Shown: piece after piece, positions 1 through 64,000 of the stretch
How the letters are laid out: each line of letters begins with the position of its first letter
Position numbering within the stretch: position 1 is the first letter of the stretch
Sequence record: NC_028925.1
Length of the DNA stretch: 64,000 nucleotides
Direction: 5' to 3' (one strand)
From: Escherichia phage vB_EcoM_VR25
Translations under genes and position numbers: made by a program
The notes under the pieces: model-generated
Told to the model about the DNA's origin: nothing
Database searches by the model: none
What the model saw: the letters and a program-made list of their open reading frames with translations, nothing else

Positions 1-2
1 GA

Positions 3-770
3 AAACTGAAAACCTCTTTAACCGTTGAGCTTGCGCAAGACCTGGAAGCAAATGGTTTCGACGCAACAGATTTTATTGATAATATCCTTGGTATTCAAAT
101 GGCAGAGGAAATTAATAAGGACGTACTGCAATCTTTAATTACCGTGAGTTCGCGTTTTAAAGTCCAGGGTGTTTCCGAAAAAGGTGTACTTAATCTTACT
201 GATGCCGCTTATGATAATGCTCAGGACCGTGCTCGAACTCTGTATTATTATATGTGCGAAATGAATTCCGCAGTTCAACGTCAGACTTCGTTCGCTGGTA
301 CATATGCAGTCGCTTCTTCCCGTTGTGCAGCTATTTTAGCAGCTTCTGGCTGGGTTGAGAAAAAGGAAGACCAAGATGAATTGGCCTATGGTGTTCTGAA
401 GAACGGTTTGCCACTTTATGCAGATATGAATAGCCCGTGCGATTATGTTATTGTTGGTGTAAATGCTGATATGGGTGAAGGTCAGACAGTCGCATCTTTG
501 TATTATGCGCCTTATACGGAAGGTCTTAGTGAAGTTGATGATGAGGGTGACACCTCGGTTGGGGAATTCAAGGTTATCGTTGACCCCGAAAGTTTACAGC
601 CTACAGTTGCACTGTTAGCTCGTTATGCACTGACTGCAAACCCTTACACCGTTGCTAAAGACGATAAAGAAGCTCGCATTATTGATGGAGCTGATATGGA
701 TAAGATGGCTAACCAAAGCCAATTGAGTTCTTATCTTGGTGTTAAACTTCCACCACTGGAAAAAGAATAA
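3..770 (+). CDS. 24: capsid vertex protein gp24 (paralog of major capsid protein gp23), 3' portion; gene begins upstream of window
   Basis: Frame open from window edge (KLKTSLTVELAQDLEANGFDATDF... continuing into listed ORF 99..770); sits immediately upstream of rnlB as in T4; cannot exclude gp23 from sequence alone. Confidence 0.6.
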   Translation, partial: KLKTSLTVELAQDLEANGFDATDFIDNILGIQMAEEINKDVLQSLITVSSRFKVQGVSEKGVLNLTDAAYDNAQDRARTLYYYMCEMNSAVQRQTSFAGTYAVASSRCAAILAASGWVEKKEDQDELAYGVLKNGLPLYADMNSPCDYVIVGVNADMGEGQTVASLYYAPYTEGLSEVDDEGDTSVGEFKVIVDPESLQPTVALLARYALTANPYTVAKDDKEARIIDGADMDKMANQSQLSSYLGVKLPPLEKE

Positions 771-790
771 GGGCCTTGCGGCCCTTTTTA
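771..790. terminator. hairpin terminator after gene 24 (gggccttgcggccc + T-tract), usable in both directions
   Basis: Perfect 5-bp GC stem with ttgc loop followed by TTTTTA; A/T-rich on the other side for rnlB. Confidence 0.7.
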
Positions 791-1795
791 TTAACTAATT
801 AATGCAATCCAAACATGTCTTAATGTATCTCTTACATTTGCAATGAGTTGCTTTTTAACTTCAACAGGATTTTCCGTCTGGGTTAATTCAAGGCCTTCCC
901 GACCTGCTTCTTCCAAAATATCTTGAACAGTCAAACCCATTACCTTTCCAAAATCCTTTGGCGTTACTTCCCCAATTTTACTGATAACATTGTTGATGCG
1001 GTTAACAGTCACATAATCAGTGAACTTCCATAAAATGTCCAGGTCTTCCTGGGACAACACAACAGCAGCCTTGATAGGCTTATCAGACTTTTTCTTTTCG
1101 CTGAATTTAGAGTTCTTACATTTAATCGCTACGCGCTCACCATTAGGTAACCAGGCCGGAGTATCAGGTTTAAGAACATACCCTTCTGCAGTGAATACTT
1201 TACCTTCAACCTTTGCGTCAAAATCGGTGGTATTCGCGGTAGTCAAACCCGCATTATCTACTGTAAAATTGTAATCAGGAACCACAGAATCCAGGTCGTT
1301 AGGGAGCTTAATCAAGTCTTCAAAGCTACCCGTAGCCAGTCGTGGGGCAACCTTAAATTTATGGATAATACAGAAGGCTTCCATCAATGAATCAGTCAAA
1401 ACAGATTCAGAGCCATCTTCCTTAGTAACGCGGATATCAAATACATAGAAATCTTTGTCACCATAATCAACATTCTTCTGGATACCCGCCCCGGCAAACT
1501 CACCATAAATTTGGTATGATTGATAATTAATATCCTGTAAAAGTCTCTGCACAGTTTTAATGGAATCTGCATAGTTCTTGAGTACAATTTCGTAGCCATA
1601 GAAATCTTCTGCAGGTAGGATAGGTCCAGTGCGTTTCGCACATGTCACATTGTCTTGTTCAATGATTAATGAAAAGTTGGTGCCATGAATTTTCTCACGC
1701 GCTACCCATTCACCGCTGGTGAAGCCTTGCAGGCGAATCTTTTCAATGAACTTGTTGTTATAGTGATTTTCAAGGCTGTTGTATTTCTTAAACAT
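791..1795 (-). CDS. rnlB: RNA ligase 2 (Rnl2)
   Basis: 334 aa; nucleotidyltransferase motif I EKIHGTN near N-terminus; same size as T4 Rnl2; synteny. Confidence 0.9.
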
Positions 1796-1892
1796 AATCT
1801 CTCACTTTTGATGTTATAAATATCATTATAAATTATACCCTCTATACTTTCTTTCTCTGAAAGGAATTAATCGTATCGGAAGGTCTAGAACC

Positions 1893-1920
1893 ATTATACC
1901 ACAATTTTATTTGAAGCAAA
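1893..1920 (-). promoter_or_regulatory. MotA-dependent middle promoter candidate upstream of rnlB
   Basis: Minus strand reads tttTGCTTCA-N13-TATAAT (MotA box plus -10). Confidence 0.5.
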
Positions 1921-1924
1921 AAGG

Positions 1925-2188
1925 TCAGAATTTTACATACAATGTTGGCTTGTTTTCTTGCCAATTATAATTCCAGGTAAATGATGTAAATTTTTCTGCC
2001 CGCAGAAAATCAGATATCTTTGTGCGGTTTCCTTCTTCATACTCTTTTTCAGAAACTGCCATATTAACAGCATCTTTGCCATTCTCGGCAGCGGCAATAG
2101 CCACTTTGCGAAATATAACAATAAAGTCATTTGCAACTTTATCTTGTGATTCTTTAGCCATTTGGCGTAGTTCTTCTGCGAATGTCAT
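1925..2188 (-). CDS. hypothetical protein (24.2-position)
   Basis: 87 aa ORF, co-oriented with rnlB. Confidence 0.45.
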   Translation of the reverse strand: MTFAEELRQMAKESQDKVANDFIVIFRKVAIAAAENGKDAVNMAVSEKEYEEGNRTKISDFLRAEKFTSFTWNYNWQENKPTLYVKF

Positions 2189-2388
2189 TTCTTCACCTTT
2201 TTGTTAAACAACCGCTTGCGGTATACGATTTTCTCTCGTGACTTGAACTTTTCTTTAGCTTGTTCAACATCAACCCATGCCTTTGCCATTTCTTTAGCGG
2301 TCCCGCCTAATACCTTGGCGATTTCAATAAATGTCATACCAGTTTCATGCAGGAAATGTACTTTAACCTTATTCATAACCATTCTCAT
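2185..2388 (-). CDS. hypothetical small protein with possible helix-turn-helix (24.3-position)
   Basis: 67 aa; segment GMTFIEIAKVLGGTAKEMAKAW resembles an HTH; basic C-terminus; 4-nt overlap with downstream ORF. Confidence 0.45.
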   Translation of the reverse strand: MRMVMNKVKVHFLHETGMTFIEIAKVLGGTAKEMAKAWVDVEQAKEKFKSREKIVYRKRLFNKKVKK

Positions 2389-2495
2389 GTTGAGTTAGTG
2401 AAGCTATCTTAACATGGAATTTTTAACTTGTAAACAGGAGTTTTATGCCAGATATTCTTGAACGTAAAGATTTACTTTACAACCGCCACTACTTT

Positions 2496-2503
2496 AATAA
2501 ATA
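2496..2503 (+). promoter_or_regulatory. late-promoter-like box (AATAAATA, one mismatch to TATAAATA) upstream of collagen-like gene
   Basis: Located ~25 nt upstream of the ATG at 2526. Confidence 0.3.
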
Positions 2504-2525
2504 TTAAATTAATAACGGAGGATTT

Positions 2526-4106
2526 ATGACACAAACTACAGGTGAAAAAGAAGGCGTATTTTACGGTTATTCTCTTTATGATTTGAATAAAGAAAAACTA
2601 ATAACTTTTGATGAATTACTTACAGGTGTTCAAGGAGAGCCCGGAGAAAATGGCGATATTGGACCAAAAGGCCCTATTGGTTTAACAGGTCCTCAAGGAC
2701 CGAAAGGTGATACCGGGTCAAAAGGTATTAAAGGTGATACCGGCCCTCAAGGTATTCAAGGGCCCGCTGGCCCACAAGGTCCTCAGGGAGAAAAGGGAGT
2801 CCAAGGTTTAGCTGGAGTCCAAGGCATTCAAGGACCAGTCGGCCACCAAGGAGTGAAAGGTGATACCGGCCCTCAAGGTATTCAAGGACCGAAAGGTGAT
2901 ACAGGTCCTCAAGGCCCACAAGGTGACAAAGGCGAAATGGGTCCGGTGGGTCCGGCTGGTCTAACATGGAAAGGAACATGGGACGCTGATGTAGAGTATT
3001 CTATAAATGAGGCTGTCGGATATGGTGGTTCTTTATATTTCGCCAAAACAAAAGTTCCTAATGGCGAAATACCAACACCGACTTCTAACTATTGGGGTGT
3101 TTTGGCTACCGAGGGTCCACAAGGTCCACAAGGTCAACAAGGTCTTAAAGGTGATACCGGTCCTCAAGGTATTCAAGGACCTGTAGGGCCTGTAGGGCAG
3201 CAGGGTATTCAGGGACCAAGAGGACTTCAAGGGTCAGAAGGTGAAATAGGACCGCGGGGTATTCAAGGGCTAAAAGGCGAAACTGGGCCCGCTGGTCCAC
3301 AGGGTATTCAAGGGCTAAAAGGCGAGGTGGGTGCTCAGGGTCCTTCTGGTTCTCCTGGACTTACAGGACCAGAAGGACCTCGTGGGTTAACAGGCGAAGC
3401 TGGAGCTCAAGGACCTCGTGGTGCTATAGGTCCTATCGGTTTAACAGGTCCTATCGGTTTAACGGGTCCTCAAGGTATTCAAGGTCCTAAAGGTGATACA
3501 GGTCCTCAAGGCTTACAAGGTCCTCAAGGCTTACGAGGTATTCAAGGAGCTCCTGGAGTAAAAGGAGAAGCGGGTGCACAAGGTCCTATCGGTTTAACAG
3601 GTCCGAAAGGTGATACCGGTCCTCAAGGTATTCAAGGACCGAAAGGTGATACAGGAGCACAAGGTCCTATTGGTTTAACTGGACCTAAAGGTGATACAGG
3701 CCCGAGCCCTTATACTGTTTATAATTATTCTAATGTTGCAACTGGTTATGCTGAAATGGTTATGCCTGGTGTGTCATCAAACACAGTATTTAGACTTCGT
3801 TCAGTTGGAACTAATATAGAATATAGTGTTCTAAGTAAAGGCGGAGCTAATAGATATGTAGATTGGCACTTTTCAATTCCAAGTGTTTCCGGCAATACAG
3901 TAAGTACTAATAGCGGAACTAATACATTAACTCCTACAGGTAATTTTACTATTGTGGCGACCGCTTATAATGGACTAAGGGGATTTACAATAACATTATG
4001 CGAGTGGGGTTCAAGAGCTATTGTTGATATCACTGTTTATCATCATGGGCGTTCGGGAGACACAACCAAAGCTGTGGCTATTCGTATGACTACTACAAAA
4101 TACTAA
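2526..4106 (+). CDS. collagen-like triple-helix repeat protein with globular C-terminal domain
   Basis: 526 aa; about 100 uninterrupted Gly-X-Y triplets in two blocks separated by a ~50-aa W/Y-rich non-collagen segment; ~130-aa non-repetitive C-terminal domain; AGGA-type RBS (ggagga) 6 nt upstream of ATG. Confidence 0.8.
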   Translation: MTQTTGEKEGVFYGYSLYDLNKEKLITFDELLTGVQGEPGENGDIGPKGPIGLTGPQGPKGDTGSKGIKGDTGPQGIQGPAGPQGPQGEKGVQGLAGVQGIQGPVGHQGVKGDTGPQGIQGPKGDTGPQGPQGDKGEMGPVGPAGLTWKGTWDADVEYSINEAVGYGGSLYFAKTKVPNGEIPTPTSNYWGVLATEGPQGPQGQQGLKGDTGPQGIQGPVGPVGQQGIQGPRGLQGSEGEIGPRGIQGLKGETGPAGPQGIQGLKGEVGAQGPSGSPGLTGPEGPRGLTGEAGAQGPRGAIGPIGLTGPIGLTGPQGIQGPKGDTGPQGLQGPQGLRGIQGAPGVKGEAGAQGPIGLTGPKGDTGPQGIQGPKGDTGAQGPIGLTGPKGDTGPSPYTVYNYSNVATGYAEMVMPGVSSNTVFRLRSVGTNIEYSVLSKGGANRYVDWHFSIPSVSGNTVSTNSGTNTLTPTGNFTIVATAYNGLRGFTITLCEWGSRAIVDITVYHHGRSGDTTKAVAIRMTTTKY

Positions 4107-4115
4107 GGAGCTTTA

Positions 4116-4979
4116 ATGGAACCGGTTAAAGCTGTGTTAGAGCCTGATGTAATAGATGTGGAATATGGTAATACATACTCGGCTACTGTAACTCTGTCTC
4201 CTATAGAAAATATTCCAGATGGTTCCGTGATAAGATATGATTGGGTTGTTAATAACAAGTTCGTTGGTACGGGTGAAGCTACTCGTACCACCCAACCATC
4301 TCAGACCGGAAATTATGTATTATCATGTAGAGTATTCATTACTCCGCCTAATGAAAATACTGTAATGATAACAACTAATAAATCATATGGGTATGTATAT
4401 AAAAATTCCGATACAAGTCCAGTAGATGCAGAAATATTATATGATAACAAGATATACCAAATAGGAAGCAAAGTTAGATTATTAGCCGTTGCCAATAACC
4501 CAGATACCAACTTTGTTAAAGGTATTATATGGAAGGATGCTGATGGTAAGATAATAGGTATAGGTCGGGAATATATCCATACAATGCAATCAGAGTATGA
4601 TATAGTTCGAGCTAAAGTTACAATGGATTCGCCTATAAGAGATGAATTTAGTAAGAACTTTACTATACATTTGTACGCTATAAATGTTCAAGAAGGAACA
4701 TGTATAAGATATATTCATCCTTTAGACCACAGGGATGCAGGATTTATCTGGTGTGGTTGGTGGGTTATGGATGAAATCCAACGAGCGATAAAACTTGGGC
4801 TGGATTGGAAAAATCCAAAAGAGCTAGATTTAAATTACAAGTGTGATTTAGAGACATTAGCGTTATTGCTCAAGACATATCCTGAAGCCGAAGTTCAAGA
4901 ATCAAGACACGGATATATAATAACCAGACTACAAATTGAGACTGGCGAAATATATAAAAAACCATATGAAGTAAAATAA
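4116..4979 (+). CDS. Hoc-like outer-capsid decoration protein paralog (Ig-like N-terminal region plus Hoc-type capsid-binding C-terminal domain)
   Basis: 287 aa; C-terminal ~90 aa (YIHPLDHRDAGFIWCGWWVMDEIQ...YPEAEVQESRHGYI) clearly homologous to C-terminus of ORF 5003..6106; starts 9 nt after collagen-like gene. Confidence 0.75.
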   Translation: MEPVKAVLEPDVIDVEYGNTYSATVTLSPIENIPDGSVIRYDWVVNNKFVGTGEATRTTQPSQTGNYVLSCRVFITPPNENTVMITTNKSYGYVYKNSDTSPVDAEILYDNKIYQIGSKVRLLAVANNPDTNFVKGIIWKDADGKIIGIGREYIHTMQSEYDIVRAKVTMDSPIRDEFSKNFTIHLYAINVQEGTCIRYIHPLDHRDAGFIWCGWWVMDEIQRAIKLGLDWKNPKELDLNYKCDLETLALLLKTYPEAEVQESRHGYIITRLQIETGEIYKKPYEVK

Positions 4980-5000
4980 AAGGGCCTTGCGGCCCTTTAT
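4980..5000. terminator. bidirectional hairpin terminator between convergent Hoc-like paralog and hoc
   Basis: gggccttgcggccc stem-loop identical to the one at 771..784, flanked by T-rich tracts on both strands. Confidence 0.7.
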
Positions 5001-5002
5001 CA

Positions 5003-6106
5003 TTAATAGACGTAATCGTATATAATACCAGCTTCCAATGCCGAACGGTGGACGATACGACCGTTACGAGATTCCTGTACATCAACTTCCGGGTAATCAC
5101 TAAGCATTTTGGCTAATACCGCCAGATGACAATAATATGGTGTATCCTCTTTAGTGGCTTTTTTCCAATCTGTACTTTCAGATGTTAATTTCTGAATAGC
5201 GTCCATAACCCACCAGCCACACCAAATATACGCAGTATTACGGACAGGAAGTGGATGTACATAAATTAAAGGGCATTCTTCTGGAATAACAGGCTCTGCT
5301 TCTTCCACAGTAACGGACTTAGTACCTGATTTAACTGAATTTGTAAAGCCTGTTTGTGATGCGGTAACTTCACAAGTATATGTCTTCAAGCCTTCAGTGG
5401 ATTCCGTTATTGCTCTTGTTGCTTCTGTTGAGTTGTCGTCCCATTTATATGCAAGAGTCGCACCAGGGATAGCAGGGGACACAGAAGCTGTCAAATTGAA
5501 TGGAACATCAACCGTTGCAGTAGACGGGCCTGAAATCTCAACAGTGAACTCAGGAAATGTATTGTTTTCGACCGTAACAACTACTGCCTCAGGATTAATA
5601 ACTTGATTGTCATAATCTGCCGCAGAAACGGTAATTTGGCAAGTTAAAGAAACTGGTCCTGCGTCAGTAGCAGCACGAGTAATATCTTTAGTAATTTCAC
5701 CAGTAGACCACAAATATGCTATTGTAGCTCCACCGGGTTCACCTGTTACATTAGCCGAAGCGTTATATTCCTGACCAACTTTAACAGTAGGAGTGGAAGT
5801 TGTTAATGTTGCTGTTGCAGCCATAGTCTTATTATTAACCGTAATGGTTGTTTGAGCCTCTGCCGTTTCAGGCTCTCCTTCTTCCGGCGTTGTGGTGGCA
5901 ACAACTTTAATTACTTTTGAACCTGCTGGGCCAGCTGCAATATAATCCATAGTAGCAATAACAGAATCTTGTGGAACATCATCAACGGTCCATACAAAAG
6001 ATTCGGTACCAGCGACAGCGGCTCCAGCCCCAGTAGCAGTAAAATTAGTTGTTGCACCTATAACCGCTGTAGGTGTTAAAGGGGCAATTGATACAGTATA
6101 AGCCAT
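5003..6106 (-). CDS. hoc: highly immunogenic outer capsid protein Hoc
   Basis: 367 aa; T/S/A-rich tandem Ig-like segments; C-terminal YVHPLPVRNTAYIWCGWWVMDAIQ...YPEVDVQESRNGRIVH matches remembered T4 Hoc capsid-binding domain; synteny next to inh. Confidence 0.85.
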   Translation of the reverse strand: MAYTVSIAPLTPTAVIGATTNFTATGAGAAVAGTESFVWTVDDVPQDSVIATMDYIAAGPAGSKVIKVVATTTPEEGEPETAEAQTTITVNNKTMAATATLTTSTPTVKVGQEYNASANVTGEPGGATIAYLWSTGEITKDITRAATDAGPVSLTCQITVSAADYDNQVINPEAVVVTVENNTFPEFTVEISGPSTATVDVPFNLTASVSPAIPGATLAYKWDDNSTEATRAITESTEGLKTYTCEVTASQTGFTNSVKSGTKSVTVEEAEPVIPEECPLIYVHPLPVRNTAYIWCGWWVMDAIQKLTSESTDWKKATKEDTPYYCHLAVLAKMLSDYPEVDVQESRNGRIVHRSALEAGIIYDYVY

Positions 6107-6134
6107 AAAACCTCCAAGGGCCGAAGCCCTTTTG

Positions 6135-6815
6135 TTAATTTAAACGAATAAAAGATGAGTTACGTGTTTCACGAATAAGAATGGAACCGTCACGATTGAT
6201 ATAGTAAATCAAACTAAACAATGTTTGGTGTGCGCTTGCATGAGTAAAAGAAGTAGGGCGTTCTTTCCAGTCCGGGGTCTCTTTAATCCACTGGTAAATC
6301 CACCAAGGGAGAGTACAATATCCAGGAGCTTTGCCCAGCATAAGCAGATTGGGGCTAAAATTTTTAGGCAGTGTAAATTTAGGAGTTTCAGCTTCGATGA
6401 TTTGAGCGACAGCTTCTTCAAAGTCTTCGGAAACAAACGGCACTTCAATTTCAACGAGTTTAACTTCTGATTCAGGAACAACTTCCTGGGTAACTTCGAC
6501 TACTTCAACGGGTGCTTCTGGAGCATCAAACAAAAGAACAGCTTCAGGTTTAGCTGATTCTTCACCTTCAAACTTACCACCTGATAATTCATCATCGGCA
6601 TTAATAAGGTCGGTGATGCTTAAGCCTTCGTTATCGTCCGGCATAGGCATGTCAGCAAATGCTTGCAGCCCGGCTTCCAGGTCAATCAACATATTATCGA
6701 AAGTTTTTGTTTTCTTAACATCAACACCAAGCGATGATGCATATTCAGCTAATTTTTCTTTGGCTTCTTTTTTCTCGAGGACACGAATTTCCTCAATATA
6801 GTTCTTATCAATCAT
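6135..6815 (-). CDS. inh: Inh-like protein (inhibitor of prohead protease), by position
   Basis: 226 aa acidic protein between hoc and uvsW as in T4; assignment by synteny and size only. Confidence 0.5.
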   Translation of the reverse strand: MIDKNYIEEIRVLEKKEAKEKLAEYASSLGVDVKKTKTFDNMLIDLEAGLQAFADMPMPDDNEGLSITDLINADDELSGGKFEGEESAKPEAVLLFDAPEAPVEVVEVTQEVVPESEVKLVEIEVPFVSEDFEEAVAQIIEAETPKFTLPKNFSPNLLMLGKAPGYCTLPWWIYQWIKETPDWKERPTSFTHASAHQTLFSLIYYINRDGSILIRETRNSSFIRLN

Positions 6816-6833
6816 AATGAACCTCGGTTATTG

Positions 6834-6841
6834 TATAAATA
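6834..6841 (+). promoter_or_regulatory. T4 late promoter TATAAATA upstream of uvsW
   Basis: Exact TATAAATA ~30 nt upstream of uvsW start. Confidence 0.6.
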
Positions 6842-6869
6842 TAGATATATTTATTACCTTGGAATCATC

Positions 6870-8369
6870 ATGGATATCAAAATCAACTTTTTAAATTTTA
6901 GTCATGTACATGTTGAATGTGAAGATAGTATCTTCTATGAACTCCGTGACTATTTCAGTTTTGAAGCCGAAAACTATCGGTTTAACCCTAAATTCAGAGC
7001 GGGAGTTTGGGACGGACGTATCCGTCTCCTGGATTATAACCGTAAATTACCGTACGGCTTAGTTAACCAGATTAAAAAATTCGCTGACCAGTTTGGTTAT
7101 TCATTTTGGATTGACCCTCAAATCACCGAGAAAGAGGAAATCTCCCGTGTGGATTTCGATAAATGGGTCGAGTCAAAAGAAATCTATTCAGGCCATACCA
7201 AGATTACTCCCCATTGGTACCAAACAGACGCCGTATACGACGGTCTGGTCAACAGAAGAAAGATATTGAACTTACCTACGTCTGCAGGTAAAAGCCTCAT
7301 CCAGGCGCTCCTGGCGCGATATTATCTCGAGAACTATGAAGGCAAGGTTCTTATCCTTGTACCTACAACCGCGCTCGTTGACCAGATGATTAACGATTTC
7401 GTCGATTACAGATTGTTCCCTCGAGAAGCCTGTCTCGGTATCCGCTCCGGAACTAAACGTGATTCGGATGCAATGATTTATGTGTCTACTTATCAGACGG
7501 CAGTAAAACAACCTAAAGAATGGTTTTCACAGTTCGGTCAGTTTATGAATGATGAATGTCATATGGCTACTGGTAAATCCATTTCGACCGTTATCGAAGG
7601 CCTGACTAATTGTATGTTTAAATTTGGTCTCTCTGGTTCTCTCCGTGATGGCAAAGCAAACCTTATGCAATATATGGGTCTGTTTGGTGATATCTTTAAA
7701 CCCGTATCCACATCCCAATTAATGGATGAAGGCCAAGTTACTGACCTTAAGATAAATAGTATTTTCCTTCGTTACCCTGATGAATTCACCATTAAAATGA
7801 AAGGCAAATCTTATCAAGATGAAATCAAGGTAATTACAAAAGCTACGCGTAGAAATAAATGGGTAACAAACCTTGCACTCAAGCTTGCTAAAAAAGATGA
7901 AAACGTCTTTTTGATGTTTAAGAATATCGAGCACGGTAAATCGATGTTTGAAATGCTTAAGGAAGCTGGTCATGAGAATGTGTATTATGTTTCCGGGGAA
8001 GTTGATACAGAAACACGTAACGCATTAAAGGTCATGGCAGAGAATGGAAAGGGAATTATCGTTGTAGCTTCATATGGTGTATTCTCGACGGGAATTTCCG
8101 TTAAAAACCTCCATCATATTATTTTCGCTCACCCGGTCAAGTCAAAGGTAATTGTACTCCAGACAATTGGTCGTGTACTTCGAAAACATGAATCCAAATC
8201 GACCGCAAACGTGTGGGACATCGTGGACGATATGGGGGTCAAACCCAAATCAGCAAACGCTAAAAAGAAATATGTTCACTTGAACTTTGCACTGAAACAC
8301 GCATTAGAACGTATTCAGCGGTATGCAGACGAAAAATTCAATTATATCATTAAACAGGTGGAAATATAA
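6870..8369 (+). CDS. uvsW: UvsW SF2 DNA/RNA helicase
   Basis: Start chosen at MDIKINF within ORF 6831..8369; Walker A LNLPTSAGKS, DECH box; T4 UvsW N-terminus remembered as MDIKVHF. Confidence 0.9.
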   Translation: MDIKINFLNFSHVHVECEDSIFYELRDYFSFEAENYRFNPKFRAGVWDGRIRLLDYNRKLPYGLVNQIKKFADQFGYSFWIDPQITEKEEISRVDFDKWVESKEIYSGHTKITPHWYQTDAVYDGLVNRRKILNLPTSAGKSLIQALLARYYLENYEGKVLILVPTTALVDQMINDFVDYRLFPREACLGIRSGTKRDSDAMIYVSTYQTAVKQPKEWFSQFGQFMNDECHMATGKSISTVIEGLTNCMFKFGLSGSLRDGKANLMQYMGLFGDIFKPVSTSQLMDEGQVTDLKINSIFLRYPDEFTIKMKGKSYQDEIKVITKATRRNKWVTNLALKLAKKDENVFLMFKNIEHGKSMFEMLKEAGHENVYYVSGEVDTETRNALKVMAENGKGIIVVASYGVFSTGISVKNLHHIIFAHPVKSKVIVLQTIGRVLRKHESKSTANVWDIVDDMGVKPKSANAKKKYVHLNFALKHALERIQRYADEKFNYIIKQVEI

Positions 8370-8596
8370 TGAAGTCATTTGAAGAAATTATGTATGAAGC
8401 GGCAATTGAAAGCTTCATGTCTAAGATAGGTTCTTGTCAGACCATGGACGGTCTGAAGGAGCTGGAAGGTTATTATAAAAAGCGCAGCAAAGAAGCTGAA
8501 TTGAAAGATTCCGATGATATCAGTGTTCGCGATGCTCTAGCGGGTAAACGTGCCGAGCTTGAGGATATGGACGACGAAGAAGACGAAGATTTCTAA
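8369..8596 (+). CDS. uvsW.1: UvsW.1 small acidic protein
   Basis: 75 aa ORF immediately following uvsW, acidic C-terminus; synteny. Confidence 0.65.
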   Translation: MKSFEEIMYEAAIESFMSKIGSCQTMDGLKELEGYYKKRSKEAELKDSDDISVRDALAGKRAELEDMDDEEDEDF

Positions 8597-8606
8597 ATAA
8601 AAAGGC

Positions 8607-8640
8607 CCCAACCAAAAAGGAAGGGGCAAAACCAAAATGG
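8607..8640 (-). terminator. possible minus-strand terminator after the uvsY operon
   Basis: Minus strand gcccc…ggggc stem followed by CTTTTTATTT. Confidence 0.35.
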
Positions 8641-8653
8641 TTAACAACACTAG

Positions 8654-8821
8654 CTAAATTAAAAGTTGGGTCTCGTTCAGTTGCTCTTGTGTATTTTCCG
8701 TAACTGGCAAACTCTGAACATAATTATAACAGGCGCCCGGATGCACCGGACCTTGGTCTGTATCCACAACCAATGCAGAATCGATTGGAGTTTTACAGAC
8801 AACACAAATCTTATCTGACAT
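8654..8821 (-). CDS. small Cys-containing protein (uvsY.-2 position), 55 aa
   Basis: Hand-translated MSDKICVVCKTPIDSALVVDTDQGPVHPGACYNYVQSL...; below the 60-aa cutoff of the ORF track. Confidence 0.4.
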   Translation of the reverse strand: MSDKICVVCKTPIDSALVVDTDQGPVHPGACYNYVQSLPVTENTQEQLNETQLLI

Positions 8822-8954
8822 GATTGTCTCCTCAGTTAAACTTACATATCTATTTAGTGCTTCTTTAATGCGGCATTAATAAACTGTTGAAATTCACGCA
8901 TCTTCTCTTCAGAAGGTTTTAATGGTTTTCTAATATTTGCTTTACGACAACCCA

Positions 8955-9389
8955 TCATTTACCTGCCTCAAATTGTCTTATTTCTAACATATGTTTAAGC
9001 GCGAAACTTCGTGACTTAACACCATCTAATGCAGCGCTACAGAAGTCCTGGAGCAGTGCCCAATATTGAATTGAAGTATCAATCTTAAGCACGCTTGAAT
9101 CTGCAGCCATGACTGTTTTCAATTCTGACTTCTCGTACACATCCATGCATACTTCTTCCCCTGGGTCACCCCTTCCTGTATAATGGTCAAGCCTCTTTTT
9201 AAGAGCTGTTTTCTTCTGAATCTCAAGACGCATTATTTCTTTCTTGCAGTTAGTATACAATCTCAACCATTTGCTATGCAACAAAACGTTGTTTTGTGTT
9301 TCATATTGAATTTGTGTACCATCAATTTTTAAATCTGCATCCAACTCATCCTGAAATACTTCCAACTTATATTCAATCTCTGTTTTCAT
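8955..9389 (-). CDS. uvsY: UvsY recombination mediator
   Basis: Start at MKTEIEYK inside ORF 8955..9419; closely matches remembered T4 UvsY (…YSKWL…KSEMKTV…SLQYW…FCSGALD…AFEAGK). Confidence 0.9.
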   Translation of the reverse strand: MKTEIEYKLEVFQDELDADLKIDGTQIQYETQNNVLLHSKWLRLYTNCKKEIMRLEIQKKTALKKRLDHYTGRGDPGEEVCMDVYEKSELKTVMAADSSVLKIDTSIQYWALLQDFCSAALDGVKSRSFALKHMLEIRQFEAGK

Positions 9390-9417
9390 AATGTATCCAA
9401 TGTAAGGGTCTAGAACC

Positions 9418-9444
9418 ATTATACAGCCATAAAATTAAAGCATT
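9418..9444 (-). promoter_or_regulatory. MotA-dependent middle promoter upstream of uvsY
   Basis: Minus strand aaTGCTTTA-N12-TATAAT; uvsY is a known middle gene in T4. Confidence 0.6.
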
Positions 9445-9832
9445 AACCATTTTGACTTAACTGAATCCTGATTTGTTCGAGGGTGTCAGGGTCATCAACA
9501 ATGCTGAACTGAACCGTTACGATGATGGAGTTATCATCATACATAGGGACAACCGCAACCTGTAGATTGCTTATCCTTGGTTCGAAGTTCCGCACCGCGG
9601 AGACGATGTTGCGTTTAATAGTATCTGTGATTAATGGAGTGATATTCTCAAAAAGCTGATTACTTATATCACATCCAAATTCAGGCATAAAAGGCCTTGA
9701 CCCTTTTCTTGTGGTGATTATTCCCAGAAGACTGTTCTTAACAGACCTTGCACCAGTTACTTTAGCAACGTCTTTATCCCAACTCATTGACAAGTCGGGA
9801 GGCACATCGCTATACATTTTGTTTATATTCAT
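9443..9832 (-). CDS. 25: baseplate wedge subunit gp25
   Basis: 129 aa; gp25/GPW-family motif RPFMPEFG; synteny. Confidence 0.9.
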   Translation of the reverse strand: MNINKMYSDVPPDLSMSWDKDVAKVTGARSVKNSLLGIITTRKGSRPFMPEFGCDISNQLFENITPLITDTIKRNIVSAVRNFEPRISNLQVAVVPMYDDNSIIVTVQFSIVDDPDTLEQIRIQLSQNG

Positions 9833-10456
9833 TTACATAAACTTAAAGAATTCTTTAAGCCCCTTAATTACATGGACAGAATGCGCTCCACACTCACAAG
9901 AGATAGGAATAGCCATTTGGACCTGTGGCTTGAGAAGTTCTTCCGTTAGTGCATTGATATCATCGAGGGTAATTGCATTGTACAGGTCCTCGATTTCGGC
10001 CTCATTTAAGTCATCAACAACGATGCGCTCGCCGCCTTCCGTGATAATATATTCAATGCAACAAGCAATCATTTTTCCTTTATCACCGTCTTCAAACAGC
10101 CCAGGATAACGGAATTTGATTTTAAACGACCCGAAATCACGAATAACTTCAGACTCGTCCACGATGCTCGCACGGCTAATCGTTACCGGAATATCTTGTT
10201 CCTTTCCACACTCACATACCCATGTATGCTCGACGTTGACAGCTCCGAGACTATTTGCCCAGAGATTAATAAGAAGCAGTTCAGCTTCCTGTTTGTTTAA
10301 CCCTTTAGCATCAGTGCATTTATTAAGCAGTTCAATTATTGCAGGTTCCATACGCTTTTCTAATTTTGCCTGAAGCAAATCTTTATATTCGCGCAAGGTA
10401 AAAGCCCTACAATTTATAGTTTTATTTTTAATTTGGACAATAAATTCATAAGTCAT
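9833..10456 (-). CDS. 26: baseplate hub subunit gp26
   Basis: ORF 9833..10489; start probably the internal Met (MTYEF..., ~207 aa); synteny between 25 and 51. Confidence 0.75.
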   Translation of the reverse strand: MTYEFIVQIKNKTINCRAFTLREYKDLLQAKLEKRMEPAIIELLNKCTDAKGLNKQEAELLLINLWANSLGAVNVEHTWVCECGKEQDIPVTISRASIVDESEVIRDFGSFKIKFRYPGLFEDGDKGKMIACCIEYIITEGGERIVVDDLNEAEIEDLYNAITLDDINALTEELLKPQVQMAIPISCECGAHSVHVIKGLKEFFKFM

Positions 10457-10473
10457 AATTTGCTCCTTTACTG

Positions 10474-10485
10474 TATTTATAAATA
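10474..10485. promoter_or_regulatory. overlapping divergent late promoters (TATTTATAAATA) for gene 51 (+) and genes 26/25 (-)
   Basis: TATAAATA readable on both strands within a 12-bp palindrome between the divergent genes. Confidence 0.55.
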
Positions 10486-10509
10486 TCAATAAAGATAAAA
10501 GGGGATTCT

Positions 10510-11262
10510 ATGGCCAATATCGTAAGATGTGAAATGCCAGACGGAGTTCATCGTTTCAAACCGTTTACAGTCGCTGATTACCGTGATTTACTGCTTGTGC
10601 GAAACGACATGAACAACAAACCCGTCGAAGAACAAAAACAATTATTAGACGAACTGTTAGAAGATTATTTTGGAGAGTATCCGAAAGCATGGAGACCTTA
10701 CATATTCTTGAAGGTATTCACTTCCTCTATCGGCAAGACAAAAGTCCCGGTAGCGTTCGAATGTCAAAAATGTAAAAAGACAAAGCAGACTTTGTTTAAC
10801 ATGAGTCAAGGCCCATTGATAAATCCAACGATGGAAACCGCAGGGATAAAAATACAATTTAAGTTCCCTGAAATGGAATATAAAGATAAGTCGGAGCTTG
10901 TTCTAAACACCATCCAGACTGTCGAAGACTCAGAACAAAAGTACAATTGGGAAGACCTTCCTGAAGAAACGAAGATGCAGGTTATTGATGCCATTGATAT
11001 AGAGAGTCTCGAAGAGCTCCTTAAGAAAATGCACTCGATTTATCTTCCATTTACATATGGTTGTTGCGAAAAGCACAAAACCGAATACACTGACCTGCTT
11101 GATGTCTTTAAGCTCATCCTTAACCCGGATGAAGTCTTTATATTTTACCAAATTAACCACTTGCTGGTAAAGAATCAATATTCGCTGGATAGCATCATGC
11201 ACATGATTCCTATCGAACGAGGTATCGCTTTATCGTTAGTTGAGAAGGACTTGAAGAAATGA
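10510..11262 (+). CDS. 51: baseplate hub assembly protein gp51
   Basis: 250 aa; divergent from 26 with TATAAATA late promoter upstream; synteny. Confidence 0.8.
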
Positions 11263-12428
11263 CAGCTAAATCTATGCAGCGCGAAGGCTTTCCTAATATC
11301 AGCATACGCCTTTACGAAGATTATGATGCCTGGCTTGAACACCGTTTTGTAGAACTGGCTGCAACATTTACAACGTTAACCATGCGTGATTCCCTTTATG
11401 GAAGAAACGAGGGGCTGTTGCAATTCTATGACACAAAGAACTTACATACAAAAATGAATGGCGAACAAATTATTCAGGTCTCCGTTAAGAATGCCAACTC
11501 AGACCGAACCCAATCCAGGATATACGGAAGCAAGCACTTTGCTGTTTCTGTGGATGCAAAGGGTGATAACATAATTACAATTCAACTGGCACCGATTCAT
11601 GAAATTGAGGACCTGAAATTTAGCCGTATGTTTTACCCGAGTGTACAAGAAACATTAGTCGAAATGACCGGGGTAATTTATCAGGACCGACCATTACTTG
11701 CTCCTCCGATAAACGGCATAAACGTTTATGCTCCTAATGTTCCATGGTGTGATTCGATGAACCAATATATGGAATTCATAAGGGAAGTAGGTCTTGCGGT
11801 TGAGTCTGATAAATTTGTATTTGTTTGGGAAGATATCGATGGCATAAGTATTCAGGATTATGAGTGGTTAACCACCCAAGAGCCGATTAATTTTGTGGTA
11901 GGAGAACCTCGATTGGTTGGTCAGTTTGTACAAAACCTCGAGACTCCGTTAGCCTTCGATTTTGAATGGTTAACAAAAGCAAACCAACATACAAGAAAAC
12001 CATATGAAAACGCAACCGTGTACGCGCATTCATTCCTTGACAAGAATGCAACCAGAATAACTTTTGGGGAAGGACAAAACAGCATTCTGGTATCTCGTTC
12101 CGGGGGCTATTCGGATTACACATACCGAAATGGTTTCGAGGAAGCACAACGATTAATAACCATGTCTCAATATGATGGTTACGCGCACTGCAAAACATAC
12201 GGGAACTTTGAATTAACCCCGGGTGATAAGATTAACTTCTATGACCCGAAGAACCAATTCAAATATGATTTTTACGTAGACGAAGTTATTCATGAAGTGA
12301 GTAACAATACATCAATTACAAACCTCTATATGTTTACCAATGGTAAGCCTATCGAAGTTGAAGAACCACCGAAGGTTAAAAATGAACTTAAAACTGATTC
12401 TGCCGACGAAGAAAATACAGCTGGGTGA
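11259..12428 (+). CDS. 27: baseplate hub subunit gp27
   Basis: 389 aa; 4-nt overlap with gene 51; size and synteny as T4 gp27. Confidence 0.85.
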
Positions 12429-12900
12429 TAAAGAGATTCACGTTCCTAAGCTTGGACTCAAGCATCACAATCTGATTAAAAACGAGGCCAACCCTTACGC
12501 TGCATTAAGAAAGGTTATGCAATCGATATTCCCTAATCTTACGGCAGCCGAATCCGACTTTGTATCCTTACATCTTCTGGAATTCAATGGCAAGCTAAAA
12601 GACAAACGCGAGATTAATGGATTTACATATAAGCTGGACGATGTTTATATCTGCCAACGTCTTGAATTCTCTTATCAAGGAAAGACATTTAAATTCCGCT
12701 CGAATAAACCGTATGAAGAATTCGGGCCAGTTGACAATCTTCTGGAGACTCTTTATCTCGGGGAAGATGTTCCAGACTTTCTGGATATGCCTGCTTTTGT
12801 TGCTAAGTGGGCAGACGATATCACAAGCACATTAGCAATCCCGGGCCCGAATGGTCCTGTTAAGGGGTTACTGAAAATAATGGAACTCCTAAATGAATAA
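12382..12900 (+). CDS. 28: baseplate hub distal subunit gp28
   Basis: ORF 12340..12900; start probably internal Met (MNLKLIL), overlapping 3' end of gene 27; synteny. Confidence 0.75.
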
Positions 12901-14638
12901 GAACTCCGAACAAACGAGCTTCAGACGCGGTGGACCGAATAAAAAGCTTATCGAAGAATTAGCACCACAAAGGAGGGCGGAAGCCCTCTCTGCTGAACAG
13001 AATGATGAACTATCGAATCTGAATACGACTCTTACAAATACTCAGGCTGCGACCGAACTTGTATCGGAAGCTATTGAGGATAAGGGTAATCAGATTATCG
13101 AGAATATCCAAACCAATAATGGAGTCCTCCAGGATATCAGTGCCGGGGTCGAACTGACGGCTGAAGCCACCGAGAAGACTCAACAAGGGATTAAAAACCT
13201 CACGGATATTCTCTCGGATAAGCTCGACAAACTCAGCGCAATGATAAGCGGTAAAATAGGCGTCACGTCTCCTGTGGCTGGTTCTGAAAGCCTTAAACCC
13301 GTTGAGGATGCATTACCAGAGCCTGAAGAGAATAAGCCCACAGCGAGCGTTCCAGCGCTTATACCACCCGAAGAACAAAAGCCAGATGCAGACTTCATAC
13401 CGGAACCGGAGCAGCCAAAGAATGATGCAGAAGGTAAAGAGACTAACACTTGGTCTCTCGGCGATAAGCTTGACACTCTTTCGAAGATAACCGAAAAAGG
13501 ATTTAAGGCATCGGTTTCTGTAGCCGACCGAATCTCAGGGATGCTGTTCAAATACACAATAACTGCGGCAGCAGAAGCAGCTAAATTAATAGGCGGATTA
13601 TTGTTGTTGGTATTCGGTATCGATGCAATACGAGTTTACTTCCAATATTTTATGAAGCAATTTGAAGCTGGTTGGAAAGAATTTAATGATAAGTTCAAAG
13701 AGTGGGGGCCGTTACTCGAAGGATTAATGACTTGGGCTAAGAATGCTGAAGCTATGTTTAGTGAAAGAAATTGGCTTGGGCTGGCAGAAGCTATTATCCG
13801 TGGAATGGTTAACTTAACGAAGAATATGGCTCAACTTCTTATGCTTGGTATTTCAAAATTAATCTCGGCTATCTTAAGTAAAATCCCTGGGATGGGTGAC
13901 CTGGCAGATAATGTGGAAGCCTCTGCGTTGATGTCTTATCAGCAAAACACGGGCGCAGCCCTTGATGATGAAGACCAAACGAAGATAGCTAAGTATCACG
14001 ATAAACGTTCGGCCGAAGCAATGAAAACTGCGGAGAAGATGAATAAGAAGTATAAGGATAAACCTGAACTGATTAATCAAGCCGAAAAATATGGCAATCT
14101 TACCAAGGAACAAGCTGACCAGCTTCGTGCGGGTGGTATTGACACAAGCTTCAGAGACCTTCCAGAAGAAGAACGTCTGGACTATTTCAAGAAGCGTGAT
14201 AAAACCCAAGCCGATATTATTCGTTTAACCCAGACTGCAGATAACTTAATGAAGCCAGATGCAACCGATAAAAAGAATGCTGAAGCCTCATATAAAGCAA
14301 TCCAGGAACAGTTGGCTGACCCTGTTATGGCAAAAGGTGGAGCCCCGAAAGACCTTAATATGCATGCCCTCCTGGAAAAACTCGATAAGTCTCTTGAGAA
14401 GTTCAAAGACGAACCGAAAGTTAAACCACCTGATGTTAAGGCTTCTCCGGATGCACAACAAGCTGCGAAGGTTGACGAAGGCATGAAGGCCAAAGAAAAT
14501 AAATACAAGGATGCACCAGCTAATGCGCAAATTAACACGGTCAATAATATTCAGAAGACTTCCAGGACGCAATACAATATGCCTCCTCAAAGTTCAACCC
14601 CTGCCCCTGGCATGAGACAGGCCACGAGAATTAACTAA
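12893..14638 (+). CDS. 29: baseplate hub subunit / tail length determinant gp29
   Basis: 581 aa, coiled-coil/low-complexity rich; size and synteny. Confidence 0.8.
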   Translation: MNKNSEQTSFRRGGPNKKLIEELAPQRRAEALSAEQNDELSNLNTTLTNTQAATELVSEAIEDKGNQIIENIQTNNGVLQDISAGVELTAEATEKTQQGIKNLTDILSDKLDKLSAMISGKIGVTSPVAGSESLKPVEDALPEPEENKPTASVPALIPPEEQKPDADFIPEPEQPKNDAEGKETNTWSLGDKLDTLSKITEKGFKASVSVADRISGMLFKYTITAAAEAAKLIGGLLLLVFGIDAIRVYFQYFMKQFEAGWKEFNDKFKEWGPLLEGLMTWAKNAEAMFSERNWLGLAEAIIRGMVNLTKNMAQLLMLGISKLISAILSKIPGMGDLADNVEASALMSYQQNTGAALDDEDQTKIAKYHDKRSAEAMKTAEKMNKKYKDKPELINQAEKYGNLTKEQADQLRAGGIDTSFRDLPEEERLDYFKKRDKTQADIIRLTQTADNLMKPDATDKKNAEASYKAIQEQLADPVMAKGGAPKDLNMHALLEKLDKSLEKFKDEPKVKPPDVKASPDAQQAAKVDEGMKAKENKYKDAPANAQINTVNNIQKTSRTQYNMPPQSSTPAPGMRQATRIN

Positions 14639-14646
14639 GGAATAAC

Positions 14647-15747
14647 ATGAAAGTAAAAGAACTCGATTTCGATTTAGATATTGCGGGTTTATTTAACGGA
14701 GGTTCTAAGACCTCCGCTGGGCAGTCAAAAGCTGCCCAGACTCAAGCTACTATTGTGGCGCAATATCCAGCAGAACGAGCTTCCGGTAATGATTCTTCAG
14801 ATGATATGCGAGTTAATGACCTTTATAAAAATGGTCTGTTATTCACGGCATACAATTTCAGTTCAAGAACATCTCCGGAATTACGCTCAGACCGGTCAAG
14901 CCAATTGACTTCATTAAAGAAAGTTTCCAATGGTGCTTCATTTAACCCGGTTAAAAGTTTAACATCTTTTGCTAAATCAAAATTAACCGGCTCCGGTTCA
15001 ACAGGTAAAAGTTTTGATTCGAACGCTGTTGCAAATATCCTGTTGCCTCGTTCGAAGTCTGATGTAGAATCCGTATCGCATCGATTCAATGATGTTGGCG
15101 AATCTCTTGTTACGAAAGGCGGCGGCTCAGCCACTGGTATTCTTAGTAACATCGCATCGACTGCAGTTTTTGGCGCGCTCGAATCAGTTACAAACGGTGT
15201 AATGGCCGACCATGGCGAACAGATTTACACAACGGCAAGAAGCATGTATGCTGGTCCGGATAACAGGACAAAAGTTTACACATGGGAAATGACTCCACGT
15301 AGCGCGCAAGACTTAATCCAGATAGTGAAGATATACGAGATTTTCAACTATTATTCTTATGGTGAAACTGGTAAAAGCTCCTTTGCTTCCGAGCTGAAAG
15401 ATAAAATCGATACGTGGTATAAATCCACCTTCAAAAAGGAAGCAATCGATAACTTTGATGGTAAGTTGCTCGGTGAAGAGATAACAAGCTTCTTAACGAA
15501 CGTTCTGGTGGTCTCTAACCCTACTATCTGGTATATCCGCAACTTCGGTGATACAAGCTCATACGATGGCCGTGGGGAGCTATTTGGGCCATGTCAGATT
15601 CAGAGCATAAGATTCGATAAATCTCCGGATGGTCATTTCGGTGGATTAGCTATTGCTCCTAACCTGCCATCGACTTTTGTACTTGAAATCACTTTCCGTG
15701 AAATCATTACGCTTAACCGTGGCTCATTATATGCGGAAGGTTTCTAA
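14647..15747 (+). CDS. 48: baseplate tail-tube junction protein gp48
   Basis: 366 aa; size and synteny. Confidence 0.8.
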   Translation: MKVKELDFDLDIAGLFNGGSKTSAGQSKAAQTQATIVAQYPAERASGNDSSDDMRVNDLYKNGLLFTAYNFSSRTSPELRSDRSSQLTSLKKVSNGASFNPVKSLTSFAKSKLTGSGSTGKSFDSNAVANILLPRSKSDVESVSHRFNDVGESLVTKGGGSATGILSNIASTAVFGALESVTNGVMADHGEQIYTTARSMYAGPDNRTKVYTWEMTPRSAQDLIQIVKIYEIFNYYSYGETGKSSFASELKDKIDTWYKSTFKKEAIDNFDGKLLGEEITSFLTNVLVVSNPTIWYIRNFGDTSSYDGRGELFGPCQIQSIRFDKSPDGHFGGLAIAPNLPSTFVLEITFREIITLNRGSLYAEGF

Positions 15748-16706
15748 TGTTTACTTTACAAGAATTTCAAACACAAGCGATTAATATCGACTTGCAGAGG
15801 AATAACCTTTTTAGCGTGGTCTTCGCGACCGCGCCTTCCTCTAAATCTCAGAATCTATTGGACCAGTTCGGTGGTGCGTTATTCAGTAACCTTCCTGTTA
15901 ACTCGGATTGGTTTGGTTTAACGCAAGGCGACTTAACCCAGGGAATAACAACTCTTGTTACTGCCGGGACACAAAAGCTTATTCGTAAATCAGGGATAAG
16001 CAAATATCTTATAGGGGCAATGAGTAACCGTGTTGTGCAATCATTATTAGGGGAATTTGAGGTTGGTACTTACCTGCTTGATTTCTTTAATATGGCTTAT
16101 CCAACTGCTGGGCTATTAGTTCACTCCGTTAAGCTTCCGGACAACACATTGAACTACGAAATGGACCTTAACCATAACGCGCCAAATATCAAGATAACAG
16201 GGAGAGAATATTCTCCGTTGGTATTAAGCTTTAGAATGGATTCAGAGGCAGGGAACTTCAGAGCATTTAACGATTGGGTTAACTCTGTACAGGACCCAGT
16301 TACCCAGCTAAGGGCTTTGCCTGAAGATGTTGAAGCAGATATTCAGGTCAACCTTCACTCACGTAATGGATTGCCACACACGGTTGTTATGTTAACTGGT
16401 TGTGTTCCTGTAAGTGTATCTGCACCTGAATTGAGTTATGAAGGGGATAATCAGATAGCTACATTTGATGTGACTTTTGCTTATCGCGTTATGTCAACTG
16501 GGGCGGTGGGAAGAAATGCTGCATTAGAATGGTTAGAAGATAAGGTTATTAAGGGTGTATCTGGTATTAGTTCAGATAACAACTTGAACGCAGAAGTTGC
16601 CAAATTGAGTCGCCTGTCTGGTGCCCAATCTGGATTAACAAGTCTGTACAATACGTTCACTGGTTCTGGGAGAGCAGTCTCTGGTGGAAGTCAACGTATA
16701 TTATAA
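15747..16706 (+). CDS. 54: baseplate tail-tube initiator gp54
   Basis: 319 aa; size and synteny; followed by strong hairpin terminator. Confidence 0.8.
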   Translation: MFTLQEFQTQAINIDLQRNNLFSVVFATAPSSKSQNLLDQFGGALFSNLPVNSDWFGLTQGDLTQGITTLVTAGTQKLIRKSGISKYLIGAMSNRVVQSLLGEFEVGTYLLDFFNMAYPTAGLLVHSVKLPDNTLNYEMDLNHNAPNIKITGREYSPLVLSFRMDSEAGNFRAFNDWVNSVQDPVTQLRALPEDVEADIQVNLHSRNGLPHTVVMLTGCVPVSVSAPELSYEGDNQIATFDVTFAYRVMSTGAVGRNAALEWLEDKVIKGVSGISSDNNLNAEVAKLSRLSGAQSGLTSLYNTFTGSGRAVSGGSQRIL

Positions 16707-16713
16707 AAAGAAA

Positions 16714-16738
16714 GGGACCCGAAGGTCCCTTTTTTATT
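16714..16738. terminator. hairpin terminator after gene 54 (gggacc cgaa ggtccc + T-tract)
   Basis: 6-bp GC stem, tetraloop, TTTTTTATTT downstream; A-run upstream. Confidence 0.75.
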
Positions 16739-17057
16739 TGCGGAATGAAATGAAACCTGCTACAGTCATTACAGCTTCTTTCTTAACAAAGACTGTAATC
16801 GCAATTGGTGCTTCAGATTCAAGCTGTCCAGTTACTATACCATTAAAAATATTTTCTGTTTGTTCAGAATTTACAAAGTTTTCAACAGGGCGAAGGTCGA
16901 ACTTCTTATCTTCACCAAATACACGTCGTAATTCATTACCCACTGCGCTGTCAAACTCTTCTGAAGCTGGGATAACATTCTCAACTACCAGTTCCTGACC
17001 ATTAAAGCGAAAAGATGATTTCATTTTGTTTTCCTCATGTGCAATTGATATGAACAT
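16734..17057 (-). CDS. hypothetical protein (alt.-x position)
   Basis: 107 aa ORF downstream of alt; start may be the internal Met MKSSF. Confidence 0.45.
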   Translation of the reverse strand: MFISIAHEENKMKSSFRFNGQELVVENVIPASEEFDSAVGNELRRVFGEDKKFDLRPVENFVNSEQTENIFNGIVTGQLESEAPIAITVFVKKEAVMTVAGFISFRK

Positions 17058-17087
17058 TGTATCGCACTTCCTTGTGCTTGTAAACCC

Positions 17088-19139
17088 CTACGAAAGGAAT
17101 TTAGGAGGAATACTTTCCAAATTAATACAACTAGCAAGAATACCAAGGCCTTGGTTGACTTTCTTCGTCACCCTGGAGGATGCAAACGATGCGAAGTCAA
17201 CAGATTCTTCTGGTTCCTCGCCTTTATAAACGACAAGCTCGCCAGTTTCCATCAACACATCACCATCATAGATAACTGCATTTTCATCCAGTTGGTCAGT
17301 GGTCTGAATGTCAGCTTCCAGCATTTTGACGTTCGCATTTCCTTGATACGACGCATCCGTAATTTTTGTAATCTTAACTATAGTTCCACGAGGAAGAATA
17401 ACTTCTTGCTCGGTCGGGTTTCCTGACAATTCACCAGGAACAATTACGTTAATTAAGTCCGCTCCAGAAATTTTCCAACCGACATGCATCATTACGTGGT
17501 CGCGGCGGGCATCCGGCATATCTGGTAAAACAATTTCGTCATCAGCCTGGAAAGATGTCCCATCACGATAGTCCTGATGAACTGCGGCCATAGCAACGTT
17601 CGCCACCCAGCCACCAAAGATAATCGGTTTAAACGACGTTGATACATAGTTCCTGAAATAAAATAATTTAGATTTCTTAATTTTATCAAATGTAGGAACG
17701 TTTAAATATTGACCACGCCAAAGAGTTGTATTAGGCGGCAACTTATGTCCAATTTCAAAGGCCGAATCCAATTCCTTAATTGTTTCGACAACTCTGTCTA
17801 GATTTAGGAATTCAGCTTCTTCTTCATAATATTTGCCCATCAAATAATTATTAATATCGGCATAGTTTGCTCCACAATAATCTGCAATTGCTTCTCGCTG
17901 GCCATAATGGAAACGGTTGTCAGTATACCCTGCTGTGAAATTAAGAGTATTTTCTGATGCTTCTTCGGCAAAGTCTTTAACTGCAACACGAATGGCGCTT
18001 GTGTATTCTTTTTCCCAGAGCGAGGCTGCATAAGTGGCTGCATCCAGGTTAGGAGGAGCATCATTCATTTTTCTTTCGATAAATGCGGCTTTGCGAAGGT
18101 TAAGAATCTCTGCGCATGATTCGGCAAAAATCTGCATCTGCTTCATGCTACCAACTGGGGCACGTTTAAGTTCACGATGCATACGGTTAAAAATTGGGTC
18201 AGTGTCTTCAACACGAATTTCTTCTTTCCAAACACCATTTGCTCGCATAGCCGTATCCGCGGCGCGCATACGAGCCATAGTATTCGTTTCAGAAGGCCGG
18301 ACGAAAATTTCCAGTTCTTCGGCATCATCAATTAATTCAGCAGTTGCAGGTCGACTAAATTTAGCAGCTTCTGCATCAATTTCGTCCCAACCTTCTGGCA
18401 CGGAATCACTTGGTGCGTACTGGGCTTGTGCAATAGCTCGGCGACTGATTTTAGTTTTCTGTGCAACAGAAGCATCAGTCTTTTTGTTTGCGGCATCAAT
18501 CAGAACTTCGGCTGCAATTTCTTGTTTGGAGACTTGTGCACCGTTATCTTTATTAGTGAATACGTCGCCAACTTTTGTTGTGACTTTTTGATATTTCTCA
18601 GGGACTGGTGGCATACCATCAACCGAAAGTAAGTCAACCCCCTTTTTGTACATAATTACATAAGCGTTCTTTTTACCGAGACCAGATGCATTCGGAAGAA
18701 CATGATAACGCCCGGAAGTTTTCATTTGAATCAGTCGATTCATAATACGAATAACAGCTTGCTCTTGACCTTTCATCTTTTTGGAGGGGAAACGGAACAA
18801 GACTACATCAGGTTTGCCTAGCTTAATACTTTCCCAGACTGTGGTAAAAATCAGGTTAATCGCATCAAGAGGTTTTTCACCTAGGCCGCCTTTCAGAGGA
18901 ACAGCATGACCATGTGAAGTCCCGGATAACAGGAATACCTCAGCAATTGCATCACCGCGTTTATATTGTTTAACTGTTTCTTTACCCGTGAATTGCATCA
19001 AACGAGCCATAAGAGAATTGGTCCCAGGAACACCGAATTGCCACACCTGTGGGACCTTGTATTTCGGGTTCATATTAATGACAGGATAACCGAAGACTTC
19101 GATATATTTGTCAAAGAGTTCATTTAATTGTTCAGACAT
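17088..19139 (-). CDS. alt: Alt ADP-ribosyltransferase (packaged, modifies host RNA polymerase)
   Basis: 683 aa (T4 Alt remembered as ~682); C-terminal R-S-E ART signature elements (YVSTSF, EQEVILPRG); TATAAATA late promoter upstream on minus strand. Confidence 0.8.
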   Translation of the reverse strand: MSEQLNELFDKYIEVFGYPVINMNPKYKVPQVWQFGVPGTNSLMARLMQFTGKETVKQYKRGDAIAEVFLLSGTSHGHAVPLKGGLGEKPLDAINLIFTTVWESIKLGKPDVVLFRFPSKKMKGQEQAVIRIMNRLIQMKTSGRYHVLPNASGLGKKNAYVIMYKKGVDLLSVDGMPPVPEKYQKVTTKVGDVFTNKDNGAQVSKQEIAAEVLIDAANKKTDASVAQKTKISRRAIAQAQYAPSDSVPEGWDEIDAEAAKFSRPATAELIDDAEELEIFVRPSETNTMARMRAADTAMRANGVWKEEIRVEDTDPIFNRMHRELKRAPVGSMKQMQIFAESCAEILNLRKAAFIERKMNDAPPNLDAATYAASLWEKEYTSAIRVAVKDFAEEASENTLNFTAGYTDNRFHYGQREAIADYCGANYADINNYLMGKYYEEEAEFLNLDRVVETIKELDSAFEIGHKLPPNTTLWRGQYLNVPTFDKIKKSKLFYFRNYVSTSFKPIIFGGWVANVAMAAVHQDYRDGTSFQADDEIVLPDMPDARRDHVMMHVGWKISGADLINVIVPGELSGNPTEQEVILPRGTIVKITKITDASYQGNANVKMLEADIQTTDQLDENAVIYDGDVLMETGELVVYKGEEPEESVDFASFASSRVTKKVNQGLGILASCINLESIPPKFLS

Positions 19140-19164
19140 AATAGGTTCCTTATAAAATATGATG

Positions 19165-19172
19165 TATTTATA
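19165..19172 (-). promoter_or_regulatory. late promoter TATAAATA upstream of alt
   Basis: Exact TATAAATA on minus strand ~25 nt upstream of alt start. Confidence 0.6.
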
Positions 19173-19180
19173 CTAAAAAA

Positions 19181-19192
19181 GGGCCGAAGCCC
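19181..19192 (-). terminator. hairpin terminator after DNA ligase gene (gggccgaagccc + T-tract on minus strand)
   Basis: Stem-loop followed by TTTTTTAG on minus strand. Confidence 0.6.
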
Positions 19193-19197
19193 TTTTG

Positions 19198-20730
19198 TTA
19201 TTTTAACCCCGTCTGTGACCAGTCGCCAAATACTTCTTCGAAAGTATCTGCCTTATCTTTATCGAATCTGAAACCTTTGATAATCGGAAGGAACAGTTTA
19301 ACGGTATTATCTTTACGAGTTTCAGAAGTCAACCAACCATTACATTCACAATCAGCAATCATTCCAACTAATTCACCTTTGCGAGCCTTAATCATAAGAG
19401 CTTCGCGGTCCATTTCATGACGCTCATCAATTGGGATAATAGTCCATTTCTTAGTCTTCGGGTCTTTGACTTGTGTTGTATCTTTGAAGCCTGACCCACA
19501 ATTGGTAACAATTTTACCGCAAGAAGATTGAAGTACAACACCACCAATTTTATTTGGGTCTTTCTCGTGCTCATAGAATCCGATAATTTCCAAAGCGATG
19601 TCAATAACTTCTTTGAACTTGTACATATTCTTAGAACGCTTGTTTTCCCAAGGAGCTGCAGTGTTTTTAAGAATAATACCTTCGAGTTTTAAAGCAATAT
19701 ATTTCTTATAGATGGCTTTGGCTTCTTCGAGGTTATTAACCACGTGGTTTTCAATCAGAATCATACGGTCGTAGCCATGAAGCACCACGTTATCTGCAAT
19801 CATCTTCTCTAATACCGCGAACCGCACATCATATTTCAGAGGGTTAAGAATTTTAACATCTGAATACACTTCAATCAACGGAACATAATCCCAGACCTGG
19901 AATTTCATGCCAGCTGCTTCAACCGCAGTGATAGTTCCTTTTAATGATTTGTTCGCTAGACCGTTTGACTTAGTACGAGATTCCGCAGATTCAATTTGAG
20001 TCTCGGCTTGCTCTGTATCGCCAAAAAGGAAGCCCAAACCGTCATTCTGGGGAGCTACTTTCTGTTCATGGTATACTAACTCGCCATCAATTAAAACGCC
20101 CTCAGGATGTCTCTCACGCGCTTCACGGGTAGCTTCAATCAATTCCTTTTTAAGGAGGTCAAGCTTAAGGTATTCGTTACCAGCTCGGGATAGCAATCGA
20201 ACATCATCCAACTCATCGCCACGAACTTCTGCAAAACACCGAGCACCATCGGCTTTCAATTGTGCAAAGGCCGGGAACTTAATGTTCTTGGCAATACCGG
20301 CTTCATCATAGGAAGAAGCGAGCATCTGCGGTTGTTCGGGAATTAAACCTTTCCAAACTTTATTCGCAATCGATACGGATGCACCACATTCCAGGTCACG
20401 CATCATCACACGGCGCAGGACTTCAACATCATCTTTTTTACCATCAGCAATATAGCCAGATAATTCCTCAATTGCAGCATTACCTGTTAATTTACGAGGT
20501 GCCAATGTAAATTCGATAAAGTCAAGCATATCATCGATATTCAACATGCCAAAGCTTTGAGTCGTTGTCCCGGGTTTTGGCCATTTCTTGATATAAAACT
20601 GAATACCTTTGGAATATGTCAAACGATATACACGTTTAAGGGTTTCATTTTCAGAATACGATTCCAGGATAGCTTGTTTCTCTTTCGTAGAATCGGTTGC
20701 AGCAATTTCATTTAAAATATCTAAAATCAT
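19198..20730 (-). CDS. 30: ATP-dependent DNA ligase gp30
   Basis: 510 aa; adenylation motif KADGARC (KxDG); synteny. Confidence 0.9.
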   Translation of the reverse strand: MILDILNEIAATDSTKEKQAILESYSENETLKRVYRLTYSKGIQFYIKKWPKPGTTTQSFGMLNIDDMLDFIEFTLAPRKLTGNAAIEELSGYIADGKKDDVEVLRRVMMRDLECGASVSIANKVWKGLIPEQPQMLASSYDEAGIAKNIKFPAFAQLKADGARCFAEVRGDELDDVRLLSRAGNEYLKLDLLKKELIEATREARERHPEGVLIDGELVYHEQKVAPQNDGLGFLFGDTEQAETQIESAESRTKSNGLANKSLKGTITAVEAAGMKFQVWDYVPLIEVYSDVKILNPLKYDVRFAVLEKMIADNVVLHGYDRMILIENHVVNNLEEAKAIYKKYIALKLEGIILKNTAAPWENKRSKNMYKFKEVIDIALEIIGFYEHEKDPNKIGGVVLQSSCGKIVTNCGSGFKDTTQVKDPKTKKWTIIPIDERHEMDREALMIKARKGELVGMIADCECNGWLTSETRKDNTVKLFLPIIKGFRFDKDKADTFEEVFGDWSQTGLK

Positions 20731-20740
20731 TAATCACCTC

Positions 20741-21061
20741 TTAGTCGTTGGCTCTATTATATGCCACGTCTTCCAAAAGCAAATCCAGACGCTTATGATA
20801 TGAGAACACAAATTTCGTGGCACCATCTGGTTTCATTTTAGTCATGAAGTGAACATAAATGAATCCTTGCTCAACACATTCACGCCAAACGGGATTATCT
20901 TTAGCCGGATTAATATCAAACGAGTAATCATGATTCACATGACGAATAAACTGGTTAACATGACCATAATCCATCGTGGTGGTTGGACCACGGTCAGAAA
21001 TAGTATGAACGACAAACATATTAACCCCTTCCACAGGTCGGTTGATTATACCAGTATTCAA
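20741..21061 (-). CDS. hypothetical protein (30.1 position)
   Basis: 106 aa ORF; start may be internal. Confidence 0.45.
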   Translation of the reverse strand: MNTGIINRPVEGVNMFVVHTISDRGPTTTMDYGHVNQFIRHVNHDYSFDINPAKDNPVWRECVEQGFIYVHFMTKMKPDGATKFVFSYHKRLDLLLEDVAYNRAND

Positions 21062-21833
21062 TACCAGTACCTACGCCATATTGGTATGGATATGCTGGAT
21101 TATATCCAGGAGTCCATGGCTGACCTGGCTGCCAGCCTTGTTGCATTTGTTGCTGAAGACGTCGAGTTTCACGAAACAGTTCTTCCAGTTTACGGAGTTC
21201 ATCTGGTGTGAATTCTGGTTTGGTCGGTTCATCTTTGTGTTTCAGTTTAAGCTGTCCAGCAACATCGTCCCAATTAAAAACTTTGGAAGCTGTTTTAGGA
21301 ATAGCATCACGTTCACCACGAGCCATCCAATAAACCGGAACTGCAAGGATTTCACTCGCATGGTCACAATGGTGTGCAAGGTCATCAATATAACAAATGA
21401 CATTATATTTGTCTTTTGCCTTCTGGAACAACTCCTCTTTAGAGGCTGTATGACCACACATCATAACTTCTTTAAACGCACCAGGGAACAAAGCATTCAG
21501 GTTGAATTGACGATTCAGGCGGGCGTCAATGGAATCACCCAGGGCTGTAACGGCCACAAAATCATATTGTTCTTTGAGGTTATTAATAACCCTTAACGCA
21601 TCTGCATAAGGAGACAAATAACGAATAAAATCTGAACAGTTATATTTCTCAATCAACTGTGCGCCCAACTCTTCATCACAATTGAACAGTTTGCCCGGGG
21701 TCACAAATTTTTCATCCTGAATCATCTTAAGGATATGTTCCAGGGGTAAATTGTATTTTTGAGCGAAATAAGGCAAGCCAGATTGCCATGACAAACATAC
21801 GCCATCAATGTCTGTTAAAATAACGGGTTTCAT
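21021..21833 (-). CDS. hypothetical HAD-like hydrolase candidate with Q/P/W/Y-rich C-terminal tail (30.2 position)
   Basis: 270 aa; N-terminal ILTDIDGV resembles HAD motif I (DxDG); C-terminal QQMQQGWQPGQPWTPGYNPAYPYQYG low-complexity tail. Confidence 0.55.
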   Translation of the reverse strand: MKPVILTDIDGVCLSWQSGLPYFAQKYNLPLEHILKMIQDEKFVTPGKLFNCDEELGAQLIEKYNCSDFIRYLSPYADALRVINNLKEQYDFVAVTALGDSIDARLNRQFNLNALFPGAFKEVMMCGHTASKEELFQKAKDKYNVICYIDDLAHHCDHASEILAVPVYWMARGERDAIPKTASKVFNWDDVAGQLKLKHKDEPTKPEFTPDELRKLEELFRETRRLQQQMQQGWQPGQPWTPGYNPAYPYQYGVGTGIEYWYNQPTCGRG

Positions 21834-22297
21834 AATGCATCTCTCAATTGGTTAAGTATGTCAATAAATTCTTGTTCAGTCAATATTGTATCATGAACAG
21901 TAAGGTGGCTCGCCATCGAATGCTTTAAAACTTTGCCCTTTGTAGCTTGTAGTGCGTCGCGGAATCCTTTGTTTTGGAGAGCTGCTTCAAAATATGCACT
22001 TGTATACAACTCTTTCCATGCTGCAGAGTATCTTGAAAAGGGAATTCCAAGCCAGAAAAGCGTCCCACGGTCCGCAGCTCTTGCATAAGCTCTTCCAGTT
22101 TGTTGTGCGACCAGTCCGGACATCCCAAATATACGTTTTTGTTGTTCATGATTTCTCACCTTGCACCCTTGGAGGAAACCTTCAAGACCTCCAAACTGGA
22201 TACCATCCATAACAAAAGGCCATTTGGCAAAGTTACTTAATGCACATGATGGCCACGGAAAATTGCTTCTGATTTCTAACTCAGACATCTTTGACAC
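21830..22297 (-). CDS. hypothetical protein (30.3 position)
   Basis: 155 aa ORF. Confidence 0.55.
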   Translation of the reverse strand: MSKMSELEIRSNFPWPSCALSNFAKWPFVMDGIQFGGLEGFLQGCKVRNHEQQKRIFGMSGLVAQQTGRAYARAADRGTLFWLGIPFSRYSAAWKELYTSAYFEAALQNKGFRDALQATKGKVLKHSMASHLTVHDTILTEQEFIDILNQLRDAL

Positions 22298-22493
22298 TGA
22301 TAATATCTACATCAGCCCAATGACCATAACCAGGTAGACGGTCTGCAATGGATAAACCGCCGTCAGATTTCAGCATTTTAATTGTTTTAGTATATGGTTC
22401 AATATTTCGGGCCCATGGACTTACGTCAGTCACGCGATAAGTCACTTCAACCATTTCTGTGCCCAAAATTTTCTGAATCAGTTTCTTAAACAT
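22281..22493 (-). CDS. hypothetical protein
   Basis: 70 aa ORF in co-oriented array. Confidence 0.45.
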   Translation of the reverse strand: MFKKLIQKILGTEMVEVTYRVTDVSPWARNIEPYTKTIKMLKSDGGLSIADRLPGYGHWADVDIISVKDV

Positions 22494-22494
22494 A

Positions 22495-22689
22495 TTATCC
22501 TCGCCTTAAACATTTGATTACAGATAGTTCACCGTCCATGCGAACGTCTTCAGTTCCATCAACCCACAAGACTAAATACGCTTCTTTAATTACAATACCA
22601 CCGAATTTAAAAGCAGGCAAGACCTTAGAAATCATTCCAGGAATACCTACACCTTTTAACTGAACAGTTTGTGATAAGAATAGTTGCAT
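22495..22689 (-). CDS. hypothetical protein
   Basis: 64 aa ORF, abuts neighbours. Confidence 0.45.
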   Translation of the reverse strand: MQLFLSQTVQLKGVGIPGMISKVLPAFKFGGIVIKEAYLVLWVDGTEDVRMDGELSVIKCLRRG

Positions 22690-23006
22690 TAGAACCTCGT
22701 CAGGAAACCGCGTGATTTAACATTTTTGCCATTAATATCAGATGAATTAATTTCACGCGCTGAAATTGGGTCAATATCAATGTCGCGACTAAGCTTGGTG
22801 ATTGCCAGAGTATCGCGTCCATTAACAGTCCTGAATTCAACTGGGCAAACTATATCCGCATAGTTTTTAATGGATTCTTTAGTTGGTTCGCACCCAGCAG
22901 GAACATTAGGGCCTTTTTTAGAGAAAACAACTTCACAGAAATTTTTACGTGTATCAAAGTAAGTAGTCATAAACATAGTATTTTCCTCAAGGGGCTTTCG
23001 CCCCAT
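22689..23006 (-). CDS. hypothetical protein
   Basis: 105 aa ORF. Confidence 0.5.
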   Translation of the reverse strand: MGRKPLEENTMFMTTYFDTRKNFCEVVFSKKGPNVPAGCEPTKESIKNYADIVCPVEFRTVNGRDTLAITKLSRDIDIDPISAREINSSDINGKNVKSRGFLTRF

Positions 23007-23012
23007 TTAAGA

Positions 23013-23378
23013 TTAGATATCAAATTCATTAAGAACTACATCAAAGATTGCTTCCAGGTGTTCAGGTTTTGCTTTGTTACCCAGGATATGGCGAATCCAA
23101 GTTTTAACCAACAGCTTGCGATTAACACCATTCCAACAAGGATGAGTCCCTAAATCACGCTCACGGAAATCATCATCTAAAGCAATTTTAAAGTTGGAAC
23201 CAGTCATTGTGATTGAAAGAGTGATACCATTTTCAAATCGCATATAAACGTAGTTAGGAGTCATATACTGTTCAATTTCACACACTGAACCATTTTTATG
23301 TTTCCACAGGCAAATAACTTCAGAAGAACCTGGGATGCAGTTAGAAACATATTTGCGTTCAAAGTTGATGTAGTTCAT
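23013..23378 (-). CDS. hypothetical protein
   Basis: 121 aa ORF. Confidence 0.5.
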   Translation of the reverse strand: MNYINFERKYVSNCIPGSSEVICLWKHKNGSVCEIEQYMTPNYVYMRFENGITLSITMTGSNFKIALDDDFRERDLGTHPCWNGVNRKLLVKTWIRHILGNKAKPEHLEAIFDVVLNEFDI

Positions 23379-23449
23379 TTTATTCTCCAGTTGTTTTCAT
23401 TTGTTGGTACAGGTCTATAATATCATAACCTGTACCAAAGTAAACTGTT

Positions 23450-23818
23450 TTATGCGACTTTAATCCAATTATCTAAATTTAATTCACCCTTAGCTTTCAT
23501 TTTTTCAATCAAATCATCAGCAGTGGTGCGACCATTTTGATACCATGTAACATCTTCAGAATAACCAGTTTCTTCATCTTCATAGGTCTTACAACGAATC
23601 TTACCAAGAATCAAAGTTTTCAGTTCGTAGGTATCACCAGTAAAAAAGTTAGTTAACATAATTTTCCAAGAGAAATCATCAGAAGGACCTTCAGGAGTCA
23701 TACAACCTACAAATTCAAATTGTTCTTTGTATAAGTGCCATTGCATTTCTTTAGTTTCGATAGCTTTATAACCGTCGTGGTCTTTACCTTTGATGTATGA
23801 GTTAAGATTGATTTTCAT
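23450..23818 (-). CDS. hypothetical protein
   Basis: 122 aa ORF preceded (minus strand) by promoter-like cassette. Confidence 0.5.
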   Translation of the reverse strand: MKINLNSYIKGKDHDGYKAIETKEMQWHLYKEQFEFVGCMTPEGPSDDFSWKIMLTNFFTGDTYELKTLILGKIRCKTYEDEETGYSEDVTWYQNGRTTADDLIEKMKAKGELNLDNWIKVA

Positions 23819-23899
23819 TTTATTCTCCAGTGTTTTATTGTGTAACTCAGTATGGAATCATTATGCACTGGACCAACCCTGTTGTAAACCCCTTTATGG

Positions 23900-23917
23900 A
23901 AAATAAAAAAGGGACTC
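23900..23917 (-). terminator. hairpin terminator after small basic ORF
   Basis: gggactc ttcg gagtccc followed by TTTTTTATTTT on minus strand. Confidence 0.6.
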
Positions 23918-23922
23918 CGAAG

Positions 23923-24084
23923 AGTCCCTGAACTTATGCTTTCGGCTTACCAAAGCAAGCTGCATCGGCACGCAATACCGCACGAGCACGAGCCTGAAGT
24001 TTATCAGTTACCTGATTGATTCGCTTGTTGGACGCACGCTTGTAACCAGCGCGTTTGGAGGAGCCATCAACAACTTTAACTTCT
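23923..24084 (-). CDS. small highly basic protein, 53 aa (30.9 position)
   Basis: Hand-translated MAKKEVKVVDGSSKRAGYKRASNKRINQVTDKLQARARAVLRADAACFGKPKA; followed by hairpin terminator; below ORF-track cutoff. Confidence 0.4.
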
Positions 24085-24391
24085 TTCTTAGCCATATTAA
24101 ATTCTCTTTAAAATAGAATGCAGGACTTATTGACATTGCCTGCGCAAGCCCTCGAAGGGAACATTAGGTTTCGGATATTTAACGACAGGATAACCATAAA
24201 CCTCGTCATCATACCAACCACGGCTTAGACAGATAACCTTTTTCTGACGCGTGATAGTACAAAATACATTCAAGAGGTACACCGTAAAACTGCTGGGGTC
24301 TTAAAACTATAATGATTCGCAAATCATTAATCAGACAGTTCGACGGCTCCTCGATTTTCTAGCCGCACTAAGGTAGCGAATCACCTACAGC

Positions 24392-24646
24392 TTACTTCAG
24401 GGTTACGACAAAATGGCGAACAGCTTTGCGGGCAGCAGATGCCAGCGGCTTAGCAAATTTCAGTTCATCTTTTGCTTCGAGTACAGCGCGAAGGTCGGTT
24501 TGTACCGGGTTAAGATGTTTGAAATACTGCAGGATTTCCAGTGCTTCGGCTTCAACATCAATAGATGCGCCGTAGTTTTCGTGACCGTTATTCCATGCAG
24601 TGCGTTGCAGTTCAAGAGCGTGTTGTAATTGTTTGTTTAAAGACAT
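24392..24646 (-). CDS. rIII: rIII lysis-inhibition accessory protein
   Basis: Start at MSLNKQLQ inside ORF 24392..24781 (~84 aa); sits downstream of gene 31 as in T4. Confidence 0.7.
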   Translation of the reverse strand: MSLNKQLQHALELQRTAWNNGHENYGASIDVEAEALEILQYFKHLNPVQTDLRAVLEAKDELKFAKPLASAARKAVRHFVVTLK

Positions 24647-24803
24647 TTTAGAAGCCTCAATATGAGGTGAATATTTGGTGGACACGTTCTTCTGAATTTC
24701 ACTTCCTTTCGGCAAGTCTCTCAGTTGTAGTCCACCGTTTAGGATTCTCCGGGTAACTAACTGGTCCGGCAGCCAATCCATATTATTATTTATAACGCTA
24801 ATT

Positions 24804-25151
24804 TTACTTATAAAGACAAGGAACAGCTTTATAATGACAGGTCACAAATTTCTGCTTAACTTCTTTAGCCTGCTTAAGTCCCAGAGCAACCAGAGGATGT
24901 GGAACGTTTGCAATCTTGCCAACCGGAAGAGGAGTCAAATCACCTACTTCACAGAAGCCTTCAGGAACATCTGAACCAATCGAAAATACTTCACACATCT
25001 CGGGAATTTCACCCTGATGGAGTTTTCCGATAACGATACCTGATGCCGTAGTTTCTTCATCACCAGCTTGCTTTGGCTCAGAAACCAAAATAATATATTC
25101 ACCTACTGCTTTAATTGGTAATTCCATATTTAATCCATGTTGTTTGGTCAT
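24804..25151 (-). CDS. 31: co-chaperonin gp31 (GroES analogue for capsid protein folding)
   Basis: 115 aa; near-identical to remembered T4 gp31 ([22 protein letters not shown]…[14 protein letters not shown]). Confidence 0.9.
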
Positions 25152-25182
25152 GTATTAATAATAACACGCGTTGTTTGAAGCA

Positions 25183-25482
25183 TTAAAGGACGAGCAGAGT
25201 CTCGGTCTGTAATCCATTCACAGAAATCAATTTATTGAAACAGAATGAACGCCACTCATTAAGCTTGGTATCAAATACCCTGATATAGCTAACCGGTTCT
25301 TTACTAGTTTCTGGTCCAGGGGCCTGGATTTCTTTATACGGCAGCAGGTCCAGGTCGCGAGTACAAGTCATACGACGGGTGCTGCCATCTGCTTTTTCAA
25401 ACAGAACTTCGTGAAAACCAACAGACAAGATAGTCTTGACTTTTTCACGGAGGTGAATTGTTTCTTGTTCAGTTAAAATCAT
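25183..25482 (-). CDS. hypothetical protein (31.1 position)
   Basis: 99 aa ORF. Confidence 0.5.
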   Translation of the reverse strand: MILTEQETIHLREKVKTILSVGFHEVLFEKADGSTRRMTCTRDLDLLPYKEIQAPGPETSKEPVSYIRVFDTKLNEWRSFCFNKLISVNGLQTETLLVL

Positions 25483-25484
25483 AA

Positions 25485-25718
25485 TTATTCCAAAACAGTT
25501 TTAATGGTGGTTGTACCGCGCGATTTTAAAGCGCTCAACAGGTTTTTACATTTTTCAAAAACTGGGTCCGTTTTATACTTAATGCTTTCATCAATCCATT
25601 CGGATTTATAGTAAGACTTCCAGCGAGAGAAAAAGTTCTTTTTGTATTCTACTGAAAAAGCAATTATACCAGTTCCTCTTGAACTAAGCCCGGATATTTT
25701 AACCATACGAAATTTCAT
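25485..25718 (-). CDS. hypothetical protein (31.2 position)
   Basis: 77 aa ORF. Confidence 0.45.
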   Translation of the reverse strand: MKFRMVKISGLSSRGTGIIAFSVEYKKNFFSRWKSYYKSEWIDESIKYKTDPVFEKCKNLLSALKSRGTTTIKTVLE

Positions 25719-26299
25719 TATTCACCACAAAATTCGTTAATGTTTTCCCAGTTCAATTTGTCTAGACTACGCTTAGGCACATTGAACACCTCAATTCCTG
25801 CATTCTTCAGGATATCATCCCAACCAGGAATATTCTTGTCATACGTTTCACAGTAAACCAATTTCTTGATTCCTGATTGAGAAATTGCCTTTGCACAATC
25901 AGGGCAAGGAGAAAGCGTCACGTACATAGTAGCGCCTTCAATTGACGACCCCATCCTTGCTGCAAACAAAATCGCATTAAGTTCTGCGTGGATTTCGTTG
26001 TTCTTTGACCATGCAGAATGTTCTTCACGATGAGCTTTCGCCAATACAAAACGGTCAACCTTACTGAATCTCACACATTCTGGCTTGTGGCCAGGGACGA
26101 GAACAGGTTTAGGTTTATTCAGTAACCAACCTTGCTCCTCTGCATGCTCGCAACAGTTAACCCCACCTGCAGGGGAACCATTATACCCTGTAGAAATAAT
26201 GCGACCATTCTTTTCAATAACAGCTCCCACTTTCCAGGAGCAGCATTTTGATTCTTGAGATACAAGGTACGCGATTTGCAGAACAGTAGTTGGTTTCAT
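25718..26299 (-). CDS. cd: dCMP deaminase
   Basis: 193 aa; zinc-deaminase motifs CEHAE and SPCPDCAKAI; same length as T4 Cd. Confidence 0.9.
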   Translation of the reverse strand: MKPTTVLQIAYLVSQESKCCSWKVGAVIEKNGRIISTGYNGSPAGGVNCCEHAEEQGWLLNKPKPVLVPGHKPECVRFSKVDRFVLAKAHREEHSAWSKNNEIHAELNAILFAARMGSSIEGATMYVTLSPCPDCAKAISQSGIKKLVYCETYDKNIPGWDDILKNAGIEVFNVPKRSLDKLNWENINEFCGE

Positions 26300-26638
26300 T
26301 TACATCACCATGATATAGGCAGATTTATCAGTTTCAACACGATATAATTCATGTCGCAATTTCGTGATTGATTTAACACGTGAGGTTAATATACCATAAC
26401 CATCTTTAAAGCGTTTTTTCTTATCAAAGAATACCACGCCTGATAATGAATTACCGATTTCAACTGGTAACATAGTCAACAACACGCCATCATAATCAGC
26501 TGGGCTAATGCTTTTAAACAAAGTATCATTCATCAACAAAGCCCGGATAAATTGTATAGCACCATCAGAGAGACCTCGATGGTCTCCATCCTTGTCTTCC
26601 TGTAATGCAGTGGTAATAGCTTCTACTAAACTAATCAT
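26300..26638 (-). CDS. hypothetical protein (cd.1 position)
   Basis: 112 aa ORF. Confidence 0.5.
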   Translation of the reverse strand: MISLVEAITTALQEDKDGDHRGLSDGAIQFIRALLMNDTLFKSISPADYDGVLLTMLPVEIGNSLSGVVFFDKKKRFKDGYGILTSRVKSITKLRHELYRVETDKSAYIMVM

Positions 26639-26868
26639 TGAATGTACACTCGCTGCGCTTCAACCAGACCATCAGAACCCAATTTCAATTGAGTAAACTG
26701 GTCACCATCTTTTGGATTAATGACAATCATAAAACTACGTGCAGATTCCTGAATAACTTTCAGAGTCGCATCAGGAAATCGCTGTGATACATGGTTAATC
26801 ATCGCTTGAGCAAATGCCTTCACTTTTTCGTGGAACTCTTCAACAGTAATTGGGGTTTCGCTAAGCAT
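26635..26868 (-). CDS. hypothetical protein
   Basis: 77 aa ORF. Confidence 0.45.
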   Translation of the reverse strand: MLSETPITVEEFHEKVKAFAQAMINHVSQRFPDATLKVIQESARSFMIVINPKDGDQFTQLKLGSDGLVEAQRVYIQ

Positions 26869-27410
26869 CAGATTGTCTCCTGTTTTACTTGTTTAACGAT
26901 AGAAGCTTTTGTTATATCACCTTTGATAATATAACAATCTTCTGCAGTACCACGGCTTAACAGACGCTCTGCTTCGCCTTCCGCATATTCTTTTGACACA
27001 TGACGAGAGTTAATCTCAATCTTGCCATTTTTAACTACAAGCAATTTCCAAACTGATGCAAGTTTTACTGGCACAGGTTCAACTTCTGGCTTAACACCAA
27101 CTTCCGCCTGGATGAAATAATCAAATTCATCAGACAATGGACCAGCAGAAACAAACAGCGCACCATGATGCCTGTTCTGTGTGCCAGATATTTTTGGCAA
27201 ATCCACAAAATCATTTTCATCAATCAAACGGATTTCACAAACTTTTTTACCACCGCTGATGGCATCAGGTACAATTTTCACTTCAAACGGAGTCATACCG
27301 ATGTATCCAGCAATTTGGTAATTAGCTGCCCAGCCTCCGGCAATAAATTGTTTTTTAGCATTTTCAGACGTGAACTTGTAAAACTTACCTTCTTCAAAGA
27401 AATCACTCAT
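26868..27410 (-). CDS. hypothetical protein; N-terminal GKFY...AKKQFIAG motif shared with ORF 40269..40634
   Basis: 180 aa ORF; paralogous N-terminus noted by eye. Confidence 0.5.
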   Translation of the reverse strand: MSDFFEEGKFYKFTSENAKKQFIAGGWAANYQIAGYIGMTPFEVKIVPDAISGGKKVCEIRLIDENDFVDLPKISGTQNRHHGALFVSAGPLSDEFDYFIQAEVGVKPEVEPVPVKLASVWKLLVVKNGKIEINSRHVSKEYAEGEAERLLSRGTAEDCYIIKGDITKASIVKQVKQETI

Positions 27411-27476
27411 TTTGTTTTCCTCATGTGTTGATGAAATTCATTATACACCATCCATGGTGAAAGTAAACACTTTAAA

Positions 27477-27755
27477 TTAAATTGCTTCGACAACTACTGT
27501 TTGTTTCTGGAAGTCCATTTTGCATGAAATAGTCAAAATGTGGTTATCAATTTTAAATGGAACAATTGCAAATGCTGCACCAGGGTGGAGCTGGACAGTG
27601 ATTGCATCAACTGCATCCGGGAACATGATTTCCAGAATAGCAGACAAACGACCATGCACTTTTAGTTCAGTCGACACGTCGACGATTTCGTATAGATAAT
27701 CAGATACAATCTGACTAAAAACTAATTTAACAATTTCAGAATATGTAGGAAACAT
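27477..27755 (-). CDS. hypothetical protein
   Basis: 92 aa ORF. Confidence 0.45.
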   Translation of the reverse strand: MFPTYSEIVKLVFSQIVSDYLYEIVDVSTELKVHGRLSAILEIMFPDAVDAITVQLHPGAAFAIVPFKIDNHILTISCKMDFQKQTVVVEAI

Positions 27756-27826
27756 TTCTTTTCTCGCTTAGTTATTGGGATTATCCAAAGGACCTAGACC
27801 CATTATAACATAAAATTTTTAAAGCG

Positions 27827-28111
27827 TTAATGAACGGTGTGAACCCGAACATCAACAACGAATCGGTCGGTGATTTCGACCAGCGGTGCAAACTCTACAT
27901 GATATTCACCTTTATATCTTGTGTTCATATCATTACGAATTTTTACCAGCTCATTAATCAGGGCAGGTGACATTCCTTGCCCAGCTAGTTTGTTAAGGAA
28001 GCCGTATGCTTCCTCTTTAATTTCATCGTGTTTATCGTACATAATGCTCTTCCAGGAAGTCCAGGAGGGCCGTGGCGGAGGTAAAGATACCACCATCAAC
28101 CTTGTCTTCAT
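27827..28111 (-). CDS. hypothetical protein
   Basis: 94 aa ORF; true start may be internal (MYDKHDE) to avoid overlap with next ORF. Confidence 0.4.
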   Translation of the reverse strand: MKTRLMVVSLPPPRPSWTSWKSIMYDKHDEIKEEAYGFLNKLAGQGMSPALINELVKIRNDMNTRYKGEYHVEFAPLVEITDRFVVDVRVHTVH

Positions 28112-28289
28112 CTTTATAGTCCATCACATCCAGACCGATACGTCCATCAGTTAGCGGCCATACGCTGAAAAAGTATTCATAACCTTTTTCAATTTCTTCA
28201 ATCTTGCGAAAAATCTTTTCGATATTGTTCATAGGTTTCCACATCTCTACTACTTGAGTATAAATATAGTATATCACCAAAGAGGACAT
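28032..28289 (-). CDS. hypothetical protein
   Basis: 85 aa ORF; true start may be internal. Confidence 0.4.
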   Translation of the reverse strand: MSSLVIYYIYTQVVEMWKPMNNIEKIFRKIEEIEKGYEYFFSVWPLTDGRIGLDVMDYKDEDKVDGGIFTSATALLDFLEEHYVR

Positions 28290-30132
<1,843 letters not shown>

Positions 30133-30136
<4 letters not shown>

Positions 30137-30669
30137 ACACCAAGCTCCTTATAAAGTTCTTCGCGACAAGTTTTCAGAATTTTACCAGTTTCATAAGCTG
30201 TGCTTTCAGAAACATCACCAAGTGCAGCGGCAGCTTGCATTTGGCCATGGCGTTTAGCAGCATATTCAAAACTTTTTACTAGCTCACGAATACGTTCTTT
30301 TTCATTGTATTCTTCAATAAATTCTGGATATTCCCAAACAGGTCGCATCATACGATACCACAGTTGGATGGTAATATAATTACTTCCATCCAGATTAATA
30401 ATTTGTGAAGGCTTAATAGCGCCAGGAGCATAAAAAGTTACCTGTCTTACTACATCAATACCATCCACAATAGCCCAAGCAAAATCGAAGGTGGCCTTCT
30501 TTTCAATTGGCGTGCTCGCACAAGACCCTAACTTTAAGAGCTTTTGTAATACAGGAGATTTAACTCCTGAAATGTACACAGGATTAGCTACAAAGCTGTT
30601 ATCACGTAATGACATAATAGTTTCCTCAAATATTTTATAATCCGTGGGAGCATTATACTCTGCTCCCAA
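30133..30669 (-). CDS. hypothetical protein
   Basis: 178 aa ORF; start may be internal (MSLRDN). Confidence 0.5.
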
Positions 30670-30681
30670 GAGTTTGTAAAC
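30646..30681 (-). promoter_or_regulatory. early promoter cassette with stem-loop enclosing the -10 box (PeSL-like)
   Basis: Minus strand GTTTAC-N18-TATAAT; inverted repeat gggagc/gctccc flanks the -10. Confidence 0.5.
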
Positions 30682-30780
30682 TACTTTCCAAAAAGACCAT
30701 CAATACACATGCTGAATACAATTCCAAAACAAAAGCATGCAAAACCCAATCTAAAAACATCCCACCCATCGATACAGGCT

Positions 30781-31074
30781 TCAATCATGACAACGCTCCT
30801 CTTTTAGTTCAGAACGATAATAACATAACATACCTTTTTGGTCATGTACATATCTTTTTACATCATTCATCCAAATCCGGAATTCTTGCGATGCTTCAAA
30901 AGGCATACCAACCCATGGTTGACCGTCAATTACCTTCACTTCCCATTGCTGACGGTATTCCATTAATGTCTGTGGCCAATTAGGATGAACTTGAATTGTG
31001 GGCTCCACAACGGGCTTCTGGGCGCATGAAACAAGTCCAATAGCCAAACATACTGCCATGATAGATTTCATCAT
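30781..31074 (-). CDS. o-spanin (outer-membrane lipoprotein spanin subunit)
   Basis: 97 aa; lipoprotein-type signal MMKSIMAVCLAIGLVSCAQ; immediately downstream of i-spanin-like gene with 4-nt overlap; T4 pseT.2-equivalent position. Confidence 0.6.
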   Translation of the reverse strand: MMKSIMAVCLAIGLVSCAQKPVVEPTIQVHPNWPQTLMEYRQQWEVKVIDGQPWVGMPFEASQEFRIWMNDVKRYVHDQKGMLCYYRSELKEERCHD

Positions 31075-31424
31075 TTGGTGAGCTCCTGGAAGTCCTGGGC
31101 GAACTTATCAAATGACTGGTTAATTTGTTTTTCAACTAATTTAGGCTTAGCTGCCACAACCTTAGTACGTTTTGCATCTGCACGAAGTTTATCATTTTCC
31201 TTCTGCAGAAGTTCAACATATTCCTGGCGCTCCTGGTCAAGGAGATTAATTTGATTGACCTGGTCTTTTATTGATTGCAGATTTTTCGCGTTATCTTCTG
31301 CAACTTTGGTGACCGCAGCCACCTCTGTCTTGAGATTATCCACTTTTGCTTTTAGATAGAAACCACTACCAGCAGTTACTACCAGGGCGAGCATAAGCCC
31401 CGCAGTGATATTACTTATTTGCAT
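31071..31424 (-). CDS. i-spanin (inner-membrane spanin subunit)
   Basis: 117 aa; N-terminal TM helix (ITAGLMLALVVTAGSGFYL) then coiled-coil-like periplasmic part; T4 pseT.3-equivalent position. Confidence 0.6.
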   Translation of the reverse strand: MQISNITAGLMLALVVTAGSGFYLKAKVDNLKTEVAAVTKVAEDNAKNLQSIKDQVNQINLLDQERQEYVELLQKENDKLRADAKRTKVVAAKPKLVEKQINQSFDKFAQDFQELTK

Positions 31425-31918
31425 AACTTGATGATTACCTCAACAATATCATCCTGGGATAAACCATTCAGGAGGATGTGATTTGTACTGTCAGATGCTG
31501 AAATGCGGAACTGATTACCAACTTCATCCGCCATATCATCCTGGGTTAACACTGGGTGCTTAATTCCCAGGCGGTGTTGAAGTGTCAGGGGTTCAACCAC
31601 AACATAACAAACACATCCATTGATATGCACATTAGGTTGGGTCTGATTGATGAACACTTCTGCATCATATTTAACCAAATGGTTCTTTAAGAAGTCAACC
31701 ATTTCAGGAACAGATTCATGAAGGGCTTCTTTCCGCTCTTCTGATTTCTTATTGCGATATTCCTTCTGTTTGGTCTTCAACTTATTATCAGACGCCAGTT
31801 TCTTTCTTAAGTCAGTAAGGAACCCAACATTTTTGGAACCTTTATAAACATAGATTCCGTCATGGCGGTCACCATATACATCAACAATCATATCATTTGA
31901 AATCAGTTGCATATTCAT
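31415..31918 (-). CDS. hypothetical protein at the T4 alc position (167 aa from MNMQLIS)
   Basis: ORF 31415..32017 with start probably at internal Met; size equals remembered T4 Alc (167 aa) but sequence identity not verifiable by eye. Confidence 0.45.
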   Translation of the reverse strand: MNMQLISNDMIVDVYGDRHDGIYVYKGSKNVGFLTDLRKKLASDNKLKTKQKEYRNKKSEERKEALHESVPEMVDFLKNHLVKYDAEVFINQTQPNVHINGCVCYVVVEPLTLQHRLGIKHPVLTQDDMADEVGNQFRISASDSTNHILLNGLSQDDIVEVIIKLCK

Positions 31919-31928
31919 AATATTTTCC

Positions 31929-32162
31929 TCAATAGCGGTTATAACCTCTAGGACCAAAAGAGTTTGCACCCAGGCGCTCATCTTTCTTTTTGGCTCTTGC
32001 TCTAAACCCAGAATCACCTGTTTGGTCTTTCAGTTCTTTTAACAATTTGGCCTTCAGGTCAGTAATGAAACCAATCCGGCGGTCTCCCTTGTAGACATAG
32101 ATTCCATCATTTCTGTCACCATATGCCTTTGTAACTCTGTCATTTGAAATTAAGTTTAACAT
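31929..32162 (-). CDS. short paralog of the N-terminal ~40 aa of the alc-position protein
   Basis: ORF 31929..32195; LISNDRVTKAYGDRNDGIYVYKGDRRIGFITDLKAKL aligns with LISNDMIVDVYGDRHDGIYVYKGSKNVGFLTDLRKKL of the next gene. Confidence 0.4.
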   Translation of the reverse strand: MLNLISNDRVTKAYGDRNDGIYVYKGDRRIGFITDLKAKLLKELKDQTGDSGFRARAKKKDERLGANSFGPRGYNRY

Positions 32163-32232
32163 GTTTTGGTCCTCATCAGTAGTTGATGGAACCATTATGT
32201 ATAGAAAGAAGGGGCTTGTACACCCCTTTTTA

Positions 32233-33369
32233 TTATTCAGGCATGATTACATCCGCTTGGTAGTCCGCTGGGATGTAAAGTTTATGATTTTTAAGGAAAA
32301 CATTATTGATTTGAGCGATAGTTTGCTCTGTTTCCTGGGGACGTTGATATGTGTTCATTAATACAGAGAACAAACCCGGATATGGTTTACACAGTTCTTG
32401 ACCTTTAATCGCAAACTCGCGTCGGTCTTTTCCTGCCAACTGTTTCTGGGCATCAAGCAACAGTCCCAGGGTATTGGACAGATAATCCAGATGGGTCAAA
32501 GTAAAGGCATTAACTTTTTCACGAGCATAATCATCGCCAGTAAACATGGCAATAACATCATCTGCACCGCCTGCAACAACAACTTCAAAAAGACGCTGGT
32601 TATTGTTAACAGAATCCTTTGTATGGTGTAAAGCACAATACCATTCTGTCTTAACTTTAAATTTGCGACCATCGACCAGCTCATAGACAAAGCCTTCAAT
32701 CTCTTTCATATCACGGACGTTTTCAATTGTAGCCGGGTCATATGCTTCAACCAGGAATGGACGAAGCGCTGCATCTTTAAACAAATCCTGATAAGGGATA
32801 TATTCACCAGTTTCATTATGGCGAACGTTCAGTAAAATCAGGTCACGTTCCTGGTAAGGCAAAACAATGCGGTTGGTTGGTGCAACATATTCCATATTGC
32901 ATGTATAACCAGCTTCAGTAATTTCAGTTACACGCTCACGGAAAGCTATACGGTGTTCTTGTTTGAATACCTGCAGGGCTTCTGCTGCCTGGGAGCTTTT
33001 GATTGACCCTTTGGATTTAAAAGCAATATTGGTCTGGTCCATATAAGTGGAGACAAGAGAGCCATCAGCCTTGGTCATGACCAGCGCAACTTCATCCATA
33101 TTGATATTCATGGTCAACGGATTTTCGCCCAAGTTAAAGAACTTTTCCATAGGACGAGCCGCAATACGAACTGGACCATCTGCATCCATTTCAAACATAA
33201 TGCCGCGACATTCAAGTGCATCATCAAGGAGCCAATCACTATAGGAAGCATAGTTATAGCTAAAGATACGGAACTTAGTTTCAAATGGAGAAACGAAATC
33301 AGTATAGAAAAACTTACCTTTTTCAGATTCAGCGCACAGCTTCATTAAGTTGTCATATAATTCAATCAT
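32233..33369 (-). CDS. rnlA: RNA ligase 1 (Rnl1)
   Basis: 378 aa; KxDG adenylation motif (MTKADGSL); size and synteny. Confidence 0.85.
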   Translation of the reverse strand: MIELYDNLMKLCAESEKGKFFYTDFVSPFETKFRIFSYNYASYSDWLLDDALECRGIMFEMDADGPVRIAARPMEKFFNLGENPLTMNINMDEVALVMTKADGSLVSTYMDQTNIAFKSKGSIKSSQAAEALQVFKQEHRIAFRERVTEITEAGYTCNMEYVAPTNRIVLPYQERDLILLNVRHNETGEYIPYQDLFKDAALRPFLVEAYDPATIENVRDMKEIEGFVYELVDGRKFKVKTEWYCALHHTKDSVNNNQRLFEVVVAGGADDVIAMFTGDDYAREKVNAFTLTHLDYLSNTLGLLLDAQKQLAGKDRREFAIKGQELCKPYPGLFSVLMNTYQRPQETEQTIAQINNVFLKNHKLYIPADYQADVIMPE

Positions 33370-33782
33370 TTCTTCACCTTATGTTGGTAGTTCCACGGGG
33401 GATTAAAAAGCTTTATGAACATCGGCTCTTCCAGAGACATAGTTTCGACTGACATCGTACCAAGCTCATTGGTCATTGACAGATTGAAACATTGTCGTGC
33501 ATAGAATACCACCTTTTTACCTGCTTGTAAAGCCTCATGAATCATCCGGGATTTGTTTGAATCACTCGTTTGTTCTATACGATTGATTGCAGTCCGGTAA
33601 TAATTGATTCGCTTCTTCAGGTTGTTCGTCTTACCAATATACACTAGTTCGTCGTCAACTGAAATAGCGTAGATAACATTTTTCTTGTTCGCGAGTGTAA
33701 GGGTAGGGATTTTACCATCGACTAACTCTAACTCCGCATATTTTATAAAACTGTATTCGTCAGCGATTTGTTTCATAGACAA
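33366..33782 (-). CDS. denA: endonuclease II (GIY-YIG family)
   Basis: 138 aa; GIY-YIG-like core VIYAISVDDELVYIGKT; position between rnlA and nrdB as in T4. Confidence 0.7.
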   Translation of the reverse strand: MSMKQIADEYSFIKYAELELVDGKIPTLTLANKKNVIYAISVDDELVYIGKTNNLKKRINYYRTAINRIEQTSDSNKSRMIHEALQAGKKVVFYARQCFNLSMTNELGTMSVETMSLEEPMFIKLFNPPWNYQHKVKK

Positions 33783-33785
33783 AAA

Positions 33786-33797
33786 GGGCCGAAGCCC
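33786..33797 (-). terminator. hairpin terminator after nrdB
   Basis: gggccgaagccc followed by TTTTTG on minus strand. Confidence 0.5.
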
Positions 33798-33802
33798 TTT
33801 CC

Positions 33803-34981
33803 TTATAGATATTTACGGAAACCAGCAAGAACATTCTCATCGACGTCATTGTCAATCTGGGCTACCAGGTAAGCGGACAACTCAACTTCTTGTGGCGCAG
33901 ATTGCACATTATCAGAATTGAGATATTCGCGAATCCATGGAATCGGGTGCTTAGTAGATTCTAACACGATTTCACAAGGGAGACCGCATTGCTTCATACG
34001 AGAAACTGTCAGGTAATCGATGAACCGGTTAAGAATCTCGACGCTCAGCCCGGGGAGTCCACCATCTTTAAACAGATGCACAGCCCATTCTTTTTCCTGG
34101 CGATTGACTTCCATGAAAATAGCTGCGGCTTCTGCTTCACATTCTTGAGCGATTTTAACCCATTCATCACCGTCAACACCAGTCTGCAGCTGACGAAGAA
34201 TATATTGGGTCCCCTTAAGGTGAAGCTGTTCATCACGGGCGATGAACTTCATTATCTTCGCATTGCCTTCCATGATTTCCATGTTCTTATGGAAGTTGAA
34301 AGTACAAGCAAAAGATACATAAAAACGAATTGCTTCCAGGGCGTTAATGACATGCAGGCAGAGATAAAGAGATTTCATCAATGCTCGTTTGGCAATAGCT
34401 TCTTGTTTGATAGCTCGTTCCAAACGTTGGTCCACTTCGGGAGTTTCTTTGGCCAGTTCAACAAAAGCAATCTGGTTTTGCCATTGACGAGTTTTATTCA
34501 GAACATCATCATAGTAATAGCCAATTGATTCGGCTCGCTTCATGATTGCATCATCTAACAGGATTTCGTCGAATACCTTCGCCGGGTCTGTATAGAGATT
34601 TCGCATGATGTGTGTATAAGAACGAGAGTGAATTGTCTCGCTGAATGTCCAGGTCTGAATCCATGTATCAAGACTCGGGTCAGAAACTAATGCGGCTAAT
34701 GCTGCAGCTGGAGCACGACCCTGGATACTATCCAGAAGTGATTGGTACTTCAGGTTATTGGTAAAAATATTTTGTTGATGTTCAGGAAGCTTATTAAATT
34801 GAGCTCCGTCCATCATCAAGTTTACTTCCTCGGGCCGCCAGAAAAATGATAATTGCTTTTCTGTTAATTCTTCAAAAACTTTATGACGCTGGATATCATA
34901 ACGAGCGATGCCCAATCCTGAACCAAAAAACATCGGCTCGGCTAAAACATCCACCGGAGTGGTATTAAAAACTGTACTCAT
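33803..34981 (-). CDS. nrdB: ribonucleotide reductase small subunit (class Ia, R2)
   Basis: 392 aa uninterrupted ORF; ferritin-like R2 fold elements; synteny with nrdA. Confidence 0.9.
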   Translation of the reverse strand: MSTVFNTTPVDVLAEPMFFGSGLGIARYDIQRHKVFEELTEKQLSFFWRPEEVNLMMDGAQFNKLPEHQQNIFTNNLKYQSLLDSIQGRAPAAALAALVSDPSLDTWIQTWTFSETIHSRSYTHIMRNLYTDPAKVFDEILLDDAIMKRAESIGYYYDDVLNKTRQWQNQIAFVELAKETPEVDQRLERAIKQEAIAKRALMKSLYLCLHVINALEAIRFYVSFACTFNFHKNMEIMEGNAKIMKFIARDEQLHLKGTQYILRQLQTGVDGDEWVKIAQECEAEAAAIFMEVNRQEKEWAVHLFKDGGLPGLSVEILNRFIDYLTVSRMKQCGLPCEIVLESTKHPIPWIREYLNSDNVQSAPQEVELSAYLVAQIDNDVDENVLAGFRKYL

Positions 34982-35019
34982 TTTATTTCCTCAATAGCTC
35001 ATCCATGAGCATAATTATA

Positions 35020-37275
35020 TCAAAGTTTACAGGCGGAGCAGTCTTCTGCTTTAGGAGCTTCGATTTCGTAATCGTCTGTTCCGGAACCGTCTCTAGTGTT
35101 ATGATAATAAAGGTTTTTTCCACCAAAATACCAGAAGTACATCAAGTCGTCAAGCATAACTGACATCGGAACTTTTCCTTTCGGAAAAATCTGCGGGTCA
35201 TAGTATGTGTTTGCTGAAGCTGATTGACATACCCATTTCAACATAATAGCTACCATCGTAAGATAAGGTTTATTACCTTTCTTAGCTAGCACCCATGCAT
35301 AATCGTACAACCCTATGTTGTGCTCAATATTGGGCACGACTTGATTAAAGGAACCCTCTTTTGACTCTTTAATAGAGACTGGTCCACGCGGAGGTTCGAT
35401 ACCGTTTGTACTGTTAGAAACTTGGGAAGATGACTCACACGGCATAAGTGCTGATAATGTGCTATTACGGATGCCGTGTGCAACCAGGTCTTCCCGCAAC
35501 TGCGCCCAGTCACAAACGTAGTTTGGAGCTGCGATTTGGTCAATCTTTTTATTGTACCAGTCGATAGGTAATTCGCCTCGAGCCCAACGAGTGTCTGAAT
35601 AATATTCGCAAGGTCCTTTTTCTTTGGCGAGCTTGATTGATGCTCGGATAAGGCCATATTGTAATCTCTCAAATAATTCATGGGTTAAATCGTTTGCATC
35701 AGCGTAAGAAGCGAAATTGCTTGCCAGCCATGCAGCATAGTTAGTAACCCCAACACCCAGGTTGCGACGCTTTTTGGCTTTCAGAGCTTCTTTAACCGGA
35801 TAACCCTGGTAGTCCAACAGATTATCAAGAGCACGAACTTGAACTTCGGCCAGCTCGTTAATCTTATCTTGGTCCTGCCAGTCAAAACTATCCAGAACAA
35901 ATGCAGACAATGTGCACAATCCGATTTCAGCGTCTTCGCTGTTTACATCAGTAGTCGGGATTGCAATTTCACAACAAAGGTTCGATTGGCGAATCGGAGC
36001 CTTATCGCGGATGAACGGAGTATAGTCATTCACGTTATCAACGAACTGTGGATAAACTCGGGCAGTGCCGGAACGTTCGGTCATGAATAATTCGAACAGG
36101 TCTTTTGCTTTGATGCGCTTCTTACGAACTGTCGGGTCTTTTTCCAAGGCTTCGTATAACTCACGGAATTTATCCGGGTTATCAAAATATGAATAATACA
36201 ATTCACCACCGGCTTCGTGTGGACTAAACAGAGTGATGTAATCATTCTTAGCCAGTCGTTCCATCATCAGGTTATTAAGCTGGACACCATAGTCCATATG
36301 TCTGATACGGTTTTCTTCAACGCCCTTGTTGTTCTTCAGAACGAGTAAATTTTCAACTTCCAAATGCCATAAAGGATAATAAGCAGTAGCAGCGCCGCCA
36401 CGGATTCCACCTTGTGAACAGGATTTAACAGCCGTTTGGAAATGTTTCCAGAACGGAATAACACCAGTATGGCGAACTTCACCCATACCGATTTTCGAAC
36501 CTTCAGCACGAATCATACCAACGTTGATGCCGATACCCGCACGCTTACTGATATATTCGATGATTGAATTGGCCGTCTTATTAATTGACTTCAGGGAGTC
36601 AGCAGCTTCGATAACCACACAGGAACTGAACTGCCTGGTAGGTGTTCTGGCGCCCGCCATGATGGGCGTGGGCAACGAAACCTGTCTTGTGGATACTGCA
36701 TCATAAAAACGGCAAACGTGCTTCAGACGGTCCGTTGGTTCATCCTGGTGCAGTGCCATGCCGATAGCCATGATAGCGAATTGTGGAGTCTCGTAGATTT
36801 TCCCAGTGGTTTTATCTTTAACCAGGTATTTCTCTTTCAACTGCATCGCGCCTGCATAAGTCAGGTCAAAATCACGTTCGTGCTTGATACGAGATTCCAG
36901 ATAAGTAATCTCTTCGGCAGAATAGCTTGATAACAGTTCCGGGTCATATTTGCCTTCATTAACACAATAAGAAATCTGGTCAATAAAAGAACGTGGCTCG
37001 AACTGGCCATAGACATCTTTACGCAGAGCAAACATCGTAGCTTTAGCCGCAACATATTGGTAATCTGGTTCTTCAACCGAGATAAGTCCAGCAGACACTT
37101 TGATGATAACCGTCTGAATATCGCGAGTAGTCATACCATCGCGCAGATGTGGTTTGATTGTTTCGTATAATTCATACGGGTCGATATTAGTTCCTTCACA
37201 TGACCAGGAAAGAACTTTAATAATTTTCTGGCCATCAAAATCTTGAGATACGCCACTACTTTTTTGTACTTGCAT
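35020..37275 (-). CDS. nrdA: ribonucleotide reductase large subunit (class Ia, R1)
   Basis: 751 aa; N-terminal ATP-cone-like region, C-terminal Cys pair (...CSACKL); synteny. Confidence 0.9.
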   Translation of the reverse strand: MQVQKSSGVSQDFDGQKIIKVLSWSCEGTNIDPYELYETIKPHLRDGMTTRDIQTVIIKVSAGLISVEEPDYQYVAAKATMFALRKDVYGQFEPRSFIDQISYCVNEGKYDPELLSSYSAEEITYLESRIKHERDFDLTYAGAMQLKEKYLVKDKTTGKIYETPQFAIMAIGMALHQDEPTDRLKHVCRFYDAVSTRQVSLPTPIMAGARTPTRQFSSCVVIEAADSLKSINKTANSIIEYISKRAGIGINVGMIRAEGSKIGMGEVRHTGVIPFWKHFQTAVKSCSQGGIRGGAATAYYPLWHLEVENLLVLKNNKGVEENRIRHMDYGVQLNNLMMERLAKNDYITLFSPHEAGGELYYSYFDNPDKFRELYEALEKDPTVRKKRIKAKDLFELFMTERSGTARVYPQFVDNVNDYTPFIRDKAPIRQSNLCCEIAIPTTDVNSEDAEIGLCTLSAFVLDSFDWQDQDKINELAEVQVRALDNLLDYQGYPVKEALKAKKRRNLGVGVTNYAAWLASNFASYADANDLTHELFERLQYGLIRASIKLAKEKGPCEYYSDTRWARGELPIDWYNKKIDQIAAPNYVCDWAQLREDLVAHGIRNSTLSALMPCESSSQVSNSTNGIEPPRGPVSIKESKEGSFNQVVPNIEHNIGLYDYAWVLAKKGNKPYLTMVAIMLKWVCQSASANTYYDPQIFPKGKVPMSVMLDDLMYFWYFGGKNLYYHNTRDGSGTDDYEIEAPKAEDCSACKL

Positions 37276-37295
37276 GTTTTCCTCTGTTATAAAAT

Positions 37296-37346
37296 GGGGT
37301 CATGCTTATACTAACACATGACCCCTGGAGCGGAATCGTATTTATA
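37296..37346 (-). promoter_or_regulatory. TATAAATA box plus stem-loop upstream of nrdA
   Basis: Minus strand TATAAATA at 37339..37346; inverted repeat ggggtcatg/catgacccc at 37296..37325. Confidence 0.35.
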
Positions 37347-37406
37347 GAAGGAAGTTAAGTCCGACCATTACGACCAAAAATAAAATGCCAGCAATTTGAA
37401 TTTTCA

Positions 37407-39065
<1,659 letters not shown>

Positions 39066-39069
<4 letters not shown>

Positions 39070-39407
39070 TTTAATTCCTTAACTGCCTTTTTGATGGCAG
39101 TAAAATCTTTGCGAATATCGAGAACCAATTTGTAAAGATGTTTAATTGTATCTGTATCAAAATATGATACCGCGCAACGTGATTGGCGAATATCTTCTAA
39201 TGAATACTTGCTTTCACTTGTGCCATATCCAATGATACCACTAATGCACTTGTCATTAAGCGTATACTTCTGGGGGACATCAATAATATTTTTAGGATAG
39301 ATGTAAAGGCTCCAATCAAATTTTTGTTCAAGCGTATTAACCTTAACTTCAAGAATCAGTTCAGGATGCGCATCATCTTTAGCAAAACAAGTGTATTCAG
39401 CAAGCAT
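39066..39407 (-). CDS. hypothetical protein
   Basis: Start chosen at MLAEYTCF within ORF 39066..39644; the N-terminal 78 aa of the listed ORF overlap the next gene in another frame and look spurious. Confidence 0.45.
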
Positions 39408-39417
39408 TATATTTTCC

Positions 39418-39657
39418 TCACGCTTTCTTAGCGATTTTCCAGTCAGCTTTAAATTGGTCAACATCAGAGTGGTGAATCCAGAAACCAGATGAGCTACCAT
39501 CTTCATAAAGAGGACAACCATCACACTCATCTTTCCAACCCATTGCACACAAAGTTTCTTCTGCTTTTTCCAGAGCTTCAGGATTGTTACCTTGGATTGT
39601 GAAGTACCATTTGCCTTTAACTTCTGAATCTTTGATGCTCTCACGTTTTAATTTCAT
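39418..39657 (-). CDS. hypothetical protein
   Basis: 79 aa ORF with Cys/Trp-rich composition. Confidence 0.45.
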   Translation of the reverse strand: MKLKRESIKDSEVKGKWYFTIQGNNPEALEKAEETLCAMGWKDECDGCPLYEDGSSSGFWIHHSDVDQFKADWKIAKKA

Positions 39658-39716
39658 TTTATTCTCCTCAAGTTGATAAGGCTATAGTATCACTACCATA
39701 GCCCTGTTGTAAACAT

Positions 39717-39962
39717 TTATTTTTGAATTAAGCCCATATAAAATTCAGCATCTTCAACATGCATACCATCGCAATACTCGTCAGTCATAAAACGAGTAAG
39801 GTCTTCAAGAGGACCTTGGACTTCAATTTGGATACTGAAGAATTGAGTATCTTTGATGTAAGTCATACTCAAAGAAGGATAACGATTACGGATAACTTCA
39901 TAAGTGTATTCAAAATCAACGATATCAATATTAACTTTAGCCATTTTATTTTCCTCACTCAT
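39717..39962 (-). CDS. hypothetical protein
   Basis: 81 aa ORF preceded by promoter cassette. Confidence 0.5.
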
Positions 39963-40012
39963 TAGTTGATAGGTCTATAGTATCTCAACCATAGACATTG
40001 TACACTACTTTT

Positions 40013-40279
40013 TTAAATTTTATCAAGCCATTTGCCAAGTTTGGTCATTTCTTTAGTAGCTTTTTCCAGACTTCTGAACTTGACTAACAAAGGATAAGTA
40101 TCTACACCCATAACTAAAGTGGTTACAAGACTATGCTCGCCTACAAGCCATAGAGAATACGTTTGAACATCAAGTCCGTAATTTCGGTCTTTATGAACAC
40201 GTACACCCATCACTTCAAACTGTTCGCTGGCTTTTTCTACTGCATCCAGGAAATCATCTTTAGTCATATTAAATTCCAA
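40013..40279 (-). CDS. hypothetical protein
   Basis: 88 aa ORF preceded by promoter cassette. Confidence 0.5.
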   Translation of the reverse strand: MEFNMTKDDFLDAVEKASEQFEVMGVRVHKDRNYGLDVQTYSLWLVGEHSLVTTLVMGVDTYPLLVKFRSLEKATKEMTKLGKWLDKI

Positions 40280-40634
40280 AGGTAGCTTTAATCAGGGCAA
40301 TGACTTCAGCAGCATTTTTGTGATTGACTTGCACATGAATGGTTTGCGTGTCAACAACAGGAGCATCACCATCAACTTCCAGGAAGTGGCGGAATTCCCA
40401 TTCAGCGAGTTCAAAGTACTCATCAGCATCATCCATACTATCCAAGATGGTACCATCTTTCATTTCAACTTTTTCAACAAAATAATCGCCATCAATAAAG
40501 CACATATCCAGGACTTTGAAGGAACTGCCATGCTGTCCCATCAGCTTGACCATGCGCGAATTGTCATCAGGACTACCAGCGATGAATTGTTTTTTGGCAG
40601 CAGGGTCTAATACGTAAAATTTACCAGTTTCCAT
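40269..40634 (-). CDS. hypothetical protein (paralog family with 40700..40957 and 26868..27410)
   Basis: 121 aa; shared motifs GKFY..AKKQFIAG and GSSFKVL. Confidence 0.5.
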   Translation of the reverse strand: METGKFYVLDPAAKKQFIAGSPDDNSRMVKLMGQHGSSFKVLDMCFIDGDYFVEKVEMKDGTILDSMDDADEYFELAEWEFRHFLEVDGDAPVVDTQTIHVQVNHKNAAEVIALIKATFGI

Positions 40635-40699
40635 TTTAATTTCCTCATATTCAATTGAGGGAACATACTATCATGTTCCCATTTGTTTGTATACTACTA

Positions 40700-40957
40700 T
40701 TATACTTCGCTAAAGAATTTAAATTCGCTATCCAGAATTTCAAAACAGTTCACACCAAAATCATCACTTGATGCGATTACACCGTTAGGAAATTCAACGC
40801 AATCAACAATCAGCGTATCCATAAACTTGTTAATGCTCAGGACTTTAAAGGAACCGCCATTCTTGTTAATCAGATTAACCATATCACAATTCTTTGCATC
40901 TTCGCGCTTGTATTCGTTAATCAGATTGTTCAGAGTGTAAGTTTTAAAAGTTTGCAT
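40700..40957 (-). CDS. hypothetical protein (paralog of 40269..40634)
   Basis: 85 aa; GGSFKVL…NGVI aligns with GSSFKVL…DGTI. Confidence 0.5.
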   Translation of the reverse strand: MQTFKTYTLNNLINEYKREDAKNCDMVNLINKNGGSFKVLSINKFMDTLIVDCVEFPNGVIASSDDFGVNCFEILDSEFKFFSEV

Positions 40958-41044
40958 TTCATATCCTTTAGTGTATCAGCAGTTGATGGAATCATTATGC
41001 CTTAGCTCAAAGGACTTGTACACTACTTTTTGAAAATAAAAAAG

Positions 41045-41060
41045 GGACCCGAAGGTCCCC
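41045..41060 (-). terminator. hairpin terminator after gene 32
   Basis: gggacc ttcg ggtccc followed by TTTTTTATTTT on minus strand. Confidence 0.7.
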
Positions 41061-41065
41061 TTATA

Positions 41066-41977
41066 TTAAAGGCCAGCCAGAAGGTCGTCAAGACCATCAT
41101 CAGAAGGCTCTGGAGTGCTTGGAGCAGTCGCAGTGCGTTCAGACTTAGCAGGTTTACTGGAAGTGAAGTCTTCCATATCTTTATCAAAATCGTCCAGGTC
41201 AGCGCCCAGTTTATCAGCTTGTGCAGCAGCTTTAGAAGCAGCACCGCCGAGAGCAGCTGTACCCATTACTTTAGAGAATTTCTTCTGATTCTCTTCAAGG
41301 GATTTAAACACCAGCAATTCGTTCAGGTCAGACATTTCGTCCCAAAGTTTTTTCTGGAATGCTTCATCATTGATGCCAGCGATTTCAGACTGGTTCATGA
41401 ATTTGGAATCATCGTAGTTTTTATAACCGGAAACCATTTTAGATTTCAGTACGAAGTTCGCACCTTCAAAAGGACAAGTTACATCAATAGCTGTTTCGCC
41501 CATGTCAACATCGACTTCAACCATCTGGTTGATTTTGTCCATGATTTTCTTACCGAAGCGGTATTTGAATACTTGGCCTTCGTTAGATGGAACAGCAGGG
41601 TCTTTAATGACCAGGATGTTAGCCCAGTAAGAAGTATTACGCTTCAGTTTACGATATTCGGATTCGTTTGTATTGTACAGGTCATTCTTATTCATGTACG
41701 CACACACAGGACAGTTTTCATAGTCGCCGTGAGTAGAAGTACAGTTTTCAATATACCATTGACCAGCATTTTTAAAGCCGTGGTTAACCAACTTAATGAA
41801 CGGAGATGGATTTTCTTCATTCTTAGAAGGCAGGAAACGAATAACCGCAGAGCCGACGCCATCAGTATCTTTCAGTTTCCATTCTTTTTTATCGTCAGAA
41901 GAGAAACCAGAACCACCTTTCAGAGCATTCAGGGAAGCGGCGAGGTCAGCTGGGTTTTTACGTTTAAACATAGACAT
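41066..41977 (-). CDS. 32: single-stranded DNA-binding protein gp32
   Basis: 303 aa; matches remembered T4 gp32 along whole length (MFKRK…[10 protein letters not shown]…LVNHGFK…YWANILV…[11 protein letters not shown]…acidic C-terminal tail). Confidence 0.95.
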
Positions 41978-42036
41978 AGTGATTTCCTTTGATTATTTGA
42001 TTTTAACAGTTGTTTTGATTACGTATTAATTATACT

Positions 42037-42705
42037 TCAGAGTGATTGAAGCGTTATTTGACAGTTTTTAACCGTCTCAATGAAAAGCTTACGAGCTTCA
42101 AGAGCATCTATATTTAAGATTTTCTTATAAGCATTTAGTTTGGTTGAATACTTGTCCCAAACCAAATCGTTAGTCTGTTCATCATGTTTATTTATTATAT
42201 GCAAAAATGAGTCAAGCAAACAAAACGTTTCAAATGAGATAACATTCGATTGGAGAAGTTTGAAAATATAACTCGTGTTCACTTTAGTATTATACTCGAA
42301 AATCTCTTGAAGCGATTTGACTTCAACTTTCTTACTAAAGTAATAGATGTTCTTTATATCATCTTCGTATACTTGTTTAATTCTTTTAAGTCTGCCGATG
42401 TATTCCCTATAAAATATCAGAGCATCGGCATCACTTATATCACCTATCCATGCATCCTGGTTCGCGACCAGGTTTGACATGAATATTAACGTTAATTCTT
42501 TGAGAGTATACTTATCGCTAAGCTTTTCGAAAAAATACTTATCGCGGCGTTTTTGATAAGCACTATCGGAGATTCGCATGGTCCAGTTATATTTGATAAT
42601 ATCATAACGACCCGAAAAATGCTGTTTGATGGATAAGTACAGTTGATATACTGATTTACCATTTATGTATCGGTTGTTATTTGGAGGCATGCGAATCGTA
42701 ATCAT
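42037..42705 (-). CDS. 59: gp59 helicase-loading protein
   Basis: 222 aa; size and position between 32 and 33. Confidence 0.8.
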   Translation of the reverse strand: MITIRMPPNNNRYINGKSVYQLYLSIKQHFSGRYDIIKYNWTMRISDSAYQKRRDKYFFEKLSDKYTLKELTLIFMSNLVANQDAWIGDISDADALIFYREYIGRLKRIKQVYEDDIKNIYYFSKKVEVKSLQEIFEYNTKVNTSYIFKLLQSNVISFETFCLLDSFLHIINKHDEQTNDLVWDKYSTKLNAYKKILNIDALEARKLFIETVKNCQITLQSL

Positions 42706-42995
42706 AACAAAAAGTCCAGCGTATTAGTTTTCTGTGTACGAGACATACTCGGACGAAGCAGGTTATCATCATATGCTTCGTTCATAATCTTATCAATGAT
42801 TCCCGCGGGAATGTATCGCGCAAAATTACCCTCAGGAACGCCACGTTCTTCTAACCAGGCAGTCGTAGCTTCCAGATAAGACATTTCAGTTGACTCAACC
42901 ATGGCTTCAATATCAAGCCCGTTTTGCTGCTTACTAATCGCCCCGGAAGGCGATTCAGTTTTCTGTGTATCAAAATTAACTAAAGAGGACATCAT
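42702..42995 (-). CDS. 33: gp33 late-transcription co-activator
   Basis: ORF 42702..43091 with probable internal start (~97 aa); position between 59 and dsbA. Confidence 0.55.
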   Translation of the reverse strand: MMSSLVNFDTQKTESPSGAISKQQNGLDIEAMVESTEMSYLEATTAWLEERGVPEGNFARYIPAGIIDKIMNEAYDDNLLRPSMSRTQKTNTLDFLL

Positions 42996-43245
42996 AGAGC
43001 TCCACAGCTTCGGTTTTTTCATCTTCAAAACGCTCACGAGTACCTTTATGATACAAGCCGAGCTGTGTATTGAACATCTTACCGTCAACACCTAATTCAG
43101 TTTTTGCCTTATCTTTAAGGTCTTTAATTTCGTCCGCGTATGCTTCCATTTTTAATTTAGTATCGGAAGCAGCTTTAATCAGCTTGGCCAGTTCAGCACC
43201 GTGAGTATCAGGACAAAATTCAACTTTCACTTTTTTCTCTTTCAT
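42976..43245 (-). CDS. dsbA: DsbA double-stranded DNA-binding protein
   Basis: 89 aa Lys/Glu-rich ORF; same size and position as T4 DsbA. Confidence 0.6.
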   Translation of the reverse strand: MKEKKVKVEFCPDTHGAELAKLIKAASDTKLKMEAYADEIKDLKDKAKTELGVDGKMFNTQLGLYHKGTRERFEDEKTEAVELYDVLFS

Positions 43246-43253
43246 AATATACC

Positions 43254-44198
43254 TTAATAAAATTCAGCAATATTTGCAGTTAGTTTAGACAGACCAGACT
43301 TAACAAAGTAAGGATAAACTTTACTTTTGGCTGGAATAGTGTAGTTATTATATCGTTCTAAGATTGAAGCGGATATTTCCGTTGGGATAAAGTCCATATC
43401 AATCAACAATTGGTTTTCACAGAATCTATTATATTGCTCTTCTGTTAAAAGCGTTTTCAGGACGTCATGGTCGTAATAGTTGAGCGCAATTTGTTCAAGC
43501 TCAGCAGCACGGGTCGGTGGAGTACGTTCCCCTTCTTCGTGAGTGTAATAAAAATCACCACGAACTTTGATGCTTGACACGTTATCTTTTTTGTCGCCTT
43601 TAACAACTTTTGTTACGCAATCCATAAGGGCATCGCCAGATTTTGTTTTTACATATTTTTTCTGCATCGGGGACCATTGTTTTACCCCAGGGAATTTATG
43701 CAACTGGGTAAAGTCACCATCCGAAGAAACAATCATAACCGGATGTCCGAGACCGGTGAGCAACTTCGTTAATACTGCAATATGGTCGTCTGCCTCAACT
43801 TTATCCATATTCATCACGATGTAAGGCATGTATTTTTCCATTTCATCAATGATGATGTGCATGGCAGCATGTAGACCTTCCCAATCGAATTGAGACTCTT
43901 CACGAGCTTTCGCACGGTTTTTCTTATAATAATAAGATTTCGTCCGGCGCCAATAACCATTCTTCGAGTTATCAACACAAATAATTGGAATCGTATAACC
44001 GAGCTTCTTGAACTGCACAATATTTTTTCTGATGGAGTTCAGAACCAGGTGGCGGGTCATTGCGGTTGTTACCTTTGGATAACCAGCGTCTTTGCCGAAT
44101 TCCTGGAATGCCGCAGCCATGATTAGCTGACTAAAATCGAGTAACTGAAAACCTTCTTTTTGACGGTCTTCTTCAGGGAGTAAAAAATCTAAATTCAT
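43254..44198 (-). CDS. rnh: RNase H (5'-3' exonuclease / flap endonuclease)
   Basis: 314 aa; FEN-family acidic clusters (e.g. VEADDHIAV, SSDGDF); synteny before gene 34. Confidence 0.85.
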   Translation of the reverse strand: MNLDFLLPEEDRQKEGFQLLDFSQLIMAAAFQEFGKDAGYPKVTTAMTRHLVLNSIRKNIVQFKKLGYTIPIICVDNSKNGYWRRTKSYYYKKNRAKAREESQFDWEGLHAAMHIIIDEMEKYMPYIVMNMDKVEADDHIAVLTKLLTGLGHPVMIVSSDGDFTQLHKFPGVKQWSPMQKKYVKTKSGDALMDCVTKVVKGDKKDNVSSIKVRGDFYYTHEEGERTPPTRAAELEQIALNYYDHDVLKTLLTEEQYNRFCENQLLIDMDFIPTEISASILERYNNYTIPAKSKVYPYFVKSGLSKLTANIAEFY

Positions 44199-44255
44199 AT
44201 GAACCTCTGTTCAATTAGTTGACTCGATTATATTAGCATAAAATTTTTAAAGCAA

Positions 44256-44263
44256 TATAAATA
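44256..44263 (+). promoter_or_regulatory. late promoter TATAAATA upstream of gene 34
   Basis: Exact consensus ~30 nt upstream of ATG. Confidence 0.65.
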
Positions 44264-44293
44264 CACGTATACCAATCAATAAGGATAAAGCAC

Positions 44294-47200
44294 ATGGCCG
44301 ATATTTTAAAACCAGCATTCAGAGCAACATCCGGTCTCGATGCTGCTGGTGAGAAAGTCATTAATGTCGCGAAAGCTGATTACTCAGTTTTGTCAGACGG
44401 CGTGAACGTAGACTTCTTTATAGAAGAAAACACAATTCAACAATATGATGCAACACGCGGATATAAGAAAGATTTTGCAGTTATCTATGATAACCGTATT
44501 TGGGTTTCCCAACGCGAAATCGCAGAACCAGCTGGCTCATTTGTTCAGCAATATTGGACTGCAACCCGTACTGACCCGAAATGGGAAACTGTTGCATCAC
44601 CGACTCGTCAGCTTAATTCCGGGGAATTTATCGCGGTCGACTCAGCTGCAAGCTTTACCACATTTACATTGCCTCCGAACCCGACTGATGGTGATACCAT
44701 CGTTATTAAAGATATCGGCGGCAATACCGGTTATAATGAAATCAAAGTTCAATCGAGCAATGTGCCTGGTCAAGGTAACCAAAAAATTGTTCGTTTTGGT
44801 AATCAGTATTCAGAAGTTTTAATTACCAAACCGTTCTCTTATAACATGCTTATTTTCTCCAACCGTTTATGGCAGTTCTGGGAAGCAGGTAACGAAGAAC
44901 GTGGAATAAGAATTGAACCAAGCTCTGGTAAATATCGTGCTCAGGCTGCAGACTTTATTATGCGCCGTTACACGACTGCAGAAAAAATTACATTTGTTCT
45001 TCCTAAGTATGCTAACCAAGGTGATATTGTCAAATCAGTAGACATAGATGGATTAGGGCCATTATATCACCTGGATGTTGAAACGTTTGACGAGTCAAGC
45101 TCTCTGGGTAAACAGGGTCAGCACAGTATGGAATTCCGTACAACTGGTGATGGCTTCTTCGTTTATAATGCCACTGAAAAACTGTGGGTGACTTGGGATG
45201 GTGATAACAAAACTCGCCTGCGTGTAATCCGTGACAGTGTGAAATTGCTGCCAAACGAAAGCATTATCGTATTTGGTAATGATAACAGCACTCCACAGAC
45301 AATTAACATCGACCTTCCAACGGGTGTTCGTTCTGGGGACGTAGTTAAGATTGCTCTGAACTATCTTCGCAAGGCACAGACTGTTAATATTAAGGCCACC
45401 GCGCTTGATAAAATCGCGTCTTCTGTTCAGCTGCTTCAGTTCCCGAAACGTTCGGAATATCCACCTGACACTGAATGGGTATTGGTTGACTCTTTGACTT
45501 TCAACGGTAACATAAGTTATACTCCGGTTATCGAATTAAGTTATCTTGAAGATACAGTTAGGAACATTAACTATTGGGTTGTTGCGCAAAACGTTCCGAC
45601 TGTCGAGCGTGTTGACTCTAAAGACGATTTGACCCGTGCTCGTCTGGGTGTTATTGCACTGGCTAACCAGGCACAAGCAAACGTTGACCATGAAAATAAC
45701 CCTGAAAAAGAATTAGCAATTACCCCGCAAACTTTAGCTAACCGTGTGGCTACTGAATCACGCCGCGGTATTGCACGAATCGCTAACACAGCACAGGTTA
45801 ACCAGGATACGACTTTTGCTTTCCAGGATGATATTATCGTTTCTCCGAAAAAGTTAAACGAACGTACAGCTACAGAAACAAGACGTGGACTCGCAGAAAT
45901 CGCCACACAGCAAGAAACTGATGCAGGTATAGATGATACCACAATCATCACTCCACGCAAGCTACAAGCTCGTCAGGGCTCTGAAAGCTTATCTGGTATT
46001 GTCAAGTATGTGCCGACTGTTGGAACTACTCCAGCCGCAAGTCGTATTACCGTTGGGACCAACATTTATAATAAGAACACAACTACTTTAGTTATTTCTC
46101 CTAAAGCTTTAGACCAATATAAAGCTGACCAGAATAACCAAGGTGCTGTATATCTAGCAACTCAGTCAGAAGTTAACGCAGGGGCAACAAATACAGGATT
46201 CAGTAACTCGGCCGTGACTCCTGAAACATTAGGTGCCCGCAGAGCAACAGATTCAAACCACGGTTTAATCGAGATTGCAACTCAGGTTGAAACTAATGCC
46301 GGTACTGATTATACCAGAGCTGTTACTCCTAAAACGTTGAATGACCGTAAAGCAACAGAATCATTATCCGGCATAGCCGAGATTGCTACGCAATCAGAAT
46401 TTGATACTGGCACTGATGATACTCGTATTGCAACGCCATTAAAAATTAAAACTAGACTTAATAATACTGCTCGTACTTCTGTTATTGCTGCAAGTGGTTT
46501 AGTAGAAACAGGGACGCTCTGGGACCATTATACGCTGAATATTCTTGAAGCAAATGAGACTCAACGTGGCACCGCAAGACTGGCTACTCAGCTTGAAGTT
46601 AATACTGGTACTGACGATAAAACAATCGTTACTCCGCTTAAGTTGATGTCGAAAAAAGCTACAGAAGGCACCGAAGGTATTGTTCGCATCGCAACTCGTG
46701 CCGAAACCATCGCAGGAACAAGTTCTGTTCTGGCTGTTTCTCCTGTTAGTCTGAAATGGATTGCACAGTCCGAACCAACATGGGCGGCAACCACGACGAC
46801 CCGCGGCTTTGTTAAGATGTCTGAAGGCGCAATTACTTTTGTCGGTAATGCAACCGCAGGTTCTACTCAGGCCCTTGACCTGTACGAGAAAAATAGCTAT
46901 GCTATCTCTCCGTATGAGTTAAACAAAACCCTTGGTAACTTCCTGCCACGTCTGGCTAAAGCAGCGGACTCGGATAAACTGGACAACCTGGATAGCACGC
47001 AGTTTATTCGTCGTGATATCGACCAAATCGTTGAAGGTACATTAACCCTTAGAAAGAACATAAGAGTTGATGGTCAACTGGCAACCGGCGGTACTGGTGA
47101 ATTTGGTGGCTCATTAGCTGCTAACTCAACATTTACTATCCGTAACACAGGTGCTTCAACTCGTTTGATATTTGAAAAAGGACCACAAACTGGAAATAAC

Positions 47201-48193
47201 CCGTTTCAAACCATGAATATCCGAGTATGGGGTAACCAATTCGCTGGTGGTTCTGATACAAGTCGTTCTACGATATTTGAAGTTGGCGATGAAACATCCA
47301 ACCACTTTTATTCGCAACGTAATAAAGACGGTAATATAGCGTTTAGCATTAATGGTACTGTAATGTCAATAAATGTTAATGCTTCCGGTTTGTTGAATGT
47401 GAATGGCGTTGCAACATTCGGTCGTTCAGTTACTGCTAACGGTGAATTCATTAGCAAGTCTGCAAATGCTTTTAGAGCAATTAATGGTGATTACGGATTC
47501 TTTATTCGCAATGATGCTGCTACCACCTATTTTATGTTAACTAATTCAGGTGACCAGACTGGTGGATTTAATGGATTACGGCCTTTAGCTATTAATAATG
47601 CCTCCGGTTTAGTAACTATTGGCGAAAGTTTGATTATTGCTAAAGGTGCAACGATTAATGCTGGCGGTTTAACAGTTAACTCGAGAATTCGTTCACAAGG
47701 TACTAAACCCGCTGACCTTTATTCGAGAAAACCTAATGCAGATAATACAGGCTTCTGGTCTGTTGAAGTTAATGACTCTGCTACATATAATCAGTTCCCG
47801 GGTTATTTCAAAATGGTTGAAAAGACCAACGAAGTAACTGGTCTGCCTTATTTGGAGCGTGGTGAAGAAGTTAAATCACCGGGTACATTAACTCAGTTTG
47901 GTAACACACTGAATTCACTCTATCAAGACTGGATTACTTATCCGAATACGACCACAGCAAGCACCACTCGCTGGACTCGTACATGGCAGCAGAACAAAAA
48001 CGCATGGTCTGGTTTTGTTCAGGTATTTGATGGCGGTAACCCACCACAGCCTTCAGATATCGGTGCATTGCCTGCTGATAACGCTTCGATGAGCAACCTG
48101 ACTATCAGAGATTGGTTAAGAATCGGTAACGTACGTATTGTTCCGGACCCAGTAACTAAATCCGTTAAATTCGAATGGATTGATACACCATAA
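44294..48193 (+). CDS. 34: long tail fibre proximal subunit gp34
   Basis: 1299 aa; TATAAATA late promoter 30 nt upstream; repetitive beta-rich sequence; synteny. Confidence 0.9.
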   Translation: MADILKPAFRATSGLDAAGEKVINVAKADYSVLSDGVNVDFFIEENTIQQYDATRGYKKDFAVIYDNRIWVSQREIAEPAGSFVQQYWTATRTDPKWETVASPTRQLNSGEFIAVDSAASFTTFTLPPNPTDGDTIVIKDIGGNTGYNEIKVQSSNVPGQGNQKIVRFGNQYSEVLITKPFSYNMLIFSNRLWQFWEAGNEERGIRIEPSSGKYRAQAADFIMRRYTTAEKITFVLPKYANQGDIVKSVDIDGLGPLYHLDVETFDESSSLGKQGQHSMEFRTTGDGFFVYNATEKLWVTWDGDNKTRLRVIRDSVKLLPNESIIVFGNDNSTPQTINIDLPTGVRSGDVVKIALNYLRKAQTVNIKATALDKIASSVQLLQFPKRSEYPPDTEWVLVDSLTFNGNISYTPVIELSYLEDTVRNINYWVVAQNVPTVERVDSKDDLTRARLGVIALANQAQANVDHENNPEKELAITPQTLANRVATESRRGIARIANTAQVNQDTTFAFQDDIIVSPKKLNERTATETRRGLAEIATQQETDAGIDDTTIITPRKLQARQGSESLSGIVKYVPTVGTTPAASRITVGTNIYNKNTTTLVISPKALDQYKADQNNQGAVYLATQSEVNAGATNTGFSNSAVTPETLGARRATDSNHGLIEIATQVETNAGTDYTRAVTPKTLNDRKATESLSGIAEIATQSEFDTGTDDTRIATPLKIKTRLNNTARTSVIAASGLVETGTLWDHYTLNILEANETQRGTARLATQLEVNTGTDDKTIVTPLKLMSKKATEGTEGIVRIATRAETIAGTSSVLAVSPVSLKWIAQSEPTWAATTTTRGFVKMSEGAITFVGNATAGSTQALDLYEKNSYAISPYELNKTLGNFLPRLAKAADSDKLDNLDSTQFIRRDIDQIVEGTLTLRKNIRVDGQLATGGTGEFGGSLAANSTFTIRNTGASTRLIFEKGPQTGNNPFQTMNIRVWGNQFAGGSDTSRSTIFEVGDETSNHFYSQRNKDGNIAFSINGTVMSINVNASGLLNVNGVATFGRSVTANGEFISKSANAFRAINGDYGFFIRNDAATTYFMLTNSGDQTGGFNGLRPLAINNASGLVTIGESLIIAKGATINAGGLTVNSRIRSQGTKPADLYSRKPNADNTGFWSVEVNDSATYNQFPGYFKMVEKTNEVTGLPYLERGEEVKSPGTLTQFGNTLNSLYQDWITYPNTTTASTTRWTRTWQQNKNAWSGFVQVFDGGNPPQPSDIGALPADNASMSNLTIRDWLRIGNVRIVPDPVTKSVKFEWIDTP

Positions 48194-48201
48194 GAGGTAT
48201 T

Positions 48202-49338
48202 ATGGAAAAATTTATGGCTGAATTTGGACAGGGATATGTCCAGGTTCCCGTGCTTTCTGAAAATAACGCAGTAAGATATAAATTGTCGATTGCAGGGACT
48301 TGTACTAAATCGCCAAACTATCCCTACGTTAAGTTTCAAGATGAGGCCTTCGGGCCTCAGAACTTCCAGAATGGATTAAACCTTATTGAAATCAACCCTG
48401 TAACAAATACAATTACAGCAACCAAAAACTATGGTTTCACAAAGGATTATGATGTAATTTCACAAGCTTTTGTGACTTACATTAATTCAATCCCGGCTGG
48501 TAGAATTGTTTGTTTGATATCACAGGGTAAATTAAATGCATCACAGACTTTAATTGATTGGTTTCGTGCTCATGGCTCGACTGCATTCCCAGATAAGTGG
48601 TTAATCGACCAGGTTGACACATCTTATGCAGCCTTTTATATCACCGGACGAAATGCAATCGTTAAAGAACATGTATTGTATAATGATGGGGTAACTGTTG
48701 AGGATGTATTGACTCCATTGGAAATGGTGTACGACGACTTTGCTGATGTTGGTGGCACAGGCTTCCCCCTGCGCATCGTGGAAGACGAAAATACATATTA
48801 CAGTAATGTTACACAAGAAATAAAACGCTTCCCCACAGACGACCCTATCACTCCTGTGGCCACATATAATATGGCTCCTGGTGATACTTTTTATTTGAAG
48901 TTTCAACTGACTTATGACCAGGCGTTAAAAGACCTTGGGACAACTCAGATGTCTGTACGATTCTTTACTGGTCAGACAATGATTCAGTCAAATGATTATG
49001 ATATCCCGGCGACTGGTCAGGCAAGTCCGCCCGCTGGAGCATGGATGACATTTGAACGCTATGTTGTTGTTCCACCGAATGCTGATGGATTTACATTATA
49101 TGCAAGGAAGACTGTAACCACAGGTCAGGGTGGAGTAAGGAATATTTTCTTCACAGAAATAGCGAGACAAGAAACTCAAGCCAAATCTGCTGAAATTGGT
49201 GTCAACGGTATAAGAATGGTTGTTGCCGGAGAACCAGGTAATATGGGTAATGTCATTGCACAATTGAATGATAAAAATGCAACAAGGTCCAGTCAAGCTG
49301 GATTCGTATTTGCGGCTGAATTCAGAGAAAAACAATAA
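48202..49338 (+). CDS. 35: long tail fibre hinge connector gp35
   Basis: 378 aa; size and synteny. Confidence 0.8.
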   Translation: MEKFMAEFGQGYVQVPVLSENNAVRYKLSIAGTCTKSPNYPYVKFQDEAFGPQNFQNGLNLIEINPVTNTITATKNYGFTKDYDVISQAFVTYINSIPAGRIVCLISQGKLNASQTLIDWFRAHGSTAFPDKWLIDQVDTSYAAFYITGRNAIVKEHVLYNDGVTVEDVLTPLEMVYDDFADVGGTGFPLRIVEDENTYYSNVTQEIKRFPTDDPITPVATYNMAPGDTFYLKFQLTYDQALKDLGTTQMSVRFFTGQTMIQSNDYDIPATGQASPPAGAWMTFERYVVVPPNADGFTLYARKTVTTGQGGVRNIFFTEIARQETQAKSAEIGVNGIRMVVAGEPGNMGNVIAQLNDKNATRSSQAGFVFAAEFREKQ

Positions 49339-49358
49339 GGACCTTCGGGTCCTTTTTT
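49339..49358 (+). terminator. hairpin terminator after gene 35
   Basis: aaggacc ttcg ggtcctt followed by TTTTTT. Confidence 0.65.
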
Positions 49359-49361
49359 CGT

Positions 49362-49369
49362 TATAAATA
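49362..49369 (+). promoter_or_regulatory. late promoter TATAAATA upstream of gene 36
   Basis: Exact consensus ~25 nt upstream of ATG. Confidence 0.65.
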
Positions 49370-49394
49370 CTCCTATCTAATAAGGGGAACTAAT

Positions 49395-50054
49395 ATGGCC
49401 GATTTAAGAGTAGGCTCAACGACTGGCGGGTCAGTAATATGGCACCAGGGTAATTTTCCGTTGACGCCGGTTAGCAACGATGTTTTTTACAAAACATACA
49501 AAGTATACACAGAATTTAATAAACCACAAGCAGCAGATAACGACTTTGTTTCTAAAGCAGCAGGTGGGACATATCTGAACACTGTAGGGTTTGATAAAGA
49601 TTTACAGTTTAAAGACACCGATGGGTATTGGGTTAAATTAGGACGTAAAGTAAACAACTCCCCAATGTCTGCTACATATTCTTTCTCATTTAGAATGAGC
49701 AAAGGTATGGGTCTTGAGACATCGGATGGTACACCGTTTGTAATTTTTGACCCGAGCACTGTTGTAGGTGCAAACAGACTTACTGTTATGGGTGATATCC
49801 TTGGTCGTCAAATTAAAGATGAATCAGGGAGAGTATTTTCTCCAGGGAATACTCCGTCAAAAGCACAAGTTGGATTAAGTGATGTGGATAACGCAAAACA
49901 GGTCCAAATAAATAATAGTAACATACAATCTATGGCTGGTGTTCTTTCAGCCCCGAATTTTATATCTAGGAACCCAGGTACATTGAACGAACACGTTCCT
50001 CGTATTGACCAGGTTGTTCTTAGAGGCACATACGAAGATTTTGGATATTATTAA
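49395..50054 (+). CDS. 36: long tail fibre distal connector gp36
   Basis: 219 aa; own TATAAATA late promoter; synteny. Confidence 0.8.
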
Positions 50055-50062
50055 GAGGCAAT

Positions 50063-53000
50063 ATGGCTACTTTAAAAGCGATACAATTTAAAAGAAGTAA
50101 GACAGCTGGTGCCAAGCCTACTGTAGACCAGTTGGTTGAAGGTGAACTGGCTATTAACTTACGCGACCGCACGATTTATACCAAAACCGACCAGAACCAG
50201 ATTATCGACCTTGGATTTGCTAAAGGTGGTCAGGTTGATGGTGATATTCTCCAGAACGGCACATTTAACCTCAATGGTAATATGTTCGTTTACGCTGGTA
50301 AGTATATTGAATTCCTGCCTAAAACTGCCGGTAATGGCGCATGGTCCAACCAGCACTTGAATAAAGCTCCTATCTTTGCAGATTTAAGTTCAACTACCTC
50401 AGTATCAGAATACCATCCTCTGATTAAGCAACGTTATAAAGACGGTACTTTTTCTGCCGGTACATTAGTAAATGAAGGTAGTTTTAAATTCCATTATATT
50501 GATGAAACTGGTCAATCTAAATATTGGACATTTGCGCGCTCAGGTAATTTTCAAGTTGATTCTGGTAATTTATTAGTATCTGGTGGGTATTTAGTCGCTC
50601 AGAATAATATTGAAACAAGAACAGGTTCTTTGATTGGTCCATCTGTTGTAACTAAAAATATTTCATTTGATACAAAAGCGTTCGGACAATACGATTCGCA
50701 GTCATTAGTTCAATATGTTTATCCTGGAACAGGTGAAGAAAATGGTATAAACTATCTTCGTAAAGTTCGAGCTAAATCAGGTGGAACCATTTACCATGAA
50801 ATCGCTTCAGCTCAAACTGGTAAGAATGATGAAATTTCTTGGTGGAATGGAAATACACCTACTACTAAATTAATGGGTCTTCGTAATGATGGCGCCATGG
50901 TATTACGTCGTTCACTTGCTATTGGCACAATTACTGCTGACGAAAATACTAACAACTACGGCTCTCCTACTCCATTGGGAGAAAGATATATTGCTTTGGG
51001 CGATGCTGCCACTGGTTTAAAATACATTAAGCAGGGCGTTTATGATTTAGTAGGTAATTGGAATTCTGTCGCATCTATTACACCTGACAGTTTCCGCAGT
51101 ACTCGCAAAGGTTTATTTGGACGTTCAGAAGACCAAGGCACTACATGGATTATGCCTGGAATCAACGCCGCTCTTTTATCAGTCCAAACTCAGGCTGATG
51201 TGAATAACGCAGGTGATGGTCAGACGCATATTGGCTATAACTCTGGTGGAAAAATGTCACATTATTTCCGCGGTAAAGGTCAAACGAATATTAACACTCA
51301 AGAAGGCATGGAACTTAATCCAGGTATTCTTAAACTGGTAACCGGTGCAAATAATGTACAATTTTATGCTGACGGCACTATTTCTTCTATCCAACCTGTT
51401 AAATTAGACAACGAATTATTTTTAAATAGTTCTAATAATACTGCAGGCCTTAAACTTGGTGCCCCTAGCAAAGTTGATGGCTCGAGAACTATCCAGTGGA
51501 ACGCCGGGACCCGTGCAGGACAAAATAAAAGTTATCTGACTATGAAAGCTTGGGGTAATGCATTCGACTCCACTGCCGGCGAACGCGAAACTGTATTTGA
51601 ATTGTATGACGGCCAGGGCTATCATTTTTATTCTCAACGTTTAGCTCCGACGGGTTCTGAAACTGTCGGTACTCTTCAATTCAGAATTTCTGGCGCTTTA
51701 CGTGTAGGTGGCGGTATTATATCGGCAGGTTCTATTGTTACTGAATCAAGTTTAGTTGCAAATAATGGATTATCTGTAAACGGACAAGCTAAATTCGGTG
51801 GAACAGCAGATGCATTAAGAATTTGGAATGCTGAATACGGTGCTATTTTCCGTCGTTCAGAAGCAGCATTGCATATTATTCCAACTCCTAAAGACGCTGG
51901 TGAAAGCGGTGGAATAAGTAATCTCCGTCCATTAAGTATCAGCCTTAATAATGGTATGGTGCAAATGCGACATTCTGTTACGTTAGGCGATGATGGAGCT
52001 GGCGGTAATATGATTACTGTGGACAATGACGGTAAACTTGTTGTTGTTACGAGTCATAGTCGCATTTCTCCTAATTATAATATGCAATTAGGACAAAATG
52101 CTTATATAGATATTGAGGCTACTGAAGGTGCACGCCCGGCGGGTTGGGGTTCATTTGCATCTCAGAACGATGCAAATGTCAGGGCTCCGATTTATATGAA
52201 TATAGACCGTGCCGCTACTTCTGAATATCTCCCTATTATCAAACAACGTTACGTACAGGGCGATAGTACTTATTCTATGGGCACCTTAATTTCTCGAGGA
52301 GACTTCCGCATCCATTATCACCAAGGTAATAGTACTACCGGCACTGATTTAAGCTGGGAATTCCGCCGCGACGGTGATTTCCGCGCTTCGGGTAAAATTA
52401 TTGCCGGTTCTGTTACTCTTGACCATGATGGTAACATCACAGGTGGTTCTGGTAATTTTGCTAACTTGAACAGTACAATTGAATCACTTAAAACCGATAT
52501 TGTATCAAGCTATCCAATTGGTGCTCCTATTCCATGGCCAACAGATACTCCTCCTGCGGGTTATGCTTTAATGACGGGTCAGCCCTTTGACAAGAGCACA
52601 TATCCCAAGCTTGCCGTTGCTTATCCATCAGGTACTATTCCGGATATGCGTGGACAAACTATTAAGGGTAAACCGAGTGGTCGTGCCGTGCTGAGTGCGG
52701 AAGCTGATGGTATTAAGTCTCATAATCATAGTGCTTCTGCATCTAATACTGATTTGGGTACTAAAACCACATCAAGCTTTGATTATGGTACTAAAACCAC
52801 ATCAAGCTTTGATTATGGTACTAAGACCAGTAATACCACTGGTAACCATAACCATACAGTAAGTGGAACTACTGCCGCTGCAGGTAACCACCAACACGCG
52901 CGTTCAGGTCCTCAGGTACAAGGCGGCATACCCACTAGCGTATTCTATGACGGATACAATACTGTAGGTCCAAACGGCAACGCTAAATTCACTGCAACCG

Positions 53001-53266
53001 TGAGCGGTGCTACTGCATCGTCGAATATGGCCAAAACATCAACAGAAGGTAACCATACTCATACTTGGTCAGGTACTACTAGCGCTACGGGTAACCATGC
53101 TCATACTGTAGGTATCGGTGCTCACACTCACACTGTAGGTATCGGTGCCCACTCGCATTCAGTAGCGATTGGTTCGCACGGACATACTATCACTGTAAAT
53201 AGTACAGGTAATACAGAAAACACGGTTAAAAACATTGCTTTTAACTATATCGTTCGTTTAGCATAA
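50063..53266 (+). CDS. 37: long tail fibre distal subunit gp37 (receptor-binding tip with His-x-His repeats)
   Basis: 1067 aa; C-terminal GNHNHT/GNHTHT/GAHTHT/GSHGHT motifs and ending ...[11 protein letters not shown] as remembered for T4 gp37. Confidence 0.9.
52757..52828 (+). repeat. perfect 30-bp in-frame tandem duplication inside gene 37 ([10 protein letters not shown] x2 plus partial third)
   Basis: ggtactaaaaccacatcaagctttgattat occurs twice consecutively, followed by ggtactaagacc. Confidence 0.85.
53105..53158 (+). repeat. 27-bp near-perfect tandem repeat in gene 37 His-x-His region ([19 protein letters not shown])
   Basis: actgtaggtatcggtgctcacactcac / actgtaggtatcggtgcccactcgcat. 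Confidence 0.8.
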
Positions 53267-53270
53267 GGAG

Positions 53271-53286
53271 AGGGGCTTCGGCCCCT
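53271..53286 (+). promoter_or_regulatory. stem-loop between Shine-Dalgarno-like AGGAG and the gene 38 start codon (split ribosome-binding site)
   Basis: aggggc ttcg gcccct hairpin lies between aaggag (53265..53270) and ATG (53294). Confidence 0.5.
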
Positions 53287-53293
53287 TCTGAAT

Positions 53294-53839
53294 ATGAAAA
53301 TTTATCACTTTTATTTTGACACGAAAGAATTTTACAAAGAAGAAAATTACAAACCGGTTAAAGGCCTTGGTCTTCCGGCTCACTCGACATCTAAAAAACC
53401 TTTAGAACCTAAAGAAGGATACGCGGTTGTATTTGATGAACGTAAACAAGATTGGATTTATGAAGAAGACCATCGCGGCAAACGAGCATGGACTTTTAAT
53501 AAAGAAGAAATCTTAATAAATGATATCGGAAGTTTAATAGGGGTTACTTTTGACGAGCCTGGTGAGTTTGATTTATGGACAGACGATGGTTGGAAAGAAG
53601 ACGAGACGTATAAACGAGTAATGATTCGTAATCAAAAAATTGACGATTTGTATAAAGAATTCCAGGTATTAAGTAATATGGTTGAAGCCTCTGTTGCTGA
53701 TAAGAAAGAAAAATTCTATCACCAGAATCTTAAACGTTTCTTTGCTCTTTTAGAAAAACACGAACACTTAGGTGGTGAATTTCCGGCTTGGCCAGAGAAA
53801 GAGAAAAAATCCTTTTTCAAAAGATTGTTTAAAAAATAA
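53294..53839 (+). CDS. 38: gp38 tail-fibre assembly chaperone (T4 type)
   Basis: 181 aa; near-identical to remembered T4 gp38 N-terminus (MKIYH.YFDTKEFYKEENYKPVKGLGLPAHST.KKPLEPKEGYAVVFDER). Confidence 0.9.
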   Translation: MKIYHFYFDTKEFYKEENYKPVKGLGLPAHSTSKKPLEPKEGYAVVFDERKQDWIYEEDHRGKRAWTFNKEEILINDIGSLIGVTFDEPGEFDLWTDDGWKEDETYKRVMIRNQKIDDLYKEFQVLSNMVEASVADKKEKFYHQNLKRFFALLEKHEHLGGEFPAWPEKEKKSFFKRLFKK

Positions 53840-53853
53840 TAACGCAAAAGCAT

Positions 53854-53861
53854 TATAAATA
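53854..53861 (+). promoter_or_regulatory. late promoter TATAAATA upstream of holin t
   Basis: Exact consensus ~20 nt upstream of ATG. Confidence 0.65.
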
Positions 53862-53879
53862 TCTTTAAAGGAGAAAAGT

Positions 53880-54533
53880 ATGGAACCAAAAGTAGGAATC
53901 TCAATTCCCGACCTACTTTTTGGACTTCTTGATAGAATTTTTAAAGATAATGCAACCGGGAAAGTTGTTTTTTCCCGGGTACTAGTTATTGTTCTATTAT
54001 TTTTAATGGCGGTAATCTGGTATAAAGGTGATGCAATTTTAGATGCGTATAGGGATGCTTCATATGCCTCGTACACAGAGATGATAAGGCAAGACCAGGA
54101 TAACAGATTTAAAATTGCAGCTATCGAGCAAATCCAGATAGTTCACTCATCAAGCGGAGCAGACTTTACAGCGATATATTCCTTTAGACCAACTAACCTT
54201 AACTACTTCGTGGATATGGTGGGGTATGAGGGGATATTACCTGAATCAGTTGACGAAAAAAATTTGGGTGGGTTTCCAATAGATAAGACTTCAGCGGAAT
54301 ATTTGGCGGGGGTTAATGGTAATTATTTTGAATCCGGTACGGAATCTGTATTCTTACCAACAAAGAAAAAAAGCAGCTTCGAATATATGTTCAGCTGCCC
54401 ATTCTTTAATTTGGAAAACGTTTACGCAGGCACAGTCTCGTTGTACTGGTATAAGCAAAAACCCGACCTTGGTTTTGATAGACTTTCTGCTATGTGTGGA
54501 CAAGCAGGTCGTACGCTCGGGCGTACACGTTAG
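53880..54533 (+). CDS. t: holin T
   Basis: 217 aa; N-terminal TM segment, matches remembered T4 T (…LFG.LDR.FKDNATGKV…YWY…); TATAAATA late promoter upstream. Confidence 0.9.
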   Translation: MEPKVGISIPDLLFGLLDRIFKDNATGKVVFSRVLVIVLLFLMAVIWYKGDAILDAYRDASYASYTEMIRQDQDNRFKIAAIEQIQIVHSSSGADFTAIYSFRPTNLNYFVDMVGYEGILPESVDEKNLGGFPIDKTSAEYLAGVNGNYFESGTESVFLPTKKKSSFEYMFSCPFFNLENVYAGTVSLYWYKQKPDLGFDRLSAMCGQAGRTLGRTR

Positions 54534-54805
54534 AATCCGGAGGTATACATCATCAGATATCGGTGTATATCTTCGAATCCTTCGTTAAATTGTTCAATGA
54601 TTTGTTCAATTTCATCTTCAGATAAACTTTTAAACAACTTGTTAAACGATACATTGTTTAACTCATTCCCATTCTCATTCCGCAATCCCAACTCATTCAA
54701 AAACGCGATAAACACATCACGCTTCATCGTAATATCTTCCCGGTCGGTTTTAATCAAAATAGAAGTTACAGTAACAATTTCAGAAACGATTTCAAATTTA
54801 GTCAT
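54530..54805 (-). CDS. asiA: anti-sigma70 factor AsiA
   Basis: 91 aa; matches remembered T4 AsiA (…TVASILIK..REDI…FIAFLNE.G…FNEGFE…YRYL.MYT). Confidence 0.85.
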   Translation of the reverse strand: MTKFEIVSEIVTVTSILIKTDREDITMKRDVFIAFLNELGLRNENGNELNNVSFNKLFKSLSEDEIEQIIEQFNEGFEDIHRYLMMYTSGF

Positions 54806-54863
54806 TTTAATTTACTCAAGTATTCAATAAGACATTCAATTATTCAGTAAGGATATTGTACTA

Positions 54864-55028
54864 TTATTCCTCTGGGTTGTACACATGATTTTCCATCTGT
54901 ACAACATATGTCTGATACATATCTTCAATTGGTTCCTGGAACTTAAAATCAGCCCCAAGAAATTCCTCAAAGCAAGCCTGCTCGTGTGTACGCTGACCAG
55001 TGATGGTGTTCTCTAAGTTATGACTCAT
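54864..55028 (-). CDS. small hypothetical protein, 54 aa (asiA.1 position)
   Basis: Hand-translated MSHNLENTITGQRTHEQACFEEFLGADFKFQEPIEDMYQTYVVQMENHVYNPEE; below ORF-track cutoff. Confidence 0.35.
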   Translation of the reverse strand: MSHNLENTITGQRTHEQACFEEFLGADFKFQEPIEDMYQTYVVQMENHVYNPEE

Positions 55029-55038
55029 ATGTTATTCC

Positions 55039-55320
55039 TCAATCAATATAATCTTCTAGACCAAAATCATCGATTTCTTCTTGGATTTCTCTTAAAATTT
55101 GTTCTTCATCTAAGTCAGCACCAAAGGTCACTTTAACATAACCGGGACGTTCACTAGAGAACCGAATTGTGTATTCCGGTTGAATATAACCAAAACTACT
55201 ATCCAAATCACAAAGAATTTCTGCATAGATTTCGTCGCCGACAGCAGCATGAATTTTAAAAAGTTCATCAATGAGAATAACTAGTTCAGTTGCTTTGCAC
55301 GTATGGAGTTTAGTAATCAT
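55039..55320 (-). CDS. acidic small protein, possible Arn-like anti-restriction DNA mimic (by position and charge)
   Basis: 93 aa, strongly acidic C-terminal half; T4 arn position. Confidence 0.4.
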   Translation of the reverse strand: MITKLHTCKATELVILIDELFKIHAAVGDEIYAEILCDLDSSFGYIQPEYTIRFSSERPGYVKVTFGADLDEEQILREIQEEIDDFGLEDYID

Positions 55321-55421
55321 AGCCTTTACCCTTGTGTTTCTGCTTGCGATTGGATTCTTTAAAGTTTTTCTTCTTGTCCTTATGGACAGACGCCTTATTG
55401 AAATCGTGCTTAGCTACTAGA

Positions 55422-55619
55422 TTATTCATAATATGCAATTACCTCTCTTAAACATCCACCTGTAAGACTGAAACGCTTGGCTACCCCACACTCAATGATA
55501 TGTTCTGAAAGCATATTCACATCAGTATAACCCAGCTCGACGATGAAGTATTTTATAGTTTCCTTATCACGAGAATTTAAACTATTGAAATACTCTGATT
55601 TTGAATTAAGAGTCTTCAT
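55422..55619 (-). CDS. hypothetical protein
   Basis: 65 aa ORF. Confidence 0.45.
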   Translation of the reverse strand: MKTLNSKSEYFNSLNSRDKETIKYFIVELGYTDVNMLSEHIIECGVAKRFSLTGGCLREVIAYYE

Positions 55620-55881
55620 GTAATTTCCTCAATTGATATTCCAACGAACTAATAATTCCTTTGTTTGTAGCAATATACATATCACGTAAAAATGGTTTTA
55701 AACCGGACATATTTTTGTGAATGTCGTCAGGAGAAATATGGTTTATATATTCGTGGTCTAAAGCATCCCAGGCGGGTTGGTTAACATAAGTTCCCCAGTT
55801 ATCTTCCATCATAGCATTCAGACGTTTGATATGATTAATATGACCTTCGATTGCATCAATCTGGAGTTGTTTAAGGTTCAT
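55606..55881 (-). CDS. hypothetical protein
   Basis: 91 aa ORF. Confidence 0.5.
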   Translation of the reverse strand: MNLKQLQIDAIEGHINHIKRLNAMMEDNWGTYVNQPAWDALDHEYINHISPDDIHKNMSGLKPFLRDMYIATNKGIISSLEYQLRKLHEDS

Positions 55882-56351
55882 TAGTAAAGGTCCTCTGAAT
55901 AAAGTTCGTCTTCGCGACCGCCACGTTCAATACGTACCTGGCCTGCATAAGTAGCAATAATCATGGCTTCTTTACGAGTCCAATAATTGCTGTATTGGTC
56001 GATAAATCCTTGGTCGTCGCCACATACCTGACATGAAACCACTTTGTCTTCAACTGCATCCAATACTGCAGCCATGTCTTTAGAATAATGACGAGCACCC
56101 GGAATAACGAGTGTTCCACCTTCCTTTAATTTAAAACGGTTCGCTGCTGAAACAATACGTCGTTGGAATTTCTGGTCATTACACCAGTACCCGAGCTCCC
56201 AACAGATTTCTGGGACTTCATCCAGGACATCTTGTTCTGTATATTCACCACCATAAGAAGCTAATTTAGCAGCCAGACTTTCAGGAGTCTCGCGTGATAA
56301 AGCCAGGTCTAATAGTTCAAGGCGTTCTTTGAAGGTTTTCATTTGAACCAT
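55881..56351 (-). CDS. hypothetical protein
   Basis: 156 aa ORF. Confidence 0.5.
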
Positions 56352-56683
56352 CCTTTAACACGTTGCCACAGACTTTTCTGTTGAGCTTTATTAACACCAA
56401 TTGAGCGAATAACTGGTTGTGATTCCTGGTATTCTTTGTAGTCAGCTTTATATACTTCATATGCCGCTGGAACAAAGGCACCAATTGCCGCCATGAAGTT
56501 CTTGCGAATACCACCAGGAGCTACTCCATTAGGGAATTCAGAATTTTCACGAATGATTAAATATAACCCAGCTTTGACCTTGATAATAGTTCCAAGATAA
56601 GCGCCATGATACCAAACATCCCAACCCTCTTGAGTAGGTTCTACACAAGCGCGCAATTCATTAACAATATTCAGCTTATTCAT
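56339..56683 (-). CDS. hypothetical protein
   Basis: 114 aa ORF. Confidence 0.5.
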
Positions 56684-56685
56684 AA

Positions 56686-56862
56686 TTAGCCCCTCACTTT
56701 CAAAGTTACAGATTGAATTTCAATTTCAACATCATCGCGATATTCACGGTCATCACCATGAATCTGACCAAGGCGAACACACGCATCATATTCATTTTTT
56801 GCAGGGATTTGGTAATCACGTTCTTTACCATCTTTTAAGTACTTAATCAGATAGATGTTCAT
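56686..56862 (-). CDS. small hypothetical protein, 58 aa (motA.1 position)
   Basis: Hand-translated MNIYLIKYLKDGKERDYQIPAKNEYDACVRLGQIHGDDREYRDDVEIEIQSVTLKVRG; below ORF-track cutoff. Confidence 0.35.
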   Translation of the reverse strand: MNIYLIKYLKDGKERDYQIPAKNEYDACVRLGQIHGDDREYRDDVEIEIQSVTLKVRG

Positions 56863-56872
56863 AATAATTTCC

Positions 56873-57481
56873 TCACTTTAAGATGTTAATAACATGTTGA
56901 ATGTTTTCAGTTGACATATGATTGTCAATGTATGTATTCAATCCACCTACTTTAACGCTAAATCCCACGTCTGTAAACTGTTTTACTATCTTTTGTTCAG
57001 TATTATACGCATGCACGCGAATCTGACCATCACGTCGCACATCAATCTGTTTTAATGTCTTGACACGCTTGAACTTCACAATCAAATTACTGCGGTCTTC
57101 TGAAATGCTCTTAAAGTCAATACCAATGGACAACAATTGCTCTTTGATATATTCTGCAGTCGCTTCCATTTCATCAGTCACGCCGCGTTTTGTTCTTGTC
57201 TTCTTTACTTCCAGAAGGTCAGGATTATTTTCATTTGCCCAAAGTTCAGCTGCATCCAGAATAAGGTCAACACCCTTTTCTGTAATCATCAAACCATCGC
57301 CAGAAGCTTCAACATAGTTGTTATTCAACAATGTCTGTACGCTATCAATTGATGTGTTCTGCTGGTCTAAAACAACCTCAGGACGAACAAAGTTGTTTTT
57401 GTATACAAACACCAGAGCATTAACATCAGTCTCGTGTAGAGCGTTCTGGGAGCATTTAACGATATAATTTAACTTGTTCAT
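56873..57481 (-). CDS. motA: MotA middle-transcription activator
   Basis: 202 aa; similarity to remembered T4 MotA (…GLVEKSGDGL.IT…, C-terminal …FTDIG.S.K…ENI…VI); synteny. Confidence 0.75.
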   Translation of the reverse strand: MNKLNYIVKCSQNALHETDVNALVFVYKNNFVRPEVVLDQQNTSIDSVQTLLNNNYVEASGDGLMITEKGVDLILDAAELWANENNPDLLEVKKTRTKRGVTDEMEATAEYIKEQLLSIGIDFKSISEDRSNLIVKFKRVKTLKQIDVRRDGQIRVHAYNTEQKIVKQFTDVGFSVKVGGLNTYIDNHMSTENIQHVINILK

Positions 57482-57483
57482 AA

Positions 57484-57711
57484 TTATCCCTTGATGGATT
57501 TCATGTAATTGGATGCATATGATTGTACCACAGTACGCTTCATATGGGAAGTAGAAACAATAACATCAATCGCTTGTTTACGTTCTTCTTTAGAATTCGC
57601 CAGTTTGAACATGTCAAAGTAGTAATAGCAAGCTTCTTTGTTAGATTTGAATTTAGCGTTGATGTATTCTTGACCTTCATTCTGTTGTGCAGTAAACATT
57701 TTATTCTCCAA
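57484..57711 (-). CDS. hypothetical protein
   Basis: 75 aa ORF. Confidence 0.45.
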   Translation of the reverse strand: MENKMFTAQQNEGQEYINAKFKSNKEACYYYFDMFKLANSKEERKQAIDVIVSTSHMKRTVVQSYASNYMKSIKG

Positions 57712-57808
57712 AGTTTTTGTGATTCAGTGTGTAACTCAGTATGGAATCATTATGCATCAGGTCAAGGGGTTTGTATACTACTTTTTTTAAAATATTTTAA
57801 AATAAAAA

Positions 57809-57826
57809 AGGACCCCGAAGGGTCCT
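57809..57826 (-). terminator. hairpin terminator downstream of gene 52 and small membrane ORF
   Basis: aggaccc cgaa gggtcct followed by TTTTTTATTTT on minus strand. Confidence 0.6.
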
Positions 57827-57922
57827 AGTCTTTATCTATCTTATTGCCAATAAACATACCAACAATCACACCCGCGATTGCCGCGAAAATACAAAGCAAT
57901 GCAAACTCCACTCCAAAACTCA
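57826..57922 (-). CDS. small membrane protein, ~32 aa, start overlapping gene 52 stop (ATGA)
   Basis: Hand-translated MSFGVEFALLCIFAAIAGVIVGMFIGNKIDKD; single TM helix; coordinates +/-1 nt. Confidence 0.35.
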
Positions 57923-59299
57923 TAGAGCCTCCAAGTCATTAAGGTATTCCGTTTTAACATCAGTTGCCTTCCAGTACTCATGCTCAGCTTTCTTAGCCTT
58001 TGCTTCGTCTGCAAGCTTCTTGGCTTCGTCAGAGGTCATATGGTAGATGTTCATCGCCACTAACTTCTCTGCATAATCGCCATATATTTCGCTTGCCTGG
58101 AGCTCCTCAATCAACTTCTTACGAGGTTTCCCCTGGATAACAACCTTGCCATCAATCACTTCTTTAATAAAGAAAACTTTCGCGCGGGCCAGTTTAAATG
58201 CTGCTTCAGTTTCTTTAATCTTACTGTCAATTCGCACTTGGACATAAGTCTTACGGACATCAACGAAATCGCGAATCAGGTCAAGCGTGTTGGTGTATTC
58301 AGCCAGTTTACCTTTGTGATTAAGCACTGTTAAGTTCTGGGAGAGCTTTTCAATCAGACCAAAGTCTTTCATGATTTTCTCATGATTCTCTTCTTCAGTG
58401 CCATCCAGCTTGTATTCTTTACGGAATTTAATCTTAAACCCAAAACCATGTTCGCCGCAGTTATCTTTCCAGGTGATAAAACCTTTCTCTTCCAGCGGGT
58501 CCAGGATTTTACTTGTATACTTTTCCAGGTTCCATTGGACTGGAATTTCAGTAATTTCCATTTGAGTCCTGGAAGTCATTTTGTACGTGCCATGAAGCTC
58601 ATACTTGCCAGGTTCTTCCAGCTCAACAACTTCACCACGGAATTCTGGATATTTTACTTTCGGAGCAACCGGCTCACGACCTTCCACGATAGCTTTAACA
58701 GCTTCCTTGACGTCCTGGAACGAATGAGGAAGAATATCAGTAGCGAAGCCAACAGCAATCCCAGAAGTGGCGTTAAGTAATACAGTAGGAATAACAGGAA
58801 GATAAAAAGCAGGAGGCTTATGTTCTTCATCAGGATGGACCGGAGCATATTCTGTATCCTTAAACAAGTTGTAAAAGTTCTTTGAAACCCTTGCGAATAC
58901 ATAACGAGCTGATGATGCTTCTGGAACCATTCTGGAACCAAAGTTGCCTTGCCCATCAAACATAGGATATTCATTTTTATATGTTGCGACCAAACCGGAT
59001 GTTGCTTCTTCTGCTGATGCTTCACCATGGTGATAACCATAATCAGCTACGCCACCTGCGATGGATGCAACCTTATGGAATTTATTCTTATCGCCACGAG
59101 CCAGGTCTAATGCTCTCGCCATAACAAATCTGTGAACTGGTTTAAAACCATCAATCATGTTTGGGATGGCGCGACCTTCCACAGTGTAGATAGCATATGA
59201 CAATGCTTCCACATCAATAATGTCTTTTAGACTACGTGGGTTAAGCGACCCCATGGAATCACTGAACTGTTTGGACATCATACTTAAAACGTCAGACAT
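57920..59299 (-). CDS. 52: DNA topoisomerase II medium subunit gp52 (GyrA-like breakage-reunion domain)
   Basis: 459 aa; N-terminal GyrA-like region (…AIPNMIDGFKPVHRFV…); synteny after motA. Confidence 0.85.
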   Translation of the reverse strand: MSDVLSMMSKQFSDSMGSLNPRSLKDIIDVEALSYAIYTVEGRAIPNMIDGFKPVHRFVMARALDLARGDKNKFHKVASIAGGVADYGYHHGEASAEEATSGLVATYKNEYPMFDGQGNFGSRMVPEASSARYVFARVSKNFYNLFKDTEYAPVHPDEEHKPPAFYLPVIPTVLLNATSGIAVGFATDILPHSFQDVKEAVKAIVEGREPVAPKVKYPEFRGEVVELEEPGKYELHGTYKMTSRTQMEITEIPVQWNLEKYTSKILDPLEEKGFITWKDNCGEHGFGFKIKFRKEYKLDGTEEENHEKIMKDFGLIEKLSQNLTVLNHKGKLAEYTNTLDLIRDFVDVRKTYVQVRIDSKIKETEAAFKLARAKVFFIKEVIDGKVVIQGKPRKKLIEELQASEIYGDYAEKLVAMNIYHMTSDEAKKLADEAKAKKAEHEYWKATDVKTEYLNDLEAL

Positions 59300-59307
59300 A
59301 TATCACC

Positions 59308-59448
59308 TTACCAGATTAACGAATGTACTGCCATTATAGCATCAGAAATAAAAAGCACAACCTGCACTAATGCAAACATAACTCCATAATACAGCGCTAC
59401 CAATAAGGTAGCAAGGGCTAACGAGTAGCCCAAGATTTTCTTAATCAT
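59308..59448 (-). CDS. small membrane protein, 46 aa
   Basis: Hand-translated [46 protein letters not shown]; below ORF-track cutoff. Confidence 0.35.
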   Translation of the reverse strand: MIKKILGYSLALATLLVALYYGVMFALVQVVLFISDAIMAVHSLIW

Positions 59449-59629
59449 TGCTCACCGCGGAAACCATAAATTTAACAAAGGCATCAACTACAAACCATCC
59501 ACACAAGAAATAAACAAACCACATAGGCGGGATGAAGACACCTGCGACAAAAAGAGTTACTAAAACAATGACCGCCACTAGATAAATGAATGAAAAGACT
59601 GATGTCATATTTTCCTCAAGGGCGTCCAA
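59441..59629 (-). CDS. small membrane protein
   Basis: 62 aa with two hydrophobic helices. Confidence 0.45.
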
Positions 59630-59697
59630 AGACGCCAGTTAATTTCAGATTATGACGATGCCATTGCATCACATGTTCGTTATGGAAATTACTCATA

Positions 59698-60147
59698 TTA
59701 ATAGCTCTGCAGAATAAATTTAAAGTTATCAGCAAGCATGCGATTCATTTCTGAAAGGGTCTGGCAATCAGAACTATGCGAGCGAGTGAACGCCATCGCA
59801 ATTTGACCTTTACCATAACCAGTTGTCAGAGGTTTCATTTTAGAAACCGGGACAAACAGGACTTCATAGATAACCCCATTGTTCGCCATTGTGCGAGACA
59901 GTTGTGAACGCTGTTTGCGGATGTGACTTAATACAGTGTCAAACCCTTGTTGTGAACGTTGGTTACCAACATAAAAACGTGCAGCAACAATACGTGATTC
60001 GCCTTCACCTTTGACCACGAAATAAAAACCTGGTTGGGTAATAGCTTCTTTAGTTGGACGACCCGCAACATAATTACCATTATGGATGTAAGCAATAGTG
60101 GTAGCGCCGGCATTCAGTACGTCACGACGAGTCATGTAAGTAGTCAT
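59698..60147 (-). CDS. ndd: Ndd nucleoid-disruption protein
   Basis: 149 aa; matches remembered T4 Ndd (…NAGAT…KPGFYF…[19 protein letters not shown]…MKPLTTG.GKGQ.A.AFTR…[14 protein letters not shown]). Confidence 0.85.
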
Positions 60148-60185
60148 ATTAATTTCCTCAGTAAGTTAAAGTTTTGTGCTCCAGT

Positions 60186-60221
60186 GGGGTCATTATACTC
60201 TGACCCCAAGAGTTTGTACAC
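60186..60221 (-). promoter_or_regulatory. early promoter cassette with stem-loop enclosing the -10 box (PeSL-like), paralog of 30646..30681
   Basis: Minus strand GTGTAC-N18-TATAAT; inverted repeat ggggtc/gacccc flanks the -10. Confidence 0.5.
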
Positions 60222-60565
60222 TATTTTTGAAGCTGTTCTAAAATAAATCCGCTGGTGTAAAGGCTTGCATTATACAGGCGGTCAAGAGACAATGAATCCA
60301 ATCCATAAGCTTCACGAATTGCATTGATAGCACTTTCGTAACTTGTATAATAAACATCGCGATAATCACGGTCCATAGTCATGCGGAACTTAATAAATTT
60401 ATAGAAACCAGTTTCAGGGTCCTGATAGAATGCAAATTCTGCAGACATCAAATTTTTAAGGTGAACAACTTTTGTGCCACCTGAATAACTTAAATCAAAG
60501 GCTTCTGATACGCTAATTTGTTTAAAGAACATAATGTTGCGATTGCCAAAAAAGACTTTAGACAT
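60221..60565 (-). CDS. hypothetical protein
   Basis: 114 aa ORF preceded by promoter/stem-loop cassette. Confidence 0.5.
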   Translation of the reverse strand: MSKVFFGNRNIMFFKQISVSEAFDLSYSGGTKVVHLKNLMSAEFAFYQDPETGFYKFIKFRMTMDRDYRDVYYTSYESAINAIREAYGLDSLSLDRLYNASLYTSGFILEQLQK

Positions 60566-60581
60566 AATGATTTCCTCAATT

Positions 60582-60827
60582 TTATTCAGGGTCTACCGCG
60601 CTATCCCACAAGTCAACTTCTTCTGATGATTCCATCAGTTCATCGACCGTAAAACATTCAGTATTATTTTCAATTGCAAAGCGCTTGCGATACCAGGGGT
60701 AATCCAAACAGTTTTCAGTGCGCACAGGGCGTTCACTGTTATCCATCAAAGGTGAAATGCGAATCAGTTGTTGACCATTACCCAGGACAAATTTTTCACC
60801 AACTACAATGTCTTTAAAAAGTTTCAT
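60582..60827 (-). CDS. hypothetical protein
   Basis: 81 aa ORF. Confidence 0.45.
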   Translation of the reverse strand: MKLFKDIVVGEKFVLGNGQQLIRISPLMDNSERPVRTENCLDYPWYRKRFAIENNTECFTVDELMESSEEVDLWDSAVDPE

Positions 60828-61078
60828 TGCTTAGCTCCATTCCAAATTACGTCAACAACAGACTTCAGACCATTATCCTGGATTTGCGTGAACACTTCAG
60901 CAGCAATCCAGACCTGGAAACCAATCATTACAATGGCACCAATGAAAATCAGGATAATCATCGCCACAATAAACTTGAACATAAAGTCAAAGCGACGATT
61001 GGATTTTTTAAATTGTGATTGGTAATTCATAATATTATCCTCAAAAGAAATAGTTAAAGTAAACATGCACATGGTCAA
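60824..61078 (-). CDS. hypothetical membrane protein
   Basis: 84 aa; TM helix FIVAMIILIFIGAIVMIGF. Confidence 0.45.
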   Translation of the reverse strand: MTMCMFTLTISFEDNIMNYQSQFKKSNRRFDFMFKFIVAMIILIFIGAIVMIGFQVWIAAEVFTQIQDNGLKSVVDVIWNGAKQ

Positions 61079-61296
61079 TCATAAAAACAATTGGGAAAAT
61101 GCTCAGGACAACAAACAGTACAAACATGTTCCAAATGGCTTTAAGTAACTTTTTCATAATCATCTCCAGTAGTTGATAGGTTCATTATACTACAACCACC
61201 GGAGATGTACACTCTTTTATGCTGTTATTAATAAACTAAAACACACACAAATCATTGGAATGGATAATACCCAGATAAGACACCAATTTTTGCTGC

Positions 61297-61563
61297 TCAA
61301 AATATCACCTCTTTGATTTCAATCAATCCCCTGTACAATGCAGTGCGGAGGTCATAAAGAATATCTATGCCATCAACATTATCCAGCTTGCCATCAATAA
61401 GCTTTTCCAAATCTTCCTTTGATGCAACCAATGGGCGAAGAAATTTACAATCAGAAAGAGATAACTCTGTAGTAACATCATCACCATCACCTGACGCATC
61501 ATACATAGCGGCAACAACCGTACCTGTAACTTTGTGTTTGGCGTAGTATAATTTAATATCCAT
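61297..61563 (-). CDS. hypothetical protein
   Basis: 88 aa ORF preceded by promoter cassette. Confidence 0.5.
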   Translation of the reverse strand: MDIKLYYAKHKVTGTVVAAMYDASGDGDDVTTELSLSDCKFLRPLVASKEDLEKLIDGKLDNVDGIDILYDLRTALYRGLIEIKEVIF

Positions 61564-61639
61564 TTTATTTTCCAGTTGTTTAGTAACTCAGTACGGAATC
61601 ATTATACATAGACTCCATACTGATGTACACTATTTTTAA

Positions 61640-62020
61640 TTAATTATGCATTTGTTCTTTAACTTCTTTGTATGCGCCAACTGCATTCACGACCCCAGTA
61701 AAATCTGCAGTCCCACGATAGAGATAGAAAGCGATTTCAGTCAGGTGGTAGACTTCAAATTCTGAAAGATAAACGATAACGTCATAATAGGCAACTTGAC
61801 CCTGGACTTCGTTGAATACCACATCAAAAATTTCATGGGTTGGAAAATTGATGTTGTTGTTTTTGAGTGCTTGAATAAGAATTTGTTTGATGTGATGAGT
61901 AGTAACGTGTTCCATGATAATGTCCTCATTTGTTGGTATGAGGACATTATTACACAGTTGGTTCAGCTTGTAAACCGGTGATAGGGAAATTTTTCTTCTG
62001 AACAAGAACGGAGGTACCAA
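61640..62020 (-). CDS. hypothetical protein
   Basis: 126 aa ORF. Confidence 0.5.
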   Translation of the reverse strand: MVPPFLFRRKISLSPVYKLNQLCNNVLIPTNEDIIMEHVTTHHIKQILIQALKNNNINFPTHEIFDVVFNEVQGQVAYYDVIVYLSEFEVYHLTEIAFYLYRGTADFTGVVNAVGAYKEVKEQMHN

Positions 62021-62556
62021 CCATCCCCTTGTGACTTCTGCACAAGTCCAGACTCAGGAACGAAAGCACCAGGCCCAGCAAGGAATTTTGGTTTAAATCT
62101 ATAACCTTTGATAGTCTCTTTAACATTAAACATAATCATAAGGTCAGCAAGCTTGTGTTGCATAAAGGGTCCAAGATTAACTCCGTAACCATGTGGATAA
62201 TCGCCCTGGTGGCCAGTATGCACGGATATCCATTTGGAGCCAGATTGGTGAGTCTTAACTTCGATTCTTACCCCTTCCTGGGAGACTACATCGAATGCAA
62301 AAGAGAATGGGTTATTGTAATCTTCATCGCCGCCACATAAGAAACCGGAGGTCCATTTGGCAATAGCTTGTTCGGCCATTGTAGCCACCATACATCTTTG
62401 CATGACTTGCTCACGGTCCTGGCCTGGGTCTTTACTCAATGAATACCTGGCGGTGTCTACAATCTTTTGCAGGGATTCGGGGGTTAAGTCTTCCTTTGTA
62501 TAAAGAAAGGAAGGCATCTTTTTCAGATGCTCCCATGTTTTACTCTTCTGAATCAT
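61963..62556 (-). CDS. hypothetical protein (denB-position candidate; function not established here)
   Basis: ORF 61963..62664, probable internal start (MIQKSK, ~197 aa). Confidence 0.4.
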   Translation of the reverse strand: MIQKSKTWEHLKKMPSFLYTKEDLTPESLQKIVDTARYSLSKDPGQDREQVMQRCMVATMAEQAIAKWTSGFLCGGDEDYNNPFSFAFDVVSQEGVRIEVKTHQSGSKWISVHTGHQGDYPHGYGVNLGPFMQHKLADLMIMFNVKETIKGYRFKPKFLAGPGAFVPESGLVQKSQGDGWYLRSCSEEKFPYHRFTS

Positions 62557-62809
62557 CTTGAACCTCATCAATACCGACGATTCCCCGGATATGAAGCTCG
62601 CCATAGTACAAACGGTCATTAGCATCAAATGTATCAGAATCCGGGTCAGGGAATTCCCCAACAACTACTTCATCACATTCCAACCAGCCATAGTGAACAT
62701 CACCTTCATGCTTGATGAGCTTACCACAGTAAACTGTTCCTGCATAATGATGACCCCGGAGATTTGAAACTTTGATGTCACGGTCTGACACATTGAAATG
62801 CTTAATCAT
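62540..62809 (-). CDS. hypothetical protein
   Basis: 89 aa ORF. Confidence 0.45.
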   Translation of the reverse strand: MIKHFNVSDRDIKVSNLRGHHYAGTVYCGKLIKHEGDVHYGWLECDEVVVGEFPDPDSDTFDANDRLYYGELHIRGIVGIDEVQDDSEE

Positions 62810-62812
62810 AAT

Positions 62813-63010
62813 TTATTCACCAAAATAAGAAATACGGATTGCCAGTACATGAGCGTAAGCGCTCATTGCATCTAACTGGGCATTCAAAAGACCTTGCTGA
62901 CGATTATCGAGAGTTTCAAAAACACCACCTTTAACAAACGTTTCAAGAGCATTGATTTTCAGGACCAGTTGGTCATATTCTTCAACTACACGTGCTTGGA
63001 AACCTAACAT
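62813..63010 (-). CDS. hypothetical protein (rII.1 position)
   Basis: 65 aa ORF. Confidence 0.45.
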   Translation of the reverse strand: MLGFQARVVEEYDQLVLKINALETFVKGGVFETLDNRQQGLLNAQLDAMSAYAHVLAIRISYFGE

Positions 63011-63045
63011 AAAGCCTCATTAGGGGCCGAAGCCCCCCGATTAAT

Positions 63046-63999
63046 TTAGAATTGTTCAGTTACATCGTCAAGAACCAGGTAACCACAAACTCTCATTTTT
63101 GAATCATTATAATCCACCGGGATACTTACAACATCACGCGGGTGAACTTTACAGGATACGATACGGCCATCACCATGACCAAAACCGCTTCCGATATAAC
63201 CTTTAGAGCAAACATGCAGTCCAGTTGAACAGGTCTGTTCGTCATTGTCATTCACACGAGAGCGCGGCATTTTAACATATTGACCAGGGCTGTTGTCAAA
63301 TGTATTTGAGTGACAATCTTTGTAGGTTGAACGAACCATTTTCCAGGCGATGAAATGACCGTCTTCAGTGATTTCGATATCGTTCGCAACCAGGAAGTCA
63401 AACAAACGCTGTACTGCTTTCTCGCTTGGGTTCTCAAGGAGATTCTCAAGGAACGGCAGATAGAATTCAAAATCTTCGCCATTTTGCATTGAATTGATGA
63501 TACGAGTAACCAGACCGGAGCGCAGTTCAATTCCCTGATAGAACAGACTACCGCCTTCAATACGCACATCGCCTTTCACATATTTTTGCACCGCAGCTTT
63601 GATAGAGATAAACTCGATAGCATCATCAAAACGAGATTCTTTGAGTGCCTGGATAATAGCATCAAAGTGTTTATGGTCTTTTGTTGCGTTCCAGACTGTA
63701 CGACCTTCGGTGATGGAAACAAATTTGCTTGATGCGTTCCATACGATTTCCGGTCGGCTTCCACCAATTGTATCAGTAACTGGGACCACTTGAGGTTCAT
63801 TAGGAACCGTTACTGTAATATTTCCGGTAATAACTACTTCAGAAGGCTTAAATTCTTTATCATTTTTCAAAACGCGACGAATGGTATCAACTGAAATATT
63901 GTACCAGTCAGCTAGTTCCTGTTGTGTATAGTTACCTGAAGCATACAGAGAAACAATTTGTTTTTGTTCGTATTCAGAGACGCATTTAATATTGTACAT
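63046..63999 (-). CDS. rIIB: rIIB membrane-associated protein
   Basis: 317 aa; matches remembered T4 rIIB (MYNIKC…SGNYTQQELADW…SVDTIRRVLKN…DVRIEGGSLFYQ.IELRSGLV…FEFY.PFLENLLENPS.KAV.RLFDFLVANDIEITEDG…). Confidence 0.9.
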   Translation of the reverse strand: MYNIKCVSEYEQKQIVSLYASGNYTQQELADWYNISVDTIRRVLKNDKEFKPSEVVITGNITVTVPNEPQVVPVTDTIGGSRPEIVWNASSKFVSITEGRTVWNATKDHKHFDAIIQALKESRFDDAIEFISIKAAVQKYVKGDVRIEGGSLFYQGIELRSGLVTRIINSMQNGEDFEFYLPFLENLLENPSEKAVQRLFDFLVANDIEITEDGHFIAWKMVRSTYKDCHSNTFDNSPGQYVKMPRSRVNDNDEQTCSTGLHVCSKGYIGSGFGHGDGRIVSCKVHPRDVVSIPVDYNDSKMRVCGYLVLDDVTEQF

Positions 64000-64000
64000 A

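Follow-up and report, generated by a model that had tools for sequence, protein, structure and literature searches.

The window analysed here is a 64,000-nt stretch of the Escherichia phage vB_EcoM_VR25 genome (NC_028925.1). The gene order of the locus was checked against the annotated relatives VR7, VR26, VR20, and SP18 and agrees with the original prediction. Gene 24, assigned from annotated relatives, lies on the plus strand and ends at 770 (stop codon 768-770). It is followed on the minus strand by three conserved genes, likewise assigned from annotated relatives, namely rnlB (791-1795, stop codon 791-793), 24.2 (1925-2188), and 24.3 (2185-2388), which form a block (791-2388) between a first hairpin, T1, and a variable module. 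The module (approximately 2452-4978, plus strand; edges taken from the alignments of relatives) comprises an upstream ORF of 20 codons (2446-2508), a gene for a collagen-repeat protein (2526-4106; Pfam Collagen, E = 1.9e-50), and a Hoc paralog (4116-4979, stop codon 4977-4979), which is 28% identical to Hoc overall and whose C-terminal domain is conserved. The hoc gene itself (5003-6106, stop codon 5003-5005) lies on the minus strand, and its 3′ end is predicted to be terminated by a second hairpin, T2. In addition, a match to the T4 late-promoter consensus, TATAAATA (1815-1822, plus strand), whose function is predicted, occurs at the right-hand edge of an rnlB allele swap and is oriented toward the plus-strand module.

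T1 (769-787; AAGGGCC-TTGC-GGCCCTT plus one T) is located between the stop codons of gene 24 and rnlB, and T2 (4979-4998; AAAGGGCC-TTGC-GGCCCTTT) between those of the Hoc paralog and hoc. The gaps between these convergent stop codons (770/791 and 4979/5003) measure 20-23 nt each.

The repeated hairpins within the window

The 17-mer AGGGCCTTGCGGCCCTT occurs exactly at 770-786 and 4981-4997, as had been predicted, and the identity between T1 and T2 reaches 19 nt (AAGGGCCTTGCGGCCCTTT at 769-787 and 4980-4998). No further copy of the 17-mer was found in the 64-kb window with up to two mismatches, nor was the 19-mer found elsewhere in it, and matches to the 17-mer were obtained in 0 of 100 shuffled sequences. 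The repeat is non-random with respect to base composition; it is not unusual among the window's own class of hairpins. There are 12 GC-rich intergenic hairpins in the window, occupying 12 of its 58 intergenic gaps; 11 of them have tetraloops, and identical cores are shared by three (AAGGGCcgaaGCCCTT) and by two (GGGACCcgaaGGTCCC). The 14-mer core and an 18-mer of the T1/T2 hairpin were each found in more than 119 IMG/VR stretches (a lower bound), mostly from unrelated viral contigs.

With regard to a second hairpin type, AAGGGCCGAAGCCCTT, the original prediction holds in part, as it does for the repeat observations taken together, of which the 17-mer pair and its gene context stand. Exact copies of the second type are present at 19179 and 33784, as listed, and at 6116, so that the predicted 6112 is off by 4, whereas it is absent at 63022, where a different hairpin, GGGGCcgaaGCCCC, is found (63023-63036). 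The three copies, all on the minus strand, are AAGGGC-CGAA-GCCCTT between hoc and inh, both minus-strand genes (6116-6131; loop UUCG in mRNA), AAAAGGGC-CGAA-GCCCTTTT between minus-strand genes that are alt and gene 30 by position in VR26 (19177-19196), and AAAGGGC-CGAA-GCCCTTT between those that are denA and nrdB by position in VR26 (33783-33800). The hairpin previously counted as a fourth copy, GGGGC-CGAA-GCCCC (minus strand), is related but distinct; next to it, VR7 has 502 additional bp. All eight window hairpins between co-directional genes present UUCG on the mRNA strand, and a GGGACC-UUCG hairpin occurs at 16711 and 41044.

Predicted termination at T1 and T2

Each hairpin was folded in a 41-nt context on either strand (z = -2.4 to -3.3), with RNA minimum free energies of -12.1 (plus) and -13.5 kcal/mol (minus) for T1, and -13.5 (plus) and -13.9 kcal/mol (minus) for T2. 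The stems consist of 7-8 bp, including five G:C pairs. A terminator scan picks up T1 on both strands, and the U-tract directly 3′ of its stem is UUUUUAUU on the plus strand, where TTTTT follows the hairpin, and UUAUUCUUUUU on the minus strand. The U-tract of T2 is UUUUAUUUU on the minus strand and the weak UUUAUCAUU on the plus strand; because the former is the better one, T2 would mainly be the hoc terminator. Both loops read C(GCAA)G, a GNRA tetraloop closed by a C:G pair, in minus-strand transcripts; since each hairpin serves two convergent genes, the GNRA loop appears in only one of the two transcripts. T1 and T2 thus combine a stable GC-rich RNA stem-loop, a 3′ U-tract, and a position directly after stop codons, and they share with the second type a stable tetraloop (UNCG or GNRA on the transcribed strand with C:G closing).

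It is very probable that both hairpins are ordinary bidirectional intrinsic terminators of the T4 type, each common to a convergent gene pair, and they probably also stabilise mRNA 3′ ends; termination activity is predicted from sequence, fold, and position. Briefly, an A-run and a T-run flank the GGGCC/GGCCC core and lengthen it by A:T pairing, so that a U-tract follows the stem on both strands; the tetraloop closing the stem reads GCAA (GNRA) in minus-strand transcripts. The weak plus-strand U-tract of T2 (UUUAUCAUU) argues against such a plain-terminator account. So does the restriction of the GGGCC-GCAA type to T1 and T2 in the complete VR26 genome, while across the genome some 3% of hairpin pairs are identical, as do the exact coincidence of gene 24/rnlB allele swaps with T1 and the sharing of one type by T1 and T2 in KIT01, SP18, DK-13, and P479, which hints at some sequence exchange between the sites that an account by function alone would not call for.

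Edges of the variable module

It had been proposed that identical hairpins bracket the module and could move it. The terminator-like appearance of the hairpins, the location of T2 at the right edge of the module, and the junctions beside T1 are in agreement with that proposal; the bracketing itself does not hold. The module is missing from VR20, SP18, and JS98-like phages, and insert-free relatives align to window positions 1-2444/2451 and resume at 4972-4993. The right edge abuts the hoc terminator T2, whereas no hairpin lies at the left edge, which is 1.67 kb away from T1: the four insert-bearing genomes aligned at this point (window, VR7, VR26, and VR5) all have the same left junction, ...TTTATGCCAG|ATATTC..., with no hairpin nearby. 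As the conserved rnlB-24.2-24.3 genes lie between T1 and the module, T1 is not a module border. The alignment of the locus with related phages thus places the left indel edge away from the hairpins, and the hairpin family represents general terminators whatever the module structure.

The idea behind the original prediction, that repeated hairpins offer short stretches of homology at which recombination can insert, delete, or swap the flanked cassettes, would make the direct T1/T2 repeat an integration footprint or excision substrate of the rnlB-24.3-collagen-Hoc-paralog block. Beyond the right edge of the module adjoining T2, it draws on two independent comparisons in which a mosaic junction is located immediately next to T1. 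The window and VR7 agree completely across the T1 hairpin and its T-tract, after which rnlB falls to ~65-70% nucleotide identity, and the pattern is reversed in the comparison with SP18; the T1 hairpin moves with gene 24 in both cases (window/VR7 and window/SP18) and with rnlB in L010 relative to L008-L011. However, the gap between gene 24 and rnlB is only 20 nt, so that a break at the hairpin is indistinguishable from one at the gene boundary. Direct T1/T2 repeats are also present in KIT01 and SP18, and there is precedent in print for recombination between promoter-early stem-loop (PeSL) cassettes and for T4 deletions at GGGC/GCCC motifs (PMC2839356). Against this stand the hairpin-free left edge and the segment diverging between VR7 and the window, whose two limits (2671 and 4702) fall within the collagen and Hoc-paralog genes rather than at hairpins, as well as the inverted, not direct, orientation of T1 and T2 in VR7, VR26, ESCO10, and TH15, which have plus-strand genes at the site. 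Across the 64 kb, just 3 of the 92 boundaries of indels or replacements (window versus VR26, VR7, and VR20) have a hairpin within 25 nt, although hairpins occupy 12 of 58 intergenic gaps, and the 1,019 matching phage genome records contained neither the predicted T1xT2 deletion junction nor a genome with an empty site or a deletion. Moreover, the shared 19 nt fall far short of the ~100-bp homology of PeSLs, and no promoter associated with either hairpin drives a co-directional gene. Taken together, recombination through these hairpins is a highly improbable explanation.

A further possibility is that the Hoc paralog originated from fold-back or template-switch duplication of hoc around the palindromic terminator, in which case the hairpin would be a pivot and not a border. 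The paralog and hoc face each other tail to tail across T2, and the C-terminal domains next to it are homologous. An inverted repeat of 36 nt, with 83% complementarity between its arms (4745-4780 on the paralog side and 5193-5228 in hoc), has its symmetry centre (4986.5) close to the centre of the T2 hairpin (4988.5). A mirrored paralog/hoc arrangement is also found in the Salmonella S16-like phage L024. On the other hand, such symmetry is expected for any two homologous C-termini with one common terminator, and the C-terminal domain of the paralog is about equally similar (~50-55%) to every Hoc examined, including its neighbour, so that no recent local duplication is visible. The collagen gene would also be left unexplained, and this origin is considered very unlikely.

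The favoured account is instead that T1 and T2 are plain terminators tied by position to the gene 24|rnlB and 24.3|hoc junctions across T4-like phages, with T2 being the resident hoc terminator. The plus-strand collagen and Hoc-paralog genes lie in a dispensable spacer of ~30 nt before T2 and may use T2 in the opposite direction. The identity of T1 and T2 in this genome would then result from a generic hairpin design, from the same stem and loop already being at both sites in the lineage, and from a flip of the T2 loop relative to the closest relatives, by which an inverted pair became a direct repeat of 19 nt.

The same two sites in relatives

In a survey of 30 RnlB-anchored loci and 12 further genomes, GC-rich hairpins were present at both sites in nearly every examinable locus, with or without the module, and therefore nothing shows that the hairpins moved the module. 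Among relatives, the loop is GNRA or UNCG on one strand in 20/24 cases at T1 and 23/25 at T2, and this bias, like UUCG on the mRNA strand of the eight co-directional window hairpins, points to RNA-level selection. A hairpin orthologous to T2 sits 3′ of hoc in insert-free phages; in the JS98-like ones, GGGCCttgcGGCCC follows hoc, and GGGCC-GCAA/TTGC is carried by all group I hoc alleles. In VR7, VR26, VR5, ESCO10, and TH15, which have plus-strand genes at the site, the T2 loop is reverse-complemented (GCAA). T1 and T2 are consequently inverted copies in VR7, VR26, ESCO10, and TH15, and T1 of VR5 is an altogether different hairpin. The reverse-complemented loop in insert-bearing relatives implies that the direct repeat is recent in the window genome and postdates the module. 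VR26 is 97-98% identical to the window around T2, yet its loop is GCAA, and T2 is the sole flipped hairpin among ~12 orthologous ones in this comparison. Loop flips with unchanged stem and flanks are observed at T2 in the window versus VR26/VR7 and in at least six more cases at T1 or T2 among relatives; by analogy, the T2 flip may have arisen by template switching or small inversion. Direct T1/T2 repeats have a length of 19 nt in the window, 25 nt in KIT01, and 22 nt in SP18, and that of KIT01 is a hairpin different from the window's.

Alternatively, short gene conversion or template switching between the sites might keep T1 and T2 alike, in which case the T2 loop of the window was copied from T1 and not flipped. 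Disregarding orientation, T1 and T2 match in type in three allelic forms: GGGCC-GCAA (window, VR7, VR26, ESCO10, TH15, and MN01); GGGACC-GUAA (KIT01), a type found at T2 nowhere else; and GGGACC-UUCG (SP18, DK-13, and P479). The first type is confined to these two sites in the 171.5-kb VR26 genome, and the T2 hairpin has been replaced at least twice while the adjoining 3′ end of hoc kept 85-96% identity. All three types are nevertheless generic: the first and third were each found in more than 119 IMG/VR stretches (lower bounds) and the second in 33, and the third is present at the two other window sites mentioned above. Mixed combinations are common (VR20, TH41, P8, 212, UPEC01, CJ20, ECML-359, VR5, and JS98-like phages), and T1 never equals T2 in at least ten more distant lineages. 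An in-place loop flip is sufficient for the window, such flips recur at both sites, and outside the palindrome and the A/T runs no extended tract of conversion can be seen. Copying between the sites is thus regarded as unlikely.

Comparison with known systems

Bidirectional intrinsic terminators between convergent bacterial genes are well known. T1 and T2 resemble them in having a palindromic stem between an A-run and a T-run, a gap of 20-23 nt, and a U-tract on both strands, and differ in the weak plus-strand U-tract of T2 and in that their activity is predicted. Small hairpin-loop inversions between short inverted repeats are known from chloroplast DNA, and quasipalindrome template switching from T4 rII and E. 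coli. The T2 loop of the window, swapped for its exact reverse complement with stem and flanks unchanged, is similar; no description of loop inversion in phage terminators was found in the literature searched.

PeSL cassettes have been described in T4-type phages (Arbiol et al. 2010, PMC2839356; Comeau et al. 2014, PMC4122927). They are repeated G/C-rich stem-loop terminators proposed as linkers for modular shuffling, and hoc was named as PeSL-associated; each is a composite of ~100 bp with a sigma-70 early promoter, located upstream of a co-directional ORFan in a hyperplastic region (PMC2839356, PMC4122927). The idea of hairpins as cassette linkers has already been published as the PeSL model. 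T1 and T2 share with PeSLs a repeated G/C-rich stem-loop in a T4-like genome, the association with hoc, and a stem-loop predicted in silico to act as terminator or attenuator. Unlike PeSLs, they are bare 19-20 nt hairpins between convergent late/structural genes, do not both flank the module (its edge at ~2452 is hairpin-free), and have no room for a promoter in their 20-23 nt gaps. The nearest promoter-like match, TTATCA-18-TATAAT (4997-5026, plus strand), lies inside the hoc coding sequence in antisense, with no plus-strand gene downstream. T4 deletion endpoints were also reported at GGGC/GCCC motifs (Mosig et al. 1998, as cited in PMC2839356). T1 and T2 have a similar GGGC...GCCC inverted repeat in a T4-type genome, which that citation implicates in the loss of non-essential genes, and differ in showing no T1-T2 deletion among the 1,019 matching records.

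T4 mRNA was the first source in which the UUCG hairpin was described, and the extra-stable C(UUCG)G and GNRA tetraloops have been reviewed (PMC4371310). The window hairpins share with the T4 stable-tetraloop hairpins a short G+C stem, a C:G closing pair, a UUCG or GNRA loop, and an intergenic position after stop codons followed by a U-tract, with no substantive difference between them, and on its mRNA strand the second hairpin type reads exactly C(UUCG)G, as in the T4 mRNA hairpins.

Repeated hairpins in the gene 24-hoc region

The first 7 kb of the window comprise the gene 24-rnlB-24.2-24.3-hoc-inh-uvsW region and match T4-like coliphages of the genus Gaprivervirus; 206 records of related genomes were matched. 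Orthologs in annotated relatives were found for a second copy of gene 24 (plus strand, ending at 770), rnlB (791-1795, minus), 24.2 (1925-2188, minus), 24.3 (2185-2388, minus), a Hoc paralog (4116-4979, plus), hoc (5003-6106, minus), and inh (6135-6815, minus). A collagen-repeat protein is encoded at 2526-4106 on the plus strand (Pfam Collagen, E = 1.9e-50); its gene contains many tandem repeats of 9/18/27/36 nt (Gly-X-Y units) and differs in length by phage (1284 nt in VR7, 1527 nt in VR26, and 1581 nt in the window). A literature search on the VR7 collagen and Hoc-paralog genes gave nothing relevant. The closest relative in the first part is VR26 (97-98% nucleotide identity over 1-8871), and VR7 is 97.3% identical to the window over 4702-40647, the window being a mosaic of these two closest relatives. 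The rnlB, collagen, and Hoc-paralog alleles lie within the VR26-like part, and the tail-fibre region (~46.8-53.8 kb) is divergent from both phages.

The repeat noted at the outset is real, with small corrections. A hairpin-forming 17-mer is present in exact copies at 770-786 and 4981-4997; no further copy was found in the window at up to two mismatches, nor in 100 shuffles. Identity of the two copies extends to 19 nt, AAGGGCCTTGCGGCCCTTT, at 769-787 (the gene 24/rnlB gap; hereafter T1) and 4980-4998 (the gap between the Hoc paralog and hoc; T2), and each 19-mer fills the 20-23 nt gap between convergent stop codons. The stems comprise 7-8 perfect base pairs, five of them G:C, and the minus-strand loop is GCAA, a GNRA tetraloop with a C:G closing pair. 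An A-run precedes and a T-run follows each hairpin, which results in a hairpin plus U-tract on both strands. The RNA minimum free energy is -12.1 to -13.9 kcal/mol, compared with about -6.5 for shuffled sequences. In a terminator scan, T1 was called in both orientations and T2 on the minus strand, where the U-tract of T2 is better than on the plus strand. An Rfam scan of the entire window at gathering thresholds matched zero families.

A second hairpin type, of the GGGC-CGAA-GCCC family, had been noted near four positions; it is exact at 6116, 19179, and 33784 but absent at 63022, near which a different hairpin, GGGGCcgaaGCCCC, occurs (63023-63036). In total, the window contains 12 intergenic GC-rich hairpins, 11 of which have tetraloops. 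In all eight of those located between co-directional genes, UUCG is on the mRNA strand: CGAA is read on the plus strand next to minus-strand genes (6116, 19177, 23910, 33783, 41044, and 63023) and TTCG next to plus-strand genes (49337 and 53271), a pattern indicative of RNA-level selection. For T1 and T2, which lie between convergent genes, the stable loop is found on either strand, varying by phage. T4 mRNA is where the extra-stable C(UUCG)G hairpin was originally discovered (PMC4371310). T1 and T2 are ordinary predicted bidirectional terminators of this well-known T4 kind, and are unannotated.

Relation of the hairpins to the collagen/Hoc-paralog module

The two hairpins had been thought to bracket an inserted module consisting of the collagen-like gene and the Hoc paralog. 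This was not borne out by a comparison of 30 loci anchored on RnlB and 12 more genomes from a phage collection: a GC-rich hairpin occupies the gene 24/rnlB gap and the position directly 3′ of hoc in nearly all examinable loci, whether or not plus-strand genes intervene between 24.3 and hoc. In JS98-like phages, which are insert-free (L010, L011, and L031), GGGCCttgcGGCCC is located 3′ of hoc, and the hoc 3′-end allele of the window (VR7, VR26, VR5, and ESCO10) is accompanied by a GGGCC-GCAA/TTGC hairpin in every such genome. T2 is therefore best regarded as the resident hoc terminator. The loop orientation in VR7 and VR26, where GCAA faces the paralog, also prompted the idea that T2 was the paralog's terminator and had been imported along with the module. 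This reading was rejected, since a related GCAA-type hairpin with a 5-nt loop is present in an insert-free phage (L029) whose hoc 3′ end is nearest to the window allele group (79% nucleotide identity), and since the insert-free JS98-like phages likewise have their hairpin after hoc.

Alignments with VR20, SP18, and JS98-like phages run to 2444/2451 of the window and resume from 4972-4993, defining a variable segment of ~2452-4978. Module edges had been expected at the hairpins; the right edge does adjoin T2, but the left edge is hairpin-free and 1.67 kb from T1. In insert-free phages, the hoc terminator follows the conserved 24.3 upstream region after only ~27 nt, so that any viable insertion there must end beside the hoc hairpin. 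Across the four insert-bearing genomes compared at the left junction (the window, VR7, VR26, and VR5), the sequence ...TTTATGCCAG|ATATTCTTGAACG... is the same, which points to a single event. VR7 and the window diverge within the module from 2671 to 4702, inside the collagen and Hoc-paralog genes. The collagen/Hoc-paralog module is thus not a hairpin-flanked cassette, and nothing suggests that the hairpins moved it.

A Shine-Dalgarno sequence and an ATG at the left junction (~2940-2970 in L002) are retained even in the insert-free VR20 and SP18; the ATG opens an ORF of 20 codons in the window (2446-2508) and of 9 codons in VR20/SP18, and in a Salmonella S16-like phage (L024, 9038) it is the start of a 539-aa gene. 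In the latter phage, this gene is followed by a 285-aa Hoc paralog that converges on a different hairpin. The conserved Shine-Dalgarno/ATG suggests that insert-free phages could have arisen by deletion. Given this ATG and the layout in the Salmonella phage, the comparison accommodates both directions, and the event may have been either an insertion or a repeated loss. The same layout at the same site in so distant a phage raises the possibility of an old module that has been lost repeatedly, not inserted recently.

The 24.3/hoc junction appears to be a hot spot of head-decoration genes. In the Salmonella phage (9038-14980), the plus-strand 539-aa gene and Hoc paralog converge on a minus-strand, 944-aa Hoc-like gene, and hoc is also present; a 944-aa Hoc-like gene is found on the minus strand in MN01 as well (L164, 8488-12773). 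In the window, the IWCGWWVMD motif shared by Hoc and its paralog is encoded by a 36-nt inverted repeat (4745-4780/5193-5228; 83% complementary) whose symmetry axis, at 4986.5, is within 2 nt of the T2 centre.

Hairpin types and loop orientation among relatives

T1 and T2 frequently agree in hairpin type within a genome, and three types are each common to both sites: GGGCC-GCAA in the window, VR7, VR26, ESCO10, TH15, and MN01; GGGACC-GUAA in KIT01, the one examined genome with this type at T2; and GGGACC-UUCG in SP18, DK-13, and P479. In KIT01 (L163), in which the module is present, GGGACC-TTAC-GGTCCC occurs at 1462-1483 and 5327-5350 as a 25-nt direct repeat. Differing T1 and T2 types are also common (VR20, TH41, P8, 212, UPEC01, CJ20, ECML-359, VR5, and JS98-like phages), and the two sites never agree in more distant lineages.

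In the complete VR26 genome (171,541 bp, put together from six fetched stretches for the copy count), the 14-mer core is found only at T1 and T2, and 10/325 pairs (3%) among 26 stable-tetraloop hairpins are identical. For the excess of T1/T2 identity over ~16 lineages, a rough hand-worked binomial gave P ~0.12 at p = 0.076 (the identical-pair rate of the 12 hairpins of the window, 5/66 pairs) and ~0.01 at p = 0.03 (the VR26 rate); this result hinges on assumed independence of lineages and is for that reason not relied on. The 14-mer and an 18-mer each match at least 119 IMG/VR stretches, mostly in unrelated contigs, which implies that the hairpin design is generic and arises independently. The IMG/VR scans, which also included 20-mers, mark the other two shared hairpin types as generic too. 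No conversion tract beyond the hairpins was found in the window, KIT01, SP18, or TH15, where T1 and T2 have in common only A/T runs and stop-codon bases. Occasional copying between T1 and T2 is a possibility.

The T2 hairpin is GGGCC-GCAA-GGCCC, with the loop reverse-complemented relative to the window, in VR7, VR26, VR5, ESCO10, and TH15, all of which have plus-strand genes at the site. Consequently, T1 and T2 are inverted copies in VR7, VR26, ESCO10, and TH15; T1 of VR5 is of another kind. The T2 flanks of the window and VR26 are essentially identical, and T2 alone is flipped among ~12 orthologous hairpins over 64 kb. The direct T1/T2 repeat is thus recent and particular to this genome. Loop flips among relatives are seen at T1 (TTGC/GCAA, GTAA/TTAC, TTTC/GAAA, and AAT/ATT) and at T2 (GCAA/TTGC, and CGAA/TTCG twice). 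Exact reverse-complementation of the loop with unchanged stem and flanks was observed in at least seven pairs at T1/T2 among ~40 genomes (e.g., L001, L003, L007, L161, and L162; L004-L034). Both this loop flipping, a common difference between orthologous terminators of T4-like phages, and the within-genome agreement of T1 and T2 could merit a systematic survey.

Proposed recombination at the hairpins and the PeSL model

It had also been proposed that the hairpins serve as recombination homology for moving cassettes. When the window was compared with VR26, VR7, or VR20, 92 edges of indels or exchanged segments were listed; 39 are intergenic and only three come within 25 nt of a hairpin in an intergenic gap, though hairpins are present in 12/58 such gaps. 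A search of 50,697 phage records with a synthetic T1×T2 deletion junction gave 1,019 matching records, none of which had the junction contiguously. The only indel abutting a hairpin in the window besides T2 is at 63010-63054, where VR7 has 502 extra bp (by position, the HNH endonuclease ORF292c) adjoining the GGGGCcgaaGCCCC hairpin.

On the other hand, crossovers beside T1 lend the proposal some support. Between the window and VR7, identity is complete across gene 24, the T1 hairpin, and the T-tract that follows, drops to ~65-70% in rnlB, and is back at 100% at 1812-1815. Compared with VR7, the rnlB segment (787-1815) has been exchanged for another allele (71% at the amino acid level; flanks 98-100%), with break points directly after the T-tract and, a short way 5′ of the rnlB start, at a TATAAATA motif (1815-1822). 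The reverse pattern is seen with SP18, in which gene 24 and the hairpin differ and 96% identity begins at the first base past the hairpin; in a comparison of L010 with L008-L011, the hairpin travels with rnlB, not gene 24. Crossovers have thus taken place on both sides of T1. As the gap is 20 nt, a break at the hairpin is not separable from the usual placement of phage mosaic junctions at gene boundaries.

It is conceivable, although we consider it unlikely, that the T1/T2 palindromes are active at the DNA level too, with frequent loop inversion, occasional ectopic T1-T2 copying, and adjacent crossovers that swap gene 24, rnlB, and hoc-side alleles. Such copying and inversion would account for the three hairpin types that are each common to both sites within a genome. 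If so, short terminator palindromes would repeatedly give rise to micro-rearrangements and mosaic junctions in T4-like genomes, a role not described before.

For this locus itself little is at stake: the hairpins are textbook terminators, and the useful outcome is a negative one. The idea of recombination at hairpins is already known, having appeared as the promoter-early stem-loop (PeSL) model in publications of 2010 and 2014 (PMC2839356; PMC4122927). A sigma-70-like site in the window (TTATCA-18-TATAAT, 4997-5026, plus strand, 10/12 positions) lies immediately 3′ of T2, antisense within the hoc 3′ coding sequence; it was rejected as the promoter half of a PeSL, being hoc coding sequence with no plus-strand gene downstream, and its conservation in relatives is probably due to its being coding. 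The PeSL is a composite of ~100 bp that includes a sigma-70 early promoter and is located upstream of co-directional ORFans (PMC2839356; PMC4122927), whereas T1 and T2 are hairpins without such a promoter and do not both flank variable genes.

Follow-up and report, generated by a model that had tools for sequence, protein, structure and literature searches.

What is a long collagen-like protein doing in the capsid gene region of a T4-type phage? The window, a 64,000-nt stretch of the Escherichia phage vB_EcoM_VR25 genome (NC_028925.1), belongs to the genus Gaprivervirus, is 97.6% identical to phage VR7 across 30-50 kb, and carries a gene for such a protein close to hoc. An earlier note, made from the sequence and its open reading frames, had proposed a collagen-like fibre with a globular head, possibly displayed on the capsid. 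Here we give an extended analysis of the gene, its neighbours and its relatives in other phages. The reading that we favour, with a probability of about one half for the whole chain of argument, is that the protein is a late, virion-exposed accessory adhesin fibre, which would work on the capsid together with a second Hoc protein (Hoc2) encoded by the next gene.

The fibre ORF contains 104 uninterrupted Gly-X-Y triplets in two blocks, in agreement with the 526 aa and about 100 triplets counted in the earlier note, and the limits given there for the W/Y-rich and the C-terminal segments agree with those in Table 1. The gene is located on the strand opposite to rnlB and hoc, and the ribosome binding site and the promoter-like box were likewise found as described, as was the spacing of 9 nt before the next gene. 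Both the 24.2 and the 24.3 homologues are present; consequently, with respect to T4 the fibre gene and hoc2 have been added between 24.3 and hoc without replacing these genes, which confirms that the fibre gene is extra to the T4 gene order. This cassette is absent from most close relatives, including SP18 and VR20, and in the alignment with cassette-free relatives similarity is lost some 50 nt inside the 24.3-proximal intergenic region. The 3' part of the cassette is VR26-like (98-99%). The fibre ORF is not an assembly artefact, since an IMG/VR genome of 170,822 bp codes for the identical protein and the frame is open in all 11 orthologues tabulated beside the window, with lengths of 335-539 aa; the VR7 fibre is apparently truncated at its C-terminus.

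Table 1. Features of the fibre locus, numbered from the first letter of the window (aa positions refer to the fibre protein)
Feature	Position	Strand	Description
rnlB	791-1795	-	
24.2 homologue	1925-2188		
24.3 homologue	2185-2388		DUF2774
Mini-ORF	2445-2507	+	20 aa (MPDILERKDLLYNRHYFNKY), own AGGAG, inside ~80-nt leader
Late-promoter-like box AATAAATA	2496-2503	+	one mismatch to T4 late promoter TATAAATA; 22 nt 5' of fibre ATG
Shine-Dalgarno GGAGGA	2517-2522	+	3 nt ahead of ATG
Collagen-like fibre gene	2526-4106	+	intact ORF, 526 aa, 52.6 kDa
N1 anchor	2526-2624	+	aa 1-33 (GVFYGYSLYDL...ITFDELL)
Collagen block 1	2625-2966	+	aa 34-147, 38 Gly-X-Y, ~33 nm if triple-helical
CBM5/12-fold knob (W/Y-rich segment)	2967-3113	+	aa 148-196
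Collagen block 2	3114-3707	+	aa 197-394, 66 Gly-X-Y, ~57 nm if triple-helical
In-frame insertion relative to VR26	3585-3638	+	54 nt = 18 aa = 6 triplets, flanks near-identical
Class-A head domain	3708-4103	+	aa 395-526, 10-strand beta-sandwich
hoc2	4116-4979	+	287 aa, Hoc paralogue; start 9 nt past fibre stop codon
GC-rich hairpin AAAGGGCC-TTGC-GGCCCTTT	4979-4998		between convergent hoc2 and hoc
Canonical hoc	5003-6106	-	367 aa

The protein begins with a short anchor, N1, which is presumed to be the virion-attachment end. It is 97-100% identical across six T4-type phages (61% in Kosakonia phage 305) and is recognisable at the N-terminus of Vequintavirinae/Certrevirus collagen proteins. The repeat region matches the Pfam Collagen family (PF01391) with 168.9 bits against a cut-off of 27.2 (E 1.9e-50). 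Its Gly-X-Y triplets have the make-up usual for collagens of bacteria and phages, with Pro at 39% of X positions, Gln at 35-37% of Y positions (37% in block 1) and 13 KGD/KGE motifs, five of them in block 1; the triple helix itself is a prediction. Block lengths were computed at 0.286 nm per residue; a triple helix of three chains would thus measure about 90 nm, with the conserved N-terminal anchor at one end, a trimeric knob one third along the fibre and an exchangeable beta-sandwich head at the far end. The full-length protein matches the profile phrog_5073 ('tail fiber protein') with E 4.2e-154, and the anchor (E 0.0085) and the head (E 9.7e-22) map to opposite ends of that profile.

The head domain was modelled with AF2 at a pLDDT of 91.9 and is all-beta, which bears out the expectation of a fibre with a folded terminal domain. 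The suggested kinship with C1q/TNF or BclA did not survive: a jelly-roll of that type was ruled out on structural similarity, and the model is a 10-strand beta-sandwich. BclA of the Bacillus anthracis exosporium and the C1q/TNF proteins likewise combine a collagen-like stalk with an all-beta end domain of about 130 aa. In a word-indexed protein search the head domain alone gave no match; the full-length query gave 7142 matches with a top identity of 47%, dominated by the collagen repeats, and from these 7 homologues of the head and many of the knob were taken into the alignments. When viral contigs were scanned with the full-length protein, most relatives had the repeats alone, and head or N1 were present there only in the source genome, VR26 and VR5, together with one N1 match on a 153-kb contig.

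The W/Y-rich segment between the two collagen blocks has the small beta fold of CBM5/12, which the earlier note had overlooked. The window copy scores 14.2 bits with the Pfam CBM5/12 model, below the gathering score of 26.2, and the orthologous copy of JS10 scores 27.6 bits; additionally, a profile of 35 knob homologues matches 1ED7 with E 9.3e-7. Of aromatic residues that might serve glycan binding, W150, W153, Y159 and W192 are present. The Trp of 'GWEP' in the chitinase A1 module is essential for chitin binding, and in the alignment it faces a Glu in the window knob ('GEIP'). CBM5/12-like knobs also occur in solved phage tail fibres (9rkv_M, 9b45_2, 8ke9).

The gene itself is not new: it belongs to the known family of phage collagen-like fibres and has been annotated before. 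In VR7, annotated in 2010, gp196 and gp197 are a 'collagen triple helix repeat domain protein' and, beside it, a protein 'similar to T4 Hoc'. The pair is also annotated in VR26, VR5, KIT01, ESCO10, JS10 (EpJS10_0176/0177) and Kosakonia phage 305; TH15 has it unannotated. Across VR7, the first five of these phages and Aeromonas phage 65, the fibre is labelled 'collagen-like' or 'tail fiber' and the adjoining gene 'hoc-2'. The orthologues in VR7, VR26, VR5, KIT01, ESCO10, JS10 and Kosakonia phage 305 have the locus, gene order and domain plan of the window, and differ from it in repeat number and, some of them, in head class, with another anchor class in JS10; no function was found assigned to them. 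VR26 and the window have 100% identical head domains and Hoc2 N-terminal regions that are 99% identical. A full-text literature search found no publication on the fibre/Hoc2 gene pair, and the conserved partnership of the fibre with a Hoc paralogue appears to be undescribed so far.

That the next gene encodes a Hoc-type capsid-binding domain was substantiated: the C-terminal region of Hoc2 matches the capsid-binding end of T4 Hoc through to the C-terminus (PDB 5vf3_Z, E 3.1e-26), and the protein matches phrog_1149 with E 1.2e-57. Its layout is read here as two Ig-like domains followed by the capsid-binding domain from about aa 196. Hoc2 thus combines the two kinds of domain that characterise the Hoc family and has both in common with T4 Hoc, which is longer and has three Ig-like domains. 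Over 268 aa it shares 28% identity with the resident Hoc; it is encoded on the opposite strand and is always coupled to a fibre gene. A kinship of Hoc2 with phrog_4998, a neighbour family in Vequintavirinae, was considered and rejected (hhalign probability 2.9%).

A fibre gene with a Hoc-like gene after it on one strand was found in at least six genera of Straboviridae, namely Gaprivervirus, Dhakavirus, Kanagawavirus, Gelderlandvirus (CGG4-1), Roskildevirus (Cronus) and Ishigurovirus (Aeromonas phage 65). The intergenic distance is -4 to +29 nt, and 127 nt in VR7. Jiangsuvirus (PspYZU05) holds a decayed remnant of the pair, of which fragments are left. The pair is situated beside tk and away from gp24 in Aeromonas phage 65, and directly 3' of gp23-gp24 on the same strand in Cronus. 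None of the 12 tabulated genomes has one partner alone. The fetched loci of Kosakonia phage 305, Cronus and PspYZU05 contain no Hoc-like ORF besides the fibre-linked one, which in Cronus is cut down to the first Ig-like domain and the capsid-binding domain.

Anchors, heads and Hoc2 parts were compared all against all in these 12 genomes. The fibre N-termini fall into two unrelated classes, N1 (seven genomes) and N3 (five). The first Ig-like domain of Hoc2 also falls into two classes, whose membership is identical to that of N1 and N3 in 12 of 12 genomes with none mixed; the capsid-binding domain is homologous in all of them. This match could reflect two old cassette lineages and one head exchange instead of co-adaptation. 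Between the window and VR7 the N1 anchors are 100% identical while the N-terminal domains of Hoc2 share just 37%, which is odd for a tight interface. In the Vequintavirinae loci that were fetched, N1 is present and no Hoc-like ORF was found; N1 is therefore not dependent on Hoc2 everywhere.

The head domains, although encoded between these two matched parts, vary on their own account. Four classes, unrelated or barely related to each other, occur among the orthologues: class A in the window, VR26 and Kosakonia phage 305 (all with N1) and in JS10 (with N3), class B in VR7, VR5 and ESCO10, class C in KIT01 and class D in Aeromonas phage 65. Because class A is found with both N1 and N3, the sequences indicate that heads have been exchanged independently of the N-terminus class. 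Pfam has no family for N1, N3 or head classes B, C and D. The stalk also changes in length, as anticipated in the earlier note, which had marked the repetitive DNA as a likely hotspot for length variation. The fibre gene is dense in direct-repeat families with periods of 9, 18 and 36 nt, the orthologues have between 23 and 104 triplets, and the 54-nt difference from VR26 is, judged by its sequence, a repeat-mediated in-frame indel.

The upstream region supports late expression in part. The variant box AATAAATA is located 22 nt from the fibre ATG; it occurs five times in 64 kb, which is not above chance, and a second copy lies 32 nt 5' of inh, a late head gene in T4. Exact TATAAATA boxes number 11 in the window, nine of them at 17-30 nt 5' of the ATG of a large ORF and a tenth at 63 nt. 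The variant box is conserved in four relatives, and TH15 has an exact TATAAATA 5' of its fibre gene. The late-promoter-like box of the earlier note is backed as a promoter by its position, the parallel at inh and the TH15 sequence, but JS10 and KIT01 have no late-promoter box 5' of the fibre gene. A sigma-70 scan of the region gave matches at chance level. The leader of about 80 nt that contains the mini-ORF is confined to VR7-type cassettes (kept in VR7, VR26, VR5 and ESCO10); KIT01 and JS10 do not have it, and their fibre ATG stands at the mini-ORF position. The hairpin between the convergent genes likely terminates both hoc2 and hoc, and the fibre gene and hoc2 are probably transcribed together at late times.

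Related genes in two other phage groups stand in head modules. In Drexlerviridae, proteins with a class-A head are encoded between the cement/decoration genes and the major capsid gene, and in Vequintavirinae the N1-type gene follows the capsid and Inh-like genes and directly precedes the head-tail adaptor gene, a long way from the tail-fibre cluster. The fibre gene is not part of the tail-fibre/baseplate cluster in any of the three groups (Straboviridae, Drexlerviridae, Vequintavirinae). Capsid display, as the earlier note had suggested, is plausible and better backed than the sequence of the window alone could show; the evidence for it is gene context, that is, the pair in six genera and the head modules in the two other groups. 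In CB7, the neighbouring gene products (CB7_10, which has a collagen domain, and CB7_11/12) were confirmed by mass spectrometry as virion components (PMC7344957). By eye the CB7_12 N-terminus resembles N1; this link to a confirmed virion protein was rejected, for the N1 profile detects neither CB7_12 nor the mini-collagen of CR8.

Aeromonas phage 65 holds the same two-gene module as the window, in the form of ST65p147 ('similar to collagen-like proteins') and hoc-2 ('second copy of the hoc gene'). The stop and start codons overlap there, a CBM5/12-type knob lies between two collagen blocks, and the partner has the Hoc capsid-binding domain; the module differs in belonging to Emmerichvirinae, in its N3 anchor and class-D head, and in its place next to tk instead of gp24. 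A simpler collagen on a phage head is gp12 of SPP1, a protein of about 6.6 kDa with few triplets and no knob or head domain, which binds the capsid alone. It is a collagen-like trimer that decorates the capsid at hexamer centres (reviewed in PMC7602432). This is the type of site used by T4 Hoc, whereas capsid binding of the window fibre is a proposal, and past the Gly-X-Y repeats no homology between gp12 and the fibre was seen. The E. coli prophage proteins EPclA and EPclB reportedly carry PfN, PCoil and PfC domains and are said to be located in lambdoid tail modules; the window fibre, in contrast, consists of N1, CBM5/12 and beta-sandwich modules, stands beside hoc and has no Pfam match to PfN, PCoil or PfC. 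Ghosh et al. 2012 (PMC3368898) present EPclA and EPclB as trimers with a collagen stalk between globular ends, and as proposed adhesins that are likely side tail fibres.

The favoured reading can be put as follows. The fibre would be made late, on one transcript with a dedicated Hoc2. In T4, the capsid-binding domain of Hoc places the protein at the hexamer centres of the capsid, and Hoc2 may fill such Hoc sites on the head. The fibre would then be displayed from the head, held by or beside the outermost Ig-like domain of Hoc2, and could reach far out to bind glycans or cell surfaces as an accessory adhesin. A wider form of this reading, in which fibre and Hoc2 make up a widespread two-component head-fibre system of T4-type phages, with the outer Ig-like domain of Hoc2 docking the N-terminus of the ~90-nm trimer while head and repeat number are freely swapped, is tentative, and we would place it somewhat short of even odds.

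Other placements of the fibre have to be weighed against this. It might be an auxiliary tail or neck fibre with its N-terminus on the collar, neck or baseplate, in which case Hoc2 would be a merely co-regulated neighbouring head decoration. The label 'tail fiber protein' of phrog_5073 and RefSeq points that way, as do the CBM5/12-like knobs of solved tail fibres and the collagen motifs that are common among tail fibres (PMC3368898; PMC7344957), and a neck whisker would fit the Vequintavirinae N1 gene, which directly precedes that of the head-tail adaptor. However, these labels are automatic and no experiment was found behind them, the gene lies outside the tail-fibre/baseplate cluster in all three phage groups, and a tail or neck location leaves the strict pairing with a Hoc paralogue in six genera and the matching classes unexplained. 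We regard such a fibre as unlikely. Alternatively, a head fibre could bind the capsid directly by its N-terminal end, for instance at local three-fold positions; Hoc2, in the same operon, would be a separate, alternative Hoc in competition with Hoc for hexamer centres. The head-module context fits this as well as it fits the favoured reading; the presence of N1 without Hoc2 in Vequintavirinae, the invariance of N1 next to a Hoc2 N-terminal domain that falls to 37% identity, and the direct attachment of SPP1 gp12 to capsids all speak in its favour. It requires, however, that one N1 recognises capsid proteins as different as T4-type gp23 and those of Vequintavirinae, and it does not account for the class match between fibre N-terminus and Hoc2 N-terminal domain; we give it low odds.

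The protein may also have no place on the particle, being released at lysis or kept inside the cell, or the gene may be a decaying accessory without current function. The apparently truncated copy of VR7, the mere fragments in PspYZU05 and the lack of the cassette in most close relatives, which shows that it is dispensable, agree with this. Nevertheless, even distant genera keep the frame and the domain order although their repeats have changed in frame many times, a structural role is suggested by the fibre architecture and the capsid-binding partner, and the neighbouring collagen-like proteins of CB7 are virion components; this explanation is very improbable.

Among capsid proteins, Hoc is the one usually cited for adhesion to mucus and other surfaces, and it is used for phage display. 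Should a dedicated Hoc paralogue indeed attach long, exchangeable collagen fibres to the heads of some T4-type phages, adhesion by the head would be more complex and could evolve more readily than now assumed; in the wider form of the reading, the phage head would be a second, reprogrammable adhesion organ, separate from the tail fibres. The 'tail fiber' labels of the family would then mislead host-range prediction, and the joint between Hoc2 and the fibre could be a natural scaffold for the display of trimeric proteins on T4-type capsids. If the protein is an ordinary accessory tail or neck fibre instead, the finding is routine. A link of the cassette to the low-temperature phenotype of the VR phages is unlikely, since VR20, which we take to be a low-temperature phage, does not have it. 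Finally, a monomeric Hoc2 that holds a trimeric fibre would require an asymmetric joint, and the monomeric gp35 of T4 is a precedent for a joint between monomer and trimer.

The cassette formed by the collagen-like fibre gene and hoc2, the Hoc paralogue that follows it, is a mosaic of VR7-like and VR26-like parts. The 5' end and its flank (window 1-2700) are VR7-like at 98.9%, and the 3' part, together with hoc, inh and uvsW (window 3572-8000), is VR26-like at 98-99%; the junction is located within the collagen repeats of the fibre gene. The window start (99-770) falls inside the second of two tandem paralogues of gp24, the capsid vertex protein, and the same tandem pair appears in the annotations of VR7, JS10, CGG4-1, Cronus and Kosakonia phage 305.

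The 5' end of the fibre gene differs among cassettes. A leader of about 80 nt, which holds a 20-aa mini-ORF, is present in VR7-type cassettes and missing from KIT01 and JS10, in which the fibre ATG lies at the position of the mini-ORF's ATG. The mini-ORF may encode a leader peptide, or it may be what is left of an earlier 5' end. Between inh and uvsW, a one-mismatch variant of the T4 late promoter, identical to the box ahead of the fibre gene, and an exact copy of that promoter stand back to back on opposite strands, and look like a compact divergent late-promoter pair.

Window coordinates of the mini-ORF and of the late-promoter-like boxes
Feature	Position	Strand	Remark
Mini-ORF, 20 aa	2445-2507	+	own AGGAG
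Exact TATAAATA box	6834-6841	+	upstream of uvsW
Variant AATAAATA box	6848-6855	-	32 nt upstream of inh

The cassettes of two other phages appear shortened. The VR7 fibre gene (L001, the VR7 locus, 3520-4930) stops early, giving a C-terminal head of 100 aa versus 139 aa in VR5; its final ~19 residues are different, and hoc2 follows after a gap of 127 nt. The early end looks like a frameshift, either true decay or a sequencing error in a repeat-rich gene. At the equivalent position, Pseudomonas phage PspYZU05 (L100 4501-5165) has just a 50-aa fragment of the N3 class of fibre N-terminus and a 133-aa Hoc-like ORF, apparently a decayed fibre and Hoc cassette.

Collagen genes also adjoin head genes in other phages. 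In Escherichia phage AugustePiccard (L005 3612-4901), the gene directly upstream of the collagen gene is annotated as a 'putative head outer capsid protein'; its product has a GDSL/SGNH esterase domain (PF13472, 4e-13), its PHROG is 'head decoration', and it may be a capsid-displayed enzyme. In the metagenomic contig L014 (Vequintavirinae), the gene at 115-717, directly upstream of the large collagen gene, matches the T4 Inh N-domain (PF26097; precomputed match), and CR8 (L015 1987-2601) has a candidate counterpart, comparable in size and position, directly downstream of its major capsid gene. With these two, an Inh-like gene and a fibre of the N1 class, unrelated to N3, would adjoin in Vequintavirinae as in T4-type phages. 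Certrevirus-type phages (L015 2662-8362; L014 778-6395) carry up to three consecutive collagen-like genes between the capsid and adaptor genes, with products of about 1090, about 105 and about 430-460 aa.

Follow-up and report, generated by a model that had tools for sequence, protein, structure and literature searches.

A putative second, shorter Hoc-family protein of Escherichia phage vB_EcoM_VR25 and its recurrent pairing with a collagen-like fibre gene

Hoc is dispensable in phage T4. The contacts of T4 Hoc with gp23* involve residues Y293, H295, Y304, W306, W309, W310, Q354, and Y360, and further contacts are made by R300, H299, and the loop E355-S-R-N-G359, in which R357 pairs with D313 and Asn358 forms a hydrogen bond with gp23 Arg344 (Fokine et al. 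2023, PMC10385173). The same authors report a second, shorter Hoc consisting of two Ig domains and a C-terminal domain (C-domain) in Serratia phage Muldoon, as well as two Hoc-like proteins in Enterobacter phage PG7, and suggest that the Hoc C-domain may serve for the display of other ligands (PMC10385173). Theirs is the sole mention of second Hoc copies in the searchable literature, in which we found no experimental study of them. In E. coli phage PNJ-9, a “variant Hoc” with three domains is described as functional, with reported adhesion to mucus (MUC2) (PMC11853027), and Salmonella phage S16 has a single hoc. Among collagen-like phage proteins, gp12 of SPP1 is a trimer that binds the centres of capsid hexamers directly. 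It is a small protein of roughly 60 to 70 amino acids.

The closest relatives of the gene analysed here are known from database annotations only. VR26 gp243, which is 98.6% identical to it, bears the RefSeq label “Hoc-like head decoration,” as does EpJS10_0177 of phage JS10; for VR7ORF197w (41% identical), the depositors entered the remark “similar to bacteriophage T4 Hoc”; and in Aeromonas phage 65 the corresponding gene is “hoc-2, second copy of the hoc gene,” adjoining one labelled “similar to collagen-like proteins.” “Hoc I” is the name that appears in the annotations of CGG4-1 and ABTNLsp5. In VR26, VR7, JS10, and Aeromonas phage 65, the likeness extends to the same gene or cassette, with an upstream collagen-like gene and a convergent hoc; no comparative paper on these four orthologs was found in the searchable literature. 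The system had initially been taken to be undescribed, a view that is at odds with these annotations and with the mention of Muldoon and PG7 in PMC10385173.

We analysed a 64,000-nucleotide stretch of the genome of Escherichia phage vB_EcoM_VR25 (NC_028925.1), called the window below, whose nearest records are the Gaprivervirus phages VR26, VR7, and VR5. In the first 10,500 positions of the window, the gene order is that of the T4 head/recombination region, and a cassette formed by a collagen-like fibre gene and a short hoc gene separates 24.3 from hoc, within a variable region of this Gaprivervirus (VR26/VR7-like) genome. The features of the locus are as follows.

5' of the collagen-like ORF, in this order: the end of gene 24, followed by rnlB, 24.2, and 24.3 (all three on the minus strand)
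2495..2503, plus strand: late-promoter-like box TAATAAATA (AATAAATA), a consensus match with one mismatch to T4 TATAAATA
2526..4106, plus strand: collagen-like fibre gene, 526 aa
4107..4110, plus strand: Shine-Dalgarno sequence GGAG of short hoc, right after the stop codon of the collagen-like gene (4104-4106)
4116..4979, plus strand: short hoc (“Hoc2”), 287 aa
4116..4406, plus strand: predicted Ig-like domain 1 of short Hoc, aa 1-97 (AF2 pLDDT of 91-96 with beta-sandwich strands, Ig/FN3 fold matches, Hoc profile)
4407..4691, plus strand: predicted Ig-like domain 2, aa 98-192 (AF2, fold, and profile; aligns with T4 Hoc domains 2-3)
4692..4979, plus strand: C-terminal capsid-binding domain, aa 193-287, assigned by homology to Hoc, and stop codon
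4979..4998, no strand assigned: GC-rich hairpin AAAGGGCC-TTGC-GGCCCTTT, which fills the 23-nt gap between the convergent genes
5003..6106, minus strand: canonical hoc, 367 aa, with three Ig-like domains plus one C-domain, in its T4 position beside inh
6135..6815, minus strand: inh, prohead protease inhibitor (phrog_1051, E = 1e-88; named in relatives)
3' of inh: uvsW (plus strand), then uvsY, 25, and 26

The ORF at 4116-4979 was confirmed as described. Canonical hoc is identified by its match to the profile phrog_1149 (E = 3e-116) and by synteny with T4, its C-domain and those of the VR7 and VR26 hoc are 100% identical, and inh marks the conserved hoc-inh head-gene locus. These two genes hold the only Hoc C-domains in the 64-kb window.

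The original prediction described the ORF as a second Hoc-type protein in which a duplicated Hoc C-terminus is fused to a different, unrelated N-terminal region, and it proposed a pairwise alignment of the two C-domains as a check. The first part of this description is borne out. Compared as whole ORFs, short Hoc and the resident Hoc match with an E value of 6e-28 (BLASTP), and the C-domains alone align significantly, at 48.8% identity over 86 aa (E ~4e-27). Residues 5-280 of short Hoc match phrog_1149, “Hoc-like head decoration,” with E = 1e-57; the profile phrog_21694 also matches; and in phmmer searches the T4 Hoc PDB chains (5vf3/8t1x) match over T4 residues 121-376 with E = 3e-26. The similarity between short Hoc and Hoc is therefore real and far beyond chance. 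The C-domain is 53% identical to that of T4 Hoc and retains its conserved features, namely, the Y-x-H motif, an Arg, WCGWWVMD, and QESR(H)GY.

The N-terminal region, in contrast, is not what had been proposed. Although its pairwise similarity to the resident Hoc is marginal (E = 0.005), the idea that it is unrelated to Hoc is rejected at the level of profile and fold: the first 192 aa on their own match phrog_1149 over residues 5-190 (E = 1e-12), and the AF2 model (mean pLDDT of 86) contains two beta-sandwiches of Hoc-type Ig-like domains (~1-96 and ~100-189; pLDDT >85), followed by an alpha/beta C-domain. Confidence in this model is low at the capsid-contact loop (aa 200-208). Foldseek searches of the PDB return Ig/FN3 tandems with a probability of 1.0, and a search with the whole model recovers generic two-Ig-domain proteins only and no Hoc; the best viral fold matches, from BFVD, are Hoc proteins over their full length (E values of 1e-20 to 1e-30). 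Short Hoc is thus modelled as a three-domain protein, equal to T4 Hoc minus its first domain. It shares with T4 Hoc the capsid-binding C-domain (Y-x-H, R, WW, D, and ESRxG), the string of Ig-domains, an acidic character (pI of 5.3, versus 4.3 for the resident Hoc), and the 24.3-hoc-inh neighbourhood; it differs in having two Ig-like domains rather than three, in the substitutions N358H and Y304F, and in being encoded by a second copy that lies downstream of a collagen-like gene, on the strand opposite the resident hoc.

In Muldoon, whose second Hoc has 314 aa, the two hoc genes are in tandem on one strand, and the C-domain of the second Hoc is only 48% identical to that of short Hoc. The PNJ-9 protein, likened here by architecture only, similarly has two Ig-like domains and a C-domain but is described as that phage's Hoc and not as a second copy. 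When the C-domain was used as a tblastn query, it was found in 1142 phage records at 1184 places, so that at most ~42 records (3-4%) contain more than one. In Erwinia phage Cronus, small Hoc-C-domain proteins are encoded upstream of an EPS depolymerase gene.

The residues through which T4 Hoc contacts the capsid are all present in the short Hoc alignment except Y304F, a conservative change, and N358H, and the identical N-to-H change at position 358 occurs in the sole Hoc of Kosakonia phage 305. The gp23 of VR25 falls outside the window, and the docking segment (T4 residues 326-344) was therefore taken from the relative VR26, in which it is identical to that of Kosakonia 305, with S327A as the sole change relative to T4; gp23 residues D336 and R344 are retained in both. 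With these contact residues kept and the VR26 gp23 segment conserved, the earlier expectation that the C-domain anchors to the centres of gp23 hexamers is upheld at the level of sequence, and short Hoc is very likely able to dock there. No virion proteomics or structure for a cassette-bearing phage was found in the searchable literature.

Short hoc is not confined to Gaprivervirus. KIT01, a Dhakavirus, bears a short Hoc that is 93% identical, and comparison of the two genes gives a dN/dS of 0.07 at a dS of 0.47, with low values in all three domains, which indicates that short hoc is under purifying selection and is no relic. The ORF is intact and preceded by a good Shine-Dalgarno sequence in all relatives inspected. 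The C-domain of short Hoc is 59-62% identical to the corresponding domain in Serratia, Erwinia, Acinetobacter, and Proteus phages that have one Hoc only (59-65% once the Kosakonia Hoc and the VR7 short Hoc are included), versus 49% to the product of the neighbouring hoc. Between the window and VR26, short hoc has zero synonymous changes and the adjacent hoc has a dS of 0.09. By these comparisons, short hoc is a laterally exchanged xenolog and not the product of local duplication; with its C-domain nearer to the Hocs of other genera, the earlier term “duplicated” is misleading.

What goes beyond existing annotations is the conserved pairing of short hoc with the fibre gene, of which we found no description in the searchable literature. 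Upon inspection by hand of 12 cassettes and a few exceptions, a collagen-like gene was found immediately upstream of short hoc, on the same strand, in 12 loci, which represent seven named genera and one unclassified metagenome contig, as follows.

Gaprivervirus: the window, VR26, and VR7
Dhakavirus: KIT01, JS10, and ABTNLsp5
Kanagawavirus: Kosakonia phage 305, which is without a canonical hoc
Gelderlandvirus: CGG4-1, which has three Hocs
Roskildevirus: Cronus
Ishigurovirus: Aeromonas phage 65
Biquartavirus: AhFM11
Unclassified: a 173-kb metagenome contig

The two genes are separated by -4 to +29 nt in 11 of the 12 loci, with an ATGA overlap in two pairs. Two families of short Hoc can be told apart, family I in the window, VR26, KIT01, VR7, Kosakonia 305, and the metagenome contig and family II in JS10, ABTNLsp5, CGG4-1, Cronus, Aeromonas phage 65, and AhFM11, and the type of the N-terminal module of the fibre (~30 aa) tracks the short-Hoc family in 12/12 loci: family I is accompanied by a TGEKEGVFYGY-type N-terminus (TGEKEGVFYGYSLYDL…) and family II by an FGHDGRG-type N-terminus (LFGHDGRGNF…). 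The tips of the fibres, by contrast, show independent shuffling. Within family II, the first Ig-like domain (Ig1) is better conserved than the second, Ig2 (42% versus 29%), and in Cronus the short Hoc encoded next to the fibre gene consists of Ig1 and the C-domain only. In IME08, rnlB and 24.3 separate the fibre gene from short hoc, and the fibre start is annotated differently; for Muldoon, inspection of 11.8 kb around the hoc genes revealed no collagen-like gene to accompany the second Hoc. The window and VR7 encode fibres with identical N-termini but short Hocs whose Ig domains are only 28-37% identical. The same N-terminal module also occurs in A7_1 (Vequintavirinae), inside a tail-fibre cluster and without a Hoc-like neighbour. 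Overall, the cassette of short hoc and fibre gene appears, from its distribution, to be laterally exchanged among T4-like phages.

The fibre is composed of a conserved N-terminal module of ~33 aa, G-X-Y tracts, a conserved non-collagen domain in the centre (aa ~140-200), further G-X-Y repeats, and a C-terminal tip domain of ~120 aa. It matches Pfam Collagen with E = 2e-50, no Pfam family was found for the N-terminal module, central domain, or tip, and the central domain is present in 74 phage records. The tip encoded in the window recurs in JS10 (57% identity), Rogunavirus e4/1c (51%), and Vequintavirinae A7_1 (56%), and the KIT01 and VR7 fibres bear other tips. No Hoc-like or Hoc2-like protein was found beside the collagen homologs of e4/1c and A7_1; the fibre homolog of Rogunavirus is encoded immediately upstream of the gene for the major head protein. 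SPP1 gp12 provides a precedent for a collagen-like protein that decorates hexamer centres, but, in a comparison by description only, the VR25 fibre differs in its length of 526 aa and its central and tip domains, and any link between this fibre and the capsid would pass through a separate Hoc-like protein.

The 9-nt gap between the collagen-like gene and short hoc suggests co-transcription and possibly translational coupling. The late-promoter-like box stands 23 nt 5' of the collagen-like gene, and an identical variant box precedes the head gene inh on the minus strand (6848-6855); no perfect T4 late promoter TATAAATA was found upstream of the cassette. Late co-transcription of the two genes is plausible. 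At the 3' end, the hairpin between short hoc and hoc has an 8-bp stem with 5 GC pairs and folding energies of -13.5/-13.9 kcal/mol (z scores of -3.1/-3.6). A shared bidirectional terminator had been predicted at this junction, and the part of that prediction that stands is the hairpin itself, which occupies the convergent gap; the weaker part is termination on the plus strand, on which the T-run is weak (UUUAUCAUU), whereas that on the minus strand, for the hoc transcript, is strong, and a terminator scan scored the hairpin for the minus strand only. Because hairpins of the form A-tract/stem/T-tract recur at the matching position in 10 related loci with differing stem sequences, the structure is likely to act as a bidirectional intrinsic terminator.

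We consider the ORF at 4116-4979 to encode a functional Hoc-family protein of reduced length, with two Ig-like domains carried on a capsid-binding C-domain, and assign this reading a probability of roughly 0.78. The fibre gene and short hoc would be transcribed as one mRNA, probably late, that ends at the shared hairpin. Once the head has expanded, the C-domain of short Hoc would dock in the centre of the gp23* hexamer, which is the site of canonical Hoc, and a second decoration protein at that site is its most likely role. Capsid binding by short Hoc and its late timing are both what we infer from motifs and conserved residues. As the site is the same, short Hoc and Hoc would share or compete for ~155 sites, a consequence that we hold less firmly than the family assignment. 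The outcome would be a mixed coat in which the fibres come in two lengths and present two sets of Ig surfaces.

A more elaborate arrangement, which we regard as possible but hold only tentatively and which builds on the capsid anchor for the collagen-like protein raised in the original prediction, is a two-component head fibre in which short Hoc is the capsid adaptor, its C-domain is seated on the hexamer centre, its Ig part grips the fibre trimer by the N-terminal module, and the swappable C-terminal tip of the fibre would bind an environmental or host ligand. The recurrence of the fibre gene directly 5' of short hoc in the 12 loci (seven named genera and the metagenome contig) speaks for such a complex, as does the 12/12 correspondence between fibre N-terminus and short-Hoc family while the tips are shuffled independently, although the adjacency could reflect mere co-transfer of the genes as one block, and in IME08 the fibre gene stands apart from short hoc. 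If the Ig part were the socket, the conservation of Ig1 above Ig2 in family II and the retention of only Ig1 and the C-domain in Cronus would fit; less easily reconciled is the pair formed by the window and VR7, where an identical fibre N-terminus faces Ig domains that are 28-37% identical. Kosakonia 305 has the gene pair without a canonical hoc, but Muldoon has a second Hoc without a fibre gene at the inspected locus, and the same N-terminal module is found in the A7_1 tail-fibre cluster without a Hoc-like neighbour. Further points in favour are the precedent of SPP1 gp12 for collagen-like decoration of hexamer centres, the position of the Rogunavirus fibre homolog just 5' of the major head protein gene, and the idea of Fokine et al. 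that the Hoc C-domain displays other ligands; against them stands the stoichiometric mismatch of a trimeric fibre on a monomeric Hoc.

The remaining two explanations concern short hoc itself. It could be a decaying or non-structural paralog, that is, a relic of an acquired hoc whose product is absent from the capsid or has some other role, as might be suspected from the dispensability of Hoc in T4, the location of short hoc in a variable region, and the alteration of a contact residue by N358H. This is very improbable given the strong purifying selection on all three domains (dN/dS of 0.07), the intact ORF and good Shine-Dalgarno sequence in all relatives inspected, the conservation of the contact residues, and the fact that a protein of the same type is the sole Hoc of Kosakonia 305. 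A recent inverted tandem duplication of the C-terminus of the resident hoc, fused to unrelated sequence, would account for two adjacent genes with a common C-domain, but we find it scarcely credible and reject it: the two C-domains are less alike (49% identical) than short Hoc and the Hocs of other genera (59-65%), the N-terminal part of short Hoc matches Hoc profiles, and the whole cassette recurs in other genera. The reading of short Hoc as a functional, shorter Hoc-family protein is the one that we retain.

As a second Hoc, short Hoc is ordinary: its orthologs were already annotated, ~3-4% of the phage records with a Hoc C-domain hold more than one, and Hoc genes are swapped laterally. It is nevertheless relevant to display technology based on T4 Hoc and to ideas on the adherence of phages to mucus. 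The pairing with the fibre gene across distant Straboviridae matters more if it reflects a physical complex, since it would then represent a modular head-fibre system with swappable tips. That short Hoc and the fibre form such a system, made of two parts, mobile by lateral transfer, and bearing ligand-binding tips that can be exchanged, is, on the comparative sequence evidence, a suggestion that we consider on balance doubtful. If true, T4-like phages would possess, besides ordinary Hoc, a second adhesin system borne on the capsid, and the pairing would provide a natural socket, specific to the capsid, on which trimeric proteins could be displayed. Together with the small C-domain proteins of Cronus, this would make the capsid-binding domain of Hoc a general socket for accessory head proteins.

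The collagen-like fibre gene directly upstream of the short hoc (window 2526-4106, plus strand) is a mosaic when compared with loci L006, L007, L008, and L010. An N-terminal module and a central W-x-G-x-W…Y-F domain are kept, and the C-terminal fibre tips are swapped among T4-like phages, Rogunavirus siphoviruses (in which the gene lies within the head module), and Vequintavirinae (in which it lies within the tail-fibre cluster). The N terminus of the fibre of the Rogunavirus e4/1c is a DUF1737 domain, replacing the conserved N-terminal module. Ahead of the gene, a mini-ORF of 20 aa with a good SD (window 2445-2507, plus strand) occupies exactly the position at which the collagen-like gene starts in the Dhakavirus phages KIT01 and JS10; in the window, VR26, and VR7, some 80 extra bases separate the conserved leader from the real fibre start (2526 in the window).

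Between the window and VR26 (locus L001), 4 nonsynonymous substitutions and no synonymous ones separate the two copies of the short hoc (window 4116-4979; L001 4207-5070), counts that are too small for inferring positive selection, and the adjacent hoc has a dS of 0.09. The lack of synonymous change in the short hoc beside a hoc with this divergence suggests either mosaicism through recombination or a cassette that the two phages have come to share very recently.

Further elements flank inh, as follows.

6116-6131, minus-strand sequence: GC-rich hairpin AAGGGCTTCGGCCCTT with a UUCG loop, between hoc and inh
6834-6841, plus strand: perfect late-promoter box TATAAATA, just upstream of uvsW
6848-6855, minus strand: AATAAATA box upstream of inh, back-to-back with the uvsW box

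The two boxes in the inh-uvsW gap look like a divergent late-promoter pair. The hairpin sits in the 28-nt inh-hoc gap, directly ahead of the hoc SD, and its stem sequence is like that of the hairpin at 4979-4998. The window starts inside a copy of gene 24 (vertex protein; 99-770 region), probably the second copy, as judged from VR26 synteny; two tandem copies occur in VR7, VR26, JS10, IME08, Kosakonia 305, Cronus, and S16 (loci including L001, L002, L004, L006, and L035).

In Salmonella phage CGG4-1 (L025 5422-11643), a single locus has three Hoc C-domain genes, encoding a Hoc of 279 aa, a Hoc-like protein of 944 aa whose N-terminal ~500 aa are non-Ig, and a short Hoc of 285 aa with a 539-aa collagen-like gene upstream. 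The locus in Erwinia phage Cronus is arranged as follows.

L035 9204-13327, minus strand: hoc locus with three Hoc-like or Hoc-C-like proteins and an "EPS depolymerase" gene

The Cronus proteins are a Hoc-like protein of 177 aa, one of 128 aa that consists almost entirely of a Hoc C-domain, and a degenerate, Hoc-C-like one of 117 aa. The latter two have a C-terminal tail motif in common (…VIYINPMALIVM versus …LVYIDPLKIVI), and directly downstream of their genes lies the 927-aa gene annotated as "EPS depolymerase." These two Hoc-C-type proteins might act as adaptors that tether an enzyme to the capsid.

Follow-up and report, generated by a model that had tools for sequence, protein, structure and literature searches.

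Putative early-promoter cassettes with a conserved start region in Escherichia phage vB_EcoM_VR25

A 26-bp sequence (GTAACTCAGTATGGAATCATTATGCA) that occurs three times on the minus strand of a 64,000-nucleotide stretch of the vB_EcoM_VR25 genome (NC_028925.1; the whole stretch is called the window here) appears to be the core of a strong T4-type early promoter, comprising the -10 box and what would be the first 12 transcribed bases. Very probably it is the conserved core of a whole family of such promoters, embedded in a composite cassette of the PeSL kind. The cassette is ordinary in kind and known from T4-like phages; the unusual part is the strictness with which the first transcribed bases are kept. 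The phage is a T4-like Gaprivervirus, 97.8% identical to vB_EcoM_VR7.

The 26-bp element and the genes it serves

Exact copies of the element lie at 23842-23867 (site 1) and 57731-57756 (site 2) and a third, with 2 mismatches, at 61583-61608 (site 3); 100 dinucleotide-preserving shuffles gave 0 matches, so that none is expected in the window. The element that the initial annotation had reported from three early-gene 5' regions is therefore real, and its coordinates pointed to the right places, although they were shifted by 1 to 6 bases. On the minus strand all three copies read TG[C/T]ATAATGATTCC[A/G]TACTGAGTTAC, that is, TG and a -10 hexamer, the 6-nt discriminator GATTCC and a putative +1 to +12 of RTACTGAGTTAC. 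A TTTACA, TATACA or TGTACA hexamer is found 17 nt upstream, and a ribosome-binding site (RBS) and ATG follow at 21-33 nt; a -10 box with a shared transcribed leader ahead of an RBS, as first described, is thus seen at every site. All three promoters have an A-tract, a G-T-[G/T/A]-TACA -35 element and a copy-specific 17-nt spacer, and at sites 1 and 2 a terminator hairpin precedes the promoter and the ribosome-binding site reads GGAGAATAAAATG.

At site 1 the terminator scan found an intrinsic hairpin (AGGGACTC-ttcg-GAGTCCCT, then TTTTTATTTT; 23910-23929), followed by the -35 TTTACA (23883-23888, in the context ggGTTTACAa) and its 17-nt spacer, the TG (23867-23866), the -10 CATAAT (23865-23860) and the discriminator GATTCC (23859-23854). 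The spacing would place +1 at the A of 23853, and the initial transcribed sequence, ATACTGAGTTAC, at 23853-23842. The RBS module GGAGAATAAAA with its ATG (23816-23828) fits the strong RegB/S1 consensus GGAGRAYARAA perfectly, and the gene served (23450-23818, minus strand) encodes a 122-amino-acid homologue of gp30.8 (phrog_1507, function unknown). Site 2 has the same order of parts: a hairpin AGGACCC-ttcg-GGGTCCT, again with TTTTTATTTT (57809-57826), a -35 TATACA (57772-57777) that is TGTACA in VR7, SP18, RZ and DK-13, the -10 CATAAT (57754-57749), the discriminator (57748-57743) and a putative initial transcribed sequence at 57742-57731, with +1 at the A of 57742. Its GGAGAATAAAA module and ATG (57697-57709) also fit the strong RegB/S1 consensus; the gene (57484-57699, minus strand), upstream of motA, encodes the 71-amino-acid homologue of VR7ORF277c (phrog_17275, unknown function).

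Site 3 carries the -35 TGTACA (61624-61629), the -10 TATAAT (61606-61601), the discriminator (61600-61595) and a putative initial transcribed sequence at 61594-61583. Here the likely +1 is the G of 61594, which is A in four relatives; this A to G is the sole change within the +1 to +12 block among the window copies. The spacer begins with TCAGTA (61623-61618), an inverted repeat of TACTGA at +2 to +7. The gene (61297-61563, minus strand) encodes the 88-amino-acid homologue of VR7ORF287c (phrog_2390, function unknown). Since the three genes served fall in three different PHROG families, their description as unrelated holds.

Conservation around the putative start site

The three window copies are only part of a larger set: VR7 has 10 copies of this leader (family A) genome-wide, and each of about 40 strongly matching Gaprivervirus-like records has it in 9-13 places. 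A logo built from 39 curated VR7 early-promoter candidates has GTGTACAA at -36 to -29, G at -13 and the -10 hexamer, followed by G at -6, T at -4, CCC at -3 to -1, A at +1 and T at +2. It agrees with the published T4-type early promoters, which have an 'uber' UP/-35/TGn/-10 layout with additional consensus regions (Hinton 2010) and which in RB69, RB49 and 44RR prefer C at -3 to -1 (Nolan 2006). ATACTGAGTTA[C/T] is present in 10 of the 39.

The second leader family (B) of the initial annotation is also genuine; on the minus strand ATCAACT... begins at 32187, 40987, 61177, 39970 and 39677, each time directly after a -10-like hexamer, and VR7 has about 15 copies of ATCAACTAC or a variant of it by 1-2 nt. 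At 32171-32222 the -35 lies in the loop of a hairpin (AAGGGG-tgtacaag-CCCCTT), with CATAAT, ggttcc and ATCAACTACTGATGAGG following. The cassette at 40977-41060 has an upstream terminator (GGGACC-ttcg-GGTCCC), TGTACA, CATAAT, a gattcc discriminator identical to that of family A, and ATCAACTGCTGATA. Plainer promoters are found at 61167-61211 (TGTACA, a 16-nt spacer, TATAAT, gaacct, ATCAACTACTGGAG) and 39960-40005 (TGTACA, TACTAT, agacct, ATCAACTAATGAGTGAGG), and a family-B-like one at 39671-39715 (TTTACA, GATACT, atagcc, TTATCAACTTGAGGAGAATAAAATG), where a hairpin GGCTAT/ATAGCC brackets the -10 and the RBS fits the RegB consensus. A third leader type occurs at 60180-60220, with TGTACA, TATAAT within a hairpin TGGGGTCA/TGACCCCA, then ACTGGAGCAC; all of these are on the minus strand. 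About 14 of the 39 VR7 promoters carry neither leader type (ACTGGAG.., ACACCAAC.., ACGGATT..), so neither conserved start sequence is needed for an early promoter.

In VR7 the leader copies of both families are all on the early strand, none lies outside a promoter, and all but one begin exactly 6 nt past the -10 hexamer. Among eight paralogues the mean pairwise identity is 0.43 for the UP region, 0.93 for the -35, 0.43 for the spacer, 0.86 for the -10, 0.92 for the discriminator, 1.00 for +1 to +12 and 0.48 for +13 to +30. Across five orthologous genomes +2 to +12 is invariant, and the spacer, the discriminator and the bases from +13 onward vary. Five clustered promoters of Morganella phage MP1 (Gualtarvirus) have different -10 hexamers and discriminators and all keep TACTGAGTTA unchanged, and T4 early promoters, among them those upstream of motA and ndd.6, carry ATCAACTACTGATAC, the start of family B. 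The element is not simply an optimal promoter without conservation beyond -10/+1: in the alignment of about 40 promoters conservation persists past +1.

What keeps the first twelve bases identical

Judged from these alignments, the identity of +1 to +12 is not a recent copy. The initial annotation had allowed for recent spread of a regulatory cassette, and it is true that VR7 65618 and 162596 share a long, near-identical leader (ACACTGAATCA..TTTGGAGAA), as does window site 2, that the 9 to 13 copies vary in number among genomes, and that short homologies serve for recombination in T4-type phages (Arbiol 2010). Recent duplication or insertion of one cassette, with no selection on the leader, is nevertheless most improbable: in the same paralogues the spacers and +13 to +30 are only 43-48% identical, near saturation, against 100% for the block; orthologues have changed to either side of the block but not within it; and the family-A leader is invariant in another genus with a different -10 and discriminator, while the second family is present in T4. 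Selection at or just past the transcription start would instead keep these bases identical. This selection would most likely act on the initial transcribed sequence in its role within the promoter, in start-site choice, initial transcription and escape, and the mRNA 5' end with its unstructured leader may be an added target. Recombination between copies probably adds some homogenisation; on these data selection separates only poorly from cassette exchange between phages combined with gene conversion, which counts against this explanation.

In strong phage promoters (T5 N25 and related) a strong recognition region is likewise joined to a specific +1 to +10/+20 sequence within the functional promoter. 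N25 presumably also starts with ATA, with (A)GATTC after its -10, and the initial transcribed sequence reportedly sets the output of strong phage promoters. The promoters proposed here would be very tightly bound, and escape from this hold of the promoter on polymerase could be one selected step. Initial transcribed sequences alter promoter output by orders of magnitude, and a T5-G6 motif is linked to initial-transcription pausing and slower escape (Heyduk and Heyduk 2018). Family A has this motif (TG at +5/+6), which reportedly favours pausing over fast escape and sets the family apart from N25 and its like; a plain optimisation for fast escape fits poorly.

Two other readings place the function of the block elsewhere. 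It could act as RNA, a common 5' end through which some factor of the phage or the host (an sRNA, a nuclease, another RNA-binding protein or an enzyme that modifies 5' ends) jointly controls stability or translation. The block starts at the putative +1, is better conserved than the -10 and -35 both in paralogues and across genera, and is only ever at the extreme 5' end, never internal, as would suit a reader specific to 5' ends; lacking structure, the leaders would be accessible, and the sole in-block change in the window is the one at +1. The leaders have no more RNA structure than shuffled sequences and mostly less (z -0.15 to +1.7), however, with no Rfam match and no complementary or antisense partner in the window; the 6-nt locking to the -10 is equally explained by a role at the DNA level, one third of early promoters are without either leader type, and the review of T4 post-transcriptional control (Uzan and Miller 2010) describes no such factor. 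Control at the RNA level is thus unlikely. Alternatively, +1 to +12 could be a DNA operator through which an early or middle phage protein shuts off or otherwise regulates early promoters a few minutes after infection. Uzan and Miller (2010) call early-promoter shut-off in T4 'not completely understood', and it is independent of AsiA (Hinton 2010); the block overlaps the start site, a position suited to a repressor, and in two MP1 promoters and window site 3 the spacer contains the block in inverted form. Against this, the 12-mer is not palindromic; families A and B are unrelated and other leaders exist, so that separate binders would be needed or some promoters would go unregulated; the inverted copies can more simply be seen as another version of the varied-sequence stem-loops that bracket the -10; and there is neither a candidate protein nor an experimental hint. 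We consider an operator highly improbable.

RegB-type processing, also suggested initially, is predicted at the RBS module but not at the 26-mer. RegB requires GGAG and its strong RegB/S1 site is the 11-nt GG*AGRAYARAA (Uzan and Miller 2010); the 26-mer has no GGA(G), whereas the GGAGAATAAAA RBS, 14-23 nt downstream of it at sites 1 and 2, is like the RegB/S1 sites of T4 early mRNAs. At site 3 the window RBS is GGAAAATAAAATG, in which GGAG has been lost at its fourth G. Exact matches to the consensus number 4 in the window (0.38 expected); they lie on the early strand without exception and belong to sites 1 and 2 and to two other early cassettes. VR7 encodes regB, and the enzyme would later inactivate the mRNA at the GGAGAATAAAA RBS.

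Cassettes of T4-like phages

The composite intergenic layout is shared with the PeSL of RB49/phi1 (Arbiol 2010) and of PST/T4 and nt-1/KVP40 (Comeau et al. 2014): an AT-rich tract, a sigma-70-like -35 and -10, a variably placed stem-loop, an SD and an ATG, in many copies before small early genes and ORFans, with about 100 bp of conservation, mosaic copies and indel or replacement junctions between -10 and ATG. We found no description of such cassettes in Gaprivervirus in the searchable literature. Stem-loops take the positions listed by Arbiol (2010), either upstream or surrounding the -35 or the -10, and exceed the cut-off in 8 of 16 window promoters compared with 10% of shuffles. The PeSL -35 is TTGACA in RB49 and TTTACW in PST/T4, and GTGTACA here; conservation here peaks in the first 12 transcribed bases, a block given no special mention in the PeSL papers; and mini-circles and promoter and terminator activity belong to the published systems, the window cassettes being known from their sequence. 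T4 early promoters (Pe) are likewise of the host sigma-70 type, with a UP-like A-tract, a GTTTAC-type -35, G or TG just before the -10 and extra conserved positions, on the early-gene strand. They differ at -34, here mostly G and not T, and the TG here, at -14/-13, is one base nearer the hexamer than in the canonical TGn. In the T4 region examined no copy of family A (ATACTGAGTTAC) was found; several copies of it together occur only in Gaprivervirus and Gualtarvirus-type phages.

The upstream halves of VR7 46951 and 162596 are 100% identical and the downstream halves 44%, and for 65618 and 162596 the values are 53% and 83%. Among the few indels compared between relatives, those at cassettes begin in the leader or at the ATG. 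An insertion of about 290 bp relative to VR7 (40647-40937, minus strand) brings a small frd.2-like gene and a further promoter (TATACA..TAGTAT), with its upstream breakpoint in the leader right after ATCAACTGCTGATA and its downstream one at the RBS; RZ has a 51-amino-acid gene immediately past the ATG of the site 3 cassette, and SP18 has one additional promoter cassette. Two other indels between the window and VR7 lie away from promoter cassettes. Arbiol (2010) placed crossovers in the interval from the -10 to the SD or ATG. The published cassettes, the mosaic structure and the indels broken inside leaders all fit the earlier reading of a regulatory cassette.

The proposed cassette would span about 110-130 bp: a terminator or other stem-loop, a UP-like A-tract, the G-T-[G/T/A]-TACA -35, a freely varying 17-nt spacer, TG and the -10 hexamer, the pyrimidine-rich GATTCC and a purine at the start. 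After these would come a short 5' UTR, unstructured and rich in C and A, then an RBS of the GGAG type and the ATG. Read by the host sigma-70 RNA polymerase, the cassette would turn every small early gene, or pair of such genes, into a self-contained unit transcribed immediately on infection, and its conserved blocks would offer portable stretches of homology for the insertion, loss or exchange of genes.

A 26-nucleotide element at three predicted early promoters

A conserved element of about 26 bp had been reported in the initial annotation for three early-gene 5′ regions, and all three copies were found in the window. The 26-mer GTAACTCAGTATGGAATCATTATGCA occurs exactly at 23842-23867 (site 1) and 57731-57756 (site 2), and with 2 mismatches at 61583-61608 (site 3); the sites had been correctly identified, with positions 1-6 bases out. 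Among 100 dinucleotide-preserving shuffled controls, none contained a match. On the minus strand, which is the early-gene strand at all three sites, every copy reads TG[C/T]ATAAT-GATTCC-[A/G]TACTGAGTTAC. The phage belongs to Gaprivervirus (T4-like; Straboviridae/Tevenvirinae) and the window is 97.8% identical, over the tested 6 kb, to vB_EcoM_VR7 (VR7), by whose annotation the genes following sites 1, 2 and 3 are gp30.8, VR7ORF277c (which immediately precedes motA) and VR7ORF287c (from the variable region ndd-denB). These three genes were said to be unrelated, and they do fall into 3 different PHROG families, all of unknown function. A second leader family had also been described and is present; its copies (ATCAACT...) start on the minus strand at 32187, 40987, 61177, 39970 and 39677. 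Below, the leader type of the 26-mer is called family A and this second type family B.

All three sites have the features of a T4-type early sigma-70 promoter (a GTTTAC-like -35, a TATAAT-like -10, 16-18 bp between them, on the early strand): the -35 hexamers are TTTACA, TATACA or TGTACA, followed after 17 nt by CATAAT or TATAAT, and the distance to the downstream genes is 21-33 nt. If transcription starts at the purine after CC, 7 nt past the hexamer, as the spacing suggests, the 26-mer would cover -14 to +12, and the one base that differs within the block downstream (A to G, in site 3) would be +1. The TG of the element does not form a canonical extended -10 (TGn at -15 to -13), as it lies at -14/-13, adjoining the hexamer and one base too near. 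Intrinsic-terminator hairpins with a T-run are found upstream of site 1 (23910-23929) and of site 2 (57809-57826), and the RBS module GGAGAATAAAATG lies downstream of both. The cassette at site 2 of the window aligns with that at VR7 site 1 at 70% over 129 nt, and the 26-mer is therefore the core of a longer repeat.

Site 2 also carries an overlapping second promoter-like match on the minus strand (57738-57765), in which TTGACC, within the spacer, is followed after 16 nt by CATACT, the latter being -1 to +5 of the main promoter. TTGACC is unchanged in five orthologues and is also found in the VR7 paralogue at 65618. This overlap could provide a tandem start around 12 nt further on, or act as a sigma-dependent pause element.

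Conservation of the predicted transcript start

Thirty-nine credible early promoters were identified by scanning the genome of VR7, and a logo was built from them. Conserved in this set are A at -44 to -39 (0.49-0.72), GTGTACAA at -36 to -29, G at -13 (0.67), the -10 hexamer, G at -6, T at -4, C at -3 to -1 (0.62-0.77), A at +1 and T at +2. The VR7 promoters thus show the UP-like A tract and the extra conserved positions near -13 and -3 to -1 that characterise T4-type early promoters, in agreement with the additional consensus regions described for that type (Hinton 2010) and with the C at -3 to -1 in the early promoters of RB69, RB49 and 44RR (Nolan 2006). Ten of the VR7 promoters have the family A leader, ATACTGAGTTA[C/T], and about 15 have the family B leader, ATCAACTAC or a 1-2-nt variant of it; the remaining 14 or so have other C/A-rich leaders. 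The family A and B copies lie on the early strand without exception and, in all but one case, exactly 6 nt past the -10 hexamer, and the genome scan found no copy of either family away from a promoter. Some family B copies have kept the leader intact despite a poor -10 (TAAGAT, TAATAT). Adjacent single-gene units occur in runs, at 64731/65100/65618 in VR7 and at 61189/61606/61951 in the window.

It had been anticipated that the element might be simply the optimal promoter, with conservation ending at -10/+1 once more copies were aligned, and the larger alignment shows otherwise. Mean pairwise identity among the 8 gap-free family A paralogues of VR7 is 0.43 in the UP region, 0.93 in the -35, 0.43 in the spacer, 0.86 in the extended -10 and 0.92 in the discriminator; it is 1.00 over +1 to +12 and 0.48 over +13 to +30. 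Orthologous copies of sites 2 and 3, compared between the window, VR7, SP18, RZ and DK-13, are unchanged over +2 to +12; the five genomes vary in the spacer, in the discriminator, at +13 and ahead of the RBS. As judged from these alignments, the transcript start is the best-conserved part of the family promoters.

BLAST with the cassette retrieved roughly 40 Gaprivervirus-like records, each with 9-13 places of match, and neither leader is specific to the genus. Family A is present in Morganella phage MP1 (Gualtarvirus), where five promoters clustered in 2.1 kb, annotated in the record by MEME, all have TACTGAGTTA while differing in their -10 (TATAAT, TATTAT, CATAAT) and discriminators. Family B occurs in T4, as TACTAT-acaact-ATCAACTACTGATAC upstream of motA and ndd.6 and as ATCAACTATGGAGG upstream of ndd.4. 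The first 9-12 transcribed bases are common to the window and MP1 in one case (ATACTGAGTTAC) and to the window and T4 in the other (ATCAACTAC). An IMG/VR survey in which the leader was not required returned only 11 stretches, too small a sample for population statistics; they came from VR20, VR26 and two short contigs.

Three early promoters of T4 itself (NC_000866; 146851, 163649 and 167062) share a cassette that is long and nearly identical between them, with ttttcacaaaac[a/g]gTTTACA, a spacer and gtggTACTATacaactATC, which shows that a repeated promoter-leader unit of the same kind exists in T4 too. Two of the three continue ATCAACTACTGATAC, and that at 146851 differs after ATC (ATCGGCAATACTG).

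Cassettes, stem-loops and indels

The promoter-early stem-loop (PeSL) cassettes of T4-type phages combine an AT-rich tract and a sigma-70-like promoter with a stem-loop that can occupy any of several positions, and are completed by an SD and an ATG (Arbiol 2010; Comeau 2014). They are conserved over ~100 bp, and recombination between copies has been shown, with crossovers mapped between the -10 and the SD/ATG (Arbiol 2010; Comeau 2014); reporter fusions were used to assay promoter and terminator activity, and inverse PCR to detect mini-circles arising from neighbouring copies (Arbiol 2010). The units described here resemble PeSLs in two respects. They are numerous (about 39 copies in VR7), intergenic and placed in variable early regions before small genes or ORFans, and in the window, as in PeSLs, the promoter is accompanied by a stem-loop upstream of, within or overlapping it. 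Strong stems above the cut-off accompany 8 of 16 window promoters compared with 10% of shuffles. Stem-loops lie upstream of the promoters at 23865, 40999 and 57754, around the -35 of that at 32199, and around the -10 of those at 23422, 30657, 39691, 39982, 40670, 60197 and 61606. The arms co-vary among the window copies (GGGGTC/GACCCC, GGGAGC/GCTCCC, GGCTAT/ATAGCC, GGGAAC/GTTCCC, TCAGTA/TACTGA). By its sequence features the element forms the core of cassettes of the PeSL type, each a T4-type early promoter with its leader; such cassettes were undescribed in Gaprivervirus in the searchable literature, in which nothing was found on the promoters of VR7 or of the genus.

Many early promoters have an inverted repeat that places the -10 in the loop (23395-23425, 30640-30665, 39680-39705, 40650-40680 and 60180-60205, minus strand), the arms being the late spacer and the discriminator; the arm sequences vary by promoter and complementarity is kept. 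Further arms bracketing the -10 are GGGAACAT/ATGTTCCC, and the stem at 23422 has 11 bp. These repeats are not classical terminators, since no T-run follows the stem. At site 3 a 6-bp inverted repeat joins the spacer (TCAGTA, 61618-61623) and the start (TACTGA, 61588-61593), and at two MP1 promoters (9816-9846 and 11341-11382) the conserved start recurs in inverted form within the spacer (GGTAACTCAGTAT ... ATACTGAGTTACC).

Comparison of VR7 paralogues shows the cassette copies to be mosaic, and three indels between relatives fit cassette junctions. At 40647-40937 the window is ~290 bp longer than VR7, and the extra segment, which carries a further promoter besides a small frd.2-like gene, breaks directly after ATCAACTGCTGATA, inside the leader; in RZ a 51-aa gene is inserted directly past the ATG of the site 3 cassette, bounded by two RBS modules; and SP18 has an additional promoter cassette upstream of gp277. 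The association of indels with cassettes, drawn from few cases, is only suggestive, because the sites of two other indels between the window and VR7 are RBS repeats or a hairpin and not promoters. A small gene at 56700-56864, absent from VR7, has near-repeat RBS sequences (AAAGTGAGG..ATTATG) on both sides, which places this insertion at micro-homology between RBS copies and not at a promoter cassette. At 63010-63054 VR7ORF292c, 492 bp in the denB.1-rIIB interval of VR7, is missing and a short GC hairpin, GGGGGGCTTCGGCCCC, stands in its place. The proposed recent spread of a regulatory cassette is supported as to the cassette, by the PeSL features, and not as to its being recent, the transcript start having been kept across genera.

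Elsewhere, the window lacks the SegG-like homing endonuclease gene (gp32.1, about 550 bp) that VR7 has between genes 32 and 59 (42036-42067). Divergence from VR7 is greatest in the long tail fibre genes (34 and the 37/38 region; 47017-47726 and 50238-53054), which either fail to align or reach only 85% identity, as would be expected of genes that determine host range.

Possible roles of the first transcribed bases

Being transcribed, the conserved block might act in the message, and RegB-type processing had been suggested for it. Strong sites for RegB, the T4 early-mRNA nuclease, acting with S1 have the consensus GG*AGRAYARAA (Uzan and Miller 2010), and VR7 encodes regB. The window has 4 exact matches where 0.38 would be expected. 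Each falls in an early RBS module, and the modules of site 1 (23818-23828) and site 2 (57699-57709) are among them; cleavage is predicted at GG/AGAATAAAA in the 30.8 and ORF277c messages, and site 3, with GGAAAA, has lost the consensus. The 26-mer itself lacks GGA(G) and the consensus is matched only in the RBS modules downstream, so that RegB processing is not predicted within it. A structured cis-regulatory RNA was likewise rejected: six leaders were folded, with energies of -0.6 to -3.6 kcal/mol and z of -0.15 to +1.7, and in no case did stability exceed that of shuffles. Some family B leaders can form a 4-bp AUCA/UGAU hairpin, which variants do not keep. No Rfam family matched at the gathering threshold anywhere in the window, so a known RNA family was rejected too, and no complementary copy of the leader was found in the window besides the spacer repeats. 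A function of +1 to +12 as an RNA 5′ end is unlikely.

A role at transcription start would better explain why +1 to +12 is kept, because the block is strictly locked to the -10, has no internal copies and is invariant across genera. The initial transcribed sequence can shift promoter output by orders of magnitude and has been argued to be part of the promoter; within it, a TG motif at +5/+6 favours a pause in initial transcription (Heyduk and Heyduk 2018). Family A has TG at +5/+6, so an explanation by optimisation for rapid escape oversimplifies. Further, neither leader can be obligatory, since about a third of the early promoters have neither A nor B. The T4 literature describes the switch-off of early promoters, a few minutes into infection, as incompletely understood, which leaves room for the block to be an operator for this shut-off; we consider this highly improbable. 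A broader proposal, doubtful as it stands, is that early promoters of the T-even type carry, in their first 9-12 transcribed bases, a distinct element that would act at the DNA or nascent-RNA level, as a programmed pause/escape signal or as a cis-site for early switch-off.

The kind of element is already well understood, and what is new to published descriptions, within the searchable literature, is the genus. It marks the early transcription units of Gaprivervirus and can be used as such in annotation. One point merits experiment, namely how exceptionally well the first transcribed bases are conserved: if the conserved start acts in initial transcription or early shut-off, it would offer a simple, mutable handle on an incompletely explained step of T4-type infection.

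Follow-up and report, generated by a model that had tools for sequence, protein, structure and literature searches.

The 77-residue reading frame between rnlA and the transcription-termination gene alc in this phage is very probably a real gene, alcb, whose product has the first ~45 residues of Alc in common and then runs into a basic, strongly conserved tail of its own. The best explanation overall, to which we assign a probability of roughly one half, is that AlcB is a translated early protein acting as a second effector on the docking module of Alc. The DNA analysed (the window, 64,000 nucleotides) belongs to a Gaprivervirus; the region shares 98.7% identity with Escherichia phage vB_EcoM_VR7 and 90–98.5% with the remaining matching records, all of which are Gaprivervirus-type (32 records in total).

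All genes of the stretch lie on the minus strand, in the order rnlA, alcb, alca, pseT.3, pseT.2. The upstream neighbour rnlA (RNA ligase 1; 32233–33369) carries the Pfam domains RNA_lig_T4_1 and T4_Rnl1_C and is annotated as rnlA in VR7 and SP18. As a preliminary description of this DNA had reported, the short ORF, alcb, runs from 32162 to 31929 (77 aa plus stop) and the long one, alca, which is alc, from 31918 to 31415 (167 aa). A programmatic ORF list contains an 88-aa version of alcb starting at an upstream ATG at 32195, which SP18-type genomes do not have. Downstream, alca runs 10 nt into the i-spanin gene pseT.3 (31071–31424; overlap 31415–31424), and pseT.3 in turn overlaps the spanin gene pseT.2 (30781–31074) by 4 nt, so that no gap of more than 10 nt separates neighbouring genes from alcb to pseT.2.

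The long protein had been named as Alc only conditionally, and the identification stands. It matches the Pfam family ALC (PF17527) from end to end (173.5 bits, E 4.3e-51, profile positions 1–176) as well as phrog_1253 (E 4e-75), it is 57% identical over 166 aa to Alc of the T4-type phage RB32, and its gene occupies the place between rnlA and pseT.3 that alc has in T4-type genomes. It is thus a full-length homologue of the T4 termination factor, with the complete family architecture of ~165–170 aa: an N-terminal module, a long helix and a C-terminal domain. In an AlphaFold model built on 30 family members (pLDDT 93), the N-module (codons 3–41, 31796–31912, minus strand) is predicted to consist of a helix at residues 8–15 and a hairpin at 23–33 (strands 23–26 and 29–33), followed by a 47-residue helix (34–80) and an α/β C-terminal domain (87–166), the last two together spanning 31421–31819. 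Searches found no sequence relatives of Alc among solved structures (best E 0.3). The best structural match to the modelled C-terminal domain is the DNA-binding, C-terminal domain of MotA, which is suggestive of a MotA-like fold. T4 MotA is a two-domain transcription factor, with an N-terminal domain that binds sigma-70 and a C-terminal domain that binds DNA.

The kinship of the two genes is clear at the protein level. BLASTP aligns alcb with Alc at 31/62 identical residues (50%, 68% positives) with an E value of 2e-18, far beyond chance, and the core segment quoted in the preliminary description has 24 of 39 residues identical between alcb and alca. Pfam ALC also recognises alcb, at 37.1 bits (E 3e-9) and over profile positions 3–62 of 177 only; both proteins thereby exceed the curated cut-off of 25 bits. 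Throughout the common stretch, alcb retains every residue that is invariant in the Alc family (I, G, D-G-I and G) together with a nearly invariant D-L, and a family alignment places the end of the homology near residue 45.

The DNA resemblance of the two copies, which had also been remarked upon earlier, is real but moderate, and unlike that of a recent duplication. Codons 2–40 of alcb (32043–32159, minus strand) agree with their alca counterparts at 74/117 nt (63%), and in a self dot-plot the exact 9-mer runs merge into identical blocks of 10–11 nt at a single offset of 247 nt. The differences fall on first, second and third codon positions in the proportion 16/8/19, and since about half of the third positions have changed (19/39), the copies are old. 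A further 12-mer, AAGACCAAACAG, recurs at an offset of 252, out of frame; it is marginal against shuffled sequences (48/2000) and hints that, in a shifted frame, the DNA homology may reach as far as codon ~48. Taken together, these comparisons show alcb to be an old tandem paralogue of the N-terminal part of Alc. The distance of alcb from its neighbour alca (24/39) is about that from T4-type Alc (23/39), and neighbour-joining on the first 48 residues groups the alcb proteins with a bootstrap of only 45%, at an attachment point that is unsupported; 48 residues of sequence cannot decide between local duplication and acquisition from another phage. The idea that the alcb tail is a copy of a promoter or leader was rejected: when the 70 nt preceding alcb were locally aligned with the 72 nt preceding alca, 1491 of 2000 shuffles equalled or exceeded the score.

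What alcb has kept of its larger relative is predicted to be a compact unit of ~45 aa, comprising a short helix (residues 7–14), a β-hairpin (22–32) and the first turns of the long helix. The AlphaFold model of AlcB is confident only for this N-module and the first helical turns (pLDDT ~90 for residues 11–40); residues 46–50 are still modelled as helix, and residues 51–77 fall below 50 and are predicted to be disordered. Missing are the entire C-terminal domain and all but the first few residues of the long helix, ~120 of the 167 residues of Alc, so that alcb would correspond roughly to the part of Alc outside the MotA-like region. Beyond the homology, codons 46–77 (31932–32027, minus strand) encode a tail unrelated to Alc, rich in Arg and Lys and also containing Gly, Pro and aromatic residues (RARAKKKDERLGANSFGPRGYNRY), in agreement with the basic tail described before. 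Termination activity should not be assumed for AlcB, which has a different architecture and its own C-terminal peptide.

The preliminary description had left room for the short ORF being a duplication remnant, and comparison of related genomes speaks against this. Across a conservation set of 15 genomes (the window and 14 further records), alcb is intact in 15/15, always 77 aa long and free of stops and frameshifts, while varying as 13 DNA alleles and nine protein variants. Third positions of the alcb frame hold 16 of the 23 variable sites and dN/dS is ~0.10, indicating that alcb is under purifying selection. A non-functional remnant might still appear conserved through its overlap with the expression signals of alc, as alcb occupies what would otherwise be the alc 5′ leader and ends within the alc Shine–Dalgarno sequence. 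Such an overlap would not explain the codon-position pattern, nor the retention of protein length and C-terminal motif between lineages in which the alcb proteins are only 46–49% identical, and we regard a remnant as very improbable. A single disrupted copy was encountered: P0002, a 75-aa sequence from an ENA contig, is a Gaprivervirus-type alcb whose tail after GFRA is replaced by out-of-frame sequence.

We also followed alcb through related phages, as had been proposed. Searched in translation with alcb, 50,697 phage records gave 823 places in 789 of them, implying that ~34 records hold a second match; a full-length match was present in only 33. All of the GenBank genomes with a full-length second copy (33–34) are Gaprivervirus-type, and none of the other records searched contains full-length alcb. 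In the Dhakavirus (JS98, VR5) and Tequatrovirus (RB32) records examined, alc stands alone directly after rnlA, followed by pseT.3 and pseT.2. A full scan covering 1.84 billion representative proteins, combined with a profile search, returned three more short homologues (P0035, P0044 and P0045) of 77–78 aa that are 46–49% identical to alcb over its full length. These are encoded on four metagenomic contigs (L018, L019, L020 and L027) representing three uncultivated lineages. On L018 and on L019/L020, which make up two of these lineages, the short gene lies between rnlA and a 167-aa Alc; on L027 it lies just after a 206-aa ORF, and the contig stops short of any alc. On the other contigs, the adjacent Alc is 79–80% identical to that of the window, and comparison with the 46–49% seen for the short proteins identifies alcb as the faster-evolving gene, which has nevertheless kept its length, core and motif. 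Lineages in which Alc is only ~62% identical have no short gene.

Other database hits were set aside. Several long repetitive proteins that scored against alcb in the scan of representative proteins (P0034, P0037–P0039, P0041 and P0043) are compositional artefacts with many 20–42% stretches; a Pfam scan of them returned scattered unrelated families, and nearly none had a stretch that passed alone. A 63-aa public protein, P0040, is a T4-type Alc cut after residue 48 by a change of frame (DLAKQVKR followed by VLLKVLEWNICSVSS), which probably reflects a mutation in alc or faulty assembly rather than an alcb-type gene.

The tail is the most constrained part of AlcB. Codons 41–77 have a dN/dS of 0.04, and residues 49–77 are invariant in the 15 genomes. 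An alignment of four lineages (the window, P0035, P0044 and P0045) defines a conserved C-terminal peptide, R63–Y77 in the window (RLGANSFGPRGYNRY; 31932–31976, minus strand), from which we derived the family motif R-x-G-x-N-[ST]-F-G-P-x-x-x-N-[KR]-[FY]-COOH. Six-frame translation of the window yielded no second tail motif. Together with a PHROG of its own, the occurrence of homologues with the same motif in three lineages marks alcb as a family and not an accident. Such constraint would also be expected if AlcB worked independently of Alc and RNA polymerase, with the N-module as a mere scaffold and the basic tail and C-terminal peptide as the effector, for instance in binding nucleic acid or a host protein; the Arg/Lys-rich composition, the predicted disorder and the persistence of the motif across lineages would all suit such a role. 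Against this reading, all residues invariant in the N-module of the Alc family have been retained after long divergence, and alcb stays joined to alc through a coupled junction wherever the downstream gene is on the contig, which a shared pathway explains more easily. On balance, a role independent of Alc seems rather unlikely to us.

The arrangement of expression signals suggests that alcb and alc are expressed together. Between rnlA and alcb, a putative control region (32194–32228, minus strand) contains a promoter-like site of the sigma-70/T4-early type, with TGTACA as -35 (32222–32217), a 17-nt spacer and CATAAT as -10 (32199–32194) in a consensus scan. The site is weak, agreeing with 9/12 consensus positions, and the number of promoters scored is no better than in shuffled sequences. 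Its placement, on the other hand, aligns with an early-type promoter (GTTTAC...TAnnnT) immediately preceding alc in JS98, VR5 and RB32, and with a GTTTAC-type element upstream of alcb in L018–L020, so that a promoter function may be inferred. A terminator-like hairpin following rnlA (AAGGGGTGTACAAGCCCCTT and then CTTTCT) overlaps the -35 of this site; its GC-rich stem occupies 32228–32209, ahead of a T-rich run, and it is missing from the matching spacers of JS98, VR5, RB32 and L018–L020.

Signals for translation are similarly placed in the relatives. A Shine–Dalgarno sequence, GAGG (32171–32174, minus strand), precedes the alcb ATG by 8 nt, and the surrounding GTGAGG is also found in L018–L020. 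At the other end of the gene, the alcb stop codon (31931–31929) overlaps the Shine–Dalgarno of alca within the sequence TGAGGA (31926–31931, minus strand), and the alca ATG follows 10 nt past the stop. This stop-in-Shine–Dalgarno junction recurs in L018, L019 and L020, that is, in every lineage with a readable junction, and SP18-type genomes have a 13-nt alcb–alca spacer that contains TGAGGA. The junction would be consistent with translational coupling of alcb and alc and, combined with the promoter position, makes early co-transcription and coupled translation likely. A fusion of the two frames by programmed +1 frameshifting, giving an Alc with two N-modules, was also considered: relative to alcb, alc always occupies the +1 frame, and in the window and L019/L020 this frame stays open for 33–37 codons ahead of the alc ATG. 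The same frame is open for only 7 codons in L018, which contradicts such a fusion; moreover, the peptide encoded in the overlapping frame is not conserved among Gapriverviruses, and no +1 shift site was identified, the sole slippery-like run (C AAA AAG) leading to a -1 shift that meets a stop after two codons. We consider a fusion product extremely improbable.

How AlcB might act is best approached through what has been reported for Alc. T4 Alc associates with Escherichia coli RNA polymerase, and paf mutations at β-subunit residues R368 and P372 block it, placing Alc, if bound at this site, where it could read downstream or non-template DNA (PMC2939025). The protein ends transcription by the host polymerase on cytosine-containing DNA and not on hydroxymethylcytosine-containing DNA (PMC2988021, PMC2939025), and its working mechanism is described as still to be explained, with no domain assignment (PMC2988021). 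Our proposal combines these reports with the architecture of the two proteins. AlcB and Alc would be made together, early, from one transcript and through coupled translation, and the shared N-module would act as the docking part that brings both to the same partner, most likely the elongation complex of the host RNA polymerase at the β-subunit site marked by the paf mutations. Whether the DNA carries plain cytosine would be read by the MotA-like C-terminal domain, which is missing in AlcB, and AlcB would compete with Alc for the shared site, or pair with it there, while its conserved tail peptide makes a separate contact. On this reading, AlcB could not itself carry out cytosine-specific termination, for it has no C-terminal domain. 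As a mechanism, a polymerase-directed second effector that competes or pairs with Alc and adds a contact through its tail is a possibility that we put forward tentatively. The role of modulator suggested in the preliminary description is plausible for AlcB.

One observation sits awkwardly with docking to a host surface. Within Alc of Gapriverviruses, variation is greatest in the N-module, which fits poorly with the binding of a conserved host surface; the module could alternatively be an oligomerisation element or purely structural. Nucleotide diversity over the 15 genomes peaks at 31757–31876 (alca codons ~15–54), where π reaches 0.17 compared with ~0.02 nearby. The peak contains two N-module haplotypes of Alc, ...DVYGDRHDGIYVYKGSKNVGFL... 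and ...NEYGDRHDGIYVYKGTKKIGLM...; changes between them are mostly synonymous (dN/dS 0.11), suggesting import by recombination. Both the C-terminal domain of Alc and the N-module of alcb are far less variable than the Alc N-module, and the dN/dS of 0.03 in the Alc C-terminal domain reflects very strong purifying selection.

A short protein formed from the terminal module of a larger one, encoded beside its parent, probably co-expressed with it and lacking the presumed effector domain, recalls the microproteins and truncated dominant-negative paralogues. AlcB might accordingly be a pure antagonist of Alc that takes its docking site or forms dead-end heteromers, lowering termination, and that could protect phage DNA in a lineage which lost hydroxymethylcytosine synthesis. 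Several observations would accommodate this: AlcB has an interaction-type module without the putative DNA-reading domain, alcb lies upstream of alc in what is likely the same transcript, full-length second copies in GenBank are limited to the 33–34 Gaprivervirus-type genomes, and Gaprivervirus has no gene 42 or glucosyltransferases and retains alc, denB and dCTPase (PMC12115623; PMC8056088). Yet a passive blocker would have no need of the tail peptide, which does not vary across 15 genomes and is kept among proteins of 46–49% identity; the conservation of this peptide implies that AlcB does more than passively block a site, and this extra motif, by which AlcB differs from microproteins, may point to a gain of function over simple interference. 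The dN/dS of the Alc C-terminal domain, furthermore, argues that Alc is still needed, Acinetobacter phages ZZ1 and 133 and Aeromonas phages without known hydroxymethylcytosine genes keep Alc (PMC8056088), no full-length alcb was found in GenBank outside Gaprivervirus-type records, and a correlation at the level of one genus amounts to one evolutionary event. For these reasons, we judge a purely antagonistic AlcB unlikely.

That the short gene is restricted to Gaprivervirus among sequenced isolates nonetheless prompts the thought that it may fit Alc to a different chemistry of the DNA. The genus has neither dCMP hydroxymethylase nor the two glucosyltransferases and keeps alc, denB, denA and dCTPase, and the base chemistry of its DNA has been called unresolved (PMC12115623, PMC8056088). 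In the annotation of VR7 (record positions 14000–40000), the gene orders uvsX–ORF049c–42.1–imm–43 and 47–a-gt.2 are found; gene 42, beta-gt and alpha-gt are not annotated at their T4 positions in this interval, and gene 56 (dCTPase) is present. AlcB might then retune or gate Alc at the polymerase so that phage DNA is spared, letting a T-even lineage without hydroxymethylcytosine keep Alc, a scenario that we consider a long shot. If true, Alc would for the first time be divided by function, into a module for docking and a MotA-like domain for reading DNA.

The gene itself is already annotated and catalogued in public databases, and the locus shows no new kind of system. The record of Shigella phage SP18 names both alca and alcb and describes the latter as ‘similar to N-terminal region of bacteriophage JS98 Alc’; the VR7 copy, VR7ORF243c, is labelled ‘inhibitor of host transcription’ in RefSeq. 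The window gene is the same gene as these two, with 94–100% protein identity, the same position and length and no structural difference. It also matches its own PHROG family, phrog_17715, end to end (E 3e-54, positions 1–77 of 77), and displays the C-terminal motif and the stop-in-Shine–Dalgarno position upstream of a full-length alc; P0035, from another lineage, matches the same family (E 5e-20). This PHROG likewise bears the name ‘inhibitor of host transcription’, which would imply a function for AlcB. Literature searches found no papers on alcb or on an alc duplication and none assigning domains to Alc, and no proteomic or ribosome-profiling data on these phages were found.

The interest of alcb lies largely in what it offers for understanding Alc, a 19-kDa protein that stops RNA polymerase on cytosine-containing but not on modified DNA by a mechanism unexplained since 1993. 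AlcB is a natural, selected instance of the Alc N-module alone and hence a ready reagent for asking what this module binds, while the predicted MotA-like C-terminal domain provides a concrete hypothesis for DNA sensing by Alc. The function of alcb may additionally bear on how Gaprivervirus discriminates its own DNA from that of the host.

A final observation concerns the C-terminal domain of Alc. An exact 13-nt direct repeat, CCCAGGATGATAT, is present twice inside alca, at 31545–31533 and 31458–31446, 87 nt apart. Each copy encodes the QDD(M/I) start of one of the two helices of the C-terminal domain (LTQDDMADEV and LSQDDIVEVI), and the repeat may be a trace of internal symmetry in this domain.
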